Shown here: piece by piece, positions 1 through 64,000 of the stretch
Position numbering within the stretch: the stretch's first letter is position 1
How the letters are laid out: every line of letters begins with the position of its first letter
From: Candidatus Ruthturnera sp. Tsphm01
GTDB taxonomy: Bacteria; Pseudomonadota; Gammaproteobacteria; PS1; Pseudothioglobaceae
Length of the DNA stretch: 64,000 nucleotides
Direction: 5' to 3'
NCBI GenBank assembly: GCA_030142985.1
Contig: CP125320.1
Coordinates: 3,639-67,638, forward strand
Notes under the pieces: generated by a model
Seen by the model: the letters and a program-made list of their open reading frames with translations, nothing else
The model's database searches: none
What the model was told of the DNA's origin: nothing
Position numbers and translations under genes: made by a program

Positions 1-2
1 AT

Positions 3-3000
3 GTGCAGGTGATAAACAATGTTTGGTCAATTGACACAGGAGCAAAAACACCTTCATCAGGAACATTAGGAGCTTTTGTAGATGGACAAAGTTATGACAT
101 TGTTGCAACCGTAACAGACGCAGCTGGCAATAGCATAAGCGATAACTCAAACAATGAGTTGACTATTGATACTACAGCCCCAGGCGCTCCAACCATCAAC
201 ACAGTATCAAATGATAACCTTATCAATGCAGCTGAGAACGCAGCAGGTTTTAATCTAACTGGTACAGGTGAAGTTGGTAGTACTATTATTGTTTCAGGAT
301 TTGAAACTGGTGTGGCTGACAAAACAACAAGCGTTGCTGTAGATGGCACTTGGTCAATTGCAATTGTTGATACAGATTTAGCTGATAATGGCTCAAATAC
401 TTTAACAGTAACACAAACAGACCTAGCAGGCAACACAAGCCCTGCTGCAACTAGAACAATCACCACAGATTTAATTGCACCAACAACCCCAAGCGTTGAT
501 AGTCTAACAACTAATGATTTAACCCCAACTATAACAGGTACAGCCACACTAACTAATGGTGAAACTTTAAGCGTAAGTGTTAATGGCGCAAGCTATAACA
601 ATGTGCAGGTGATAAACAATGTTTGGTCAATTGACACAGGAGCAAAAACACCTTCATCAGGAACATTAGGAGCTTTTGTAGATGGACAAAGTTATGACAT
701 TGTTGCAACCGTAACAGACGCAGCTGGCAATAGCATAAGCGATAACTCAAACAATGAGTTGACTATTGATACTACAGCCCCAGGCGCTCCAACCATCAAC
801 ACAGTATCAAATGATAACCTTATCAATGCAGCTGAGAACGCAGCAGGTTTTGATCTAACTGGTACAGGTGAAGCTGGCAGTACTATTATTGTTTCAGGAT
901 TTGAAACTGGTGTGGCTGACAAATGGACACTCGTTGCTGCAGATGGCACTTGGTCAATTGCAATTGTTGATACAGATTTAGCTGATAATGGCTCAAATAC
1001 TTTAACAGTAACACAAACAGACCTAGCAGGCAACACAAGCCCTGCTGCAACTAGAACAATCACCACAGATTTAATTGCACCAACAACCCCAAGCGTTGAT
1101 AGTCTAACAACTAATGATTTAACCCCAACTATAACAGGTACAGCCACACTCGCTAATGGTGAAACCTTAAGCGTAAGTGTTAATGGTGCAATCTATGACA
1201 ATGTAGAGGTGATAGGCAATGCTTGGTCAATTGACACAGAAACAAAAACACCTTCATCAGGAGTATTGGAAGCATTTGTAGATGGACAAAGTTATAACAT
1301 TGTTGCAATTGCAACAGACGCAGCTGGTAATAGTGCAAGAGATAACTCAATCAATGAGTTGACTATTGATAATACAGCCTCAAACGCTCCAACCATTGAC
1401 TCAGTCTCAAATGATGACCTTATCAATGCAGCTGAGAACGCAGCAGGTTTTAATCTAACTGGTACAGGTGAAGTTGGTAGTACTATTATTGTTTCAGGAT
1501 TTGAAACTGGTGTGGCTGACAAAACAACAACCGTTGCTGCAGATGGCACTTGGTTAATTGCAATTGTTGATACAGATTTAGCTGATAATGGCTCAAATAC
1601 TTTAAAAGCAACACAAACAGACTCAGTAGGCAACACAAGCCCTGCTGCAACTAGAACAATCACCATAGATTTAATTGCACCAACAACCCCAAGCGTTGAT
1701 AGTCTAACAACTAATGATTTAACCCCAACTATAACAGGTACAGCCACACTAACTAATGGTGAAACCTTAAGCGTAAGTGTTAATGGTGCAATCTATGACA
1801 ATGTAGAGGTGATAGGCAATGCTTGGTCAATTGACACAGAAACAAAAACACCTTCATCAGGAGTATTGGGAGCATTTGTAGATGGACAAAGCTATGATAT
1901 TGTTGCAACCGTAACAGACGTAGCTGGCAATAGTGCAAGCGATAACTCAATCAATGAGTTGACTATTGATAATACAGCCTCAAACGCTCCAACCATTGAC
2001 TCAGTCTCAAATGATGACCTTATCAATGCAGCTGAGAACGCAGCAGGTTTTAATCTAACTGGTACAGGTGAAGTTGGTAGTACTATTATTGTTTCAGGAT
2101 TTGAAACTGGTGTGGCTGACAAAACAACAAGCGTTGCTGTAGATGGCACTTGGTCAATTGCAATTGTTGATGCAGATTTGGCTGATAATGGCTCAAATAC
2201 TTTAAAAGCAACACAAACAGACTCAGTAGGCAACACAAGCCCTGCTGCAACTAGAACAATCACCATAGATTTAATTGCACCAACAACCCCAAGCGTTGAT
2301 AGTCTAACAACTAATGATTTAACCCCAACTATAACAGGTACAGCCACACTAACTAATGGTGAAACCTTAAGCGTAAGTGTTAATGGTGCAATCTATGACA
2401 ATGTAGAGGTGATAGGCAATGCTTGGTCAATTGACACAGAAACAAAAACACCTTCATCAGGAGTATTGGGAGCATTTGTAGATGGACAAAGCTATGATAT
2501 TGTTGCAACCGTAACAGACGTAGCTGGCAATAGTGCAAGCGATAACTCAATCAATGAGTTGACTATTGATAATACAGCCTCAAACGCTCCAACCATTGAC
2601 TCAGTCTCAAATGATGACCTTATCAATGCAGCTGAGAACGCAGCAGGTTTTAATCTAACTGGTACAGGTGAAGTTGGTAGTACTATTATTGTTTCAGGAT
2701 TTGAAACTGGTGTGGCTGACAAAACAACAAGCGTTGCTGTAGATGGCACTTGGTCAATTGCAATTGTTGATGCAGATTTGGCTGATAATGGCTCAAATAC
2801 TTTAACAGCAACACAAACAGACTCAGTAGGCAACACAAGCCCTGCTGCAACTAGAACAATCACCATAGATTTAATTGCACCAACAACCCCAAGCGTTGAT
2901 AGTCTAACAACTAATGATTTAACCCCAACTATAACAGGTACAGCCACACTAACTAATGGTGAAACCTTAAGCGTAAGTGTTAATGGTGCAATCTATGACA

Positions 3001-6000
3001 ATGTAGAGGTGATAGGCAATGCTTGGTCAATTGACACAGAAACAAAAACACCTTCATCAGGAGTATTGGGAGCATTTGTAGATGGACAAAGCTATGATAT
3101 TGTTGCAACCGTAACAGACGTAGCTGGCAATAGTGTAAGCGATAACTCAATCAATGAGTTGACTATTGATAATACAGCCTCAAACGCTCCAACCATTGAC
3201 TCAGTCTCAAATGATGACCTTATCAATGCAGCTGAGAACGCAGCAGGTTTTAATCTAACTGGTACAGGTGAAGTTGGTAGTACTATTATTGTTTCAGGAT
3301 TTGAAACTGGTGTGGCTGACAAAACAACAAGCGTTGCTGTAGATGGCACTTGGTCAATTGCAATTGTTGATGCAGATTTGGCTGATAATGGCTCAAATAC
3401 TTTAACAGCAACACAAACAGACTCAGTAGGCAACACAAGCCCTGCTGCAACTAGAACAATCACCATAGATTTAATTGCACCAACAACCCCAAGCGTTGAT
3501 AGTCTAACAACTAATGATTTAACCCCAACTATAACAGGTACAGCCACACTAACTAATGGTGAAACCTTAAGCGTAAGTGTTAATGGTGCAATCTATGACA
3601 ATGTAGAGGTGATAGGCAATGCTTGGTCAATTGACACAGAAACAAAAACACCTTCATCAGGAGTATTGGGAGCATTTGTAGATGGACAAAGCTATGATAT
3701 TGTTGCAACCGTAACAGACGTAGCTGGCAATAGTGCAAGCGATAACTCAATCAATGAGTTGACTATTGATAATACAGCCTCAAACGCTCCAACCATTGAC
3801 TCAGTCTCAAATGATGACCTTATCAATGCAGCTGAGAACGCAGCAGGTTTTAATCTAACTGGTACAGGTGAAGTTGGTAGTACTATTATTGTTTCAGGAT
3901 TTGAAACTGGTGTGGCTGACAAAACAACAAGCGTTGCTGTAGATGGCACTTGGTCAATTGCAATTGTTGATGCAGATTTGGCTGATAATGGCTCAAATAC
4001 TTTAACAGCAACACAAACAGACTCAGTAGGCAACACAAGCCCTGCTGCAACTAGAACAATCACCATAGATTTAATTGCACCAACAACCCCAAGCGTTGAT
4101 AGTCTAACAACTAATGATTTAACCCCAACTATAACAGGTACAGCCACACTAACTAATGGTGAAACCTTAAGCGTAAGTGTTAATGGTGCAATCTATGACA
4201 ATGTAGAGGTGATAGGCAATGCTTGGTCAATTGACACAGAAACAAAAACACCTTCATCAGGAGTATTGGGAGCATTTGTAGATGGACAAAGCTATGATAT
4301 TGTTGCAACCGTAACAGACGTAGCTGGCAATAGTGCAAGCGATAACTCAATCAATGAGTTGACTATTGATAATACAGCCTCAAACGCTCCAACCATTGAC
4401 TCAGTCTCAAATGATGACCTTATCAATGCAGCTGAGAACGCAGCAGGTTTTAATCTAACTGGTACAGGTGAAGTTGGTAGTACTATTATTGTTTCAGGAT
4501 TTGAAACTGGTGTGGCTGACAAAACAACAAGCGTTGCTGTAGATGGCACTTGGTCAATTGCAATTGTTGATGCAGATTTGGCTGATAATGGCTCAAATAC
4601 TTTAACAGCAACACAAACAGACTCAGTAGGCAACACAAGCCCTGCTGCAACTAGAACAATCACCATAGATTTAATTGCACCAACAACCCCAAGCGTTGAT
4701 AGTCTAACAACTAATGATTTAACCCCAACTATAACAGGTACAGCCACACTAACTAATGGTGAAACCTTAAGCGTAAGTGTTAATGGTGCAATCTATGACA
4801 ATGTAGAGGTGATAGGCAATGCTTGGTCAATTGACACAGAAACAAAAACACCTTCATCAGGAGTATTGGGAGCATTTGTAGATGGACAAAGCTATGATAT
4901 TGTTGCAACCGTAACAGACGTAGCTGGCAATAGTGCAAGCGATAACTCAATCAATGAGTTGACTATTGATAATACAGCCTCAAACGCTCCAATCATTAAC
5001 AAAGTATCAAATGATAACCTTATCAATGCAGCTGAGAACGCAGCAGGTTTTAATCTAACTGGTACAGGTGAAGTTGGTGATTTTATTACTGTTTCAGGAT
5101 TTGAAGCTGGTGTGGCTGACAAAACAACAAGCGTTGCTGAAGATGGCACTTGGTCAATTGCAATTGTTGATACAGATTTAGCTGATAATGGCTCAAATAC
5201 TTTAACAGCAACACAAACAGACTCAGTAGGCAACACAAGCCCTGCTGCAACTATAACAATCACCACAGATTTAATTGCACCAACAACCCCAAGCGTTGAT
5301 AGTCTAACAACTAATGATTTAACCCCAACTATAACAGGTACAGCCACACTAACTAATGGTGAAACCTTAAGCGTAAGTGTTAATGGTGCAATCTATGACA
5401 ATGTAGAGGTGATAGGCAATGCTTGGTCAATTGACACAGAAACAAAAACACCTTCATCAGGAGTATTGGGAGCATTTGTAGATGGACAAAGCTATGATAT
5501 TGTTGCAACCGTAACAGACGTAGCTGGCAATAGTGTAAGCGATAACTCAATCAATGAGTTGACTATTGATAATACAGCCTCAAACGCTCCAACCATTGAC
5601 TCAGTCTCAAATGATGACCTTATCAATGCAGCTGAGAACGCAGCAGGTTTTAATCTAACTGGTACAGGTGAAATTGGTAGTACTATTACTGTTTCAGGAT
5701 TTGAAACTGGTGTGGATGACAAAACAACAAGCGTTGCTGTAGATGGCACTTGGTCAATTGCAATTGTTGATACAGATTTGGCTGATAATGGCTCAAATAC
5801 TTTAACAGCAACACAAACAGACTCAGTAGGCAACACAAGCCCTGCTGCAACTAGAACAATCACCACAGATTTAATTGCACAATATTCACCAATAGTTGAT
5901 GGACCAACAATTAGTAATAGCCTATCCATATTTATAGGAGGTATAGCATGGATTGATGAGGGTGATACATTAAGCGTAAGTGTTAATGGTGCAACCTATA

Positions 6001-9000
6001 ACGATGTGCAGGTTATAAACCATGGTTGGAATATTGACATACAAACAGCAATACCTTCATCAGGAGTATTGGGAGCATTTGTAGATGGACAAAGCTATGA
6101 TGTTGTTGCAACTGTAACAGACGCAGCTGGCAATAGCGCAAGCGACAATACAATCAATGAGTTGATTATTGATGACACAGCCCCAGACGTCATTGTCCCA
6201 GGCGCTCCAATCATTAACAAAGTATCAAATGATAACCTTATCAATGCAGAAGAGAACGCAGCGGGTTTCAATCTAACTGGTACAGCCTACGCTAGTTATA
6301 CTGGTTATGCTAATCGTTTTGATATTGTTACAGTTTCTGGATTTAAAGGTGGTGATGAGAAAGCTGCATTCATTAATGAAGATCGTACTTGGTCATTTGC
6401 AATTACTGATGAGGATTTGTTTGATAATGCTTCAACCACTTTAACAGTAGTGCAACGCGTAAAGCCTTGTGCTACCTGCGACTACGTCCAAAGCCCTGTT
6501 GCAACTATAACAATCACCACAGATTTAATTGCACCAACAACCCCAAGCGTTGATAGTCTAACAACTAATGATTTAACCCCAACTATAACAGGTACAGCCA
6601 CACTGACTGATGGTGAAACCTTAAGCGTAAGTGTTAATGGTGCAATCTATGACAATGTAGAAGTGACAGGCAATGCTTGGTCAATTGACACAGAAACAAA
6701 AACACCTTCATCAGGAGTATTGGAAGCATTTGTAAATGGACAAAGCTATAACATTATTGCAATTGCAACAGACGCAGCTGGCAATAGTGCAAGAGATAAC
6801 TCAATCAATGAGTTGACTATTGATAATACAGCCTCAAACGCTCCAACCATTGACTCAGTCTCAGATGATGACCTTATCAATGCAGCTGAGAACGCAGCAG
6901 GTTTTGATCTAACTGGTACAGGTGAAGCTGGTAATACTATTATTGTTTCAGGATTTGAAGCTGGTGTGGCTGACAAAACAACAAGCGTTGCTGCAGATGG
7001 CACTTGGTTAATTGCAATTGTTGATGCAGATTTGGCTGATAATGGCTCAAATACTTTAACAGCAACACAAACAGACTCAGTAGGCAACACAAGCCCTGCT
7101 GCAACTAGAACAATCACCACAGATTTAATTGCACCAATAGACGGCGTATACGTTAATAATTTAATAACTAACAACCTAACTCCAACCATAACAGGTTCAT
7201 CAGCCACACTCGCTGATGGTGAAACCTTAAGCGTAAGTGTTAATGGTGCAATCTATGACAATGTGCAGGTGATAAGCCATACTTGGTTAATTAACACAGA
7301 AACAGCAATACCTTCATCAGGAATATTGGAAGCATTTGTAGATGGACAAAGCTATGATATTGTTGCAACTGTAACAGACGCAGCTGGCAATAGTGCAAGC
7401 GATAATACAACCAATGAGTTGACTATTGATAGCACAGCCTCAGACGTCCCAGACACACCAAACGCTCCAACCATTAGCTCAGTCTCAGGTGATAACCTTA
7501 TCAATGCAGCTGAGAACGTAGCAGGTTTTGATTTAACTGGTACAGGTGAAGCTGGTAATACTATTATTGTTTCAGGATTTGAAGCTGGTGTGGCTGACAA
7601 AACAACAACCGTTGCTGCAGATGGCACCTGGTCAATTACAATTGTTGATGCAGATTTGGCTGATAATGGCTCAAATACTTTAACAGCGGTACAAGTAAAC
7701 TCAGAAGGCATCCCAAGCCCTCTTGCAACTATAACAATCACCACAGATTTAATTGCACCAACAGCCCCAAGCGTTGATAGTCTAACAACTAATGATTTAA
7801 CCCCAACTATAACAGGTAGAGCTACACTGACTGATGGTGAAACCTTAAGCGTAATTGTTAATGGTGCAATCTATGACAATGTAGAGGTGATAGGCAATGC
7901 TTGGTCAATTGACACAGAAACAAAAACACCTTCATCAGGAGTATTGGAAGCATTTGTAGATGGACAAAGTTATAACATTGTTGCAATTGCAACAGACGCA
8001 GCTGGTAATAGTGCAAGAGATAACTCAAACAATGAGTTGACTATTGATAATACAGCCTCAAACGCTCCAACCATTGACTCAGTCTCAGATGATGACCTTA
8101 TCAATGCAGCTGAGAACGCAGCAGGTTTTAATCTAACTGGTACAGGTGAAGTTGGTGATTTTATTACTGTTTCAGGATTTGAAGCTGGTGTGGCTGACAA
8201 AACAACAAGCGTTGCTGTAGATGGCACTTGGTCAATTGCAATTGTTGATGCAGATTTGGCTGATAATGGCTCAAATACTTTAACAGCAACACAAACAGAC
8301 TCAGTAGGCAACACAAGCCCTGCTGCAACTAGAACAATCACCACAGATTTAATTGCACCAATAAACCTATTGGTTTATTATCTAACAACTAATGAGTTAA
8401 CCCCAACCATAAAAGGTGTACTCACACTCACTGATGGTGAAAGCGTAAGCGTAAGCGTGAGCGTTAATGGCGCAATCTATGATAATGTAGAGGTGATAGG
8501 CAATATCTGGTCAGTTGACACAGAAACAGTCACACCTTCATCAGGAACATTGGGAACTTTTGTAAATGGACAAAGCTATGACATTGTTGCAACCGTAACA
8601 GACGTAGCTGGAAATAGCGATATCTTAAGCAATGAGTTGATTTTTGATACCACAGCCCCAGACGCTCCAACCATTAACTCAGTCTCAGGTGACAACCTTA
8701 TCAATGCAGCTGAGAACGCAGCAGGTTTTAATCTAACTGGTACAGGTGAAGCTGGTAGTACTATTACTGTTTCAGGATTTGAAGCTGGTGTGAGTAACAA
8801 AAAAGTAGGCGTTGCTGAAGATGGCACTTGGTCAATTGCAATTGTTGACACAGATTTGGCTGATAATGGCTCAAACACTTTAATAGTAACAGATACAGAC
8901 CGAGCAGGCAACATAAGCCCTGCTGCAACTATAACAATCACCACAGATTTAATTGCACCAACAACCCCAAGCGTTGATAGTCTAACAACTAATGATTTAA

Positions 9001-12000
9001 CCCCAACTATAACAGGTACAGCCACACTGACTGATGGTGGAACCTTAAGCGTAAGTGTTAATGGTGCAATCTATGACAATGTAGAGGTGATAGGCAATGC
9101 TTGGTTAATTGACACAGAAACAGCAACACCTTCATCAGGAGTATTGGAAGCATTTGTAGATGGACAAAGTTATGACATTATTGCAATTGCAACAGACGCA
9201 GCTGGTAATAGTGCAAGCGATGACTCAAACAATGAATTGACTATTGATAGTACAACCTCAAACGCTCCAACCATTAACTCAGTCTCAGATGATGACCTTA
9301 TCAATGCAGCTGAGAACGCAGCAGGTTTTAATCTAACTGGTACAGGTGAAGTTGGTAGTACTATTATTGTTTCAGGATTTGAAACTGGTGTGGCTGACAA
9401 AACAACAACCGTTGCTGCAGATGGCACTTGGTTAATTGCAATTGTTGATACAGATTTAGCTGATAATGGCTCAAATACTTTAAAAGCAACACAAACAGAC
9501 TCAGTAGGCAACACAAGCCCTGCTGCAACTAAAACAATCACCACAGATTTAATTGCACCAACAACCCCAAGCGTTGATAGTCTAACAACTAATGATTTAA
9601 CCCCAACTATAACAGGTAGAGCTACACTGACTGATGGTGAAACCTTAAGCGTAAGTGTTAATGGTGCAATCTATGACAATGTAGAGGTGATAGGCAATGC
9701 TTGGTTAATTGACACAGAAACAGCAACACCTTCATCAGGAGTATTGGAAGCATTTGTAGATGGACAAAGTTATGACATTATTGCAATTGCAACAGACGCA
9801 GCTGGTAATAGTGCAAGCGATGACTCAAACAATGAGTTGACTATTGATAGTACAGCCTCAAACGCTCCAACCATTAACTCAGTCTCAGATGATGACCTTA
9901 TCAATGCAGCTGAGAACGCAGCAGGTTTTAATCTAACTGGTACAGGTGAAGTTGGTAGTACTATTACTGTTTCAGGATTTGAAACTGGTGTGGGTGACAA
10001 AACAACAAGCGTTGCTGTAGATGGCACTTGGTCAATTGCAATTGTTGATACAGATTTAGCTGATAATGGCTCAAATACTTTAAAAGCAACACAAACAGAC
10101 TCAGTAGGCAACACAAGCCCTGCTGCAACTAAAACAATCACCACAGATTTAATTGCACCAACAACCCCAAGCGTTGATAGTCTAACAACTAATGATTTAA
10201 CCCCAACTATAACAGGTACAGCCACACTCACTGATGGTGAAACCTTAAGCGTAATTGTTAATGGTGCAATCTATGACAATGTAGAGGTGATAGGCAATGC
10301 TTGGTCAATTGACACAGAAACAAAAACACCTTCATCAGGAGCATTGGGAGCATTTGTAGATGGACAAAGCTATGATATTGTTGCAACCGTAACAGACGTA
10401 GCTGGCAATAGTGCAAGCGATAACTCAATCAATGAGTTGACTATTGATAATCCAGCCTCAAACGCTCCAATCATTAACAAAGTATCAAATGATAACCTTA
10501 TCAATGCAGAAGAGAACGCAGCAGGTTTTAATCTAACTGGTACAGGTGAAGTTGGTGATTTTATTACTGTTTCAGGATTTGAAGCTGGTGTGGCTGACAA
10601 AACAACAAGCGTTGCTGAAGATGGCACTTGGTCAATTGCAATTGTTGATACAGATTTAGCTGATAATGGCTCAAATACTTTAACAGCAACACAAACAAAC
10701 TCAGTAGGCAACACAAGCCCTGCTGCAACTATAACAATCACCACAGATTTAATTGCACCAACAACCCCAAGCGTTGATAGTCTAACAACTAATGATTTAA
10801 CCCCAACTATAACAGGTACAGCCACACTCGCTGATGGTGAAACCTTAAGCGTAAGTGTTAATGGTGCAATCTATGACAATGTAGAGGTGATAGGCAATGC
10901 TTGGTTAATTGACACAGAAACAGCAACACCTTCATCAGGAGTATTGGAAGCATTTGTAGATGGACAAAGTTATGACATTATTGCAATTGCAACAGACGCA
11001 GCTGGTAATAGTGCAAGCGATGACTCAAACAATGAGTTGACTATTGATAGTACAGCCTCAAACGCTCCAACCATTGACTCAGTCTCAGATGATGACCTTA
11101 TCAATGCAGAAGAGAACGCAGCAGGTTTTAATCTAACTGGTACAGGTGAAGTTGGTAGTACTATTACTGTTTCAGGATTTGAAACTGGTGTGGCTGACAA
11201 AACAACAAGCGTTGCTGTAGATGGCACTTGGTCAATTGCAATTGTTGATACAGATTTAGCTGATAATGGCTCAAATACTTTAAAAGCAACACAAACAGAC
11301 TCAGTAGGCAACACAAGCCCTGCTGCAACTAAAACAATCACCACAGATTTAATTGCACCAATAGACGGCGTATACGTTAATAATTTAATAACTAACAACC
11401 TAACTCCAACCATAACAGGTTCATCAGCCACACTCGCTGATGGTGAAACCTTAAGCGTAAGTGTTAATGGTGCAATCTATGACAATGTGCAGGTGATAAG
11501 CCATACTTGGTTAATTAACACAGAAACAGCAATACCTTCATCAGGAATATTGGAAGCATTTGTAGATGGACAAAGCTATGATATTGTTGCAACTGTAACA
11601 GACGCAGCTGGCAATAGTGCAAGCGATAACTCAATCAATGAGTTGACTATTGATAGCACAGCCTCAGACGTCCCAGACACACCAAACGCTCCAACCATTA
11701 GCTCAGTCTCAGGTGATAACCTTATCAATGCAGCTGAGAACGTAGCAGGTTTTGATTTAACTGGCACAGGTGAAGGTAACAACCTTGTTATTGTTTCAGG
11801 ATTTGAAGTTGGCGTGGCTGATAAAGAAATAATAGTTGCTGCAGATGGCACCTGGTCAATTACAATTGTTGATGCAGATTTAGCTGATAATGGCTCAAAT
11901 ACTTTAACAGCGGTACAACTAAACTCAAAAGGCATCCCAAGCCCTGCTGCAACTATAACAATCACCACAGATTTAATTGCACCAACAACCCCAAGCGTTG

Positions 12001-15000
12001 ATAGTCTAACAACTAATGATTTAACCCCAACTATAACAGGTACAGCCACACTCACTGATGGTGAAACCTTAAGCGTAATTGTTAATGGTGCAATCTATGA
12101 CAATGTGCAGGTGATAAGCCATACTTGGTTAATTAACACAGAAACAGCAATACCTTCATCAGGAATGTTGGGTTTTTTTGTAGAAGGACAAAGCTATGAT
12201 GTTGTTGCAACTGTAACAGACGCAGCTGGCAATAGTGCAAGCGATAACTCAATCAATGAGTTGACTATTAATAATCCAGCCCCAGACGCTCCAACCATTA
12301 ACTCAGTCTCAGGTGATAACCTTATCAATGCAGCTGAGAACGCAGCAGGTTTTAATCTAACTGGTACAGGTAAAGTTGGTGATTTTATTACTGTTTCAGG
12401 ATTTGAAGCTGGTGTGGCTTACAAAACAACAAGCGTTGCTGAAGATGGCACTTGGTCAATTGCAATTGTTGATACAGATTTAGCTGATAATGGCTCAAAT
12501 ACTTTAACAGCAACACAAACAAACTCAGTAGGCAACACAAGCCCTGCTGCAACTATAACAATCACCACAGATTTAATTGCACCAACAACCCCAAGCGTTG
12601 ATAGTCTAACAACTAATGATTTAACCCCAACTATAACAGGTACAGCCACACTGACTGATGGTGAAACCTTAAGCGTAAGTGTTAATGGTGCAATCTATGA
12701 CAATGTAGAAGTGACAGGCAATGCTTGGTCAATTGACACAGAAACAAAAACACCTTCATCAGGAGCATTGGGAGCATTTGTAGATGGACAAAGCTATGAT
12801 ATTGTTGCAACCGTAACAGACGTAGCTGGCAATAGTGCAAGAGATAACTCAATCAATGAGTTGACTATTGATAATACAGTCTCAAACGCTCCAACCATTG
12901 ACTCAGTCTCAAATGATGACCTTATCAATGCAGAAGAGAACGCAGCAGGTTTTAATCTAACTGGTACAGGTGAAGTTGGTAGTACTATTACTGTTTCAGG
13001 ATTTGAAACTGGTGTGGGTGACAAAACAACAAGCGTTGCTGTAGATGGCACTTGGTCAATTGCAATTGTTGATACAGATTTAGCTGATAATGGCTCAAAT
13101 ACTTTAAAAGCAACACAAACAGACTCAGTAGGCAACACAAGCCCTGCTGCAACTAAAACAATCACCACAGATTTAATTGCACCAACAACCCCAAGCGTTG
13201 ATAGTCTAACAACTAATGATTTAACCCCAACTATAACAGGTACAGCCACACTCACTGATGGTGAAACCTTAAGCGTAATTGTTAATGGTGCAATCTATGA
13301 CAATGTAGAGGTGATAGGCAATGCTTGGTCAATTGACACAGAAACAAAAACACCTTCATCAGGAGCATTGGGAGCATTTGTAGATGGACAAAGCTATGAT
13401 ATTGTTGCAACCGTAACAGACGTAGCTGGCAATAGTGCAAGCGATAACTCAATCAATGAGTTGACTATTGATAATCCAGCCTCAAACGCTCCAATCATTA
13501 ACAAAGTATCAAATGATAACCTTATCAATGCAGAAGAGAACGCAGCAGGTTTTAATCTAACTGGTACAGGTGAAGTTGGTGATTTTATTACTGTTTCAGG
13601 ATTTGAAGCTGGTGTGGCTGACAAAACAACAAGCGTTGCTGAAGATGGCACTTGGTCAATTGCAATTGTTGATACAGATTTAGCTGATAATGGCTCAAAT
13701 ACTTTAACAGCAACACAAACAAACTCAGTAGGCAACACAAGCCCTGCTGCAACTATAACAATCACCACAGATTTAATTGCACCAACAACCCCAAGCGTTG
13801 ATAGTCTAACAACTAATGATTTAACCCCAACTATAACAGGTACAGCCACACTGACTGATGGTGAAACCTTAAGCGTAAGTGTTAATGGTGCAATCTATGA
13901 CAATGTAGAGGTGATAGGCAATGCTTGGTCAATTGACACAGAAACAAAAACACCTTCATCAGGAGTATTGGGAGCATTTGTAGATGGACAAAGCTATAAC
14001 ATTATTGCAATTGCAACAGACGCAGCTGGTAATAGTGCAAGAGATAACTCAATCAATGAGTTGACTATTGATAATACAGCCTCAAACGCTCCAACCATTG
14101 ACTCAGTCTCAGATGATGACCTTATCAATGCAGAAGAGAACGCAGCAGGTTTTAATCTAACTGGTACAGGTGAAATTGGTAGTACTATTACTGTTTCAGG
14201 ATTTGAAACTGGTGTGGATGACAAAACAACAAGCGTTGCTGTAGATGGCACTTGGTCAATTGCAATTGTTGATACAGATTTGGCTGATAATGGCTCAAAT
14301 ACTTTAACAGCAACACAAACAGACTCAGTAGGCAACACAAGCCCTGCTGCAACTAGAACAATCACCACAGATTTAATTGCACAATATTCACCAATAGTTG
14401 ATGGACCAACAATTAGTAATAGCCTATCCATATTTATAGGAGGTATAGCATGGATTGATGAGGGTGATACATTAAGCGTAAGTGTTAATGGTGCAACCTA
14501 TAACGATGTGCAGGTTATAAACCATGGTTGGAATATTGACATACAAACAGCAATACCTTCATCAGGAGTATTGGGAGCATTTGTAGATGGACAAAGCTAT
14601 GATGTTGTTGCAACTGTAACAGACGCAGCTGGCAATAGCGCAAGCGACAATACAATCAATGAGTTGATTATTGATGACACAGCCCCAGACGTCATTGTCC
14701 CAGGCGCTCCAATCATTAACAAAGTATCAAATGATAACCTTATCAATGCAGAAGAGAACGCAGCGGGTTTCAATCTAACTGGTACAGCCTACGCTAGTTA
14801 TACTGGTTATGCTAATCGTTTTGATATTGTTACAGTTTCTGGATTTAAAGGTGGTGATGAGAAAGCTGCATTCATTAATGAAGATCGTACTTGGTCATTT
14901 GCAATTACTGATGAGGATTTGTTTGATAATGCTTCAACCACTTTAACAGTAGTGCAACGCGTAAAGCCTTGTGCTACCTGCGACTACGTCCAAAGCCCTG

Positions 15001-18000
15001 TTGCAACTATAACAATCACCACAGATTTAATTGCACCAACAACCCCAAGCGTTGATAGTCTAACAACTAATGATTTAACCCCAACTATAACAGGTACAGC
15101 CACACTGACTGATGGTGAAACCTTAAGCGTAAGTGTTAATGGTGCAATCTATGACAATGTAGAAGTGACAGGCAATGCTTGGTCAATTGACACAGAAACA
15201 AAAACACCTTCATCAGGAGTATTGGGAGCATTTGTAGATGGACAAAGCTATAACATTATTGCAATTGCAACAGACGCAGCTGGTAATAGTGCAAGAGATA
15301 ACTCAATCAATGAGTTGACTATTGATAATACAGCCTCAAACGCTCCAACCATTGACTCAGTCTCAGATGATGACCTTATCAATGCAGCTGAGAACGCAGC
15401 AGGTTTTGATCTAACTGGTACAGGTGAAGCTGGTAATACTATTATTGTTTCAGGATTTGAAGCTGGTGTGGCTGACAAAACAACAAGCGTTGCTGCAGAT
15501 GGCACTTGGTTAATTGCAATTGTTGATGCAGATTTGGCTGATAATGGCTCAAATACTTTAACAGCAACACAAACAGACTCAGTAGGCAACACAAGCCCTG
15601 CTGCAACTAGAACAATCACCACAGATTTAATTGCACCAACAGCCCCAAGCGTTGATAGTTTAATAGTTAATGGCCTAAGCCTCCCAACTATAACTGGTTT
15701 TGCCACACTCGCTGATGGTGAAACCTTAAGCGTGAGTGTTAATGGCGCAAACTATAACAATGTGCAGGTGATAGGCAATACTTGGATACTTTATACGCAT
15801 TCAACAAAACCCTCATCAGGAATGTTGGGTTTTTTTGTAGATGGACAAAGCTATGATATTGTTGCAACTGTAACAGACGCAGCTGGCAATAGTGCAAGCG
15901 ATAATACAACCAATGAGTTGACTATTGATAGCACAGCCTCAGACGTCCCAGACACACCAAACGCTCCAACCATTAGCTCAGTCTCAGGTGATAACCTTAT
16001 CAATGCAGCTGAGAACGCAGCAGGTTTTGATTTAACTGGTACAGGTGAAGCTGGTAATACTATTATTGTTTCAGGATTTGAAGCTGGTGTGGCTGACAAA
16101 ACAACAACCGTTGCTGCAGATGGCACCTGGTCAATTACAATTGTTGATGCAGATTTGGCTGATAATGGCTCAAATACTTTAACAGCGGTACAAGTAAACT
16201 CAGAAGGCATCCCAAGCCCTCTTGCAACTATAACAATCACCACAGATTTAATTGCACCAACAGCCCCAAGCGTTGATAGTCTAACAACTAATGATTTAAC
16301 CCCAACTATAACAGGTAGAGCTACACTGACTGATGGTGAAACCTTAAGCGTAATTGTTAATGGTGCAATCTATGACAATGTAGAGGTGATAGGCAATGCT
16401 TGGTCAATTGACACAGAAACAAAAACACCTTCATCAGGAGTATTGGAAGCATTTGTAGATGGACAAAGTTATAACATTGTTGCAATTGCAACAGACGCAG
16501 CTGGTAATAGTGCAAGAGATAACTCAAACAATGAGTTGACTATTGATAATACAGCCTCAAACGCTCCAACCATTGACTCAGTCTCAGATGATGACCTTAT
16601 CAATGCAGCTGAGAACGCAGCAGGTTTTAATCTAACTGGTACAGGTGAAGTTGGTGATTTTATTACTGTTTCAGGATTTGAAGCTGGTGTGGCTGACAAA
16701 ACAACAAGCGTTGCTGAAGATGGCACTTGGTCAATTGCAATTGTTGATACAGATTTAGCTGATAATGGCTCAAATACTTTAACAGTAACACAAACAGACC
16801 TAGCAGGCAACACAAGCCCTGCTGCAACTATAACAATCACCACAGATTTAATTGCACCAACAGCCCCAAGCGTTGATAGTCTAACAACTAATGATTTAAC
16901 CCCAACTATAACAGGTACAGCCACACTCGCTGATGGTGAAACCTTAAGCGTAAGTGTTAATGGTGCAATCTATGACAATGTAGAGGTGATAGGCAATGCT
17001 TGGTCAATTGACACAGAAACAAAAACACCTTCATCAGGAGCATTGGGAGCATTTGTAGATGGACAAAGCTATGATATTGTTGCAACCGTAACAGACGTAG
17101 CTGGCAATAGTGCAAGCGATGACTCAATCAATGAGTTGACTATTGATAATACAGCCTCAAACGCTCCAACCATTGACTCAGTCTCAGATGATGACCTTAT
17201 CAATGCAGAAGAGAACGCAGCAGGTTTTAATCTAACTGGTACAGGTGAAGTTGGTGATTTTATTACTGTTTCAGGATTTGAAGCTGGTGTGGCTGACAAA
17301 ACAACAAGCGTTGCTGAAGATGGCACTTGGTCAATTGCAATTGTTGATACAGATTTAGCTGATAATGGCTCAAATACTTTAACAGTAACACAAACAGACC
17401 TAGCAGGCAACACAAGCCCTGCTGCAACTATAACAATCACCACAGATTTAATTGCACCAACAGCCCCAAGCGTTGATAGTCTAACAACTAATGATTTAAC
17501 CCCAACTATAACAGGTACAGCCACACTCGCTGATGGTGAAACCTTAAGCGTAATTGTTAATGGTGCAATCTATGACAATGTAGAGGTGATAGGCAATGCT
17601 TGGTCAATTGACACAGAAACAAAAACACCTTCATCAGGAGCATTGGGAGCATTTGTAGATGGACAAAACTATGATATTGTTGCAACCGTAACAGACGTAG
17701 CTGGCAATAGTGCAAGCGATGACTCAATCAATGAGTTGACTATTGATAATACAGCCTCAAACGCTCCAAGCGTTGATAGTCTAACAACTAATGATTTAAC
17801 CCCAACTATAACAGGTACAGCCACACTCGCTGATGGTGAAATCTTAAGCGTAATTGTTAATGGTGCAATCTATGACAATGTAGAGGTGATAGGCAATGCT
17901 TGGTCAATTGACACAGAAACAAAAACACCTTCATCAGGAGCATTGGGAGCATTTGTAGATGGACAAAACTATGATATTGTTGCAACCGTAACAGACGCAG

Positions 18001-21000
18001 CTGGCAATAGCATAAGCGATAACTCAAACAATGAGTTGACTATTGATACTACAGCCCCAGGCGCTCCAACCATCAACACAGTATCAAATGATAACCTTAT
18101 TAATGCAGCTGAGAACGCAGCAGGTTTTAATCTAACTGGTACAGGTGAAGTTGGTGATTTTATTACTGTTTCAGGATTTGAAGCTGGTGTGGCTGACAAA
18201 ACAACAAGCGTTGCTGAAGATGGCACTTGGTCAATTGCAATTGTTGATACAGATTTAGCTGATAATGGCTCAAATACTTTAACAGTAACACAAACAGACC
18301 TAGCAGGCAACACAAGCCCTGCTGCAACTAGAACAATCACCACAGATTTAATTGCACCAACAACCCCAAGCGTTGATAGTCTAACAACTAATGATTTAAC
18401 CCCAACTATAACAGGTACAGCCACACTAACTAATGGTGAAACTTTAAGCGTAAGTGTTAATGGCGCAAGCTATAACAATGTGCAGGTGATAAACAATGTT
18501 TGGTCAATTGACACAGGAGCAAAAACACCTTCATCAGGAACATTAGGAGCTTTTGTAGATGGACAAAGCTATGACATTGTTGCAACTGCAACAGACGTAG
18601 CTGGTAATAGTGCAAGCGATGACCCAATCAATGAGTTGACTATTGATAGTGCAGTCCCATTAGTTGCATCAGTGACAATTTCAGGCTTAGACAGTTTAAA
18701 TAATGAAAAAACAACTAAATTAAGATTGGGTGATAAGGTTAAAGTTTCTATCCAGATGAGTGAAGATGTTAGCGTAGATACTACAGGTGGCTCTCCAACA
18801 TATACAATTAATGTTGATAATGTATATAAACAAGCAACTTATGATGCTGATTTATCAAGTGCAAATACTTTGGTATTTACTTATACAACAGAAGAAGGTA
18901 TTGATGATACTTCAGGTGGTATTACAGCAGATGCAAATATGCTAAACTTTAATGGTGGAACAATACAAGATTTAGTAGGCAATGCTATTTCTTTATCTCA
19001 AGTTGCAATGCCAGTGGCAAATGATAATTTACCAGATGGTATAACTGTTATAGCTTCTGGAGAAGCAGAAGAAAATCACCTAGCATCAAATCTTATAGAT
19101 GGTATTGTCGATTACTCTAATGCTGAGTTGGAAAGGTACTTAGGCATTGGAGATAAAGCAGTAACACTAGCTTATAGCGAACAACTTCAGGCAAACGGCG
19201 TTCGTATCTATTGGGATGCTGAAGCATGGCAAGCAACTCCAAGAAAGCCAACCGCATTTGATGTTAAGATTTATACAAATAGTGGCGACTCAGAAGCAAC
19301 AGAGACGATTGCTTTTACTTCTTTGAATTGGGTTGAGAATAGCGCTTTAGGGTCTGGGGTTTATTATGCTGATTTAGATTTTTCAGGGGATAAAACCTTT
19401 GGCAAATTAGATTTGATTGGTAGTTCTGAAGATGTTAGTAAAATTTACTATCATGAAGTTCGATTATTAATAAATAAAAATGTTGTGCTTACATCAGAAG
19501 TTGCTATAAGTGATAATCTGGTTTCTATTGATGCCACAGTTCCAGACGCTCCAACCATTGATAGTTTAATAGTCAATAGCCTAATAGCCCCAACCATAAC
19601 AGGTACAGCCACACTCGCTGATGATGAAACCCTAAGCGTGAGTGTTAATGGCGCAAGCTATAACAATGTAGAGGTGACAGACAATACTTGGTCAATTAAC
19701 ACAGAAACAAAAACACCTTCATCAGGAATATTGGGAGCATTTGTAGATGGACAAAGCTATGACATTGTTGCAATTGCAACAGATGCAGCTGGTAATATTG
19801 CAAGAGATAACTCAAGCAATGAATTAGTTATAAACATTCTTAAGCATGTTCGTACTACTACTTTAGTTGAGCCTGATGGTAAAACTGATGGAGATGACAA
19901 CGGTCCTCAAATAGCAGCACTGGGTACAGACGGGGCATTTGTCGTCACTTGGGTTGGCATAGGCGCTAATGACAATGATCGCTCTATTTTTGTGCAGAGG
20001 TTTAAGGCTGATGGCACTAAGGATGGTGGTAGTATTGAAGTTGAGCCTTATAACCTCCTTAATGAAGATGACATCGATCCTCAAATAATATCACTGGGTA
20101 CAGATGGGGCATTTGTCGTCACTTGGGCTGGTGGTGATGGTGTTAATAGTGATACCTCTATTTTTGTGCAGAAGTTTGATGTTGATGGCGCTAAGGATGG
20201 GCTTGCTATTGAAATTGAGCCTGATGGCAGAACTAATGCACATGACCTCCGTCCTCAAATAACAGCACTAGGCACAGATGGGGCATTTGTCGTCGCTTGG
20301 GATGGCATAGGCGCTGATGACGATGATATTTCTATTTTTGTGCAGAAGTTTGATATTCATGGCAATGAGGATGGCGGTACTATTGAAATTGAACCTAGTA
20401 CTAACAATGATAAACATGACAGATACGCTCAAATAACAGCACTAGGCACAGATGGAGAGTTTGTCGTCACTTGGGTTGGTGAAGGTAATGTACACTCTGA
20501 TACCTCTATTTTTATGCAGAAGTTTAAGGCTGATGGCACTAAGAATGGTGGCACTGATGAAATTGAACCTAGTACTAACGATGCTGGAAATGACTACGAT
20601 CATCAAACAACAGCACTGGGTTCAGATGGAGCATTTGTCGTCACTTGGGCTGGTGAAAATCTTGCCAGCTCTTCTGATAGGTCTCTTTTTGTGCAGAAGT
20701 TTGATGTTGATGGCAATAAGGTTGGCGGTAGTACTGAAATTGGGGTTGATGACCAAGCTTATGGAACTGACCGCCGTCCTCAAATAATGTCACTGAGTGA
20801 ATATGGAGCATTTGTCGTCACTTGGATTGGCTTATCTAGTGACGATTCTGATACCTCTATTTATATACAGAGGTTTGATGTTGATGGCAATAAGTATGGC
20901 GGTACTGTTGAAATTGAGCCTGATGGCAGAACTAATGCAAATGACTTCACTCCTCAAATAACAGAATTGGGTGGAAAAAATGGAGCCTTTGTCGTCACTT

Positions 21001-24000
21001 GGTCTGGTTTAGGCGCTAATGACAATGATCGTTCTATTTTTATACAGAGGTTTGATGTTGATGGTCCTAGTGGGGGCACTGTTGAAATTGAGCCTGATAA
21101 CATCCCTTATGGAGATGACTTAAACCCTCAAACAGAAGCAGTGGGTGCATATGGAGAGTTTGTCGTCACTTGGAGAGGTCTAGACAATGATGGGGATACC
21201 TCTATTTTTGTGCAGAAGTTTAATGCTGATGGCACTAAGAGCGTTATTATCCTAGAGACTCCAACCATTAACTCAGTATCAAATGATAACATTATCAATG
21301 CAGAAGAGAACGCAGCAGGTTTTGATTTAACTGGTACAGGTAAATCTGGTAATATTATTACCGTTTCAGGATTTGAAGCTGGTGTGGATGACAAAAAAGC
21401 ACTCGTTGCTACAGATGGCACTTGGTCAATTGCAATTGTTGATGAAGATTTGGCTGATAATGGCTCAAACACTTTAACAGCAACACAAACAGAAACATCA
21501 GGCGTCACAAGTCCTGCTGCAACTATAACAATCACCACAGATTTAATTGCACCAAAAACCCCAAGCGTTAATAGTCTAACAACTAATGATTTAACCCCAA
21601 CTATAACAGGTACAGCCACACTGACTGATGGTGAAACCTTAAGCGTAAGTGTTAATGGCGCAAGCTATAACAATGTACAGGTGATAAACGGTACTTGGTC
21701 AATTAACACAGAAACAAAAACACCTTCATCAGGAGCATTGGAAGCATTTGTAAATGGACAAAGCTATGACATTATTGCAATTACAACAGATGTAGTTGGT
21801 AATAGTGCAAGAGATAGTTCAAACAATGAATTGACTATTGATGTCACAGCCCCAGACGCCCCAGACGTTCCAACCATTGACTCAGTCTCAGATGATGACC
21901 TTATCAATGCAGCTGAAAACGCAGCAGGTTTTGATTTAACTGGTACAGGTGAAGCTGGTAATACTATTATTGTTTCAGGATTTGAAGCTGGTGTGGATGA
22001 CAAAAAAGCACTCGTTGCTACAGATGGCACTTGGTCAATTGCAATTGTTGATGCAGATTTGGCTGATAATGGCTCAAATACTTTAATAGCAATAGAAACC
22101 TTACACAATCTCCGAAGCCCTGCTGTAACTAGAATAATCACCACAGATTTAATTGCACCAACAACCCCAGGCGTTGATAGTTTAACAATTTATAACCCAA
22201 CCCTAGCTCCAACCATAACAGGTACAGCCACACTCGCTGATGATGAAACCCTAAGCGTGAGTGTTAATGGCGCAAGCTATGACAATGTAAAGGTGACAGG
22301 CAATGCTTGGTCAATTGACACAGAAACAAAAACACCTTCATCAGGAGTATTGGGAGCATTTGTAGATGGACAAAGCTATGATATTGTTGCAACTGTAACA
22401 GACGTAGCTGGCAATAGCGTAAGCGATAGCTCAAGCAATGAATTGGTTATAAAGCATACTTATACTACTTTAGTTGAGCCTGATGGTAAAGCTGATGGAG
22501 ATGACAACGGTCCTCAAATAGCAGCACTGGGTACAGACGGGGCATTTGTCGTCACTTGGACTGGCATAGGCGCTAATGACAATGATCGCTCTATTTTTGT
22601 GCAGAGGTTTAAGGCTGATGGCACTAAGGATGGTGGTAGTATTGAAGTTGAGCCTTATAACTTCCTTAATGGAGATGACATCGATCCTCAAATAACAGCG
22701 TTGGGTACAGATGGGGCATTTGTCGTCACTTGGGTTGGTGTTAGTGTTGTTGGTGGTGATACCTCTATTTTTGTGCAGAAGTTTGATGTTGATGGCGCTA
22801 AGGATGGGCTTGCTATTGAAATTGAGCCTGATGGTAAGACTAATGGAACTGACCTCCATCCTCAAATAATAGCACTAGGCACAGATGGAGAGTTTGTCGT
22901 CGCTTGGGATGGCATAGGCGCTGATGACGATGATACCGTTATTTTTGTGCAGAAGTTTGATATTTATGGCAATGAGGATGGCGCTATTATTGAACTTGAG
23001 CCTGATATTCGCAGTTCTGGATCTGACACCGATCCTCAAATAACAGCACTAGGCACAGATGGAGAGTTTGTTGTCACTTGGATTGGCATGTCTTATCATG
23101 ATGATAGATCCGTTTTTATGCAGAAGTTTGATGCTGATGGCATTAAGATTGGTGGCACTGTTGAAATTGAGCCTGATGACCGAATTACACAACATGACCA
23201 CGATCATCAAACAGCAGCAGTGGGTACAGATGGAGCATCTGTCATCACTTGGTTTGCTCCAAGTACTGCTCGCTATGAAGAAAGATCAGACGCTATTTAT
23301 GGTATTTATGTACAGAAGCTTAAGGCTGATGGCACTAAGGATGGCGGTAGTACTGAAATTTGGCCTGATGATCAATTTTATGGAAATGGCTCCGATCCTC
23401 AAATAACAGCGTTGGGCGCAGATGAAGCATTTGTCATCACTTGGATTGGCTTATCTGATTACGGTGGTGATACCTCTATTTATATACAGAGGTTTGATGT
23501 TCATGGCAATAAGGATGGCGGCACTATTGAAATTGAGCCTGATGGTAACTCTCTTGAAAATGACTACACTCCTAAAACATTAGCATTGGGTGGAGATGGA
23601 GCCTTTGTCGTCGTTTGGTCTGGTTTCGACCTTGATGATCGTTCTATTTTTGTGCAGAGGTTTGATATTCATGGCAATAAGGATGGCGGCACTGTTAAAA
23701 TTGAGCCTGATAACAACTCTTATGGAGATGACTTAGATCCTCAAATAGAAGCACTAGGTATATATGGAGCATTTGTCGTCACTTGGAAAGGTGTAGACAC
23801 TAATGGGGATACCTCTATTTTTGTGCAGAAGTTTAATGCTGATGGCACTAAGAGCACTGCTATCAAAGACAACTCAAAAGTTCCAACCATTAACACAGTA
23901 TCAAATGATAACCTTATCAATGCAGAAGAGAACGCAGCAGGTTTTGATCTAACTGGTACAGGTGAAGTTGGTAGTACTATTACTGTTTCAGGATTTGAAG

Positions 24001-26882
24001 CTGGTGTGGCTGACAAAACAACAAGCGTTGCTGTAGATGGCACTTGGTCAATTGCAATTGTTGATACAGATTTAGCTGATAATGGCTCAAACACTTTAAC
24101 AGTAGCACAAATAAGCTTAGAATACATCGAAAGCCCTACTGTAACTATAACAATCACCACAGATTTAATTGTTCCAGACGCTCCAATCATTAACTCAGTC
24201 TCAGATGATGACCTTATCAATGCAGAAGAGAACGCAGCAGGTTTTGATCTAACTGGTACAGGTGAAGTTGGTAGTATTATTACTGTTTCAGGATTTGAAA
24301 CTGGTGTGGATGACAAAACAACAAGCGTTGCTGTAGATGGCACTTGGTCAATTGCAATTGTTGATACAGATTTGGCTGATAATGGCTCAAATACTTTAAC
24401 AGCAACACAAACAGACCTAGCAGGCAACACAAGCCCTGCTGCAACTATAACAATCACTACAGATTTAATTGCGCCAACAACCCCCCCAAGCGTTGATAGT
24501 CTAACAACTAATGATTTAACCCCAACTATAACAGGTAGAGCTACACTGACTGATGGTGAAACCTTAAGCGTAAGTGTTAATGGTGCAAGCTATAACAATG
24601 TACAGGTGATAGGTAATACTTGGTGGAGACTTGATACACAAGTAGCAATACTTTCATCAGGAACATTGGGAGCATTTGTAGATGGACAAAGTTATGACAT
24701 TGTTGCAACTGCAACAGACGCAGCTGGTAATAGTGTAAGCGATGACTCAAACAATGAGTTGACTATTAATCTGGCATCAATTAGTGCACCAATAGTTGAC
24801 TTAATTATAACTAATACCATAACTCCAACCGTATCAGGTAGTGCAACCTTGCTTGATGGAGAGACATTAAGTGTTAGTGTCAATGGCGCTACTTATGATA
24901 ATGTTGCTGTTGATGGGTTTGGTAATTGGATAATAAATACAGAAACAGCTAGTGTATCAAGTGGTTCACTGGGAGCATTTAAATATGGACAAAACTATGA
25001 TGTTGTGGCAACAATAACTGATTTAGCAACAAACAGCATGAGTGATTCCTCTATTGATGAGCTTACTATACGAAATCAAGAGTATGTACTGCAGTATCCT
25101 ACTTTAGTTGAGCCTGAGGGTAAAATTGATGGAGATGACTTTGATCCTCAAATAACAGCGTTGGGTACAGAGGGAGCATTTGTGGTTACTTGGCGCGGTC
25201 AATCTATTGACAATGATAACTCTATTTTTGTGCAGAAGTTTGATGTTGATGGCGCTAAGGATGGGCTTGCTGTTGAAATTGAATTTAATGGAAATAAACC
25301 TAAACCTCAAATAACAGCGTTGGGTACAGAGGGAGCATTTGTGGTTACTTGGAATGCTCAAAACTCTAGTAACACTGATGATTACTCTATTTTTGTGCAG
25401 AAGTTTGATGTTGATGGCGCTAAGGATGGGCTTGCTGTTGAAATTGATTCTGAGGATGGTGTAACTAATGGATATGACTATAATCCTCAAATAACAGCGT
25501 TGGGTACAGAGGGAGCATTTGTGGTTACTTGGCATGGTTTAAATGCTAGTCACTCTGGTCACTCTATTTTTGTGCAGAAGTTTGATGTTGATGGCGCTAA
25601 GGATGGGATTGCTGTTGAATTTGATTCTGATGGATCTAATAATGGATTTGACCTCCATCCTCAAATAACAGCGTTGGGTACAGAGGGAGCATTTGTGGTT
25701 ACTTGGCATGGTGGTGTTGTTGATGGTGATACCTCTGTTTTTGTGCAGAAGTTTGATGTTGATGGCGCTAAGGATGGGCTTGCTATTGAAATTGAGCCTG
25801 ATGGTAGAACTAATGGATATGACTTTATTCCTCAAATAACAGCGTTGGGTACAGAGGGAGCATTTGTGGTTACTTGGCTCGGTCAATCTATTGACAATGA
25901 TAACTCTATTTTTGTGCAGAAGTTTGATGCTAATGGCGCTGATGGGGGTAGTGTTGAAATTGAGCCTAATGGTAAAACTGATGGAGATGACTTTGATCCT
26001 CAAATAACAGCGTTGGGTACAGAGGGAGCATTTGTGGTTACTTGGCGCGGTCAATCTATTGACAATGATTACTCTATTTTTGTGCAAAAGTTTGATGTTA
26101 ATGGCGCTAAGGATGGGCTTGCTGTTGAAATTGAGCCTGAGGGTAGAGCTAATGGAGATGACCTTGAACCTCAAATAACAGCGTTGGGTACAGAGGGAGC
26201 ATTTGTGGTTACTTGGAGTGGTCAAGGTGCTAGTGACGATGATTACTCTATTTTTGTGCAAAAGTTTGATGTTAATGGCGCTAAGGATGGGCTTGCTATT
26301 GGAATTGAGCCTGAGGGTAGAGCTAGTGGAAATGACCTCATTCCTCAAATAACAGCGTTGGGTACAGAGGGAGCATTTGTGGTTACTTGGCATGGTTTAG
26401 ACGCTAATTGGGATAACTCTATTTTTGTGCAGAAGTTTGATTTAATTAGCAATGTATTAATGGGTACAAGTGCTGCTGAACACCTGTATGGCAGCAATAA
26501 CAACGATGTTATTATTGGCGATGGTGGTGATGATGTTCTTTCAGGGTTTGATGGTATAGATATATTTAAGTATGTAAGTGGCGGTTCTGCTGCAAACGGT
26601 AATGATATTATTACTGATTTTGTGATTGGCAGTGGTGGTGATAAGCTTGACCTAAGTGATTTACTTATAGGTGAGACGAGTGACACTTTGGCTAACTTTA
26701 TTGAAGTCATAGATAGTAATGGCGCTGATGATGGTGGTGATATTCTTATTAAGATTGATGTTGATGGTGGCAATGATTTTTTTGGCACACCAGATATTAC
26801 TATCACCTTAACAGGTGCAGGTATTACTGGTGCTGAAACAACATTGGCTAGTCTAATAACGGATAATATTGTGATTGGTTAA
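3..26882 (+). CDS. Giant repeat-rich RTX-type adhesin / type I secretion substrate, 5'-truncated by the window edge (at least 8,959 aa)
   Basis: Single uninterrupted ORF from the window edge to TAA at 26880-26882; bases 1-600 are already mid-repeat, so the start is upstream. The translation has ~31 tandem 200-aa units of two Ig-like domains, then unique Big_5-like and discoidin-like modules. Three 8-repeat propeller-like blocks follow, separated by more Ig-like domains. It ends with nonapeptides [27 protein letters not shown] and a [10 protein letters not shown]-type C-terminal T1SS target region. The protein is acidic, T/D/N/S/A/V-rich and almost Cys-free. Confidence 0.9.
1741..4980 (+). repeat. 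Run of about 5.4 near-perfect 600-bp copies (0-1 substitutions per unit)
   Basis: Line-by-line comparison. 1741-2340 vs 2341-2940 differ only at 2161-2220 (aaaagca vs aacagca). 2941-3540 differs only at tagtgtaagc (3131-3140). 2341-2940, 3541-4140 and 4141-4740 look identical by eye. Confidence 0.9.
5350..8210 (+). repeat. Higher-order segmental duplication, copy 1 (partner at about 13850-16710, offset 8502/8499 nt)
   Basis: The unique variant stretch starting aatattcaccaatagttgat at 5881 recurs at 14383. The text stays the same through ~7137/15639. A ~200-bp patch differs, then identity resumes at 7341/15840 and runs to ~8210/16710. Confidence 0.8.
13850..16710 (+). repeat. Higher-order segmental duplication, copy 2 (partner at about 5350-8210)
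   Basis: See copy 1. The boundaries are fuzzy because the flanks are themselves 600-bp repeat units. Confidence 0.8.
18651..19028 (+). other. Unique domain inside the giant ORF, SbsA/Big_5-like Ig domain (tentative)
   Basis: Non-repeated segment [14 protein letters not shown]...[27 protein letters not shown]...[41 protein letters not shown]. The 'x-V-x-F-S-E-x-V ... L-x-F-x-Y-T-V ... GGTIxDxxGN' pattern is typical of that Ig-like family. Assigned by eye only. Confidence 0.4.
19029..19475 (+). other. Unique ~150-aa domain inside the giant ORF, discoidin / F5-8 type C (galactose-binding-like) candidate
   Basis: [31 protein letters not shown]...[24 protein letters not shown]...[14 protein letters not shown]...[10 protein letters not shown]...[11 protein letters not shown]. 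Length, the 'A-x-N-L-I-D-G' opening, a W-rich core and the terminal 'E-V-x-L' resemble carbohydrate-binding discoidin modules. Not verifiable without an HMM search. Confidence 0.35.
19854..21242 (+). repeat. Propeller-like block 1: eight ~57-aa repeats ([18 protein letters not shown]..D.[24 protein letters not shown])
   Basis: Eight occurrences of the [AE]FVV[TA]W core, each preceded by PQI..LG and followed by SIFVQ[KR]F; the block starts with TTLVEPDG. Four short beta-strand-like segments per repeat suggest one propeller blade per repeat. Confidence 0.7.
22464..23855 (+). repeat. Propeller-like block 2: eight ~57-aa repeats, en-bloc paralogue of block 1
   Basis: Eight FV[VI].W cores. The first ~250 nt are almost identical to block 1 (22468 onward vs 19861 onward), and divergence grows toward the 3' end. 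Confidence 0.7.
25101..26441 (+). repeat. Propeller-like block 3: eight ~57-aa repeats with an internally homogenised DNA core
   Basis: The 48-nt string cctcaaataacagcgttgggtacagagggagcatttgtggttacttgg occurs eight times without change, starting near 25146, 25305, 25485, 25657, 25829, 25998, 26169 and 26343. Confidence 0.75.
26490..26879 (+). other. RTX nonapeptide repeats plus C-terminal type I secretion target region of the giant ORF
   Basis: Three consecutive nonapeptides at 26490-26570 fit GGxGxDxUx loosely ([27 protein letters not shown]). They are followed by [23 protein letters not shown]...[10 protein letters not shown]...ITITLTGAG, which resembles the VCA0849-subclass T1SS C-terminal domain. 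Confidence 0.75.
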
Positions 26883-26891
26883 GTTGTTAAT

Positions 26892-27146
26892 GCGATTAAA
26901 TCTCTCAATATAGGTATTCTGAGTTGGTTTTCCTGGTTGGATATATTTAAGTTCAATGTCATTTACTTGTGCCCAATCTTGTAATGCTTGGTCGATATAC
27001 TCAGAGCCATTATCACTTGATTGAATTAGGTTTGCATCGCCATTCAACTAAATGCTCTAGTGATTGAATAACTCGTCTTGCTGGCAGTGATAAATCAGCA
27101 TCGATATTTAACCCTTCTCAGTTGTAATCATCCACCACATTAAAGG
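26892..27146 (-). pseudogene. IS3-family transposase (orfB, DDE/rve core) internal fragment, degraded
   Basis: The reverse complement aligns with 63745-64000 of the IS3 copy at the window end (FNVVDDYN.EGLNID.DLSLPARRVIQSLE...DNG.EYI.QAL.DWAQ...YIQ.GKPTQN.Y.ERFNR). It carries an in-frame TGA (aactgagaa vs aatcgagaa) and a 2-nt deletion (atcaagtgataat vs atcagatgtgataat). Both ends are truncated. Confidence 0.85.
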
Positions 27147-27189
27147 ATATGAATATTACGTAGAGGTAACACCTAAGACAAATAAAATT

Positions 27190-27414
27190 ATGAGTATTGT
27201 TGCCACTCGAAAAATAAAAAGTCCTGAAAGTTGCATAAAGTCAAAAGAAGCAACGTCACAAGTCATGTTGCAAATTTATGCTCAAGTAGGGAAACTATCT
27301 AATGTATTTGGATCAATGGATAGGTTTGTTATAGTAGACTGTAATAAAAGTGTCCTAGATTTAATGTATATCGACAAAGCGACAGCACTATTATGGAAAA
27401 GAGAAATTATTTAA
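27190..27414 (+). CDS. Orphan hypothetical ORF (74 aa) in IS-debris region
   Basis: ORF only. No convincing RBS or motif. Confidence 0.2.
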   Translation: MSIVATRKIKSPESCIKSKEATSQVMLQIYAQVGKLSNVFGSMDRFVIVDCNKSVLDLMYIDKATALLWKREII

Positions 27415-27478
27415 TGGTTCCATCAACAAAACTTAACAAAAAGATAATAAAATAAAAAACTTAACAAGAGCAATATTA

Positions 27479-27880
27479 GTGTCAGCAGTAGCATTTATGA
27501 CAACTAACGTAATGGCATACGAAAAAATAACAGGTGCATTCGGCATCAAATTTGGACAAACATTTGACATACTTAGCCCTAGACTAGAGTATGACTCTTT
27601 GCTAGGGTCTACTAATAACCATGGTAAAACAAATCATTGGTTTAATCCAAAAAATAAATATCAGGGGTTAGGTGATAGGAGTTACTTTTTTAATATAACT
27701 CCGAAAACTCACAAAGTTTTTAGTATTAGGGCCGCTAAAGGCAATCTTAATGAATTATCTTGTAAAAGAAAACAAGATATGATTATGTCAATCCTTGGGA
27801 AAAAGTACGGAAAGGTGAAAGTGAAACCAATTTACCAAGGTAGTTTTCAAACCATTAACCAGCCACATGCTCAGATATAG
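27479..27880 (+). CDS. Hypothetical small protein (133 aa), possibly secreted; start uncertain
   Basis: GTG start. The in-frame upstream sequence KIKNLTRAILVSAVAFMTTNVMA looks like a signal peptide whose initiator position is ATA (27452), so the start may be degraded. Confidence 0.3.
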   Translation: MSAVAFMTTNVMAYEKITGAFGIKFGQTFDILSPRLEYDSLLGSTNNHGKTNHWFNPKNKYQGLGDRSYFFNITPKTHKVFSIRAAKGNLNELSCKRKQDMIMSILGKKYGKVKVKPIYQGSFQTINQPHAQI

Positions 27881-28040
27881 AGTATTTGTGAGGGAGTTGA
27901 TAATGCAATATTCATTCTAAGATACAACCATCTTAAACTGAGTTTGATATCGGTATAAGAGAAACTTGAATTGGAAACTGCAAGAATTAATAAAAGTGGT
28001 TTACAACCTATAAATAGATAACAATAAAATATAAAAGGAT

Positions 28041-28558
28041 TTGAATTCACATCATAAGTGCAACACTCGTTAGTCGATCAAAAGGCATATTAGTTACTCT
28101 TTTAATCCGACAAGAAAAAGAAGTGAAACATGAAAAAATATACACAATTGAGCTGCGAACAAAGATACTATATTTACCAACAAAACCACACAGGCTGCAA
28201 ATGATGCGATTATGAAACTACTAACGCCGATCAAGCACTTGGCTGAAGTCCTAACATTTGACAATGGTCGTAAGCTTAGTTGGTATGATAAACTGGCTGA
28301 AACACTGGCTTGTGATACTTATTTTGCTAAACCATATCACTCTTGGGAATATGGATTAAACGAGAACCATAACAGACTGTTAATGCAATTCTTCCCTAAA
28401 CAAATGGCATTAGATAATGTGAATGAAAAAAGAGGCTTTCAGGGCTACGGATTTAATGAATAATAAACCTAGAAAAAGACCCTGTTTGAGGTCTTTGCTG
28501 AGTTAACTGGTAAAGACTATTTTTTAAATGGAAGTGTTGTGCTTATGGGTTGAATTCG
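28041..28558 (+). mobile_element. IS30-family element, internally deleted non-autonomous derivative retaining both terminal inverted repeats
   Basis: Left end is ttgaattcacatcataagtgcaacact (28041-28067). The reverse complement of the right end (28532-28558) is gacgaattcaacccataagcacaacact. Between them lie only N- and C-terminal pieces of an IS30-type transposase. Confidence 0.7.
28129..28463 (+). pseudogene. IS30-family transposase remnant (N-terminal 24 aa piece plus C-terminal 83 aa piece)
   Basis: 28129-28203 encodes MKKYTQLSCEQRYYIYQQ..., the IS30 N-terminal HTH start. 28212-28463 encodes TFDNGRKLSWYDKLAETLACDTYFAKPYHSWEYGLNENHNRLLMQFFPK, the IS30 DDE C-terminal signature (TFDNG.EF...YFA.PY.SWERG.NEN.NGL.RQ.FPK). 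Confidence 0.75.
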
Positions 28559-28794
28559 TCAAGTTTAATGTTGAGAAAAAGATAAGGTTAATGACCTAAT
28601 TTTGTAAAAACATTTAGGCGAGTAACTTATACAGATTAAGGTAGTGATTATTAAAGTGTGAGACGAATGGGCTGGGTATTTTTTTTAGATTAGCCGTAGG
28701 AATTTTATATTATGATTTTTTACCTCAGTAAGGGGTAAATAAGAAGCAAGCAAGTGTAGAATATTTTTAAAAAATAACCAAAAACTTTCATTTC

Positions 28795-29277
28795 ATGGAC
28801 TATCACTTAATTCATCAAGATTCAATTGGTATTGTCTTGGACAAGGCACGCCAGTATCGCTCTTTACGTGAGCCAGATTTGGCGATTAGTATTTGTATTG
28901 ATGTGTTTGCAGTTGATTCAGATAATCAAGATGCTTTAGTGGTCTATATTTTGGCTTTAACGGACCAATACTCACATGGTGGTATTAAAGTAAAAGATAA
29001 GAAAATTATCCAAGCCATTGCTAAATTAGACTCAGAATTTTATCGACATTATTACACAGGGATTTTTCTTGAACGAAAAGCCAGAGCATGGCTTAAAAAC
29101 CCAATGTCACAATCTTTTGCTTGTGAGGGATTAATAGAGGCAATTGGTCAGTACAAAATGGCTGAAAAAATGGCGCCATCCCACTGTTCAGACCCTATTT
29201 TGCGCTATAACAGCTGCCTTAGAACTATTAAAAAGGAGCACTTGCAGCCTAGGGTGGAGTTTGATGAACTTTACTAG
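28795..29277 (+). CDS. Hypothetical protein (160 aa) immediately upstream of and overlapping the sdhC-like gene
   Basis: Clean ORF whose 3' end overlaps the sdhC-like ATG by 14 nt, which suggests co-transcription. I recognise no motif. Confidence 0.5.
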   Translation: MDYHLIHQDSIGIVLDKARQYRSLREPDLAISICIDVFAVDSDNQDALVVYILALTDQYSHGGIKVKDKKIIQAIAKLDSEFYRHYYTGIFLERKARAWLKNPMSQSFACEGLIEAIGQYKMAEKMAPSHCSDPILRYNSCLRTIKKEHLQPRVEFDELY

Positions 29278-29851
29278 TATTGCTTTAAAAAAAATAATGG
29301 TCTTCGCGGGGCTTTTTTGGTTTTTTTATGTTATTTTCCACATGCTGAGTTTGTTAAATTTTCATTTTGGTCAAAGCGCTTTCGATGGTTTTTATAATTG
29401 GCTTAATCAGTTGCTGGTTTACCATTTAATGGTACTAATGTTGATTATGTTACTTGGTTTTCACGTTATTATGGCGTTATCTCGTCAACTTGTTAATAAT
29501 ATTAATAAAGGGCAAGCTTACCAAAAACCTTATTCTCACGGTGTTCCTAAATTTGTTGTTTGGACTGGTTCTGGTATGTTGTTTGTATTTATCGTTTTTC
29601 ATTTTGTGCAGATGAAATTGCTAGATAAACCTAACTTGTATAAATATATGATTGAGTTATTTTCCCAACCTGTAGTGTTAATAATCTACACATTAGGTGT
29701 TATAACGCTTAGTGCTCATTTACATCATGCACTAACTAACGTATTGCAAACGTTAGGCATTTCAAGCAAGCCTTACCATTTACTGGTTGTTTTGCTTGTG
29801 TTGATTTTACTAATTGGTTTTATATCTATTCCAATAAATGTGATTTTATGA
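29264..29851 (+). CDS. sdhC: Succinate dehydrogenase/fumarate reductase membrane anchor, single-subunit dihaem cytochrome b (b558, type B)
   Basis: ATG at 29264 preceded by ggtggag, so the ORF-track start at 29144 is a spurious extension. The 195-aa product is predicted to have ~5 TM helices. His at 26, 67, 113 and 152-155 sit in the spacing expected for four haem axial ligands. ATGA overlap with the flavoprotein gene. Confidence 0.8.
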
Positions 29852-31776
29852 GTCAATTAAATTCAAATGAACCTATTGGACCTTTAGAAAATCGTTGGAA
29901 AAATCATGTGTTTGATTTGGCGTTAATCGCACCACAAAATCGAAAAAAGTACAAAATTATTGTGATTGGCACTGGGCTTGCAGGCAGTTCATTATGTGCA
30001 ACACTGGGTGAAGCTGGCTATAAGGTAAACTCATTTTGTTTCCAAGATTCTGCCAGAAGGGCGCATTCTATTGCTGCTCAAGGCGGAATTAATGCCACTA
30101 AGAATTATCAAAATGATGGTGATAGCGTGTGGCGTTTGTTCTATGACACCATAAAAGGCGGTGATTTTAGAGCAAGAGAGTCTAACGTTTATCGTTTGGC
30201 TGAACTGAGTAATAATATTATTGACCAAACTGTGGCGCAAGGCGTGCCTTTTGCGCGTGAATATAGTGGCTATTTAGCTAATCGCTCATTTGGTGGTACG
30301 CAAGTGTCCCGTACTTTTTATGCTAAAGGTCAAACAGGTCAGCAATTATTGTTAGGTGCGTATAGTGCCATGAGTAGGCAAATTGAAAATGGGCGAGTCA
30401 CGCACCACGCTCGGTCTGAAATGTTGGAAATTATTACCATTAATGGTAAAGCACGTGGCGTGGTTGTGCGTGACTTAGTGACAGGTGAATTAAGTACCCA
30501 TACGGCGGATTGTGTGGTGTTGTGTACAGGCGGATATGTTAATGCTTATTATTTATCTACCAATGCCAAGGGTTGTAATACTTCTGCTACGTGGCGCGGG
30601 TTTAAGCAAGGTGCTTATTTTGCCAACCCAAGTTTCACCCAAATTCACCCGACTTGCATTCCGCCAACACTTGAAAACCAATCAAAACTGACTTTAATGA
30701 GTGAGTCGCTTAGAAATGATGGTCGCATTTGGGCGCCAAAACAAGCCAAAGATTGCAAGAAAAAACCCAAAGACATTAAAGAAGAAGACCGAGATTATTT
30801 TCTTGAAAGGTTGTATCCTGCTTTTGCTAACCTAGTACCACGTGATGTGGCTTCACGTGCTGTTAAACATATTTGTGATGAAGGTCGTGGTGTTGGCGTT
30901 AAGATTCACGGAAAACGCCTTGGTGTGTACTTAGATTTTAGCGACGTTATTAAAAAAATAGGCTTAGCACAGGTTGAAGGAAAATATGGTAATTTATTTG
31001 AAATGTATCAGCGCATCACAGACGACGATCCTTATTTAACACCAATGAAGATATATCCAGCACCACATTATTCCATGGGTGGATTGTGGGTAGATTATAA
31101 TTTAATGACCACACTTAATGGCTTGTTTGTCGCTGGCGAGGCTAATTTTTCAGACCATGGCGCTAATCGACTTGGTGCTTCTGCACTCATGCAGGGCTTG
31201 GCAGACGGTTATTTTATCTTACCACAAACCATTGCCAATTATTTAGCTAGAAATACGTTTGATGAGATTAAACCCAATCATAAAAAAGTTCAGCGAGCCT
31301 TAAACATCGCTAAAGTTAGAATTGAGCAATTAATGAATGCGCCTGAAGCAAAATACTCTCCTGAATATTTTCACCAAAAACTGGGAAAAATCCTATGGGA
31401 ATCTTGTGGCATGTCTAGAGAAGGGGCAAGGTTAAAACAAGCCATTGATGAGATTAAAGCATTGCAACTAGAATTTTGGCAGACTATTAAAGTGACGGGT
31501 GTTGACCAAGATTTAAACCAAACTTTAGAGCGTGCAGGCAGAGTAGCTGACTTTATCGAACTGGGTGCACTAATGTGTAAAGATGCACTTAATAGGGAAG
31601 AATCTTGTGGTGCGCATGCTCGAGTAGAATATTTGTCCTTAGAAGGTGAAGCAAGACGTGATGATAAAAATTATAGCTTTGTTGCGGCGTGGGAATATCA
31701 ACAAGATGGGGTTAGACTTCATGAGGAGTACTTACATTTTGAATTTATTAAGCCTAGTGTTAGGAATTACAAATGA
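29848..31776 (+). CDS. sdhA: Succinate dehydrogenase/fumarate reductase flavoprotein subunit (642 aa, Bacillus/Wolinella-like long form)
   Basis: N-terminal FAD fold [11 protein letters not shown], the [11 protein letters not shown] covalent-FAD His motif, and HYSMGG and [14 protein letters not shown] motifs. Confidence 0.93.
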
Positions 31777-32498
31777 TTTTTACACTGCACATTTGGCGAC
31801 AAAAAAACGTAAATACTCAAGGCAAGTTTGCAGTTTATGAGATTGACAATATTGATAATGATACTTCATTTTTAGAAATGTTAGATCAGTTAAATGAGCG
31901 ATTAATCATACAGGGCGAAGATTGCATTGTGTTTGATTACGATTGTCGTGAAGGTATTTGTGGTGCTTGTTCGTTGGTTATTAATGGTTATCCTCATGGT
32001 GAGAAATCAGCCACAACAACGTGTCAGTTGTATATGCGTGAGTATAAAAATCAAAGCGAATTGTGGATTGAGCCGTGGCGTGCTAATAGTTTTCCAGTGA
32101 TTAAAGATTTAACGGTAGATCGATCTGCATTTGATAGGATTATGCAGTCAGGTGGTTATATATCTATACACACAGGTTGTGCGCCAGAAGCAAACAATAC
32201 CTTGGTAGAAAAACATGCTTCTGATGAGGCGTTTAATTCTGCAACCTGTATTGGCTGTGGCGCTTGTGTGGCAGTTTGTCCAAATGCGAGTGCGACATTA
32301 TTTGTGGCAGCAAAAATAACACATTTGGCATTATTGCCTCAGGGTCAAATTGAATCCAAAAATAGGGCAAAAAAGCTTATTTTAAAAATGCAATCCGAAG
32401 GTTTTGGTAGTTGTTCAAATCACAGACATTGCGCGCGTGTTTGCCCTAAGGATGTATCATTACAAAATATTACAAGGATGAATAAGATTCTTGGATAA
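31773..32498 (+). CDS. sdhB: Succinate dehydrogenase/fumarate reductase iron-sulfur subunit
   Basis: Cys clusters CREGICGAC (2Fe-2S), [12 protein letters not shown] (4Fe-4S) and [12 protein letters not shown] (3Fe-4S). ATGA overlap with sdhA. Confidence 0.93.
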
Positions 32499-32530
32499 TA
32501 ATAATTTTTAACTTAACACAAGAGCCACTA

Positions 32531-33751
32531 ATGAACTCAAAACTTCATCAATCAGCATTAGAATATCACCAAGGTGATCGTCCGGGAAAAATCATTGTTT
32601 CATCACACAAGCCACTAATAACGCGTGAAGATCTTAGTTTAGCATATACACCTGGGGTTGCTGCGCCTGTTCGTGAGATTGCACAAGATGCAAACAAAGT
32701 TTATGACTTTACCATTAAACGTAATTTAGTTGCTGTTATTTCTGATGGTTCAGCAGTCTTGGGTCTTGGCAACGTAGGGCCGTTAGCATCCAAGCCCGTA
32801 ATGGAGGGCAAGGCAGTACTGTTTAAACATTTTGCAGATATTGATGCCTTTGATATTGAGGTTGATACCCAAAATGTTGATGAATTTGTACAAACGGTTA
32901 AAAATATTGCCCCAACATTTGGTGGTATTAATCTTGAAGATATTTCAGCACCCCGTTGTTTTGAAATTGAAAAACGTTTAATTGAAATACTTGATATTCC
33001 TGTTTTTCACGATGATCAGCATGGAACAGCCATTATTATTGCAGCAGGGTTGTTAAATTCGCTTGAAATCCAAGGTAAGTATATTGAAACTGCCAAGTTT
33101 GTTTGTTTGGGTGCTGGCTCGGCAGGTATTGCTACTTTAAACTTGTTGTGTGAATTAGGACTGTCAAAGGATAATATTTTATTGGTTGATAGAGGAGGTA
33201 TTATTTCTCAAGACATGAAAAATGTTAGCCAAATTAAAGCGCAATATAGCGCGAAAACAGATAAAAAAACCTTAACAGATGCCATGCAAGATGCAGATGT
33301 GTTGATTGGGGTTGCTGCTGCTAACTTGGTATCAAAACAGATGATTAAATCAATGGCAGATAATCCTATTGTGTTTGCTTTGTCAAATCCAGATCCTGAA
33401 ATTTCACCTTTTGATGCCAACTCAGTGCGTGATGATTTAATCATGGCAACAGGTCGAAGTGATTATCCAAATCAAGTTAACAATGTACTGGGTTTTCCTT
33501 TTATTTTCAGAGGTGCGTTAGATGCAAAAGCCAGTGAAATTAATTCAAAGATGAAAATAGCAGCGGTTCATGCACTCAAAGACTTAGCAAAACTTGAAGT
33601 GCCAGATAGTGTTCTAAAAGCCTACAGCACAAAGTCCATGGTGTTTGGTAAGGATTATATTATTCCCAAACCTTTTGACCCAAGACTGATAAATGTGGTG
33701 CCAAAAGCGGTGTTTGATGCCGCCGTTTCAAGTGGTGTTTCACGTTTGTAA
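32531..33751 (+). CDS. NAD(P)-dependent malic enzyme, short form without a phosphotransacetylase-like domain (406 aa)
   Basis: Motifs LSLAYTPGVA, GSAVLGLGN.GP, PVMEGKAVLFK, FGGINLEDI, VFHDDQHGTAI and GAGSAG are characteristic of the malic enzyme family. Confidence 0.9.
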   Translation: MNSKLHQSALEYHQGDRPGKIIVSSHKPLITREDLSLAYTPGVAAPVREIAQDANKVYDFTIKRNLVAVISDGSAVLGLGNVGPLASKPVMEGKAVLFKHFADIDAFDIEVDTQNVDEFVQTVKNIAPTFGGINLEDISAPRCFEIEKRLIEILDIPVFHDDQHGTAIIIAAGLLNSLEIQGKYIETAKFVCLGAGSAGIATLNLLCELGLSKDNILLVDRGGIISQDMKNVSQIKAQYSAKTDKKTLTDAMQDADVLIGVAAANLVSKQMIKSMADNPIVFALSNPDPEISPFDANSVRDDLIMATGRSDYPNQVNNVLGFPFIFRGALDAKASEINSKMKIAAVHALKDLAKLEVPDSVLKAYSTKSMVFGKDYIIPKPFDPRLINVVPKAVFDAAVSSGVSRL

Positions 33752-33802
33752 TTAGCAAAAAAAGATAGATTTTTAAAGAATAATAAAACGTTAAATTAAC
33801 CC

Positions 33803-33831
33803 TTGCACTCCAAAGATAGCTATGGGATAAT
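33803..33831 (+). promoter_or_regulatory. Candidate sigma70 promoter for the tRNA-tuf operon
   Basis: TTGCAC (33803-33808), a 17-nt spacer, then GATAAT (33826-33831). An A/T-rich UP-like tract lies upstream, and the tRNA-Tyr 5' end is 16 nt downstream. Confidence 0.4.
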
Positions 33832-33846
33832 ACCTGATTGTTTTTT

Positions 33847-33931
33847 GGAGGGGTTCCCGAGTGGTCAAAGGGAACAGATTGTAAATCTGTCGGCTCTGCC
33901 TTCGAAGGTTCAAATCCTTCCCCCTCCACCA
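33847..33931 (+). tRNA. tRNA-Tyr (GTA), long variable arm, CCA encoded
   Basis: Acceptor GGAGGGG/CCCCTCC, anticodon loop with GTA, T arm GAAGG-TTCAAAT-CCTTC, 3' ACCA. Confidence 0.95.
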
Positions 33932-33948
33932 TAAAGCATAATAGGTTT

Positions 33949-34022
33949 GCGGGTATCGTATATTGGTATTACCTTGGCCTTCCAAGCCAATGAGACGAGT
34001 TCGACTCTCGTTACCCGCTCCA
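33949..34022 (+). tRNA. tRNA-Gly (TCC)
   Basis: Acceptor GCGGGTA/TACCCGC, anticodon stem TTGGC/GCCAA with loop CTTCCAA, 3' TCCA. Confidence 0.95.
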
Positions 34023-34037
34023 AGATGGAAGGGTTGT

Positions 34038-34113
<76 letters not shown>

Positions 34114-34152
34114 AGAATTTAAAATTTAATTTGTTAAACGTAGGAGTATAAA

Positions 34153-35343
34153 ATGTCAAAAGAAAAATTCGAAAGAACCAAACCACACGTTAACGTCGGC
34201 ACAATCGGCCACGTTGACCACGGTAAAACCACACTCACAGCCGCCATCACTAAAGTTATGGCAGAAGCACGTGGTGGCGAATTCAAAGATTATGCAGATA
34301 TTGATAATGCCCCTGAAGAAAGAGAGCGCGGTATCACCATCTCAACAGCCCATGTCGAGTATGAAAGTGAAGCACGTCACTATGCACATGTTGACTGCCC
34401 AGGGCACGCCGACTACGTTAAGAATATGATTACAGGCGCTGCACAAATGGATGGCGCTATTATTGTAATTGCTGCCACAGATGGTCCAATGGCTCAAACT
34501 CGTGAGCATATCTTATTATCTAAACAAGTAGGCGTACCTTACATCGTTGTTTACATGAACAAAGCCGATATGGTTGATGATGAAGAATTGGTTGAATTGG
34601 TTGAAATGGAAATCCGTGAGTTACTAGACGAGTATGGCTTTCCAGGTGATGACACCCCAGTTATTTTCGGTTCAGCACTTAAAGCTTTAGAAGGCGATAC
34701 GTCAGAGATTGGCGTGCCTTCTATTATTAAATTAGTAGAAGCACTAGACACTTATATTCCAACACCAAAGCGTGACACAGATAAGTCATTCTTAATGCCA
34801 ATTGAGGATGTATTTTCAATTTCAGGTCGTGGCACTGTAGTAACAGGCCGTATTGAGGCAGGTATTGTTAACATTGGTGATGAGTTAGAAATCGTTGGTA
34901 TTAAAGATACACAAACCACCACTTGTACTGGTGTTGAAATGTTTAGAAAGTTACTTGATTCAGGCGAAGCAGGGGATAACGTTGGCGTGCTACTTCGTGG
35001 TACCAAGCGTGAAGAAGTTGAACGCGGTCAAGTATTGGCCAAGCCAGGCTCAATCAAGCCACATTCAAAGTTTGAAGCAGAGGTTTATATTTTAAGCAAA
35101 GATGAAGGTGGTCGTCACACCCCATTCTTTAACAACTACCGTCCACAGTTCTATTTTAGAACAACAGACGTTACAGGCGCTTGTCAGTTGCCTGATGGTG
35201 TAGAGATGGTTATGCCAGGTGACAACGTGAAAATGAAAGTAGAGTTATTATCACCAATCGCTATGGAAGATGGTTTGAGATTTGCTATTAGAGAAGGTGG
35301 TCGCACAGTGGGTGCGGGTGTGGTTTCTAAGGTGACGGATTAA
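34153..35343 (+). CDS. tuf: Translation elongation factor Tu
   Basis: [28 protein letters not shown]..., DCPGHADY and NKAD GTPase motifs, 396 aa. Canonical position after tRNA-Tyr/Gly/Thr. Confidence 0.98.
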
Positions 35344-35383
35344 TCAAGAAGTTAAAACTTAAACAGATTTAAAAAATAAAGTT

Positions 35384-35408
35384 GGCTTGGACAATAGTCC
35401 AAGCCTTT
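35384..35408 (+). terminator. Perfect 9-bp hairpin between tuf and tRNA-Trp (weak terminator or processing site)
   Basis: GGCTTGGAC-aata-GTCCAAGCC followed by TTT. Confidence 0.4.
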
Positions 35409-35417
35409 AAGGTTTAT

Positions 35418-35493
35418 AGGCAAGTGGCTCAATTGGTAGAGTAATGGTCTCCAAAACCATTGGTTGGGGGTTCGAGTCCCTCCTTGCCTGCCA
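35418..35493 (+). tRNA. tRNA-Trp (CCA)
   Basis: Acceptor AGGCAAG/CTTGCCT, anticodon stem ATGGT/ACCAT with loop CTCCAAA, T loop GGTTCGAGTCC, 3' GCCA. Confidence 0.95.
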
Positions 35494-35509
35494 TGTTAAA
35501 GGATGTAAT

Positions 35510-35881
35510 GTGACTAAAGCAGTAGAAAGACAAGCAAAAGAGTCATCACTAGGAATGATTGTATCAGTCCTAATTGTGATTACATTTTTTGTGTTGTTTT
35601 ATTTAGATCCGTTAGGATTAAACACAACACTATACAAAGTATTGGTTCTATTAACTGGTCTTGTATTGGCAGGCTTTGTGTTTTTTAAGTCACCTCAAGG
35701 CATACGTTTTAGTTCATTTTTAATTGAGACAAAAATTGAATTACGTAAAGTTGTATGGCCCACGCGTGATGAAACTATTAAAACCACAGGTATGATTATG
35801 GTTGCTGTTGTGATTGTGGCTATTTTCTTGTGGATAGTTGATGCATTCTTCTCGTGGATGGTGCAATTGTTAACAAATTAA
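35510..35881 (+). CDS. secE: Preprotein translocase subunit SecE
   Basis: GTG at 35510 after aaagga. The ORF-track start at 35444 lies inside tRNA-Trp and is rejected. The product has three hydrophobic segments and the conserved C-terminal KVVWPTRDET motif. Canonical position before nusG. Confidence 0.85.
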   Translation: MTKAVERQAKESSLGMIVSVLIVITFFVLFYLDPLGLNTTLYKVLVLLTGLVLAGFVFFKSPQGIRFSSFLIETKIELRKVVWPTRDETIKTTGMIMVAVVIVAIFLWIVDAFFSWMVQLLTN

Positions 35882-35891
35882 GAGGGCTAAG

Positions 35892-36425
35892 ATGTCTAAA
35901 AGATGGTATGTGCTTCATGCAAGAAGTGGTTTTGAAGCGAAAGTTAAGATTGCAATTGAAGAGTCTGTTATTAGAGAAGGTCTTGAAGATTTAGTCAGTG
36001 AGGTCTTAGTGCCGACTGAGCAGGTTGTTGAGTTAAAAGATGGGCAGAAAAAAACTGCAGAACGTAAGTTTTTCCCAGGCTATATGCTAGTGAATATGGA
36101 ACTTACTGAACCCAGTTGGTTGCTAGTTAAAAACACCAATAATGTAATTGGTTTTATTGGTGGCTCATCAGGAAAGCCTTCTCCAATTACGCAGCGTGAA
36201 GTTGATAAAATTTTTGCACGTGTTCAAGAAGGCACTGATAAGCCTAAGCCTAAAGTGGCTTACCAGCCAGGCGAAGAGATTTTAGTCATTGATGGACCGT
36301 TTAATGAATTTAACGGCTTGGTTCAAGCAGTTGATTATGAAAAGAATTTACTGAAAGTAGAAGTGCTAATTTTTGGTCGATCTACCTCAGTAGAATTGGA
36401 ATTCTCGCAAGTAGAAAAGACTTAA
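35892..36425 (+). CDS. nusG: Transcription termination/antitermination factor NusG
   Basis: KRWYVLHARSGFE NGN domain and a C-terminal KOW domain (GPFNEFNGLV); 177 aa. Confidence 0.95.
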   Translation: MSKRWYVLHARSGFEAKVKIAIEESVIREGLEDLVSEVLVPTEQVVELKDGQKKTAERKFFPGYMLVNMELTEPSWLLVKNTNNVIGFIGGSSGKPSPITQREVDKIFARVQEGTDKPKPKVAYQPGEEILVIDGPFNEFNGLVQAVDYEKNLLKVEVLIFGRSTSVELEFSQVEKT

Positions 36426-36532
36426 AGACAAACAACTTTTAAAGTTGTGATTTAACAGGGGAGCCTAATCGGCGTTTGTACCCATAACGGGCATAAACAC
36501 CCAAAACGAGGTAAAATCCTCAAGGAAGAAAA

Positions 36533-36961
36533 ATGGCTAAAAAAATTGAATCCTATATTAAACTTCAAGTGGCTGCACAAGAAGCGAATCCATCACCACC
36601 TGTAGGTCCTGCATTGGGTCAGCATGGTGTTAATATTATGGAATTTTGTAAAGCATTTAATGCAAAAACTCAAGATGTTGACAAAGGTATGAAGGTGCCT
36701 GTTGTGATTACTGTTTATAGTGATCGTAGTTTTACCTTTGTAACTAAAACACCACCAGCAGCCTTGTTAATTCTAAAGGTAACTGGTATTAAAAAAGGCA
36801 GTGGTGTTCCCCATTTGGACAAAGTGGGTAATATTACCCGCGCCCAATTAGAAGAAGTGGCTAGTATGAAAATGAAAGATTTGAATGCCAATAACATGGA
36901 TGCAGCAGTGAGTATTATTGCTGGCACGGCTAGGTCAATGGGCATTACGGTGGAGGGTTGA
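36533..36961 (+). CDS. rplK: 50S ribosomal protein L11
   Basis: [44 protein letters not shown]. Confidence 0.97.
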
Positions 36962-36965
36962 GCAA

Positions 36966-37661
36966 GTGGCTAAATTAACAAAAAAACAAAAATACATTTC
37001 AGCTAAGGTTGAGTCTAACAAGCGTTATTCAATCAATGATGCGCTAAATTTATTAAAAGAATGTGCAACAGCAAAATTTGATGAGTCTATTGATGTGAGT
37101 ATCAATTTAGGTATTGACGCTAAGAAATCTGACCAAAATGTTCGTGGTGCAGTTGTGCTTCCAAATGGTACGGGTAAAACGGTTCGTGTTGCTGTATTCA
37201 CTCAAGGTGACAACGTGGCTAAAGCGCAAGATGCTGGTGCAGACGTCGTTGGCATGGAAGATTTAATGAAATCTATGCAAGACGGTGATTTAAACTATGA
37301 TGTGGTTATCGCTTCTCCAGATGCCATGGGTGTTGTGGGTCGTTTAGGTCAAGTATTAGGTCCTCGTGGATTAATGCCTAATCCTAAAGTTGGCACAGTA
37401 ACGCCAGATGTTGCAACTGCTGTTAATAATGCCAAGGCAGGCCAGGTGCGTTATCGCGCTGATAAGGCTGGTATTGTTCATGGTTGTGTTGGTAGAGCGT
37501 CATTTGGTGCAAGCGCACTAGCGCAAAATATTAATGCTTTAATGGAAGCACTTAAAAAAGTAAAACCTAGTTCAGCTAAGGGTATTTATTTTAAAAAATT
37601 AAGTATTTCTTCAACTATGGGACCAGGACTTAGCGTTGACTTAGCAAGCGTAGATATTTAA
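36966..37661 (+). CDS. rplA: 50S ribosomal protein L1
   Basis: GTG at 36966 (VAKLTKKQK...) follows ggtggaggg. The ORF-track ATG at 36918 lies inside rplK. 231 aa. Confidence 0.93.
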
Positions 37662-37673
37662 ACTTTATTAGAA

Positions 37674-37704
37674 GAGACCTTTACATAGTTATGCAAAGGT
37701 TTTT
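37674..37704. repeat. Palindrome resembling abutted terminal inverted repeats of the MITE-like element at 51430-51590; may double as a terminator after rplA
   Basis: GAGACCTTTACATA-gt-TATGCAAAGGT followed by TTTT. Compare the MITE ends GAGACCTTTGCATAAATA and TATTTATGCAAAGGTCTC. Confidence 0.5.
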
Positions 37705-37891
37705 AAAAGAATTCTTTGGGTCGTAAGATTTATCTTGCATGACCTCAAAGACCATAGGTGCAAGCATATCTTCTGGTGTGTTTGTTTAATTGATTGATTT
37801 TTTAATCTGCCTATGTAGAGGGTATGCAAATACTCTGTGGCGAAAGTTATCAAAAGATGGCTTTCTTTTTTAAATTGTTCAGGAGAGGTAA

Positions 37892-38422
37892 ATGGCTCTA
37901 AATCTGATAGCAAAAAAGGCAGTTGTCGAACAAGTAAATTCACTAGCAAAAGTGTCAGTTTCTGTTGGCGTTGCTGAGTATCGCGGATTGACAGTTGAGC
38001 AAATGACTAATTTACGTTCAAGTGCGATTGATGCTGATGTGACTTTACGTGTTGTAAAGAACTCACTGGCAAAAATAGCATTGGTAGAGACAGAATGCGA
38101 ATGTGTATTGCCGGTTCTTAGTGGGCCCGTTATTTTGGGTTTTTCACAACAAGATCCAGGTGCAGTAGCACGAGTATTCAAAAACTTTATTAAAGAGAAC
38201 GAGGATTTAATTGTTAAAGGTTTGGGTGTTTCAGGTGAATTTGTAGAATCAAATCAGCTTCAACGCATTGCAGACTTACCAACTAAAGATCAAGCAATTG
38301 GTATCACAATGGCGCTAATGTTAGCACCAGTTGAGAAACTAGTTAGAACCTTAATTGAGGTGCCAACTAAAGTGACTCGAGTAGTGGCAACAGTTCGCGA
38401 TCAAAAAAATAATCATAAATAA
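37892..38422 (+). CDS. rplJ: 50S ribosomal protein L10
   Basis: [19 protein letters not shown]...[15 protein letters not shown]; 176 aa; RBS aggagagg. Confidence 0.95.
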
Positions 38423-38436
38423 AAGGAGTAAATATC

Positions 38437-38817
38437 ATGGCTAAATTAACCAATGAAGATATTTTAAATTCAATTGCCGATATGTCGGTAATGAATGTTG
38501 TTGAATTAGTATCAAAAATGGAAGAAAAGTTTGGTGTAAGTGCATCTGTAGTTGCAGCAGCACCAGTTGCAGCGGAAACAGACGCAGGTGACGCAGTAGT
38601 TGAGAAAGATGAGTTTGACGTTATGTTAACTTCATTTGGCGAGAAGAAGGTTGCTGTTATTAAGGCAGTTCGTAGTATTACTGGACTAGGTCTTAAGGAG
38701 GCTAAAGATATGGTTGAGTCTGCGCCAACAGCAATCAAAGAAGGTGCATCAAAAGCAGAATCTGAAGATGTTCAAAAACAGCTTGAAGAAGCTGGTGCTA
38801 GCGTAGAACTAAAATAA
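38437..38817 (+). CDS. rplL: 50S ribosomal protein L7/L12
   Basis: An N-terminal dimerisation helix, an Ala-rich hinge and C-terminal [24 protein letters not shown]. Confidence 0.97.
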
Positions 38818-38839
38818 TTAGTTAAACGCAGAAACGCAG

Positions 38840-38870
38840 AATCTCCGATAAGGGGATTTTGGTGTTTTAT
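38840..38870 (+). terminator. Candidate rplL-rpoB attenuator hairpin
   Basis: AATCTCC-gataa-GGGGATT (7 bp, one G-U pair) followed by a T-rich tract, at the position of the known partial terminator upstream of rpoB in enteric bacteria. Confidence 0.35.
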
Positions 38871-38983
38871 TTGTGCACTGAATTAAAACACAGACCCAGT
38901 AGGTATTTTTTAAAATATAGATTGGAGTTTGTTGATTAAGAAGAAATTCTTATATAACACGACCAACTTAATACGAGGTATTC

Positions 38984-41900
38984 ATGGCTTATTCATTCAC
39001 CGAAAAAAAGCGAATTAGAAATAACTTTGGCTCTAGAGAATCAATCTTGACCGAACTAGATTTACTAGCAATCCAGATTGACTCATTTAATAGTTTTATC
39101 CAAGCTGGCAGCAAAACCAAACAAGATATTGGTTTGCATGCTGTTTTTCAATCGGTGTTTCCGATTACTGCAGTTAATGGCTATGCGCAAATTGAATATG
39201 TTGATTATGAATTACAAGAGACTAAATTTAATGTTGAAGAATGTAAGTTACGTGGCGTAACGTTTGCATCTACATTGCGGGTTAAATTAAATCTAGTTTT
39301 GTTTGATAAAAACGGCTCAACTTTGAAGAAAAAACGCAAAATTAAGCAAATTATTGAAGAAGATGTTTATTTAGGACAATTGCCACTAATGACCGAAACA
39401 GGCACCTTTGTTATTAATGGTACTGAGCGTGTTGTTGTGTCTCAACTACACAGATCTCCTGGTGTTATTTTTGAACATGATAAGGGTAATACGCACTCTT
39501 CAGGTAAGATTTTATTCTCTTCACGTATTATTCCTTACCGTGGTTCATGGTTGGATTTTGAATATGATCATCACGAACATTTGTATGTTCGAATTGACAG
39601 GCGTAGAAAATTGCCAGTCACTACATTATTGCGTGCTATGGGTCTAAGTAGTGAAGACATTCTTAAAACCTTCTTTGAAAAGACAGTTGTTAAATTAAAA
39701 GTCAAATCATGCGACTTAAGTATGACACCAATTCGCCTGCAACGCACTATTGCGGAGTTTGACATTGTTGCCAATCAAGATGTGGTGGTTGAAAAAGGTC
39801 GTAGAATAACAGTTAAGCATGTCAAGTTATTAGAAAAAGCAGGTATTAAATCAATTAATGCGCCATTGGAGTATTTACTTGATAAGGTAATTTCTGTTGA
39901 TATTATTGATAAAGACACGGGTGAAATTTTAATATCGGCTAATACCGTTATTTCTGAAGAGGTGTTGGAATTATTAAATACCAATAAAGTTAAAAAAATA
40001 GAAATCCTCTATATTAACGCTTCTGAGACAAGTGCTTATATTTCAAATACATTGCGTCTGGATGAAACTCAAACTGAGATTGAAGCTCGTATGTCCATCT
40101 ATCATGTGATGCGCCCAGGTGAACCTGCTACTGAAGATGCGGTTAATTTATTATTTAACAATTTATTTTTCAAAAATGACCGCTATGATTTATCAAAAGT
40201 CGGTCGTATGAAGCTTAATCGTCGTTTGGGCATTGACTCTGAAACAGGTGAACATGTATTAACCAATGATGATATTATTAGTGTTATTAAGTTACTCATT
40301 AATATTAAAGACGGTAATGATTCTGTTGATGATGTTGATACGCTAGCTAACAGACGCGTAAGAGCAATTGGTGAGATGATTGAAAATCAGTTTAGAATTG
40401 GTCTTATTAGGGTTGAAAAAGCAGTCAGAGAAGGTTTGAATTTAGCTGAAACAGACGAATTAACCCCGCAAGATTTAATTAATTCTAAGCCTGTGTCTGC
40501 AGCAGTTAGAGAATTTTTTGGCTCTTCTCAGTTGTCTCAATTCATGGATCAAGTAAACCCTTTATCAGGCGTGACCCATAAGCGCCGTATTTCTGCTCTA
40601 GGTCCTGGCGGACTAACTCGTGAGCGTGCGGGCTTTGAAGTGCGTGATGTGCACCCTTCGCACTATGGTCGTTTATGTCCAATTGAAACCCCAGAAGGTC
40701 CTAATATTGGCTTGATTAATACACTAGCGGTTTATGCTAAAACAAACAGTTATGGATTTTTAGAAACACCTTATCAAGTAGTTAAAAATAGCAAGGTGAC
40801 TAAAGAGGTGATTTATGTTTCAGCCATTGATGAAATCACGCATACAATTGCACAAGCAAATGCAATAGTGAATGATAAAGGCAAGTTAATGGATAATTTT
40901 ATTTCTTGTCGCCATAAGAACGAGTTTGTTTTGGTAAATTCATCAGAAGTTACGTTAATCGATATTGATTCTAAGCAAATTGCATCTGTAGCGGCGTCAC
41001 TCATTCCTTTCTTAGAGCATGATGATGCGAACCGTGCACTGATGGGCTCAAACATGCAACGTCAAGCTGTTCCTGTGTTAAAAGCTGAAAAACCATTAGT
41101 TGGCACGGGTATTGAGCGCGTTGTAGCAATAGACTCTCGTGTTTGCGTGACTGCTAAACATGGTGGCGTGGTTGAGGCAGTAGATGCATCACGTATTGTT
41201 ATTCGCGTAGATTCCAAGCAAACCAAAATAAGTGAGTTGGGTGTTGATATTTACAATTTGACTAAGTATTCACGCTCCAATCAGAATACGTGTATTAACC
41301 AAAAACCATTAGTTAAAACAGGTGATAAAATTGCTATTGGTGATGTTTTGGCAGATGGTCCATCAACCGATATGGGTGAGTTAGCACTGGGTCAGAATAT
41401 GAAGATTGCCTTTATGTCTTGGAACGGCTATAACTTTGAAGATTCAATTTTAATTTCAGAGAAGGTTATACAAGAAGACCGCTATACAACCATTCATATT
41501 GAAGAGTTAACCGCCTATTCACGTGATACTAAATTAGGTTCTGAAGAAATTACCGCTGACATTCCAAATGTTAGCGAATCAGCGTTAGCTAAGTTAGATG
41601 AAGTGGGTGTTGTTTATGTAGGTGCTCGTGTTAAAGGTGGCGATATCTTGGTAGGCAAGGTAACCCCTAAGAGCGAAACAGTGCTTTCTCCTGAGGAGAA
41701 ATTACTTAGAGCTATTTTTGGCGAAAAAGCCAACAATGTTAAAGACACATCATTACGTGTTGGCGCCTCTAAATCTGGTGTTGTTATCGATGTTCAAATA
41801 TTTACACGCGACCGTGTGGAAAAGGATGTTAGAGCATCAAGTATTGATGCAGAACGTTTAGAGAGAATTAAAAAAGACATTGATGATGAATTTGGCATTA

Positions 41901-43066
41901 TTGATGGTGATATCTTTCGTCGCGTGCGTTTAAAACTTTCTGGCAATGTACTAAGTAGAGCTGCTGGTGATATTAAAGCAGGCGAGAAGTTAAACGCTAA
42001 ACTGATGAAAAAACTTGACAACAAAGACATAGCCAAGCTTAAAGTTGAAGATGCTACTGTTAATAAAGAAGTGGCAGTATTGGTTAAACAAGCCAAAGTC
42101 AAACAAGTTGAGTTTGAGAAATTTTTTGAAGAAGAAAAAGCTAAAATTAACGAAGGCGCAGAATTGCCACCAGGTGTTATGAAGATGGTTAAAGTTTACG
42201 TAGCAACCCGTAAAACACTCCAAGTGGGTGATAAAATGGCTGGACGTCATGGTAACAAAGGTGTGATTTCACGCGTATCTCCAGTTGAAGATATGCCTTA
42301 TCTTGCAGATGGCTCTACCATAGATGTTGTGCTTAATCCATTAGGTGTGCCATCACGTATGAATGTAGGTCAAGTATTAGAAGTTCATTTAGGTTATGCC
42401 GCCAAAGGTTTGGGATATAAAATTGCCGCCATGTTAGATGAAAAACGTACTGAGATGGTTAAAGAAATTAGAGATTTCTTAGACAAGGTTTATAACTCCT
42501 ATGGTAAGCAAGAAGATTTAGCATCATTTAGTGATGAAGAAATTATTGAGCTGGCAAACAATCTTCGCGAAGGTGTGCCAATGGCAACACCAGTATTTGA
42601 TGGTATTAAAGAAGAAGATATTAAATCATTACTTAAGTTGGCCGACTTGCCAGAATCTGGACAAGAACAATTGTACGATGGTCGTACAGGCGAGCCATTT
42701 GATCGCCATGTAACCGTTGGCTATATGCACATGTTAAAACTAAACCATTTGGTTGACGATAAGATGCATGCACGTTCCACTGGTCCTTATTCACTAGTGA
42801 CACAACAACCACTTAGTGGTAAAGCTCAGTTTGGTGGTCAAAGATTTGGCGAGATGGAGGTGTGGGCATTAGAGGCTTATGGCGCAGCACACACATTACG
42901 TGAAATGTTAACAGTGAAGTCTGATGATGTTGCAGGACGAGCAAAAATGTATAAGAGTATTGTTGATGGTAAGAATTTAACAGAATCGGTTATGCCAGAA
43001 TCATTTAATGTTTTGGTGAAAGAGATTCGTTCGTTAAGTATTGATGTTGAGTTAGAACAACACTAA
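38984..43066 (+). CDS. rpoB: DNA-directed RNA polymerase beta subunit
   Basis: [16 protein letters not shown]...; 1360 aa; conserved blocks throughout ([17 protein letters not shown] near the C-terminus). Confidence 0.98.
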
Positions 43067-43079
43067 TTAGGAGAATCCA

Positions 43080-46000
43080 ATGAGAGATTTATTAAAAATT
43101 CATAAGTTAGAGCAAAAAGAGCAAGATTTTGATGCAATTAGAGTTGGACTAGCTTCTCCTGAGAAGATTCGTTCATGGTCATACGGTGAAGTTAAAAAGC
43201 CTGAAACTATTAATTATCGTACGTTTAAGCCTGAAAGAGAAGGTTTATTTTGTGCCAAAATATTTGGACCTATGAAAGACTTCGAGTGTTTGTGTGGTAA
43301 GTACAAGCGCATGAAGTTTCGCAATGTTGTGTGTGAAAAATGTGGGGTTGAAGTAACGTATTCAAAAGTTCGTCGTGAACGTATGGGTCATATTGAATTA
43401 GCAGCACCAGTTGCACATATTTGGTATTTAAAGTCTTTGCCTTCGCGTTTGGGGTTGTTAATGGATATGACACTCAAGGATATTGAGCGTGTGCTTTATT
43501 TTGAAGCATTCTTAGTGACTGATCCAGGTTCAACGCCACTCGTGCATAAACAGTTATTAACTGAAGAGATGTATTTTGACGCGCTAGATGAATATGGCGA
43601 TGATGAGTTTGAAGCGAAAATGGGTGCAGAGGCCATTCAAGATGTCTTATCTGATATGAAACTTGAAGTTGAGGCGGTTAATTTACGCGAAGATAGTCTG
43701 AACACAAAGAGTCAGACCAAGCTTAAAAAATATAACAAACGTCTTAAACTGGTTAATTCATTAATTCAATCTGGCAACAAGCCTGAGTGGATGGTATTAA
43801 AAGTACTACCAGTTCTTCCGCCTGATTTACGCCCTTTAGTGCCATTGGATGGTGGTCGTTTTGCAACCTCAGATCTTAACGACTTATATCGTCGCGTGAT
43901 TAACCGTAATAATCGTTTAGCACGTTTATTAGAGCTTGATGCACCTGAAATTATTGTTCGCAATGAAAAGCGTATGTTACAGGAGGCAGTAGATTCACTC
44001 ATTGATAATGGTCGTCGCGGTCGTGCTGTGATGGGTAATAATCGTCGTCCTTTGAAGTCTATATCAGATATGATTAAAGGCAAGCAAGGGCGCTTCCGTC
44101 AAAACTTGTTGGGTAAGCGAGTTGATTATTCAGGTCGTTCGGTGATTGTTTGTGGTCCTTATCTTAAGTTGCACCAATGTGGTTTGCCTAAGAAAATGGC
44201 ATTAGAATTATTTAAGCCATTTATTTATAATAGATTACAAGCTAAAGGTTTGGCCTCAACTATTAAAGCTGCTAAGAAAATGGTTGAAAGTGAATCACCA
44301 GAAGTGTGGGATATCTTAGAGAAAGTCGTACATCAGCACCCAGTATTACTAAACCGCGCACCAACATTACACCGTTTAGGTATTCAAGCATTTGAACCAC
44401 TATTGATTGAAGGCAAAGCCATTCAGTTGCATCCACTTGTGTGTGGTGCATTTAATGCTGACTTTGATGGTGACCAAATGGCAGTGCATGTGCCTTTATC
44501 TGAAGAGGCACAATTAGAAGCAAGAACATTAATGTTGGCGTCTAATAATGTATTACACCTTGCCAGTGGCGAACCTATTATTGTGCCTTCGCAAGATGTT
44601 ATCCTAGGTCTTTATTACATGACTCGTGAGATGATTAACCAAAAAGGTGAAGGGCTAATTTTCGCAAATGCAATTGAAGCGCTTAATGCTTATGAGTCTG
44701 GCAATGTTACTTTGCATGCCAAGGTTAAACTACGCATTCAAGATTATCAAAAGGTTGATGGTAAATTTAAACCAAGCACTAAACGTATTGTTGATACTAC
44801 AGTAGGTCGTGCAATTTTTTCAAGAATTTTGCCAAATGGTTTGTCGTTTGACTTAATCAATGAAGCTATTAGTAAAAAAGTAGTTTCTAATTTGATTCAT
44901 GTTTGCTACCGTACGCAAGAACTAAAGAAAACGGTTATGTTTGCTGATCAAATGATGTACATGGGCTTCCAATATTCAACCAAATCAGGTATTTCATTTT
45001 GCTCAAATGATATGATTATTTCAGATTCTAAAGCTGAGATGATTGAACAGGCAGAAGTTCAAGTTAAAGACATTCAGGAACAATTTTATAAAGGTATTGT
45101 GACTGATGGTGAGCGCTACAACAAGGTGATTGATATTTGGTCACGTACTTCTGAAAAAGTGGCAAAAGCCATGATGGATGAAATTGGTTTTGAAAATTTC
45201 ATTGATGCTGATGGCAAGACTCAAAAACTTGCTTCGTTTAACTCGGTTTACATGATGGCTGATTCAGGCGCAAGGGGTTCTCCTGCACAAATGCGTCAGT
45301 TATCAGGCATGCGCGGATTAATGGCAAAGCCAGATGGGTCAATTATTGAAACGCCAATTACATCAAACTTTCGTGAAGGTTTGAACAACATGCAGTACTT
45401 TATTTCTACACATGGTGCTCGTAAAGGTTTGGCTGATACAGCTCTCAAAACAGCAAACTCTGGTTATTTAACCAGGCGTTTGGTGGATGTCGGACAAGAC
45501 TTGGTTATTACTGAAGATGATTGTGGTACCGACAATGGTCTGATTATGAAAGCAGTGATTGATGGTGGTAATATTGTACAAACCTTGGGTGCAGCAACAT
45601 TAGGTCGGGTGATCGTAGAAGACATATTAATACCAGATTCAACAGAGATATTTTTAGAAAAAAATCATTTAGTTTCTTTGTCTGATTCAGATAAGATTAA
45701 TGAATTAGGTATTGAGTCGATGAAAGTACGCTCAACTATCACTTGTGATACACGCTATGGTGTATGTTCATCATGTTATGGTAACGATATGGCACGCGGT
45801 CATAAAATTGGTGTTGGTGAAGCGATTGGCGTTATTGCGGCACAATCCATTGGTGAGCCAGGTACGCAGTTAACCATGCGTACTTTCCATATTGGTGGTG
45901 CTGCATCTGCTTCTACTGCAGTCAGTAGTGTTAATGTTAATACGGATGGTGCTGCACATTTTGAAAACTTAAAATCTATCACCAATGAAAATAATGATTT

Positions 46001-47267
46001 AGTGGTTATTTCTCGTTCTTCTGAGGTGACTATTCGTAATAACAAAGGCCAAGAGGTTGAACGTTATAAAATTCCTTATGGTGCGATTGTATATGTGCAA
46101 GAAGGCGGTAAGGTTAAAGCAAGAGACAAGATTGCTGGTTGGGATCCGCATACGCATCCTATTATTTCTGAACAAGCAGGTCGTGTGATTTTTGTAGATT
46201 TTGTTGAAGGCGTGACGGTTAATAGAAATAGCGATCCATTGACAGGTTTAACTTTCTTTGAGATGATTAATGAAGCCGAAAGATCAACGGTAGCAAAAGG
46301 ACTAAAGCCGCTTATTAAAATGGTTAAGGAAAGTGATTCTGAGGTTGTGCTATCAACACATTATCTACCATCAACTGTTAAGATTACTTTAGACGACAAT
46401 CAAGTGATTGCAGCAGGCGAAGTATTGGCTAAAATCCCTAAAGATTTGTCTAAAACAAGTGATATTACGGGTGGCTTACCCCGTGTTGCTGATTTATTTG
46501 AAGCGCGCAAAGCTAAAGATCATTCAATTCTTGCAGAAGCAACTGGCGTCATTAGTTTTGGTAGTTCTACCAAATCTAAAGACCGTCTAATTATTACCAG
46601 TGCAGAGGGTGAAGTCATTGAAATGATGATTCACAAATGGCGCCAAATTAATGTGTTTGACGGTGAAACGATTGAAAAAGGCGACGTAATTTCAGATGGT
46701 CCATCTAACCCGCATGATATCTTACGTCTATTGGGTGTTGAGGCATTGGCTAATTATGTTGTTAAAGAAGTTCAGAACGTTTATCGCTTACAAGGTGTTA
46801 ATATTTCTGATAAGCATATTGAAGTGATTGTTAAACAAATGCTGCGTAAGGTTGAGGTTCTTGATGCAGGTGATTCATTATTTGTTAATGGTGAAACCGC
46901 TGAATATGGTCGAGTCATTGAAACCAATAAGCAATTAAAATCACAAGGTAAAGACTTAATCATCTATCAAAGATTGTTAATGGGCATCACTAAAGCATCT
47001 TTGGCGACTGAGTCATTTATTTCTGCTGCTTCGTTCCAAGAAACAACTCGTGTGTTAACAGAAGCTTCAACAACAGGACGTGTAGACACACTTCAAGGTT
47101 TGAAAGAAAACGTAATTGTAGGTCGATTGATTCCAGCAGGCACAGGTTTTAAGCATCATCAAAAGCGTCGTGCTCAATATGTTGCAAGCATTACGCAAAC
47201 AGTTGATGCGCAGCAGGAATTGGCTGATCAATTAAACGAAGCAGAGGAGCAAGCACAAGAGGGGTGA
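43080..47267 (+). CDS. rpoC: DNA-directed RNA polymerase beta' subunit
   Basis: Zn-finger [20 protein letters not shown] and the catalytic [12 protein letters not shown] motif; 1395 aa. Confidence 0.98.
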
Positions 47268-47290
47268 TATCAACTTTTACTTAAAAATAA

Positions 47291-47327
47291 AAAAACCGCA
47301 TTAATCAAAATTGATGTGGTTTTTTTA
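47291..47327 (+). terminator. Rho-independent terminator after rpoC
   Basis: An ~11-bp stem (AACCGCATTAA / TTGATGTGGTT, two G-U pairs) followed by a T7 run. Confidence 0.65.
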
Positions 47328-47373
47328 TTACAAGGTTTAAAATACTTGGAATTGCTACACAAATATCTTTTAT

Positions 47374-48828
47374 ATGAATCAATCTAGTTTTAATCAATTT
47401 GCTGAACAAGGCTATAACCATATCCCTGTTTTTAAGGAAGTAGTTTTAGATACTGATACTGCATTGGGTTTGTATTTAAAACTGGCAGATACGCCTTATT
47501 CTTACCTTTTTGAATCTGTGCAAGGTGGAGAGAAATGGGGTCGTTATTCAATGATTGGCTTGAGTGCACAAACCGTCATTAAGGTATTTGGTAATGAAGT
47601 GCGCATTGAACAAAACGCACAGTTGTTTGAATCATTTGTGGTGGCAGACCCACTACTATGGATTGAGCAATATCAACAGCAATACAAAGTGCCAAAAATT
47701 GATAATTTACCAGAGTTTAATGGTGGTTTGGTGGGTTATTTTGGTTATGAAATTATTCACTATATTGAACCAAAATTAAAACATACCAAACAAAAAGATG
47801 AGCTTAATATTGCGGATATTGTGCTTATGGTGTCTAATGATTTAGTGGTATTTGATAATTTAGCTAATAAAGCTTTCTTAATGACGCATATTGATCCTGC
47901 CAAGCAAAATTTTGAAGATGCACAATTAAAGTTAAGTGAAATCGAACATCAGATTAAACAACCTTTAATTAAAAAAGATTATCAATCTGATCATCTTAGT
48001 AGTTCAGATTTTATCTCTAGTTTTGGCGAGAAAAACTATAAAGCTGCCGTTGATACTATTCAGCAATATATTAAGGCTGGCGATGTTATGCAGGTGGTAC
48101 CTTCACAAAGACTTAGTGCAACATTCAAAGCGCCGCCAATTGAGTTATATCGACAACTTAGACGCCTTAATCCATCGCCTTATATGTATTATCTTAATTT
48201 GGATGATATTATGATTATTGGCTCTTCGCCAGAGATTCTCACGCGTGTAGATAGCAATAGACGTGCAACCGTTAGACCTATGGCAGGCACTCGTGCGCGT
48301 AGTAAAAACCATGCCCAAGATTTAGCACTGGAGCAAGACTTGTTGAGTGATGAGAAAGAAATTGCAGAGCATTTAATGTTGATTGATTTAGGTCGTAATG
48401 ATTTAGGTCGTATTGCAAAAACTGGCACAGTTAAATTGACTGATAAAATGTTTGTTGAGCGCTATTCACATGTGATGCATATTGTATCGAATGTTGAATG
48501 CGAGCTTAAAGATAGTGTGAGTGTGATTGATGTTTTAAAAGCAACCTTTCCAGCAGGCACACTCAGTGGCGCACCCAAAGTACGAGCAATGGAAATTATC
48601 AATGAAGTTGAGCCTTTAAAACGCAATATTTATTCAGGCGCAATTGGCTATTTATCTTGGCATGGATGTATGGATATGGCAATTGCTATTCGCACTGCTG
48701 TAATTAAAGACCAAATACTTTATGTTCAGGCTGGAGCAGGTATTGTTTATGATTCTATAGCACAATCAGAGTGGGATGAAACTATGCATAAATCTCAAGC
48801 ACTTATTAAGGCTGCACAGCAAGTTTAA
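47374..48828 (+). CDS. trpE: Anthranilate synthase component I
   Basis: 484 aa. Chorismate-binding C-terminal half with GTLSGAPKVRAMEII and IAIRT motifs. No trpG/D follows. Confidence 0.92.
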   Translation: MNQSSFNQFAEQGYNHIPVFKEVVLDTDTALGLYLKLADTPYSYLFESVQGGEKWGRYSMIGLSAQTVIKVFGNEVRIEQNAQLFESFVVADPLLWIEQYQQQYKVPKIDNLPEFNGGLVGYFGYEIIHYIEPKLKHTKQKDELNIADIVLMVSNDLVVFDNLANKAFLMTHIDPAKQNFEDAQLKLSEIEHQIKQPLIKKDYQSDHLSSSDFISSFGEKNYKAAVDTIQQYIKAGDVMQVVPSQRLSATFKAPPIELYRQLRRLNPSPYMYYLNLDDIMIIGSSPEILTRVDSNRRATVRPMAGTRARSKNHAQDLALEQDLLSDEKEIAEHLMLIDLGRNDLGRIAKTGTVKLTDKMFVERYSHVMHIVSNVECELKDSVSVIDVLKATFPAGTLSGAPKVRAMEIINEVEPLKRNIYSGAIGYLSWHGCMDMAIAIRTAVIKDQILYVQAGAGIVYDSIAQSEWDETMHKSQALIKAAQQV

Positions 48829-48848
48829 GTGGAAAAAACTAACTAAAA

Positions 48849-48875
48849 AGTTTTGCACTTATGATGTGAATTCAA
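48849..48875. repeat. Solo IS30-type terminal inverted repeat
   Basis: agttttgcacttatgatgtgaattcaa matches the reverse complement of the left IR at 28041-28067 at 26 of 27 positions. No adjacent IS sequence remains. Confidence 0.6.
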
Positions 48876-49048
48876 GGGTTATAAAACACGGATACTACGT
48901 TAAATTTTTTTCTAGAAGTTTAGAATATTATAATATAACGCTTTAATAAAAGAGTTGCAAAGTGTTTTTAAGTGCTATATCATTCTTTTTGTCAAGGTTT
49001 AATACATTGTTAAGGAATTTATTTTTTTTATATAAAGAGGAGAGAAAC

Positions 49049-49396
49049 ATGAAGAAAACCATTTCTTCTATCTCGGTAGTTGTGACATTGGCAACATTAT
49101 TTATAATGCCAACACAAGCAGGTGCTAAAGAGATGACGAACGAAGAGGTAACTTTCGATCGTAAGTTAGGCAATTGTTTAGGATGTCACATGATTCCAGG
49201 TGGTAACCTACCAGGAACAGTTGGACCACCACTACTTGCAATGAAAGCAAGATTTCCGAATAAAGCTGATTTAAGAGAGCAAATTTGGGATGCAACTATT
49301 AAGAATCCACATTCAATGATGCCTCCATTTGGTAAGCATCAATCGTTAACTGAAAAGCAAATTGATCAAATTACAAATTACATTTATTCAAAATAA
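49049..49396 (+). CDS. soxX: Sulfur oxidation monohaem cytochrome c SoxX
   Basis: ATG at 49049 after aagaggagag. Signal peptide, single CLGCH haem site, 115 aa, first gene of a soxXYZA cluster. The ORF-track start at 48962 is rejected. Confidence 0.85.
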   Translation: MKKTISSISVVVTLATLFIMPTQAGAKEMTNEEVTFDRKLGNCLGCHMIPGGNLPGTVGPPLLAMKARFPNKADLREQIWDATIKNPHSMMPPFGKHQSLTEKQIDQITNYIYSK

Positions 49397-49406
49397 GGAG
49401 AGCAAG

Positions 49407-49850
49407 ATGAAAAGAAGGTTATTTTTAAGAAGTGCAATGGCAGGTTCTGCAGTTGCCACAGCGATAGGTGCAGGCTTACTAACACCAAGCATGGTTTTTG
49501 CTAATTCTTCAAGTTTTAAGACTCGGTCAGATGCAGTCACTGCTTCCCTAACAGATGCTGGTCAAGGTTCATTCAAATTCAAAGCACCTAATATTGCTGA
49601 GAATGGTGCAGTAGTGCCAATGACGGTAGATGCTTCTAAAATTAAAGGCGTAACAAATATTTCTTTTTATATTAAGAATAACTTTACTCCTTTAGCAGCT
49701 TCATTTAATTTATCTGGCGCTCAAGGTTATGTCTCTACTCGTGTTAAGATGGTTAAGACTTCTCCAGTGATAGCATTAGTGACAGCGGGCGGCATAACAA
49801 CCTCTAAAACTCAAGAAGTCAAGGTAACGATTGGCGGCTGTGGCGGTTAA
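49407..49850 (+). CDS. soxY: Sulfur carrier protein SoxY
   Basis: Tat-type signal MKRRLFLRSAMAG and the hallmark C-terminal GGCGG. ATG at 49407 after aaggagag. Confidence 0.92.
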   Translation: MKRRLFLRSAMAGSAVATAIGAGLLTPSMVFANSSSFKTRSDAVTASLTDAGQGSFKFKAPNIAENGAVVPMTVDASKIKGVTNISFYIKNNFTPLAASFNLSGAQGYVSTRVKMVKTSPVIALVTAGGITTSKTQEVKVTIGGCGG

Positions 49851-49882
49851 TTAACTAATCATATTAAAAGGAGAATATAAAA

Positions 49883-50185
49883 ATGGCAAATATTAAATTA
49901 AAGCCCAAGGCTAGAAAAGGTGTTATTGGCATTAAATGCTTAATTAAACATCCTATGGAGACAGGATTGCGTAAGAAAAAAGGTAAAATCGTACCAGCTA
50001 ATCATATTGAAAATATGGTCATATTACACAATGGTAACAAAATTGTAGATGCTGATATCGGTAGTTCAATTTCTAAAAACCCATATTTTAAGTTTAACGT
50101 TTCTGGTAAGAAAGGTGATTTAATTAAACTTAAATACAAAGACAGTAAAGGTAAAACAGGCTCTATGACTGTAAAATCTAAGTAA
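49883..50185 (+). CDS. soxZ: Sulfur compound chelating protein SoxZ
   Basis: 100 aa, IKHPMETGLRKK motif, immediately after soxY. Confidence 0.92.
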   Translation: MANIKLKPKARKGVIGIKCLIKHPMETGLRKKKGKIVPANHIENMVILHNGNKIVDADIGSSISKNPYFKFNVSGKKGDLIKLKYKDSKGKTGSMTVKSK

Positions 50186-50214
50186 CTGTTTATATAATTA
50201 CTGAGGAGAGATTA

Positions 50215-51030
50215 ATGAAAAAACTAATAACCACAGTGGCTAGTTTGGGTTTGTTGGTTGGTGTAGCATCAGCTGATGTTGCATCCGACCAAAAAGACTT
50301 TATTAACCACTATAAATCAATTCTTCCAAATGTTGAATTTGCAGATTACACTAATGGTGTATATGCGGTTGATCAAGGCTCAAGAGATCAATTTGAAGAA
50401 ATCTTAGACGGTATTCCTCCTTATGAGGGGGCGGTGGAGAAGGGCGCTAAGGAGTATTTGAAGTTTGGCCTTAACAAGTGTACTTCGCTTAAAGATCCAG
50501 CAGAAGCTCGTGTTAAACACCCATACTTTGATGAGGCAACTCAGCAAGTGGTTACACTTGAAAGTGCGATTAAAAAGTGCTACCAACAACAAACTGGCAA
50601 GAAGTTAGGCTATAAGAAAGGCAGAATTGCTCGTATTAGTGCTTGGATTTCAGATCAAGCAGCTGGACAAAAGATTAATGTAAAAGTTGAGTCTGCTGGT
50701 GCTAAAGCGGCTTATGAAAAAGGTAAAACTTTCTTTTACGCTAAGCGTGGTCAGCTTAATATGTCTTGTGCAGATTGTCATGTGTATAACGCAGGTAAAA
50801 AAGTTCGTGCTGATATTCTATCCCCTGCATTAGGTCATACTACTCACGTACCTATGTATCGCGCAAAATGGGCTAGTATAGGCACACTACATCGTCGTTA
50901 TGGTGGTTGTATGAAGAATATGCGTTCCAAGCCATTAAAAGCTCAGACAGAAGCATTGCGTAATTTGGAATTTTTCCATCAGGCAATGAGTAATGGTCTT
51001 GAAATCACCGCTGATAGATACAGAAAATAG
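50215..51030 (+). CDS. soxA: SoxA cytochrome c, monohaem type
   Basis: Signal peptide, a single CADCH haem site, and conserved LHRRYGGCM containing the Cys distal ligand; 271 aa. Confidence 0.9.
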   Translation: MKKLITTVASLGLLVGVASADVASDQKDFINHYKSILPNVEFADYTNGVYAVDQGSRDQFEEILDGIPPYEGAVEKGAKEYLKFGLNKCTSLKDPAEARVKHPYFDEATQQVVTLESAIKKCYQQQTGKKLGYKKGRIARISAWISDQAAGQKINVKVESAGAKAAYEKGKTFFYAKRGQLNMSCADCHVYNAGKKVRADILSPALGHTTHVPMYRAKWASIGTLHRRYGGCMKNMRSKPLKAQTEALRNLEFFHQAMSNGLEITADRYRK

Positions 51031-51039
51031 GAGACACTC

Positions 51040-51360
51040 ATGAAAAAAGTATTATTAACAACTTTAACACTATTTGCTTTAACAGCTCAGGCTAACTCTT
51101 TAGATAGTTCGCATAACTGGAACGACGGCTCTTCTAATGCATTTAAGTTTGCTATTAAAGCGGCTGAGACTGGTTATAAAGCTAATCTTGCTGTAGATAT
51201 GGCATGGCGTGATACTGGGAAGATGATTAAAAAAGCCAAAAAATTGCATAAAGCAGGTAAAAATGCTGCGGCAATTGCTTTAGCGAATAAAGCTCATAGG
51301 CAGACAGTTAATGCAACAGCACAAACTGCGTTAGCAAGAACAGTTAGACCTAGACTCTAA
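51040..51360 (+). CDS. Small secreted basic protein downstream of soxA; candidate SoxK-like SoxAX-binding subunit
   Basis: Signal peptide MKKVLLTTLTLFALTAQA, 106 aa, begins 9 nt after soxA inside the same terminator-bounded unit. The SoxK assignment rests on position and size only. Confidence 0.6.
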   Translation: MKKVLLTTLTLFALTAQANSLDSSHNWNDGSSNAFKFAIKAAETGYKANLAVDMAWRDTGKMIKKAKKLHKAGKNAAAIALANKAHRQTVNATAQTALARTVRPRL

Positions 51361-51384
51361 GAAAAAAAATATAGTGAGTTAGAA

Positions 51385-51414
51385 AAAATACCCCAATTTT
51401 TGGGGTATTTTTTT
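51385..51414 (+). terminator. Rho-independent terminator ending the sox cluster
   Basis: AAAATACCCCA-atttt-TGGGGTATTTT followed by more T residues. Confidence 0.75.
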
Positions 51415-51429
51415 GTATATTAATTATTT

Positions 51430-51590
51430 GAGACCTTTGCATAAATATGAATAATCATCAAAACACCACCTTTCATCAACTTGGAAACTTTATAAAAATA
51501 CCCTTAGCCCTGCTAGGAGTGGATTTAGAAAATTTCCAAGTTGATAAAATTTGTTATTTTTTTAATCATCCCTATTTATGCAAAGGTCTC
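51430..51590. mobile_element. MITE-like 161-bp element with 18-bp perfect terminal inverted repeats
   Basis: GAGACCTTTGCATAAATA at 51430-51447 and TATTTATGCAAAGGTCTC at 51573-51590. An internal second inverted pair (tcatcaacttggaaa / tttccaagttgata). No ORF. Confidence 0.55.
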
Positions 51591-51616
51591 TATTTGTTAT
51601 AAAAATCTAGGGCTAA

Positions 51617-51808
51617 GATAATTTTAGAGGTGCAATCCTCCCATTTCTAACAATCGCTAAAAATAGACTGGTAAAATTTAAAAGCATGGATAAAAAAGAT
51701 GTTGTGTTACATCTTAAAGGATGTGAGTTTAGGCTCAATAATCGCAAGCAAAATTTTTATAGAATTTTGCTTGCGATTTTTAGAAAAGAGCCTTTAAAGT
51801 TATCTTAA
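51617..51808 (+). pseudogene. IS1595 (ISXO2-like) family transposase C-terminal remnant
   Basis: ...IAKNRLVKFKSMDKKDVVLHLKGCEFRLNNRKQNFYRILL resembles the conserved IS1595 C-terminus (..AKRRL.KF.G....F.LHLKECEFRFNNR..NLY..LL). Only ~63 codons are open. Confidence 0.5.
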
Positions 51809-51904
51809 CCCAAAATCTATATTGAGATTTCCAATATTTTGTTAATTAACAATAGGGGATTTTCAATAATTTTTTCTTTCTGTCTGATATATTTTGAAAA
51901 TTTT

Positions 51905-51988
51905 TAATACTTATTGAGGTTTTTGCACAAATGACTGGCAAGGACTATTTTTTAAATGGCAGTGTTGCACTTATAGGTTGAATTCGCC
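51905..51988 (+). mobile_element. IS30-family 3'-end relic including the right terminal repeat
   Basis: cttattgaggtttttgcacaaatgactggcaaggactattttttaaatggcagtgttgcacttataggttgaattcgcc parallels 28491-28558 of the IS30 derivative. Confidence 0.65.
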
Positions 51989-52080
51989 TTTTATTAAAAT
52001 AAAACCAAGTTCTTTAGAGTGGTTTATTTAGACTTGTAAAATAGGTAAGTATTTCATCAAATTTATTTTAGTTATTCTAA

Positions 52081-55000
52081 ATGTCTAATTCTGGTTTTGT
52101 GCATCTACATTGTCAAAGTGAATTCTCGGTTGAGAGTTCTTTGGTGCGTATTCCAAAATTAATTGAAAAAGCACAAGAAATTGGCATGGATTCAATTGCA
52201 CTAACGGATGAATCCAACCTTTTTGCTGCCGTTAAATTTTATCAAAAAGCCACTGCTGCCAATATCAAACCAATATTTGGTGCTAGAATTAATATCAAAG
52301 ATAAAGAAGGCGAATTTTGTTCGGTTTTATTATTGTGTCAAGACCGTCAAGGTTATCTTAATCTTTCTGAGTTAATTTCTTTGCCCTATACTCAAGAACG
52401 TTCATTTGAATGTGTTAGTGTAACGCAGCAGCAACTCATTGATTATAACCAAGGTTTAATTATGATTGCAACGCCCATTTATAGCGATGTAGCTAAACAC
52501 TTAATATCGAATCAAATGGTTAAGGCTAAGCAAAAAGCTGAATTTTGGCAGGCTGTTTTTGTTGAGCGTTATTATTTGAGTGTACAGAGAACTTCAAGGG
52601 AATTTGATGAAAAGCACCTACATCTTTGTATTGAATTAGCACTTGAGCTTGGCATTGCTGTTGTGGCAACAAATGATGTGCAATTTTTAAATGAAAGTGA
52701 TTTTGATGCACACGAAGCTAGAATTTGCATTTCTCAGGGTGGTCTTTTAGATGATACACGGCGTGAACGACATTTTTCTAATCAACAATTTTTAAAATCA
52801 TTTAAACAAATGTATGAACTGTTTGCTGATTTGCCAGAAATTTTAGAAAATACATTAGAAATCGCCAAACGTTGTAATGTGCATTTTGAGTTATTCAAAA
52901 AGAATTATTTGCCAAATTTTCCTGTGCCAGAAGGTTTAACCATGGAACAGTTTTTTTGTGAAGAGTCAGAGCATGGTTTAACTCAGCGCTTACAAACTTT
53001 AAAAGTGGATGCACAGGTTTATCGCCAACGCTTAAAATTTGAGCTCGATGTTATTATTCAAATGGGGTTTCCGGGTTATTTCTTAATTGTGGCAGATTTT
53101 ATTAGATGGTCAAAAGAAAATGATATTCCAGTAGGTCCAGGTCGTGGTTCTGGTGCTGGCTCTTTAGTAGCTTATGTTTTAAGGATTACTAATGTTGACC
53201 CGATTAAGCATGAATTGTTATTTGAGCGTTTTTTAAATCCAGAGCGGGTTTCAATGCCAGATTTTGACATTGATTTTTGTACTGATCGTCGAGACGAGGT
53301 AATTGATTACGTCGCTAAAAAGTATGGTCATGAAAAGGTCTCACAAATTATTACTTATGGCACGATGGCAGCTAAAGGTGTGGTGCGTGATGTGGGACGT
53401 GTTTTGGGTCATCCTTATGGGTTTAGTGACAAAATATCAAAGATGATTCCTAATGGTTTGAAAATGACACTTGAAAAAGCCTTGAGCGATCCTAAAGAAG
53501 GAGGCTCAGAGGAGTTACGAGCTCGTTATGATTCAGAAGAGAGTGTAACGGCATTAATTGATCTTTCTAAACAACTAGAGGGTTTAGTGCGAAACGTTGG
53601 CACACATGCAGGTGGTGTAGTGATTGCACCAAGTAAAATTAGTGATTTTTGTCCAGTATATAAAGGTTATGGTGAAAATGATAGCGTAGTCTCTCAATTT
53701 GATAAAGATGACGTTGAAGCGGTTGGTTTGGTTAAATTTGACTTTTTGGGATTGTCTAATCTAACGGTTATTCATAAGACTGTTAAACTGATTAGCGCTA
53801 AAGGCTTGTCAGATGAGCCGATTGATTTAGATGTTTTGCCATTGGATGACAAAAAAGTTTATGAGTTGCTTCAACGTTGCGATACAACAGGTATCTTTCA
53901 ATTAGAATCCGAAGGTATGCGTAGTTATCTAAAGAAACTGCAAGCGGATAATTTTGAAGATATTGTTGCCATGTTAGCACTGTATCGCCCAGGTCCATTA
54001 GATGCGGGTATGGTAGATGATTATATTAATGTAAAGCATGGCGCGCAGGTTAAATACCCACACCCGATGCTAGAGCAAATTCTTAAACCAACTAATGGTG
54101 TGTTTTTGTATCAAGAACAAGTAATGAAATCAGCACAGGTAATGGCAGGCTACTCTTTAGGTGGTGCAGATTTACTTAGACGTGCGATGGGCAAGAAAAA
54201 AGCCAGCGAGATGAGTCGTCAACGTAGTGTGTTTGTTAAAGGTGCTGCTAAAAAAGGCATCGATGAGAAAAAAGCCAATGAAATTTTTGATTTGATTGAT
54301 AAGTTTTCAGGCTATGGTTTTAATAAATCTCATTCGGTGGCGTATGCCTATGTGTCTTATCATACTGCCTGGCTTAAGTCCCACTATCCTGCGCCTTTTA
54401 TGGCAGCAGTTTTATCTGGCATGATGGATGATACAGATAGAATTTCATTTACCATTAGTGAAGTTCGACAAATGGGCTTGGTGGTCAATGGTCCAAATGT
54501 GTGTGAATCTAATTATGAATTTAGCATTAATGATGAAAAAACAGTTGTATATGGTCTTGGTGCAATTAAAGGCGTAGGCGGAGCGCTGGTTAATGTGCTC
54601 GTATTTGAGCGTAATACTAATGGTGTTTATAAAGATTTATTTGATTTTTGCTCTAGAATTGAAAAGCGCTATTTGAACAAGCGCGCCATTGAGGCATTGA
54701 TTTATAGTGGCGCTTTTGATGTATTAGGTGTGGATAGAGCGAGTTTAATAAAAACTTACCCTGTGGCTATTAGACAAGCGGAACAGAAACAAAATGACCA
54801 CTCTAGTGGTCAGAACGGGTTGTTTTCCAATACTGAACAATATAGTGAATATGAAGCACATTATCTTTCAGCACTAAGTTTTTCGTTTAAAGAAAGATTG
54901 CAACTAGAGAAAAGCGTACTGGGCTATTATTTTGACGACCATCCTATTGATGAATATAAAACCGATTTAAAGCATATTGGCGCAACACTGCCCTCTAAAA

Positions 55001-55515
55001 TTATCTTTAGAAACAATAAAGATGTGCGTATATTGGCATTAATTTCAGAGCTACGTTATCGCGCTACTAAGAGTGGCGGGCAAATTGCTTTGATTACAGT
55101 TGAAGATGGTGTTAAGCTATTAAATGCTGTGGTATTTACAAAGACTCTAGGTTCAGTGAGTGATCAACTTATTGTTGATGAGGTAGTAGTTATTTCAGGA
55201 AAAATTAATAAAGATTTCAGGGGTCAATGGCAAGTGGTGGTTGATAAAATCGAAAATATTGGGCAAATGAAAATGAAATATGCCAAGGGTTTTGAAGTAT
55301 TATTAAACGCCAAACACCAGTCAATTTTTGACAAACTTGTTCAAGTCTTACTTGAGCATAAAGGCAATTGTCCTGTTAAAATCTCTTATATTACTAATAA
55401 TTTAAAGGGCAGTATGTTGCTAAACAAAGCCTACTTAGTGGCACCTAATCAGCAGTTAATTGATGCTGTTAATGTCTTGGCTCAAGACCAAGTTAGTAAG
55501 ATTCATTATCATTAG
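52081..55515 (+). CDS. dnaE: DNA polymerase III alpha subunit
   Basis: PHP domain start FVHLHCQSEFS, the PDFDIDF catalytic motif, HhH and OB regions; 1144 aa. Confidence 0.97.
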   Translation: MSNSGFVHLHCQSEFSVESSLVRIPKLIEKAQEIGMDSIALTDESNLFAAVKFYQKATAANIKPIFGARINIKDKEGEFCSVLLLCQDRQGYLNLSELISLPYTQERSFECVSVTQQQLIDYNQGLIMIATPIYSDVAKHLISNQMVKAKQKAEFWQAVFVERYYLSVQRTSREFDEKHLHLCIELALELGIAVVATNDVQFLNESDFDAHEARICISQGGLLDDTRRERHFSNQQFLKSFKQMYELFADLPEILENTLEIAKRCNVHFELFKKNYLPNFPVPEGLTMEQFFCEESEHGLTQRLQTLKVDAQVYRQRLKFELDVIIQMGFPGYFLIVADFIRWSKENDIPVGPGRGSGAGSLVAYVLRITNVDPIKHELLFERFLNPERVSMPDFDIDFCTDRRDEVIDYVAKKYGHEKVSQIITYGTMAAKGVVRDVGRVLGHPYGFSDKISKMIPNGLKMTLEKALSDPKEGGSEELRARYDSEESVTALIDLSKQLEGLVRNVGTHAGGVVIAPSKISDFCPVYKGYGENDSVVSQFDKDDVEAVGLVKFDFLGLSNLTVIHKTVKLISAKGLSDEPIDLDVLPLDDKKVYELLQRCDTTGIFQLESEGMRSYLKKLQADNFEDIVAMLALYRPGPLDAGMVDDYINVKHGAQVKYPHPMLEQILKPTNGVFLYQEQVMKSAQVMAGYSLGGADLLRRAMGKKKASEMSRQRSVFVKGAAKKGIDEKKANEIFDLIDKFSGYGFNKSHSVAYAYVSYHTAWLKSHYPAPFMAAVLSGMMDDTDRISFTISEVRQMGLVVNGPNVCESNYEFSINDEKTVVYGLGAIKGVGGALVNVLVFERNTNGVYKDLFDFCSRIEKRYLNKRAIEALIYSGAFDVLGVDRASLIKTYPVAIRQAEQKQNDHSSGQNGLFSNTEQYSEYEAHYLSALSFSFKERLQLEKSVLGYYFDDHPIDEYKTDLKHIGATLPSKIIFRNNKDVRILALISELRYRATKSGGQIALITVEDGVKLLNAVVFTKTLGSVSDQLIVDEVVVISGKINKDFRGQWQVVVDKIENIGQMKMKYAKGFEVLLNAKHQSIFDKLVQVLLEHKGNCPVKISYITNNLKGSMLLNKAYLVAPNQQLIDAVNVLAQDQVSKIHYH

Positions 55516-55523
55516 TTGTGTCT

Positions 55524-57815
55524 TTATTTTTTGAGAATAACATCACATTGACGTTGATAGTAGCGTGCATAATCTTGCCTATATTGGTTAATTACAATGT
55601 CTTTATCTAGGAAAATCTCAATTTGTCCAGCACAACTGGTATTTAGAATATTAATGCTATGATTTTTGTACCTATTTACAACGACCTTGGCAGGGTGATT
55701 AAATCTATTTTTATAGCCGCTAGAAATAACAACCCATTTGGGTGAAACTACATCTAAGAATTTATCACTTGATGAAGTTTTACTACCATGGTGTGGACTA
55801 ATGAGTATATTACTGGGAAGTTTGTTTTTCTGATTAGAGATTAAATATTTCTCAGTTTTTTTCTCAATATCAGCACTGAGTAGTATTGAGTGCGAATGGG
55901 TTGATATTTTTAAAACACATGAGGCATTATTATCTTTGAAATTATCATCAGGATTGAGTATTTCAAACAATACGTCGTCCCAAATCCAATACTGTCCTTT
56001 TTTGCATAGGGTTGTGGTTGCTTTAATTTTATTAGGTACTGAGGTGTGTATTTCTAATACGTTAAATGCTTTTAAAATAGGGTTTAAGCCACCGATATGG
56101 TCATTATCGCCATGAGAAATGATAATTTTATCCAAATATTGAATTTGTTTTGAGCGCAAGTAGGGAATAATCACAGCATCACCCATGTTAAACCCAGAGG
56201 GATAACCACTGCCAGTATCAAATAATAGAGTATGATTTTGGGTGCGAATCACATTTGCAAGTCCTTGCCCAACATCAAGAATCGTAACAATAGCTGATCC
56301 TTTGGTTATTTTTTCAAGGGGGTGAAAGACAACTAGTAATAATAAAATTAGGGCTATTTTTCGAAGTTTAAGTGCTGACGGCAGTATAGCTATTAGTGTT
56401 GCAATAATTAGTAGCAACATTTCAGCACTTGATGCTTGGGTGTAATACCACTGATTAAAGTTAAAATTTTGTAGGTATTCAAGTAAAATTGACAAAATAA
56501 CTAAAGATTGATTAGCAATGTCAAAACTCAGTGTGGCCAGCAAAGAAAGTTGTAGGTGGGCAAATATTGCACCCACGAGCGCAAATGGTGTACTGATAAA
56601 ACTAAATACTGGAATAGCAACTAGGTTAGCAAGGGGTGAAAGAATTGACCCAGAATTAAAAAACCAAGCAATTAAAGGCATTGTGGCAAGACTAATTAGT
56701 AATTGAATATAGATAAGCCAAACAATCCAGTGTTTATTTTTATGTTGACTGGTGCCGTAAATAATAATAGCAACCACATAAAAAGACAGCCAAAAGCCCA
56801 CGCTAAAAATACTAACTGGGTTAATGATAAGCACTAATAGAAGTGCCATACCATAAAGTTGCCAAATAGCATGGTAACGCCTAAAAATAATGGACAAAAA
56901 TACTACACTTGCCATGATAAAAGCACGCTGAGTGGGAATAGAAAATCCTGCGATTAATGCATAAATTAAGGCAGACATCAAGCCAAAATAACTACCCATA
57001 ATTAAAGCAGGTATACGCAATGTACATTTCATGCATTGACGCCATAAAAAACCAGTAAACAGGAATATAAAACCAGATATAAGCCCGATGTGCAAGCCAG
57101 AGATAACACTAAGGTGTGTAGTGTTAGTGGCTTTAAAGAGCGTCCAATTGTGTTCAGATATTAATGTTCTATCGCCAATAACAAGCGCATTAAGTACACC
57201 ACCAAATTGTAATTTGTTTAAAAATTTAGACAAGGTTTGTTTAATATTTTGCCTAAATTTATTAATAGATAAGCTGCTATTTGGATTAATTAGCGTATTG
57301 TTAATGTTGCTTTTAACGTAGCCTGTTGCATTAATTTGTTTGTAAAATAACCATTGTTCATAGTCAAAACCACCTAAATTTTGATAACCATTATTACGTT
57401 TTAGTGTTACCCGCAAATGCCATTGATTATTGACTTGTAATGCTGGTAAATTTTTGCCATACCAAGACAATTTGACCTTGGCATTAAAGGGTTGTTCAAC
57501 TTTGAAGATAAAAGTGGCCTTATGGTTTGATATTTTTGGTAAATCTGATATCGTTCCAATAATATTGATTGGCGTATTTAAATAAACAGTGCTAACTTGA
57601 GATTTTAAAATATAAGCAGAAAATACCCCCATCCAAGCAAAACCTAGCAGAAAAATTACCATGTTGATTGAGTATGTTTTGTATCGTTTGAAAGTGATGA
57701 AAATAGCAAATAATATGGTAAATATTACACCCCATTCAAAGTTTGATATTGTTAAGGTATTTTTAAGTGAAAAAACCACAATACCAAGCAAAAAATTTAG
57801 ACTATAAATTAGCAT
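55524..57815 (-). CDS. comEC: DNA internalisation-related competence protein ComEC/Rec2
   Basis: 763 aa, a polytopic membrane core plus a C-terminal metallo-beta-lactamase domain (ILDVGQGLA, ISHGDNDHIGG). Confidence 0.9.
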   Translation of the reverse strand: MLIYSLNFLLGIVVFSLKNTLTISNFEWGVIFTILFAIFITFKRYKTYSINMVIFLLGFAWMGVFSAYILKSQVSTVYLNTPINIIGTISDLPKISNHKATFIFKVEQPFNAKVKLSWYGKNLPALQVNNQWHLRVTLKRNNGYQNLGGFDYEQWLFYKQINATGYVKSNINNTLINPNSSLSINKFRQNIKQTLSKFLNKLQFGGVLNALVIGDRTLISEHNWTLFKATNTTHLSVISGLHIGLISGFIFLFTGFLWRQCMKCTLRIPALIMGSYFGLMSALIYALIAGFSIPTQRAFIMASVVFLSIIFRRYHAIWQLYGMALLLVLIINPVSIFSVGFWLSFYVVAIIIYGTSQHKNKHWIVWLIYIQLLISLATMPLIAWFFNSGSILSPLANLVAIPVFSFISTPFALVGAIFAHLQLSLLATLSFDIANQSLVILSILLEYLQNFNFNQWYYTQASSAEMLLLIIATLIAILPSALKLRKIALILLLLVVFHPLEKITKGSAIVTILDVGQGLANVIRTQNHTLLFDTGSGYPSGFNMGDAVIIPYLRSKQIQYLDKIIISHGDNDHIGGLNPILKAFNVLEIHTSVPNKIKATTTLCKKGQYWIWDDVLFEILNPDDNFKDNNASCVLKISTHSHSILLSADIEKKTEKYLISNQKNKLPSNILISPHHGSKTSSSDKFLDVVSPKWVVISSGYKNRFNHPAKVVVNRYKNHSINILNTSCAGQIEIFLDKDIVINQYRQDYARYYQRQCDVILKK

Positions 57816-58150
57816 AAATAGTTGATATTAATCAAGGACTTTTGTAAAGCATATTATTTTTGTTAAATATATCGTGAAACCCTTGGTTTAACGCGTGAAA
57901 CCAATTAAGTTTTCCTCTAAAGTATTTTTAAATCAATTAATAGATATTTCTCCAGCTAACAGTTTCTTATAAATTTGTGTAAGTTACTGATTTTTAATTA
58001 AAATTTATAATTGATTAATTTTTATTCAAAACCATAAAAAGATGCAATATATCAACGTTTTGAGTGCTTTTCAAGGAGATATTAACATGTTTATCCACAG
58101 TTTTGTGAGTAAGTCTATTGGGCGTTGATTTAACAGCATTTTTTTGGTAT

Positions 58151-59344
58151 TTATAAGTATTCTTTGATAAAGATTTCAAGGATTTTTTTTGCCACTTTTT
58201 GTTTGCTATTTTTAGCTATTTTTTTATTTAAATTTTGACTTAAAAAAACCACCTCGTTTTCATCTACATTGAAGCCAAAATCAGCATTTGAAACATCATT
58301 AAGAATAATGACATCACAACCTTTATTTTTGAGCTTTTTTTGAGCATTTTTTAATGTATTTTGTGTTTCTGCAGCAAAGCCCATGCAAATAGGTTTTTCT
58401 TTTAATTTGCAGACATTTGCCAATATATCTTTGTTTGGAATGAGTTCAAGTATTAGATTTTTTCCATCTTTTTTGATTTTTTGATTTTTTGCATTTTTAA
58501 CAAAGAAATCACTCACGGCCGCACAGGCAATAAAAATATCTTGACCAATAATGTTGTCCATAACCTTGGTATACATCTGTTGCGCGCTAATGATAGGTAT
58601 ATTGTTAGATTTTGCATTTAAAGTGGTGGTGATATTGCCATAAATACAAGTCACTGATGCGCCCATTTCAAGACAAGCATTGACCAATGCCATGCCCATT
58701 TTTCCGCTACTATGATTAGAAACAAACCTAACTGGGTCAATGGCTTCAATAGTAGCACCTAAAGTAATCAGCACTTTTTTACCAGTGAGTTTTGTACTAA
58801 TAAACTGACTAGCCATTTGTTTGGCAATGTTTGACGGTTTTGCAAGCCTGCCTATGCCAATATCACCACAAGCTTGTTCTCCAGATTCTGGCTTAATAAT
58901 AATTACATGACGACTAATGAGCATTGACAGGTTGTCTTGAAGCGCATGAGATTGGTACATCTTTAAGTTCATGGCGGGTGCAATGAGTAGTGGCGTATCA
59001 CTTGCTAAAATGACACTACTTAATAAGTCATTAGCCTTACCTAGGGTTATATTAGCAACGGTATTGGCACTGGCAGGAGCGATTAGAATAGCATCTGCCC
59101 ATTTAGCGAGTTCAATATGCCCCATGCCAAGTTCAGCGTTTTCATCCCATAAATTGTTGTAAACTTTATTTTTTGATATTGACTGCAAGGATAATTCGGT
59201 AATAAATTTGGCACCACCTTTAGTAAGAATCACTTTTACCTGAGCACCTAAATCTTGTAATCGGCGTACAATATCAGGCGCTTTATAGGCTGAAATAGAG
59301 CCACTAACACCAAGGATAATGTGTTTATTAGTTAGGCTGTTCAT
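58151..59344 (-). CDS. coaBC: Bifunctional phosphopantothenoylcysteine decarboxylase / phosphopantothenate-cysteine ligase
   Basis: N-terminal flavoprotein ILGVSGSISAYKAPDIVRRL and a C-terminal CoaB domain (NHSSGKMG); 397 aa; 4-nt overlap with ribD. Confidence 0.93.
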   Translation of the reverse strand: MNSLTNKHIILGVSGSISAYKAPDIVRRLQDLGAQVKVILTKGGAKFITELSLQSISKNKVYNNLWDENAELGMGHIELAKWADAILIAPASANTVANITLGKANDLLSSVILASDTPLLIAPAMNLKMYQSHALQDNLSMLISRHVIIIKPESGEQACGDIGIGRLAKPSNIAKQMASQFISTKLTGKKVLITLGATIEAIDPVRFVSNHSSGKMGMALVNACLEMGASVTCIYGNITTTLNAKSNNIPIISAQQMYTKVMDNIIGQDIFIACAAVSDFFVKNAKNQKIKKDGKNLILELIPNKDILANVCKLKEKPICMGFAAETQNTLKNAQKKLKNKGCDVIILNDVSNADFGFNVDENEVVFLSQNLNKKIAKNSKQKVAKKILEIFIKEYL

Positions 59345-60390
59345 TTTAAAGTGGCAGTTATTTTGATGTCATCACCTACCATTCTAACATCAATAATATT
59401 CAACTTAATTTTATGAGCCATATTTTTAATCACCAGATTAAGCATTGAATTGGCATCACTGCCCATTAATATGGGCGCCATATAAATAATAAACTCATCA
59501 ATTAAGTTGTGTTTAATCATGATACCAATCAATTTAGGTCCCGCCTCAAGTAGGACATTGTTAATACCTTGATTGCCTAATTGGGTTAAGATATCACCAA
59601 GGTCTAGTTTGCCAGAGGTGAGTATTTTAGTGTTGGTTGAATTTAAGATGAGTGTTGGTGCATCGGTGTTAAATATATTAAGTGAGGTATTTGTTATTTG
59701 GTTCTTGCTATCAATTACAACACGTAGTGGTGTTGAATTGACATTATCAAGACGTACCGTCATTAAAGGATTGTCATTAATAATTGTGCCCGACCCAGTC
59801 ATAATTGCTTGGTGATTGGCACGTAGTTTATGCACGTCCAATCTTGCAGCTTCTGAGGTAATCCATTTACTTTCACCTGAGTTCATTGAGGTTTTACCAT
59901 CAAGACTCATGGCTATTTTGCAACGCACAAAAGGCTGATTGGTTTTCATGCGTTTGATAAACCCTTGATTAAGGACTAATGCATCATTTTTTAACAAACC
60001 AGTCTTAACCTCAACGCCTGCATTTTCAAGCATGATGACGCCTTTGCCATTGACCATTGGATTAGGGTCAAGCATAGCAATAATAACTTTTTTAGCACCT
60101 GAGTCAATAATAGCTTGTGCGCAAGATGGGGTTTTTCCTTGATGTGAACAAGGCTCTAAGGTGACATAAAATGTAGCCCCTTGAGCTTGATGGTGAATTT
60201 GTTGTAAGGCGTTAATTTCCCCGTGTGCTTTGCCAAAGGTTTGGTGATAGCCTTTGGCAATAATCTTTGCATGTTTTACAATCACACAACCCACCATAGG
60301 ATTGGACTTTACACCGTATATTCCTTGACTGGCAAGTTTGAGTGCAATCGCCATATTTTGAGTGTCATTTATTGAAAAAGTTACCGGCAT
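59341..60390 (-). CDS. ribD: Riboflavin biosynthesis bifunctional deaminase/reductase RibD
   Basis: Deaminase zinc motifs HGEINAL and [14 protein letters not shown], followed by the reductase domain; 349 aa. Confidence 0.93.
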
Positions 60391-60456
60391 ATTTCAGATA
60401 TAATTGTGAGAATATTTTGCATAAGAATTAACAACATTTTACCTAGGAGAGACAAC

Positions 60457-61491
60457 GTGGATGAACAGAAAAAACAAGCCTTAAAAGCAGCTCTTACACA
60501 GATTGATAAACAATTTGGTAAAGGCTCAGTTATGTTTTTGGGTGATGATCAAGCTCAAAGTGATATTGAGGTAGTTTCTACAGGCAGTTTAAGTCTAGAT
60601 ATTGCCTTAGGTATTGGTGGATTGCCTAGGGGGCGAGTGGTTGAAATTTATGGTCCTGAATCATCAGGCAAAACAACGTTGACATTGCACGTGATTGCCG
60701 AGGTGCAAAAACTAGGTGGCATAGCAGCCTTTATTGATGCTGAACATGCGCTTGATCCTAGATATGCTAAACGTTTAGGCGTTAATATAGATGATTTATT
60801 AATTTCGCAACCTGATACTGGTGAGCAAGCATTAGAAATTACAGATATGCTGGTGCGTTCAGGTGGTGTGGATATTGTGGTGATTGACTCTGTTGCAGCG
60901 CTCACGCCTAAGGCAGAAATAGAGGGTGAAATGGGCGCTTCACATATGGGGCTTCAAGCTCGACTTATGTCTCAAGCGCTTAGAAAGCTTACCTCTAATA
61001 TTAAGCGAACTAATACTATGGTGATTTTTATCAACCAATTACGCATGAAAATTGGCGTTATGTTTGGCAATCCTGAAACCACAACTGGTGGTAATGCGTT
61101 GAAATTTTACGCCTCAGTGCGTTTAGATATTCGTCGTATTGGCGCGATTAAAAAAGGTGATGAGATTTTAGGCAATGAAACACGTGTTAAAGTATTAAAA
61201 AATAAGGTTGCACCACCTTTTAGGCAAGCAGAATTTCAAATCCTTTACAACGAGGGCATTTCACTTGAAAGTGAAATAATTGATTTGGGTGTGAAGCATG
61301 GGTTTGTTGAAAAAGCAGGCGCTTGGTATAGTGTTAAAGGAGAGCGGATTGGTCAAGGTAAGGACAATGCTCGTGAATATTTAAAATCGAACCCTGAACT
61401 TAGTCAAAAAATAGAGACCCAAATTCGTGAAAAATTACTAGTCAAAGAATCAGATATTGAAAAGGACGTTAGCAATCAAGACATCAATTAA
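60457..61491 (+). CDS. recA: Recombinase RecA
   Basis: GTG at 60457 after aggagag ([26 protein letters not shown]). Walker [10 protein letters not shown]. The ORF-track ATG at 60406 adds a non-homologous extension. Confidence 0.95.
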
Positions 61492-61903
61492 CCAAGCTTA
61501 CCACCAAGCGCTAAGTTTACTGGCTCAGCGTGAGCATTCTGCTTTAGAGTTGACGAAAAAACTAAGTGTTAAGGGTTACGCTATTGAAGAAATAGAGATA
61601 GTATTAGTACAATTAGTACAAAATAATTATCAAAGTGATGAGCGTTTTGCTAATGCATTTGTACTTATGCGTATCAATCAAGGTAAGGGCAGTGTGTTAA
61701 TCAACCAGCAACTTAAACAAAAAGGCATTGAAAATTTTGATTTATCAACCATTGATTTTTTTGAACTTGCTAGTAATGTACGAATAAAAAAATATGGTGA
61801 ACAATTGCCTAAAAATTATAAAGAAAAAGCCAAACAGCAGCGTTTTTTGCAATCTAGAGGTTTTGGCTTTTATGAAATTAATCAAGCATTTGATTGTGAA
61901 TAA
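61457..61903 (+). CDS. recX: RecA regulator RecX
   Basis: 148 aa, helical-repeat composition, immediately after recA (35-nt overlap). The start codon is not certain. Confidence 0.75.
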
Positions 61904-62052
61904 ACCATTCACTATACAATCTCCTTTGTACACCATACGCCCTAATGGCGAGACAAGAGTTGTAGAAACCTTATTTAAACACCTAAAGGGTGTTTTATAT
62001 TTTGAAATTTTTTGGAAAAAAAAGACCTAACTTATATATTAAAGTCAAGGTG

Positions 62053-62247
62053 ATGGGTGATGGTTTTTGGAAAGTTTGGCGTGCTTATTTACACGTATTA
62101 GGGTGTTATCATACGCACCCACAGTTGTGTGAAATGTGTTCATCTTGGCAGCAAGAATTATTGCAAAATCCAGACCAGTTTAGAAGCAATGACATGGTGA
62201 AAATCGCTTGTGAAAAAAAAGTTTATTTTTGCCCGGTGATTATCTGA
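62053..62247 (+). CDS. Small Cys-rich hypothetical protein (64 aa from ATG 62053; ORF open from 61990)
   Basis: ATG preceded by aaggtg. Six Cys in 64 aa. I recognise no homology. Confidence 0.25.
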   Translation: MGDGFWKVWRAYLHVLGCYHTHPQLCEMCSSWQQELLQNPDQFRSNDMVKIACEKKVYFCPVII

Positions 62248-62253
62248 TAAACG

Positions 62254-62997
62254 ATGCGCAGTACTGATAAAAAAACCAAGGCTTATGATTTTAAAACCAG
62301 AGACATTAAGGTTTTAAAAAAACTCCTACCTTATTTGCTAAAGATGCGTGTGCGTGTTATTTTGGCAACGTTATTTTTAATTGCTGCAAAGTTTGCTAAT
62401 GTTGCAGTACCTGTTGTTTTAAAAGAAATTGTTGATACTTTAGATCAAACTAACCTTTTACTGGTTTTGCCATTAGGGTTGCTTTTTGCTTATGGCACGC
62501 TTAGGCTTGCTAGTTCTTTGTTTAACGAACTTCGTGATGCGATTTTTGCGCGCGTTCGTTATCATGCGATGCATTTGATTGCGCTTGGTGTATTTAAGCA
62601 TTTACACACACTGGATTTGTCTTTCCATTTAGATCGCCGTATTGGTGGCATTACTCGTGATATTGACCGGGGTACTCAAAGTGTGTCCACTTTGTTGTCG
62701 ATTTTTTTGTTTAACATTATTCCTTCATTTTTTGAAATATGTTTAGTGATTGGCATTTTGTGGCTGAATTATGATATTTTCTTTGCTGGAATTTCATTAT
62801 TGACCGTGGTTTTTTATGTCGGGTTTACACTGGCTATTACAACTTGGCGAATGAAGTATCGTTATCAGATGAATGATATGCAATCTGAGGCCAACACCAA
62901 TGCAGTGGATAGTTTGATTAATTATGAAACGGTTAAATATTTTAATCAAGAAGACTTTGAAGTTAATCGTTACAATGAGACTATGATCCGTTGGGAA
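62254..62997 (+). pseudogene. ATM1/ABCB7-type ABC exporter (permease-ATPase fusion), N-terminal 248 codons only; interrupted by an IS3-family insertion
   Basis: The TMD sequence LLPYLLKMRVRVILATLFLIAAKFANVAVPVVLKEIVD...INYETVKYFNQEDFEVNRYNETMIRWE is typical of this family. After WE (62997) the frame reads into IS sequence and stops at 63072. The rest of the TMD and the NBD are absent from the window. Confidence 0.8.
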
Positions 62998-63068
62998 TGT
63001 AATACCCCCAAAAAACCACACCATTCTAAAGTAGAAAATTCTATAATAAAAAACAAGGAGTTTTCACA

Positions 63069-63335
63069 ATGAAAAAATCAAGATACACAGACACACAAAT
63101 AGTCAATATACTTAAACAAAACCAAGCAGGAGAATCTGTTGCCAACCTATGCCGTGAATACGGCATGAGCCAGGCTACATTCTACAAGTGGCGCTCCAAA
63201 TATGGTGATGCAGATGTTAATATTGTTAAAAGACTTAAAGAGCTAGAAGCAGAGAATTCAAGACTCAAAAAGATGTACGCAGATGAACGCTTAATGTCTC
63301 AAATCAGATTAGAGGCACTTGAGGGAAAGCTCTAA
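63069..63335 (+). CDS. IS3-family transposase OrfA (HTH plus leucine zipper)
   Basis: MKKSRYTDTQIVNILKQNQAGESVANLCREYGMSQATFYKWRSKYG...LKELEAENSRLKKMYADE is a classic IS3/IS407-group OrfA. Confidence 0.9.
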   Translation: MKKSRYTDTQIVNILKQNQAGESVANLCREYGMSQATFYKWRSKYGDADVNIVKRLKELEAENSRLKKMYADERLMSQIRLEALEGKL

Positions 63336-63361
63336 CGCCATCTTCTCGTAAGAAGATGGCG
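63323..63361 (+). promoter_or_regulatory. Programmed -1 ribosomal frameshift signal of the IS3 element
   Basis: Slippery heptamer G_GGA_AAG at 63323-63329 in the orfA frame. The -1 frame opens at 63323, after a TGA at 63320-63322. A perfect 11-bp stem-loop CGCCATCTTCT-cgta-AGAAGATGGCG lies at 63336-63361. Confidence 0.7.
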
Positions 63362-64000
63362 AATAATCTCAAAAATAAGCGTCAAGTCTCAGTTGGTTTT
63401 GCTTGCACTTGTTTTAATATCAGTAAAAGTACTTATTACTATCAGCCAAAATTAAGTGATGACAATATCCTAATTTCGGATTATTTACTACGTTTAACCG
63501 CAACGCATAAGCGTTGGGGCTTCAAGCTGTGTTATTTGTATCTGCGTAATGTCAAAGGCTACAAATTTAACCATAAGCGAGTCTATCGCATCTATCGTGA
63601 ACTAGAACTAAATCTAAGAATCAAACCAAGGAGAAGAATTAAAAGAGACAAGCCCGAAGCGCTCAGTGTACCAACAGGCATTAACCAAACCTGGTCAATG
63701 GACTTCATGGCAGATTCACTAACAGATGGCAGAAGCATTAGAACCTTTAATGTAGTAGACGACTACAATCGAGAAGGGTTAAATATTGATGTCGATCTAT
63801 CACTGCCAGCAAGACGGGTTATTCAATCGCTAGAGCGTTTAATCCAATGGCGTGGCAAGCCTAAAACCATCAGATGTGATAATGGTCCAGAATACATTAG
63901 CCAAGCTTTGCGAGATTGGGCACAAGGGCGCGATATTAAGCTAAGATACATCCAACTAGGTAAACCAACTCAAAATGCCTATGTTGAGAGATTTAATCGC
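63356..64000 (+). CDS. IS3-family transposase OrfB (DDE integrase core), 3'-truncated by the window; normally made as an OrfAB fusion
   Basis: -1 frame relative to orfA. Contains ...STYYYQPK..., HKRWGFKLCYLYLR, NQTWSMDFM (first D), RCDNGPEYIS (second D) and YIQLGKPTQNAYVERFNR. Confidence 0.85.
   Translation, partial: MANNLKNKRQVSVGFACTCFNISKSTYYYQPKLSDDNILISDYLLRLTATHKRWGFKLCYLYLRNVKGYKFNHKRVYRIYRELELNLRIKPRRRIKRDKPEALSVPTGINQTWSMDFMADSLTDGRSIRTFNVVDDYNREGLNIDVDLSLPARRVIQSLERLIQWRGKPKTIRCDNGPEYISQALRDWAQGRDIKLRYIQLGKPTQNAYVERFNR

Follow-up and report, generated by a model that had tools for sequence, protein, structure and literature searches.

INTRODUCTION

FrhA of Vibrio cholerae (VC_A0849), which we take to be the protein that gave TIGR03661 its name, has an Ig-like extender with interspersed binding domains, its peptide- and sugar-binding domains emerging from split Ig domains. 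LapA of Pseudomonas fluorescens (the LapBCE/LapDG system) is also a repeat adhesin exported by a T1SS. MpIBP, a 1.5-MDa ice-binding RTX adhesin of the free-living bacterium Marinomonas primoryensis (PDB 4P99 and 5IRB; Guo et al. 2017, PMC5550230), is composed of a long, Ca2+-stabilized extender of about 120 identical 104-aa Ig-like repeats, a ligand-binding region with sugar-, peptide- and ice-binding domains, RTX repeats and an uncleaved T1SS signal.

In the SUP05/symbiont clade, large RTX-class secreted proteins, namely the toxin-related RTX and MARTX proteins of Bathymodiolus symbionts, are often encoded next to mobile elements (PMC4612132). In the two genomes of clam symbionts known at the time, neither homologues of these toxin-related genes nor transposases were found (Sayavedra et al. 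2015, PMC4612132). lapC, lapB and lapE together with a secreted agglutinin RTX were reported in all Candidatus Ruthia lineages but one, whereas Ca. Vesicomyosocius has none of these genes (Breusing et al., preprint, bioRxiv 10.1101/2020.10.19.345819).

Here we describe a locus in a 64,000-nt stretch of DNA, hereafter the window, taken from a contig deposited as a single record of 1,523,273 bp. It probably represents the 3′ part of a gene whose product is a giant, T1SS-exported adhesin of the RTX type, in a clam symbiont of the Ca. Ruthia clade. An earlier note on this DNA had proposed an adhesin of the LapA/SiiE/MpIBP type, with an extender, a tip and a secretion domain, and this view is supported by matches to curated HMMs, homology to the MpIBP RII region and a confident structure model.

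RESULTS

An intact giant ORF at the edge of the window

A reading-frame scan of the window revealed an unbroken ORF on the + strand (3..26882), with 8,959 sense codons and no stops. It is open at the 5′ edge of the window, and the known part thus corresponds to the 3′ 26.9 kb of the gene. No frame of the window has a comparable open stretch, the ORF exceeding the next longest by a factor of six, and it contains no N bases. The encoded fragment, of 8,959 aa, has a computed mass of 916 kDa and a pI of about 4; D and E account for 14% of its residues, and only 4 Cys are present. A single ORF of at least 8,959 aa, incomplete at its 5′ end and encoding roughly 0.9 MDa, had been predicted, and both the frame and the mass proved right. 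Antisense ORFs of 151 to 153 aa, found at 600-nt spacing, were set aside as by-products of the repeats and not genes. The features of the locus are as follows.

3..18644, + strand: extender (aa 1-6214), 61 Ig-like domains, defined by Pfam, NCBIfam, phmmer and motif anchors
18645..19037, + strand: odd Ig-like module (aa 6215-6345), ending in '[10 protein letters not shown]'; sole family match Big_12, E 0.077
19038..19517, + strand: orphan module (aa 6346-6505), about 160 aa, no family match
19518..19844, + strand: single type-B Ig-like domain (aa 6506-6614), PTITG anchor at aa 6530
19845..21272, + strand: propeller A (aa 6615-7090), eight blades of about 58 aa, defined by AlphaFold2 and blade anchors
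21273..22454, + strand: Ig-like quartet A-B-A-B (aa 7091-7484) with Ca_tandemer stretches and anchors at aa 7098, 7199, 7301 and 7403
22455..23867, + strand: propeller B (aa 7485-7955), related to propeller A by duplication of the whole block
23868..25088, + strand: Ig-like quartet A-A-B-B (aa 7956-8362) with anchors at aa 7972, 8072, 8174 and 8275
25089..26456, + strand: propeller C (aa 8363-8818), whose eight blades share the core '[16 protein letters not shown]'
26457..26882, + strand: C-terminal secretion module and stop codon (aa 8819-8959), two to three RTX nonapeptides and T1SS target domain
26892..27032, - strand: IS3-family transposase remnant (NF033516 transpos_IS3, E 3e-11, model positions 276-322 of 369 only)
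28212..28463, + strand: IS30-family transposase remnant (NF033563 transpos_IS30, E 5.6e-21, model positions 181-252 of 267)

The frame is kept across every repeat junction. When random substitutions were simulated at 1% of the ORF positions, about 9 stops appeared. As the actual ORF has none, its integrity goes beyond what chance would leave. The gene is real, and its known part probably belongs to a surface adhesin with a mass of 916 kDa or more. The gene occupies at least 1.76% of the 1.52-Mb genome, and its GC content is 40.4%, compared with 37.1% in the rest of the window.

The extender is homologous to that of MpIBP

Type-A and type-B Ig-like domains of about 100 aa each alternate along the extender, forming approximately 30 super-units of 200 aa (600 nt). 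We counted the domains over the whole fragment using one motif anchor per type ('[11 protein letters not shown]' for type A and 'LTPTITG' for type B), which yielded 34 type-A and 36 type-B domains. Sixty-one of these 70 domains precede aa 6215, in agreement with the 60 or so extender domains counted earlier, and the other nine are interleaved in the tip. The extender scores above the curated thresholds of Pfam Big_13 and Big_6 as well as of the NCBIfam model Ca_tandemer (NF033510), the latter with 213 to 223 bits against a cut-off of 50. In phmmer searches it matched the RII tetra-tandemer of MpIBP (PDB 4P99, E 5.7e-19) and the RTX-adhesin entry PDB 5IRB (E 1.2e-10). The extender domains of the two proteins are thus directly homologous, and those of the clam symbiont are predicted to be stabilized by Ca2+.

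Like MpIBP, the protein is extremely acidic, and its gene contains near-identical DNA repeats that strain assembly. In contrast with the uniform repeats of MpIBP, its super-units of two alternating domain types fall into 23 classes, 23 of the 30 being distinguishable at 97% identity. Super-units 3 to 7 (window positions ~1,700 to 4,800) are 99.5 to 100% identical at the protein level and 99.8 to 100% at the DNA level at a lag of 600, and the copy number therefore hinges on the quality of the long-read assembly. Units 9 to 13 resemble units 23 to 27, and the array contains exact repeats at a lag of 8.5 kb, the longest of which measure 1,090 nt. The first unit in the window resembles the last one of the extender, with a 351-nt exact match between positions 341 and 18218.

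A tip with two unusual modules and three propellers

The tip starts with the odd Ig-like module, which is 33% identical to a domain present twice in the 316-aa proteins P0121 and P0122, both of which lack Pfam annotation. The Big_5-like module (PF13205) suggested earlier for the tip found no support, the Big_12 match given above being the only one. For the orphan module there was no Pfam or NCBIfam match at E<=10 and no relevant match among PDB sequences. A word-index search of 5.8 billion proteins returned no homologue among the listed matches, all of them below about 1.75 times the query length. A single-sequence AlphaFold model of this module had a pLDDT of 36 and was unusable. The proposal of a discoidin-like module (PF00754, F5_F8_type_C) was thus not borne out at aa 6346-6505 by Pfam, NCBIfam or PDB sequences, nor by the model.

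The 24 blades of the tip form three blocks of eight, with anchors spaced by 53 to 64 aa, mostly 56 to 60. Propeller A was modeled with AlphaFold2 from a 73-sequence alignment, which gave eight times four strands with a pLDDT of 92.0 and a pTM of 0.92. On the strength of this confident model, the three propeller-like blocks noticed earlier between Ig domains can be described as 8-bladed β-propellers. A Foldseek search of the PDB yielded nothing but generic propellers, with CylK (7FH6, TMq 0.56) as the top match; these neighbors are mostly enzymes such as lyases and sialidases, at about 12% identity and TM 0.4 to 0.56. Block B is 70% identical to block A, and the blades match position by position (A1-B1 96%, A2-B2 80%, A3-B3 82%, A8-B8 75%). 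Block C is 57% identical to block A. Its DNA contains tandem repeats of 171/339 nt with 82 to 85% matches, and the blade core common to its eight blades indicates recent internal amplification or homogenization. Unlike the binding domains of FrhA, the propellers lie in line between complete Ig domains, as judged from sequence boundaries.

A large propeller family without an assigned function

The family to which these propellers belong comprises 49,845 representative proteins at E<=1e-10. It has no adequate model and no assigned function, and the searchable literature holds one passing mention of it. In the 73-sequence alignment only G and W are nearly invariant, and no polar residue is conserved. 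The sole model match of the three blocks was to NF053835 (PDIAV_lipo), with 28 to 30 bits against a cut-off of 90. They share with the delta-60 (TIGR02608) and DUF5122 (PF17164) repeats a period of about 58 aa and a predicted propeller fold, but neither model detects blocks A, B and C, even at E<=10. Nevertheless, 8 of the 73 family members match DUF5122, and homologues at E 1e-53 to 1e-76 contain DUF5122 or TIGR02608 matches inside the aligned region. The propeller of the Arcobacter homologue described below reaches the TIGR02608 cut-off (76.9 versus 76.5). The propellers thus appear to be distantly tied to the delta-60/DUF5122 family, by transitive homology only. Matches to CopC in 30 of the 73 members were treated as spurious and driven by the repeats. 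Members of the family are found repeatedly in T1SS proteins and together with T9SS, SLH and dockerin domains, and related propellers are also found in small RTX proteins of 600 to 800 aa with HemolysinCabind and Peptidase_M10_C tails.

The closest relatives of the propellers occur in giant proteins of two free-living bacteria, Arcobacter nitrofigilis DSM 7299 (6,971 aa, CP001999.1) and Desulfotalea psychrophila LSv54 (2,630 aa, CR522870.1), neither of which has been studied experimentally. They are 39 to 48% identical over ~460 aa and occur together with Ig-like domains of the Big_13, Big_6 and Big_5 types, in genes that adjoin complete sets of T1SS genes (OEP, ABC and AprE-type MFP). The earlier note had regarded the tip as a combination unlike those of described members. 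In light of these Ig-plus-propeller proteins encoded beside T1SS genes, it is not unique. The number of propellers differs, with six in Arcobacter, two in Desulfotalea and three in the clam symbiont. The extenders also differ, 1 of 150 representatives matching the Ig unit, at 30%. At the end of the Arcobacter protein, the last propeller is followed by a short RTX stretch and a similar C-terminal domain (40% identity over 135 aa); this similarity was demonstrated for the Arcobacter protein and not for that of Desulfotalea.

A T1SS target domain preceded by a minimal, sub-threshold RTX block

The extreme C-terminus matches TIGR03661 (T1SS_VCA0849) over model positions 1 to 88 of 91, with 41.9 bits. 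As the cut-off is 17.6, the HMM check called for in the earlier note places the T1SS domain far above threshold. The protein therefore has a target domain of the same subclass as that of FrhA, and it also resembles FrhA in having binding domains interspersed in an Ig-like extender. In phmmer searches the C-terminal module matched the RTX domains at the C-termini of serralysins (E 2e-4). RTX repeats followed by a secretion signal had been predicted. The signal stands, but the RTX block is reduced to two or three nonapeptides, far from that of MpIBP: one HemolysinCabind stretch scored 22.6 bits, just below the cut-off of 23, and only 'GDGGDDVLS' and 'GFDGIDIFK' fit the motif GGxGxDxUx.

Pfam and NCBIfam scans of the tip and the C-terminus showed no pore-forming, acylation, effector, CPD or protease domain and no long RTX array. 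The protein has the architecture of an adhesin, unlike the MARTX effector and YD proteins of Bathymodiolus symbionts. It resembles LapA as a repeat adhesin presumably exported by a T1SS, and the lapB, lapC, lapE and RTX agglutinin genes of Ca. Ruthia provide a link to LapBCE (Breusing et al., bioRxiv 10.1101/2020.10.19.345819). It differs from LapA in that no vWFA or Calx-beta modules were found in the fragment and no lap genes in the window.

Constraint differs between strands and loops of the propellers

We estimated dN/dS between intragenic paralogues by the NG86 method. The paralogous blocks of the tip differ by dS 0.13 to 0.4, yet they contain no stops. Among the paralogues dN/dS is about 1 (0.65 to 1.35), a value equally expected from relaxed selection in an eroding genome. 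When propellers A and C were compared, dN/dS was 0.46 in the strands and 1.31 in the loops, which shows that the strands are constrained and the loops are not.

Genomic surroundings and distribution

The window encodes SoxY and SoxA, and the housekeeping proteins that it specifies group at >=90% with those of vesicomyid clam symbionts. The sulfur-oxidizing or symbiont-like background surmised earlier is therefore correct, and these similarities identify the host as a sulfur-oxidizing vesicomyid clam symbiont of the Candidatus Ruthia clade. Unlike the organisms that carry MpIBP and the propeller relatives, it is intracellular.

The IS3 remnant starts 10 nt past the stop codon of the adhesin gene and thus marks a rearranged 3′ flank, a gene-poor region of 1.9 kb with IS debris that also holds the IS30 remnant. 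A 5.6-kb Logan short-read contig of the same organism ends ~65 nt downstream of the latter, at window position 28528. No T1SS gene was found in the 37 kb downstream (window 26.9 to 64 kb). A single ABC exporter gene is present in the window, at 62254; it is of the Atm1/MsbA-like kind and interrupted by an IS3 element. It was rejected as a T1SS transporter, as its product lacks a C39-like domain and best matches TAP/MsbA-type proteins, with only 26.6 bits to HlyB.

At the syntenic site of a close relative, the Abyssogena phaseoliformis symbiont OG214, the malic-enzyme gene is preceded by gcvP and a deleted frdAB, and tblastn detected no trace of the adhesin. The C-terminal 598 aa had no relative in the genome or metagenome contig collections searched, and a 24-mer that occurs 27 times in the array had no exact match in the genome contig collection. 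Relatives of the Ig unit were found in metagenomes at 32 to 40% identity, in addition to fragments at 59 to 68% from marine metagenomes.

DISCUSSION

Our data can be accommodated in a simple scheme. By analogy with the family, the uncleaved target domain at the C-terminus would mark the acidic, almost Cys-free chain for export through an ABC/MFP/TolC-like duct, which the chain would enter with its C-terminus ahead. In the medium beyond, Ca2+ at millimolar levels would fold the short RTX segment and, as the homology with MpIBP RII suggests, stiffen the Ig-like domains into a rod. With 61 or more domains and a value of ~5 nm per domain taken from MpIBP, this rod would measure at least ~0.3 µm. 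At its end it would present a tip with the odd Ig-like module, the orphan module and three 8-bladed propellers that have Ig quartets between them, in place of the sugar-, peptide- and ice-binding domains of MpIBP. Retention at the cell surface by an N-terminal plug is assumed, again by analogy. The propellers most likely serve as non-catalytic, multivalent binding heads for ligands on host or particle surfaces, because their blades are nearly identical, polar residues are not conserved, the loops evolve fast and the blocks are located in the tip, where RTX adhesins carry their ligand-binding domains.

The window starts inside the gene, and the N-terminal region lies beyond the known fragment. 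The product might thus be a giant RTX exoprotein, secreted by the T1SS and released to act on host membranes or the glycocalyx, with propellers that are perhaps carbohydrate-active enzymes. We consider this unlikely. The best structural neighbors are indeed enzymes (CylK, PL42, PL24 and PL25 lyases, sialidases and GH43/GH145 enzymes), but the low identities and TM values of these matches and the lack of conserved polar residues across the family argue against catalysis, and near-identical blades are unusual for propeller enzymes with a single active site. A released protein would be in keeping with the small RTX proteins that contain related propellers and with the host-directed RTX proteins argued for in related mussel symbionts (Sayavedra et al., PMC4612132). 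Nevertheless, the sole known role of a rigid Ca-tandemer rod, here of 61 or more domains, is that of a cell-surface extender (PMC5550230), and the Pfam/NCBIfam scans revealed no effector, protease or pore-forming domain and no long RTX array.

It is very unlikely, in our view, that the gene is orphaned and decaying, not yet broken but no longer exported, whether it was acquired with mobile elements or lost its secretion genes through IS rearrangement. The IS3/IS30 debris and gene-poor flank downstream, the interrupted ABC exporter, the repeat dN/dS of about 1, the divergent GC content, the absence from the syntenic site in OG214 and the lack of close relatives in genome and metagenome scans are all compatible with decay. 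However, 26.9 kb without a stop or frameshift speak against it, since neutral drift should have left several stops in the older tip, given its block dS. In addition, the constraint on the propeller strands emerges over the longer comparison, surface proteins commonly show high dN/dS in their loops and on extender surfaces, and Breusing et al. report that a T1SS and an RTX agglutinin have been kept throughout the Ruthia clade (bioRxiv 10.1101/2020.10.19.345819). There is a similarly slim chance that the size is partly an assembly artifact, the 600-nt units having been miscounted or misjoined so that the true gene is shorter, longer or split. The near-identity of units 3 to 7 over ~3 kb, the long exact repeats at 8.5 kb and the resemblance of the first and last extender units are in line with such errors, and the repeat array of MpIBP was not closed by its authors even with PacBio reads (PMC5550230). 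Still, the distinct super-units mean that long reads can anchor most of the array, the frame is intact through every junction, the source contig is a single record, and the unique 8.3 kb of tip and C-terminus do not depend on the repeat count.

We therefore favor a T1SS-exported, cell-attached adhesin. This architecture is of a known kind, and the presence of lapBCE and an RTX agglutinin in Ca. Ruthia was already reported in 2020 (preprint, bioRxiv 10.1101/2020.10.19.345819). A maternally transmitted intracellular symbiont nevertheless devotes a sizeable share of its small genome to one intact surface-protein gene, which argues that it must still hold on to something outside, be it eggs, the membrane of its host, a new host or other symbionts. 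The reported presence of such genes in Ca. Ruthia and their absence from Ca. Vesicomyosocius make this gene a concrete candidate for explaining why transmission fidelity differs between the clades. Going further is doubtful, and we offer the following only tentatively: the three fast-evolving propellers may bind host glycans or host proteins to attach the symbiont to clam cells in an extracellular phase, the adhesin and its T1SS may be the basis of occasional host-to-host transfer and of the recombination that keeps Ruthia genomes larger, and their loss may go along with the strictly maternal transmission of Ca. Vesicomyosocius.

The tip also draws attention to a family of propellers that is very large and has hardly been studied. 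If the propellers are binding heads, this would be the first function for a family of ~50,000 representative sequences, and the structure and ligand of one of its members would annotate tens of thousands of proteins.

Adhesin gene and its reading frame

Our assessment of the adhesin covers an 8,959-aa C-terminal fragment and the genes within the window. The gene is open in frame 3 of the plus strand from nt 3 to a stop codon at 26880-26882, giving 8,959 codons, 6 times the longest other open stretch in the window. The earlier note had described one ORF of at least 8,959 aa and about 0.9 MDa with an incomplete 5′ end, and this was borne out: the open frame runs from the window edge, and the fragment amounts to 916 kDa, with a pI of about 4. 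It contains 14% Thr, 10% Asp, and 4 Cys altogether. The gene occupies at least 1.76% of the 1,523,273-bp genome contig. Changing 1% of its bases at random would introduce about nine stop codons, and thus the frame is open by more than chance. About 20 antisense ORFs of 151 to 153 aa with GTG starts (window 92-18424, minus strand), spaced with a 600-nt period, were discarded as by-products of the repeats.

Extender, tip, and C terminus

Motif anchors located 70 Ig-like domains, each about 100 aa long, 34 of type A and 36 of type B. The extender (aa 1-6214) holds 61 Ig-like domains, matching the earlier estimate of about 60, which alternate between types A and B and make up about 30 super-units, each 200 aa (600 nt) long. 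The array is heterogeneous, with 23 unit classes separable at 97% identity; units 3-7 differ little or not at all, and units 9-13 reappear as units 23-27 at a lag of 8.5 kb, with exact matches of up to 1,090 nt. One divergent super-unit of 217 aa, present in two 100% identical copies as part of this 8.5-kb internal duplication, carries a 'PCATCDY' insertion that accounts for all four Cys of the fragment (aa 2156-2159 and 4990-4993; window about 6468-6479 and 14970-14981). The Ig-like domains exceeded the curated cut-offs of Big_13 and Big_6 and scored 213 to 223 bits with the NCBIfam model 'Ca2+-stabilised repeat-containing adhesin' (cut-off 50). They also aligned directly to the solved extender of MpIBP, the ice-binding RTX adhesin of Marinomonas primoryensis (PDB 4P99, E 5.7e-19), and to 5IRB.

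The tip (aa 6215-8818) is ordered as follows.

First: odd Ig-like module, whose only relatives among the matches listed are two 316-aa proteins
Second: orphan module of about 160 aa, without detectable relative or family
Then: one Ig domain, propeller A, four Ig domains, propeller B, four Ig domains, propeller C

The orphan module, previously read as discoidin-like, matched no Pfam or NCBIfam model, no PDB sequence, and no homologue among the listed protein-search matches. The predicted C-terminal secretion signal was confirmed in the last 141 aa by the type I secretion target domain TIGR03661 (41.9 bits versus 17.6). The RTX repeats announced with it were reduced to 2 or 3 nonapeptides in the same stretch (HemolysinCabind, 22.6 bits versus a cut-off of 23).

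The propellers and their family

Eight repeats, each about 58 aa long, make up every propeller block and follow the pattern '[23 protein letters not shown]....[13 protein letters not shown]'. Block A, modelled by AlphaFold2 from a 73-sequence alignment, formed eight four-stranded blades (pLDDT 92.0, pTM 0.92). With this model, Foldseek matched nothing in the PDB beyond generic propellers sharing about 12% identity, these being CylK (TMq 0.56), lyases of families PL42, PL24, and PL25, sialidases, and GH43/GH145 enzymes, and the family profile found no solved structure related by sequence. Blocks A and B are a whole-block duplication, their blades matching one for one at up to 96%. Block C appears internally homogenised, the same 16-residue core recurring in 8 of 8 blades.

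Pfam and NCBIfam scans gave no model covering the blocks. Their homologues (E 1e-53 to 1e-76) matched DUF5122 weakly, or the 'delta-60 repeat' model TIGR02608 at threshold level, within the aligned region, suggesting that the blocks are a divergent branch of the delta-60 repeat/DUF5122 family, characterised by sequence alone. A profile search retrieved 68,815 representative proteins at E<=1e-3, a count whose lower-scoring tail is less certain because the profile includes some flanking RTX columns, and 49,845 at E<=1e-10. Many are giant multi-propeller proteins, and a word-index search found RTX, serralysin C-terminal, SLH, T9SS-tail, and dockerin domains co-occurring with the family. Only G and W are nearly invariant in the family alignment. 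The Pfam CopC model matched 30 of the 73 aligned proteins, at best with E 1.5e-14 inside the blades; the propeller repeat seems to attract CopC falsely and systematically, which could mislead automatic annotation.

Two proteins carry the closest propellers, one from Desulfotalea psychrophila (2,630 aa; 44 to 48% identity) and one from Arcobacter nitrofigilis (6,971 aa; 39 to 40%). The latter has six propellers and ends as the adhesin does, with a last propeller, a short RTX stretch, and a related C-terminal domain. The tip combination, which the earlier note had not recognised from described members, is therefore not unique. Both genes have neighbours that encode an outer-membrane OEP, an ABC transporter, and a membrane fusion protein of the AprE type, independent evidence that type I secretion carries this combination of modules.

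Selection on the gene

Intragenic paralogues gave dN/dS values of 0.65 to 1.35 (Nei-Gojobori), and propellers A and C differed at 0.46 in strands and 1.31 in loops. Together with zero stops, this pattern fits a maintained frame, a constrained fold, and surfaces that are free or diversifying. Relaxed selection is a possible alternative, as these estimates are crude.

Genomic context

The region that follows the adhesin gene is organised as follows.

26892-27032, minus strand: IS3 remnant, the first, starting 10 nt past the adhesin stop
28212-28463: IS30 remnant, downstream of the adhesin gene
After the IS remnants: housekeeping genes frdAB, malic enzyme, tuf, nusG, rplAJ, rpoBC, trpE, soxY, soxA, dnaE, comEC, coaBC, ribD, recA, recX

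Apart from the remnants, the gene-poor stretch 26883-28790 holds small orphan ORFs, and no terminator-like hairpin was found there after the adhesin stop. A Logan short-read contig of the same organism breaks off at 28528.

No type I secretion genes were found within the 64-kb window. In the interval 62254-64000, an ABC exporter gene at 62254 was considered as the transporter and rejected: it is TAP/MsbA/Atm1-like, has the transmembrane domain only, without a C39-like domain, and is cut short some 250 codons in by an element of the IS3 family (orfA, 63069-63335; orfB from 63323). It is probably a pseudogene.

Proteins of the window fall in 90% clusters with those of the symbionts of Abyssogena phaseoliformis and Isorropodon fossajaponicum and a Ca. 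Ruthia MAG. The corresponding site of the A. phaseoliformis symbiont (OG214), a close relative, lacks the adhesin gene. frdA/sdhA and frdB/sdhB, intact here at 29848-32498, are deleted in OG214 (compared locus L002, 8728-9602), with gcvP upstream instead, which shows that members of the Ruthia clade differ in the genes they have lost and have undergone rearrangement. Intact copies of comEC, recA, and recX are present (55524-57815, minus strand, and 60406-61903). The Vesicomyosocius clade and R. magnifica have reportedly lost such recombination and competence functions; their presence here is consistent with a lineage that recombines and is less eroded. As called, the recA ORF has an implausible N-terminal extension with a GTG start. 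tuf is preceded by tRNA-Tyr, tRNA-Gly, and tRNA-Thr and followed by tRNA-Trp (33847-34113 and 35418-35493), the usual bacterial arrangement.

Proposed function

The adhesin combines a C-terminal type I secretion domain, an MpIBP-type extender, and an acidic, cysteine-poor composition, and its homologues are encoded beside type I secretion genes. The three propellers occupy the place where RTX adhesins bear ligand-binding domains. TIGR03661, the MpIBP homology, and the propeller tip thus support the main proposal of the earlier note, a type I secreted adhesin with extender, tip, and secretion signal, and the protein belongs to the RTX-adhesin kind. It would be exported C terminus first and be folded and stiffened by Ca2+ outside the cell; we assume that its N terminus is retained in the outer-membrane component. 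At about 5 nm per domain, as in MpIBP (0.6 µm for about 120 domains; PMC5550230), it would reach at least about 0.3 µm. The propellers are probably multivalent, non-catalytic binders, since their blades are near-identical and the family conserves little beyond G and W.

In the pair of clam symbiont genomes available in 2015, Sayavedra et al. (PMC4612132) found neither RTX-class toxin-related genes nor transposases. lapB, lapC, lapE, and a secreted RTX agglutinin have since been described in every Ca. Ruthia lineage except one, and none of them in Ca. Vesicomyosocius (Breusing et al., bioRxiv 10.1101/2020.10.19.345819). The Ruthia agglutinin and its secretion system are thus already known from a preprint, and similar architectures are present in sequenced genomes. 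What sets this adhesin above the routine is that it is borne by an intracellular clam symbiont with a reduced genome, and that its triple propeller tip is drawn from a vast unstudied family.

Follow-up and report, generated by a model that had tools for sequence, protein, structure and literature searches.

Architecture of the host reading frame

The window, a 64,000-nt stretch of the Candidatus Ruthturnera sp. Tsphm01 contig CP125320.1, contains a giant plus-strand ORF whose features are listed in Table 1. The 8959-residue product was strongly acidic (D+E 1267 versus K+R 233) and contained only four cysteines, and the ORF list placed all three repeat blocks described here within this one unbroken frame. 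The extender DNA showed a self-identity of 0.744 at a lag of 600 nt compared with about 0.30 at a lag of 150 or 450 nt, and the 600-nt period, with 74% self-identity, spanned 18 kb. The NCBIfam model Ca_tandemer, which describes a Ca2+-stabilised adhesin repeat, scored 99.8 bits against a cut-off of 50. An array of 151-aa antisense ORFs with the same 600-nt period was a by-product of the extender repetition.

Table 1. Features of the giant ORF and predicted domains of its product (window coordinates)
Feature	Position	Strand	Remarks
Giant ORF	3..26882	+	8959 aa; 5' end beyond window edge; predicted RTX-adhesin-like, type I-secreted surface protein
Extender region	3..18650	+	Tandem Ig-like domains, 600-nt (two-domain) period; Big_13, Big_6 and Ca_tandemer matches
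Two non-repeat domains (~122 aa, ~155 aa)	18651..19481	+	Upstream of propeller 1; boundaries from translation
Predicted propeller 1	19854..21239	+	Closing strand TTTLVEP 19854-19874, then 8 blades
Blade starts, propeller 1	19905, 20079, 20253, 20427, 20601, 20778, 20955, 21126	+	
Four Ig-like spacer domains, propellers 1-2	21240..22463	+	From translation, motif anchors and Big_13/Ca_tandemer-type sequence
Predicted propeller 2	22464..23855	+	Closing strand TTLVEP, then 8 blades
Blade starts, propeller 2	22512, 22686, 22860, 23034, 23205, 23394, 23571, 23739	+	
Four Ig-like spacer domains, propellers 2-3	23856..25100	+	From translation; Tandem Repeats Finder period 300 x 2.0 at 23882-24471
Predicted propeller 3	25101..26441	+	Closing strand TLVEP, then 8 blades
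Blade starts, propeller 3	25146, 25305, 25485, 25659, 25830, 25998, 26169, 26343	+	
RTX nonapeptide repeats and C-terminal type I secretion signal	26442..26882	+	Directly after propeller 3

The C-terminal end of the product matched T1SS_VCA0849 (NCBIfam; E 2.1e-12, 48.1 bits against a cut-off of 17.6) and, just under the cut-off of 23 bits, HemolysinCabind (Pfam; E 9e-5, 22.8 bits). On the basis of these and the extender features the host was assigned as RTX-adhesin-like; its N-terminal retention module would lie beyond the window. With the RTX adhesins Marinomonas primoryensis MpIBP, Vibrio cholerae FrhA, Pseudomonas LapA and those of Aeromonas it has in common a giant size, an array of Ca2+-type Ig-like extenders, non-extender domains clustered towards the C-terminal end, and both RTX repeats and a signal for the type I secretion system (T1SS). 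The pair of non-repeat domains that precedes propeller 1 had no Pfam match at E <= 1 and no match among PDB sequences, and a suspected likeness of the ~155-aa domain (19017-19481) to discoidin/F5-8-type-C domains found no support in either. A compensated frameshift suspected in an Ig domain near 24618 was dismissed, as alignment of the paralogue DNA showed in-frame indels and substitutions only. Among the genes downstream of the ORF within the window there was no T1SS, LapG or LapD gene; they comprised a fumarate reductase/succinate dehydrogenase-type flavoprotein and Fe-S subunit, malic enzyme, tuf, nusG, rplA, rplJ and two ORFs taken as rpoB and rpoC.

Three blocks of a 57-residue repeat

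A motif scan of all 8959 residues identified exactly 24 copies of a ~57-aa repeat, eight in each of three blocks (aa 6635-7091, 7504-7962 and 8382-8830), and no copy in the first 6600 residues. An HMM scan independently returned three blocks of eight units, with every unit matching the repeat profile. Both scans agree with an earlier, sequence-only reading of this DNA as regards the number of blocks and copies, and translations of 19854-21242 and 18000-26885 showed the repeats as that reading had them. Its consensus, too, was matched by the one derived from all 24 copies, pQitaL.Gt.GaFVVtW.G...D.SifvQkFd.dG.kdg...eiep. At the DNA level, Tandem Repeats Finder reported a period of 174 in block 1 (score 965) and block 2 (score 885), with 7.9 copies in each, and a period of 171/339 for block 3 (scores 1475 and 1654), a periodicity far beyond chance in all three blocks.

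Propellers 1 and 2 were colinear, with blade-by-blade identities of 94, 79, 70, 64, 50, 67, 62 and 64%; blade 5 of propeller 2 carries a 6-residue loop insertion. The Ig-propeller-Ig module containing propeller 2 was 72% identical to the propeller 1 copy. In propeller 3 an identity matrix revealed homogenised blades, 69% identical to one another on average. Each block contained 78-88 D+E versus 23-31 K+R residues and no cysteine. An acidic, cysteine-poor composition is expected in proteins that are exported by a T1SS and fold with Ca2+, and the blocks have the composition expected for Ca2+-dependent folding after such export. The canonical Dx[DN]xDG calcium motif was absent from the repeat, in which the C-D loop reads FDVDGAKDG.

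Predicted fold of the repeat blocks

The fold was modelled with AlphaFold2 for block 3 and for block 1 together with its flanking Ig domains. The block 3 model (m84e4ef568ed4) had a pLDDT of 92.4 and a pTM of 0.93 and contained 32 strands, corresponding to eight groups of one short and three long strands. The same recurring groups were present in the block 1 model (mae2bcb2eb97b), where residues 111-570 were placed at a pLDDT of about 87-97. When both models were compared with the PDB using Foldseek, every top match was a beta-propeller (probability 1.00), and the top matches of block 3 were CylK, CV39L, PHL/PLL lectins and FoRham1. The proposal of the sequence-only reading that each block is an eight-bladed propeller with four-stranded blades was thus borne out at the level of prediction, the models of blocks 1 and 3 giving a propeller fold and not a beta-solenoid. 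We consider it very probable that the protein, of RTX type, carries three eight-bladed propellers built from an uncurated repeat family.

Assignment of strands to blades was based on the strand pattern and hydrophobicity. One ~57-aa repeat would correspond to one blade, with strands A (PQITAL), B (AFVVTW), C (SIFVQKF) and D (vEIEp). Each block opens with an extra D-type strand (TLVEP) and closes after a C strand; by the same criteria, the N-terminal D-type strand may complete the last blade in a 'velcro' closure. Such a closure would set both chain ends side by side, and the propeller disc would therefore project laterally from the Ig stalk. The TLVEP strand had previously been read as the end of the preceding Ig domain (...TTLVEP). 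The block 1 model instead assigns it to the propeller, because a low-confidence linker (residues 104-108) separates the Ig domain from the confidently placed TLV strand (residues 113-115). An Ig domain was also thought to follow each block; this is the case for blocks 1 and 2, but block 3 is followed directly by RTX repeats.

Search for a named family

Pfam hmmscan of the blocks at E <= 1 returned no WD40, Kelch, NHL, FG-GAP/VCBS, PD40 or YWTD/Ldl_recept_b match, and in no block a BNR/Asp-box or DUF5122 delta-60 match. Nothing scored above cut-off in an NCBIfam search of the blocks, and neither phmmer nor profile searches with the repeat matched a PDB sequence. The lack of fit to Kelch, WD40, FG-GAP, NHL, PD40 and YWTD signatures that had been noted from the letters was therefore upheld by all three resources. 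Relatives gave only sub-threshold Pfam hits, to DUF5122 (E 0.062) and a WDR75 propeller (E 0.035). Hits to His_biosynth, DUF7567, DUF7528, CopC and MG1, in the blocks and in consensus-type relatives, were sub-threshold or inflated by the repeats and included no significant stretch.

The only curated models with any similarity were those of two Leptospira lipoproteins, NF053835 (PDIAV motif-containing lipoprotein) and NF038383 (LIC12048 family), which scored 26-30 bits against blocks 1 and 3 and stand-alone relatives, compared with cut-offs of 90 and 700, respectively. On the window NF053835 scored 28.6 and 30.1 bits, under its cut-off. The 'PDIAV' of this model is the counterpart of the P.VA strand in the repeat, but both are equivalog models for other proteins, themselves without known function. 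A literature search found no paper on the ~57-aa repeat or on such a propeller in an RTX adhesin. Judged by these searches, the repeat is without a curated family, a solved structure or an assigned function.

Distribution of the repeat

A search with the repeat profile returned 50,111 protein clusters (50% identity) at E <= 1e-3, and the repeat is very common in environmental bacteria. In a separate search, homologues scored from E 4.8e-133 to 1e-15. The relatives' consensus was GxEFxVN..TxGxQ..PxVA....GxFVVxW.S...DG...GIFGQRF. The sequence-only reading's remark that similar GxFVVxW...GIFGQRF repeats occur in other RTX exoproteins matches this consensus, and the RTX/T1SS proteins P0134 and P0139 carry it. 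Relatives and window have the same repeat, and their blocks likewise open with a D-type strand and end after a C strand; the loops of the window clade are altered, for example T.G.D..PQ where relatives have T.G.Q..P. Wherever a flanking domain could be identified the context was secreted or cell-surface, with RTX/T1SS, cohesin, T9SS tail, signal peptide, SLH or dockerin modules. Many relatives are giant, often 2,000-8,000 residues, and others are stand-alone, secreted with a signal peptide and made of a single propeller. The gene neighbourhoods of three stand-alone relatives differed from one another and gave no functional clue, and the contig of P0009 held only a fragmented giant gene.

Block sizes of the relatives fell into sharp classes of 7 repeats and of multiples of 7 (14, 21 and 28), plus a few blocks of 8. 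Some relatives contained unbroken arrays of 42-49 repeats. Among the 150 best matches 329 blocks of seven were found versus eight blocks of eight, and among closer relatives 35 versus six. Seven repeats per block is the usual form of the family, and the eight in the window the unusual feature. Three tandem propellers, which the sequence-only reading had regarded as unusual, are normal within the family because many relatives hold 2-9 blocks: at least two were present in 127 of the 150 best matches, and up to nine in some. The window belongs to a small marine clade of type I-secreted proteins with eight blades per block. One eight-blade relative (P0139) also ends in propeller, RTX repeats and T1SS signal, and in another, at a Marinomonas locus (L001), TolC-type OEP, ABC and HlyD genes adjoin; further eight-blade relatives are P0001, P0002, P0006, P0013 and P0033. 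A genome-collection search with a single protein returned two loci.

Comparison with structural neighbours and RTX adhesins

The PLL-family lectins (Photorhabdus PHL and PLL2/4/5, Chromobacterium violaceum CV39L) are likewise secreted all-beta propellers of bacteria; similar repeats make up their fold, and they have repeated sugar sites. They have seven blades and are soluble stand-alone proteins, in contrast to the predicted eight-bladed modules of a giant adhesin in the window. Structural matches of this type were 6gxs (E 5.8e-11, TM on target 0.61-0.64), 6fhx, 8q82 and 6rg2. Phmmer and profile searches of the PDB gave no sequence or profile match between these lectins and the blocks, the likeness being one of fold at 11-16% identity. 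The best Foldseek match was the C-terminal beta-propeller of the Friedel-Crafts alkylating enzyme CylK (7roo/7ron; TMq 0.58), an enzyme with 14% identity, partial target coverage (TMt 0.43) and no sequence-level relation to the blocks in our searches.

Ligand-binding domains described in RTX adhesins are carbohydrate-binding modules, vWFA, peptide-binding and ice-binding domains that project from 'split' domains (bioRxiv 10.1101/2025.09.30.679566). The predicted propellers differ in standing in line between complete Ig domains, and the word 'propeller' is absent from that survey of 35 adhesins and from the RTX-adhesin papers on ligand-binding domains among those retrieved. One retrieved paper described a propeller, that of Pseudoalteromonas BapP, which was rejected as a relative; it is N-terminal, five-bladed and unrelated.

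Candidate role of the propellers

In the model that we propose, the last ~2350 residues of the protein would comprise three propellers with four Ig-like domains between each and the next, propeller 3 abutting the RTX beta-roll and secretion signal. The protein would leave the cell unfolded, C-terminus first, and the propellers would fold outside the cell, probably aided by Ca2+ because their loops are acidic. They may then provide the distal end of the adhesin with multivalent, lectin-like domains for ligand binding. In favor of binding, the best structural matches of block 3 include the lectins CV39L, PHL and PLL (E 6e-11 to 1e-7, TM on target 0.58-0.64), together with carbohydrate-active propellers, and its high mean blade identity suits repeated equivalent sites better than one asymmetric active site. 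Against a lectin role, the likeness is at fold level (11-16% identity, TM 0.45-0.64, seven versus eight blades), the top match is an enzyme, and hydrolases or lyases are numerous among the others. From these models and matches, a ligand-binding function has in our estimation an even chance of being correct, and we somewhat favor the reading as a whole, that of three eight-bladed propellers in an RTX-adhesin-like protein acting as multivalent lectin-like modules at its distal end.

The enzymes among the structural matches raise the alternative that the propellers are stalk-borne catalysts (glycoside hydrolases, polysaccharide lyases, sialidases or CylK-type alkylating enzymes) that modify a substrate or the biofilm matrix. 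CylK matched at E 2.5e-12, and a PL42 rhamnose-glucuronate lyase, a PL24 lyase, GH43 and GH145-type hydrolases and sialidases were also matched. These matches were at 8-16% identity, however, and profile searches hit none of these enzymes. The blades of block 3 are close to identical, while propeller enzymes use asymmetric residues from different blades, and three copies here and up to nine in relatives are atypical of catalytic domains; we regard a catalytic role as improbable. A fold other than a closed propeller is less probable still. That the repeats form a solenoid or open array, with the eight-fold count incidental, would agree with the unbroken arrays in some relatives, and the evidence for the fold consists of predictions. 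This arrangement is nevertheless very hard to reconcile with a pTM of 0.93 for one compact domain in block 3, with high-probability Foldseek matches that are all propellers, and with the quantised block sizes, which are as expected for closed toroids.

The propellers may alternatively bind no external ligand and act as structural or folding modules, bulky and quick to fold outside the cell, that ratchet C-terminus-first export, or, through homophilic contacts, bundle adhesins or construct the biofilm matrix. Consistent with this, they adjoin the C-terminal beta-roll, the first part out in type I secretion, their loops are acidic and likely Ca2+-dependent, and the spread of the family across unrelated surface proteins is compatible with a generic role. 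Spacing and ratcheting are already provided by Ig-like extenders and the beta-roll in characterised RTX adhesins, however (PMC7493085), and the stand-alone secreted single-propeller proteins need neither ratchet nor spacer. A purely structural role is rather unlikely on this evidence, though less so than a catalytic one.

Extending the proposed ligand-binding role, no propeller-type ligand-binding domain of an RTX adhesin would have been recognised before these, and they could be founders of a hitherto undefined seven-/eight-bladed superfamily of extracellular lectin-like propellers with at least 50,000 clusters, with an equivalent Ca2+-dependent glycan site on each blade and up to 24 at the tip. 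We put this forward tentatively and think it less probable than ligand binding itself; if true, a major class of modules for surface recognition in microbes, this family, would have been overlooked. The surfaces to which giant RTX adhesins attach depend on their ligand-binding domains, which are targets for anti-adhesion strategies, and a propeller-type module is missing from the current catalogue of such domains. The repeat is also among the larger protein families without a Pfam or NCBIfam model, structure or function, and with its definition as a family, many proteins of environmental genomes now labelled 'hypothetical' or 'large repetitive' would be better annotated. In practical terms the finding is moderately surprising: an ordinary fold, in the expected context of a surface adhesin, with a function that we infer.

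Propellers 1 and 2 would represent a duplicated pair with differentiated blades, and the near-identical blades of propeller 3 could put up to eight equivalent sites on display. The contrast between this differentiated pair and the freshly homogenised propeller 3, combined with the switch from seven to eight blades, offers a natural example of how propellers evolve through blade amplification.

Repeat blocks in the giant open reading frame

The whole region is covered by an uninterrupted open reading frame (ORF) encoding 8959 aa, the start of which lies outside the window. Translation of the region bore out the repeats described in the sequence-only reading exactly, and scanning the full-length product for the motif located 24 copies, eight in each of three blocks, with none in aa 1-6600. 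The 3 x 8 layout was also recovered by an HMM built from the repeats of this and related proteins, and Tandem Repeats Finder put the period at 174 (7.9 copies) in blocks 1 and 2 and at 171/339 in block 3 (scores 885-1654 across the three blocks). The consensus of the 24 copies is pQitaL.Gt.GaFVVtW.G...D.SifvQkFd.dG.kdg...eiep. These data confirmed that the three-block, eight-repeat feature is real.

Feature coordinates in the window and, for the blocks, in the product
Feature	Window position	Strand	Remark
Giant ORF	3-26882	+	8959 aa
Antisense ORFs, about 20	92-18424	-	151-159 aa, all GTG starts, 600-nt spacing
Two non-repeat domains	18651-19481		~122 aa and ~155 aa, just upstream of propeller 1
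Block 1	19854-21239	+	aa 6635-7091
Block 2	22464-23855	+	aa 7504-7962
Block 3	25101-26441	+	aa 8382-8830
Antisense ORF, example	25539-26393		opposite propeller region
Housekeeping cluster	28795-47267		directly 3' of giant gene
Two small ORFs	within 28795-47267		
Fumarate reductase/succinate dehydrogenase-type flavoprotein and Fe-S subunit	within 28795-47267		
Malic enzyme	within 28795-47267		
tRNA-Tyr/Gly/Thr, tuf, tRNA-Trp	within 28795-47267		
nusG, rplA, rplJ	within 28795-47267		
ORFs of 1360 and 1395 aa	within 28795-47267		putative rpoB and rpoC, by size and position only

Predicted fold and ring closure

Block 3 was modelled with AlphaFold2 using an alignment of the three blocks and 63 homologues (A1). 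The model (mean pLDDT 92.4, pTM 0.93) contained 32 strands in 8 groups, in each of which a strand of 3 residues precedes three of 7-9 residues. A Foldseek search returned 410 PDB matches (E <= 0.001), the top ones all being beta-propellers: CylK ranked first (7roo, E 2.5e-12, TMq 0.58), and the others included the CV39L lectin (6gxs, E 5.8e-11, TM on target 0.61-0.64), the PL42 lyase FoRham1, the Photorhabdus lectins PHL and PLL, sortilin, sialidases and GH43 enzymes. Identity to the top matches was just 8-16%, and the lectins CV39L, PHL and PLL are seven-bladed; the likeness is at fold level, and moderate TM-scores are expected when a query with eight blades is superposed on targets with seven. 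The second model, spanning propeller 1 with an Ig domain on either side (676 aa, alignment A3; pLDDT 85, pTM 0.78, propeller portion about 87-97), again matched propellers exclusively. The models of blocks 3 and 1 and the Foldseek matches therefore agree in predicting the eight-bladed propeller proposed earlier for each block.

The sole disordered stretch near the Ig/propeller 1 junction of the second model is residues 104-108, ahead of TTTLVEP, within which TLV is placed with confidence as a strand (113-115). The TTTLVEP segment therefore belongs to the propeller, contradicting its earlier placement at the end of the preceding Ig domain. All three blocks open with an extra short EIE-type strand and stop directly after the SIFVQKF strand; stand-alone relatives follow the same plan, with a signal peptide, G.EF.VN and then seven repeats up to ...GQRF/Y. 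The FVVxW and IFxQ+F segments have the highest hydrophobicity and conservation among blade strands and, judged from sequence, are expected to lie buried in the middle of the blade as strands B and C, with the short charged EIE strand as outer strand D. From these strand roles we infer a velcro closure in which the last blade takes its missing strand from the N-terminus; both chain ends would then be adjacent and the disc would stick out sideways from the Ig stalk. The description of the blocks as lying between Ig domains fails for block 3, which is followed by RTX nonapeptide repeats and the type I secretion (T1SS) signal with no Ig domain between.

Propellers 1 and 2 are colinear, the best partner of blade i being blade i of the other (identities for blades 1-8: 94, 79, 70, 64, 50, 67, 62 and 64%), and their 676-aa Ig-propeller-Ig modules share 72% identity. 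They therefore derive from a whole-module duplication that took place after the blades had differentiated. Mean intra-block blade identity is 51-53% in these two; the blades of propeller 3 are homogenised (mean identity 69%) and nearest to blade 2 of propellers 1 and 2.

A large repeat family

The blocks had been assigned to no named family, and the Pfam, NCBIfam and PDB sequence searches gave no significant match. Blocks and consensus-type relatives matched no Pfam model, including WD40, Kelch, NHL, FG-GAP/VCBS, PD40, YWTD, BNR and DUF5122; their Pfam listings were sub-threshold or repeat-inflated sums without a significant stretch. NCBIfam yielded nothing for blocks and relatives beyond weak likeness to two Leptospira lipoprotein models, PDIAV_lipo (26-30 bits, cut-off 90) and LIC12048 (18 bits, cut-off 700). 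Across all PDB chains, neither sequence nor profile searches gave a match. Among the candidates scored, block 3 matched 163 proteins (E-values as low as 4.8e-133), and the consensus of these relatives, G.EF.VN..T.G.Q..P.VA....G.FVV.W.S...DG...GIF.QRFD..G, is the same G-x-FVV-x-W...GIFGQRF motif named earlier for RTX exoproteins of other bacteria. When a profile of one blade, built from 113 repeats (alignment A2), was run against 1.84 billion representative proteins, 50,111 clusters matched at E <= 0.001, of which 17,616 reached E <= 1e-30; the best matches were proteins 1,000-7,900 residues long, carrying as many as 75 repeats each. The repeat is far from rare. Flanking domains, wherever identifiable in relatives, indicated extracellular contexts without exception. 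A distant relative (24% identity, 1007 aa) encoded on a Marinimicrobia MAG contig (CALBFA010000074.1, locus positions 9869-12892) has a C-terminal sorting domain for type IX secretion, so the propeller family uses at least three delivery routes: type I, type IX and Sec.

Blades were counted only where repeats spanned the FVVxW-to-IFxQRF core. The best 150 of the 50,111 clusters held 329 seven-repeat blocks versus 8 eight-repeat blocks, and fewer blocks of 14, 21 and 28 repeats, which are abutting propellers. Six of the 8 occur in one 6971-aa protein (P0139, 6 x 8), the last propeller of which shares 40% identity with block 3 and directly precedes RTX repeats and a T1SS signal. Complete blocks in closer relatives were seven-bladed in 35 cases and eight-bladed in 6, the latter including Oceanobacter and Ketobacter proteins. 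Also among the eight-bladed is a Marinomonas locus, the giant gene of which adjoins TolC-like, ABC and HlyD genes; a TPR-sulfotransferase gene (889 aa, locus positions 6195-8864; uncultured Marinomonas contig CANLRQ010000023.1) lies between the giant gene and these secretion genes. At least two blocks were present in 127 of the best 150 matches, a list skewed towards long proteins, and some had nine. Propellers in tandem are thus the norm for the repeat family, and the earlier view of three in tandem as unusual was not upheld; the window stands out by having eight blades in place of seven. Three relatives (P0124, P0125 and P0142) carry unbroken arrays of 36-52 repeats without spacer domains, with strict counts of 42 and 49, each a multiple of seven, which suggests strings of directly abutting propellers.

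Host protein and proposed function

The first 18 kb of the ORF is an Ig-like domain array (600-nt period, 74% self-identity) that matches the Ca2+-stabilised adhesin repeat Ca_tandemer (99.8 bits) and also Big_13. The C-terminus scored 48.1 bits against the T1SS C-terminal target domain (cut-off 17.6), and the protein is strongly acidic and almost without cysteine (per propeller: D+E 78-88, K+R 23-31, Cys 0). The Ig-like extender array, T1SS signal, acidity and near-absence of cysteine are hallmarks of RTX adhesins, in which the N-terminus is held at the outer membrane and ligand-binding domains lie near the distal C-terminal end (PMC5550230; bioRxiv 10.1101/2025.09.30.679566). By this analysis the giant protein is RTX-adhesin-like, and the propellers would sit at its ligand-binding end.

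We infer that the protein is exported unfolded, C-terminus leading, and that each propeller would fold extracellularly, with ring closure possible only after its N-terminal strand emerges; the three discs would then act as multivalent binding modules, probably carbohydrate-directed. Indirect support for binding comes from the fold-level likeness to propeller lectins and carbohydrate-active propellers, from the near-identical blades of propeller 3, a better fit to repeated equivalent sites than to one asymmetric active site, and from the purely extracellular contexts of relatives with identifiable flanking domains. A catalytic role is a rival, and a structural, ratchet or homophilic role is another alternative to binding. 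A non-propeller fold, named earlier as a possible refutation by structure prediction, was unsupported by AlphaFold2 and Foldseek and is very unlikely.

The ligand-binding domains described for RTX adhesins are carbohydrate-binding, vWFA, peptide-binding or ice-binding and project from split domains (bioRxiv 10.1101/2025.09.30.679566). The word 'propeller' is absent from that survey of 35 adhesins and had zero occurrences in the papers checked on ligand binding by RTX adhesins. A single RTX-related propeller came up, that of Pseudoalteromonas BapP, which is N-terminal, five-bladed and unrelated to those in the window. Literature searches with the motif strings and Leptospira model names returned nothing relevant, and the propeller-evolution papers checked mention neither adhesins nor this repeat. 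The blocks represent a new form, with eight blades, of a very large, uncurated, uncharacterised extracellular propeller family. Neither fold nor context is surprising, and many family members share the multi-propeller layout; the gain would be a definition of the family and a test of whether adhesins have here a new class of ligand-binding domain.

Neighbourhood of the giant gene

T1SS genes are absent downstream of the giant ORF within the window, where housekeeping genes lie, and the cluster directly 3' holds no secretion genes. The G+C content of the ORF is 40.4% versus 36.8% in the remainder of the window. The two non-repeat domains gave zero Pfam or PDB sequence matches and may be additional ligand-binding domains; by eye, the longer resembles a discoidin/CBM-like beta-sandwich, a likeness unsupported by any tool. 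Antisense ORFs lie opposite the extender repeats, and others of 163-284 aa lie opposite the propeller region; these look like by-products of the repetitive sense strand, not genes.
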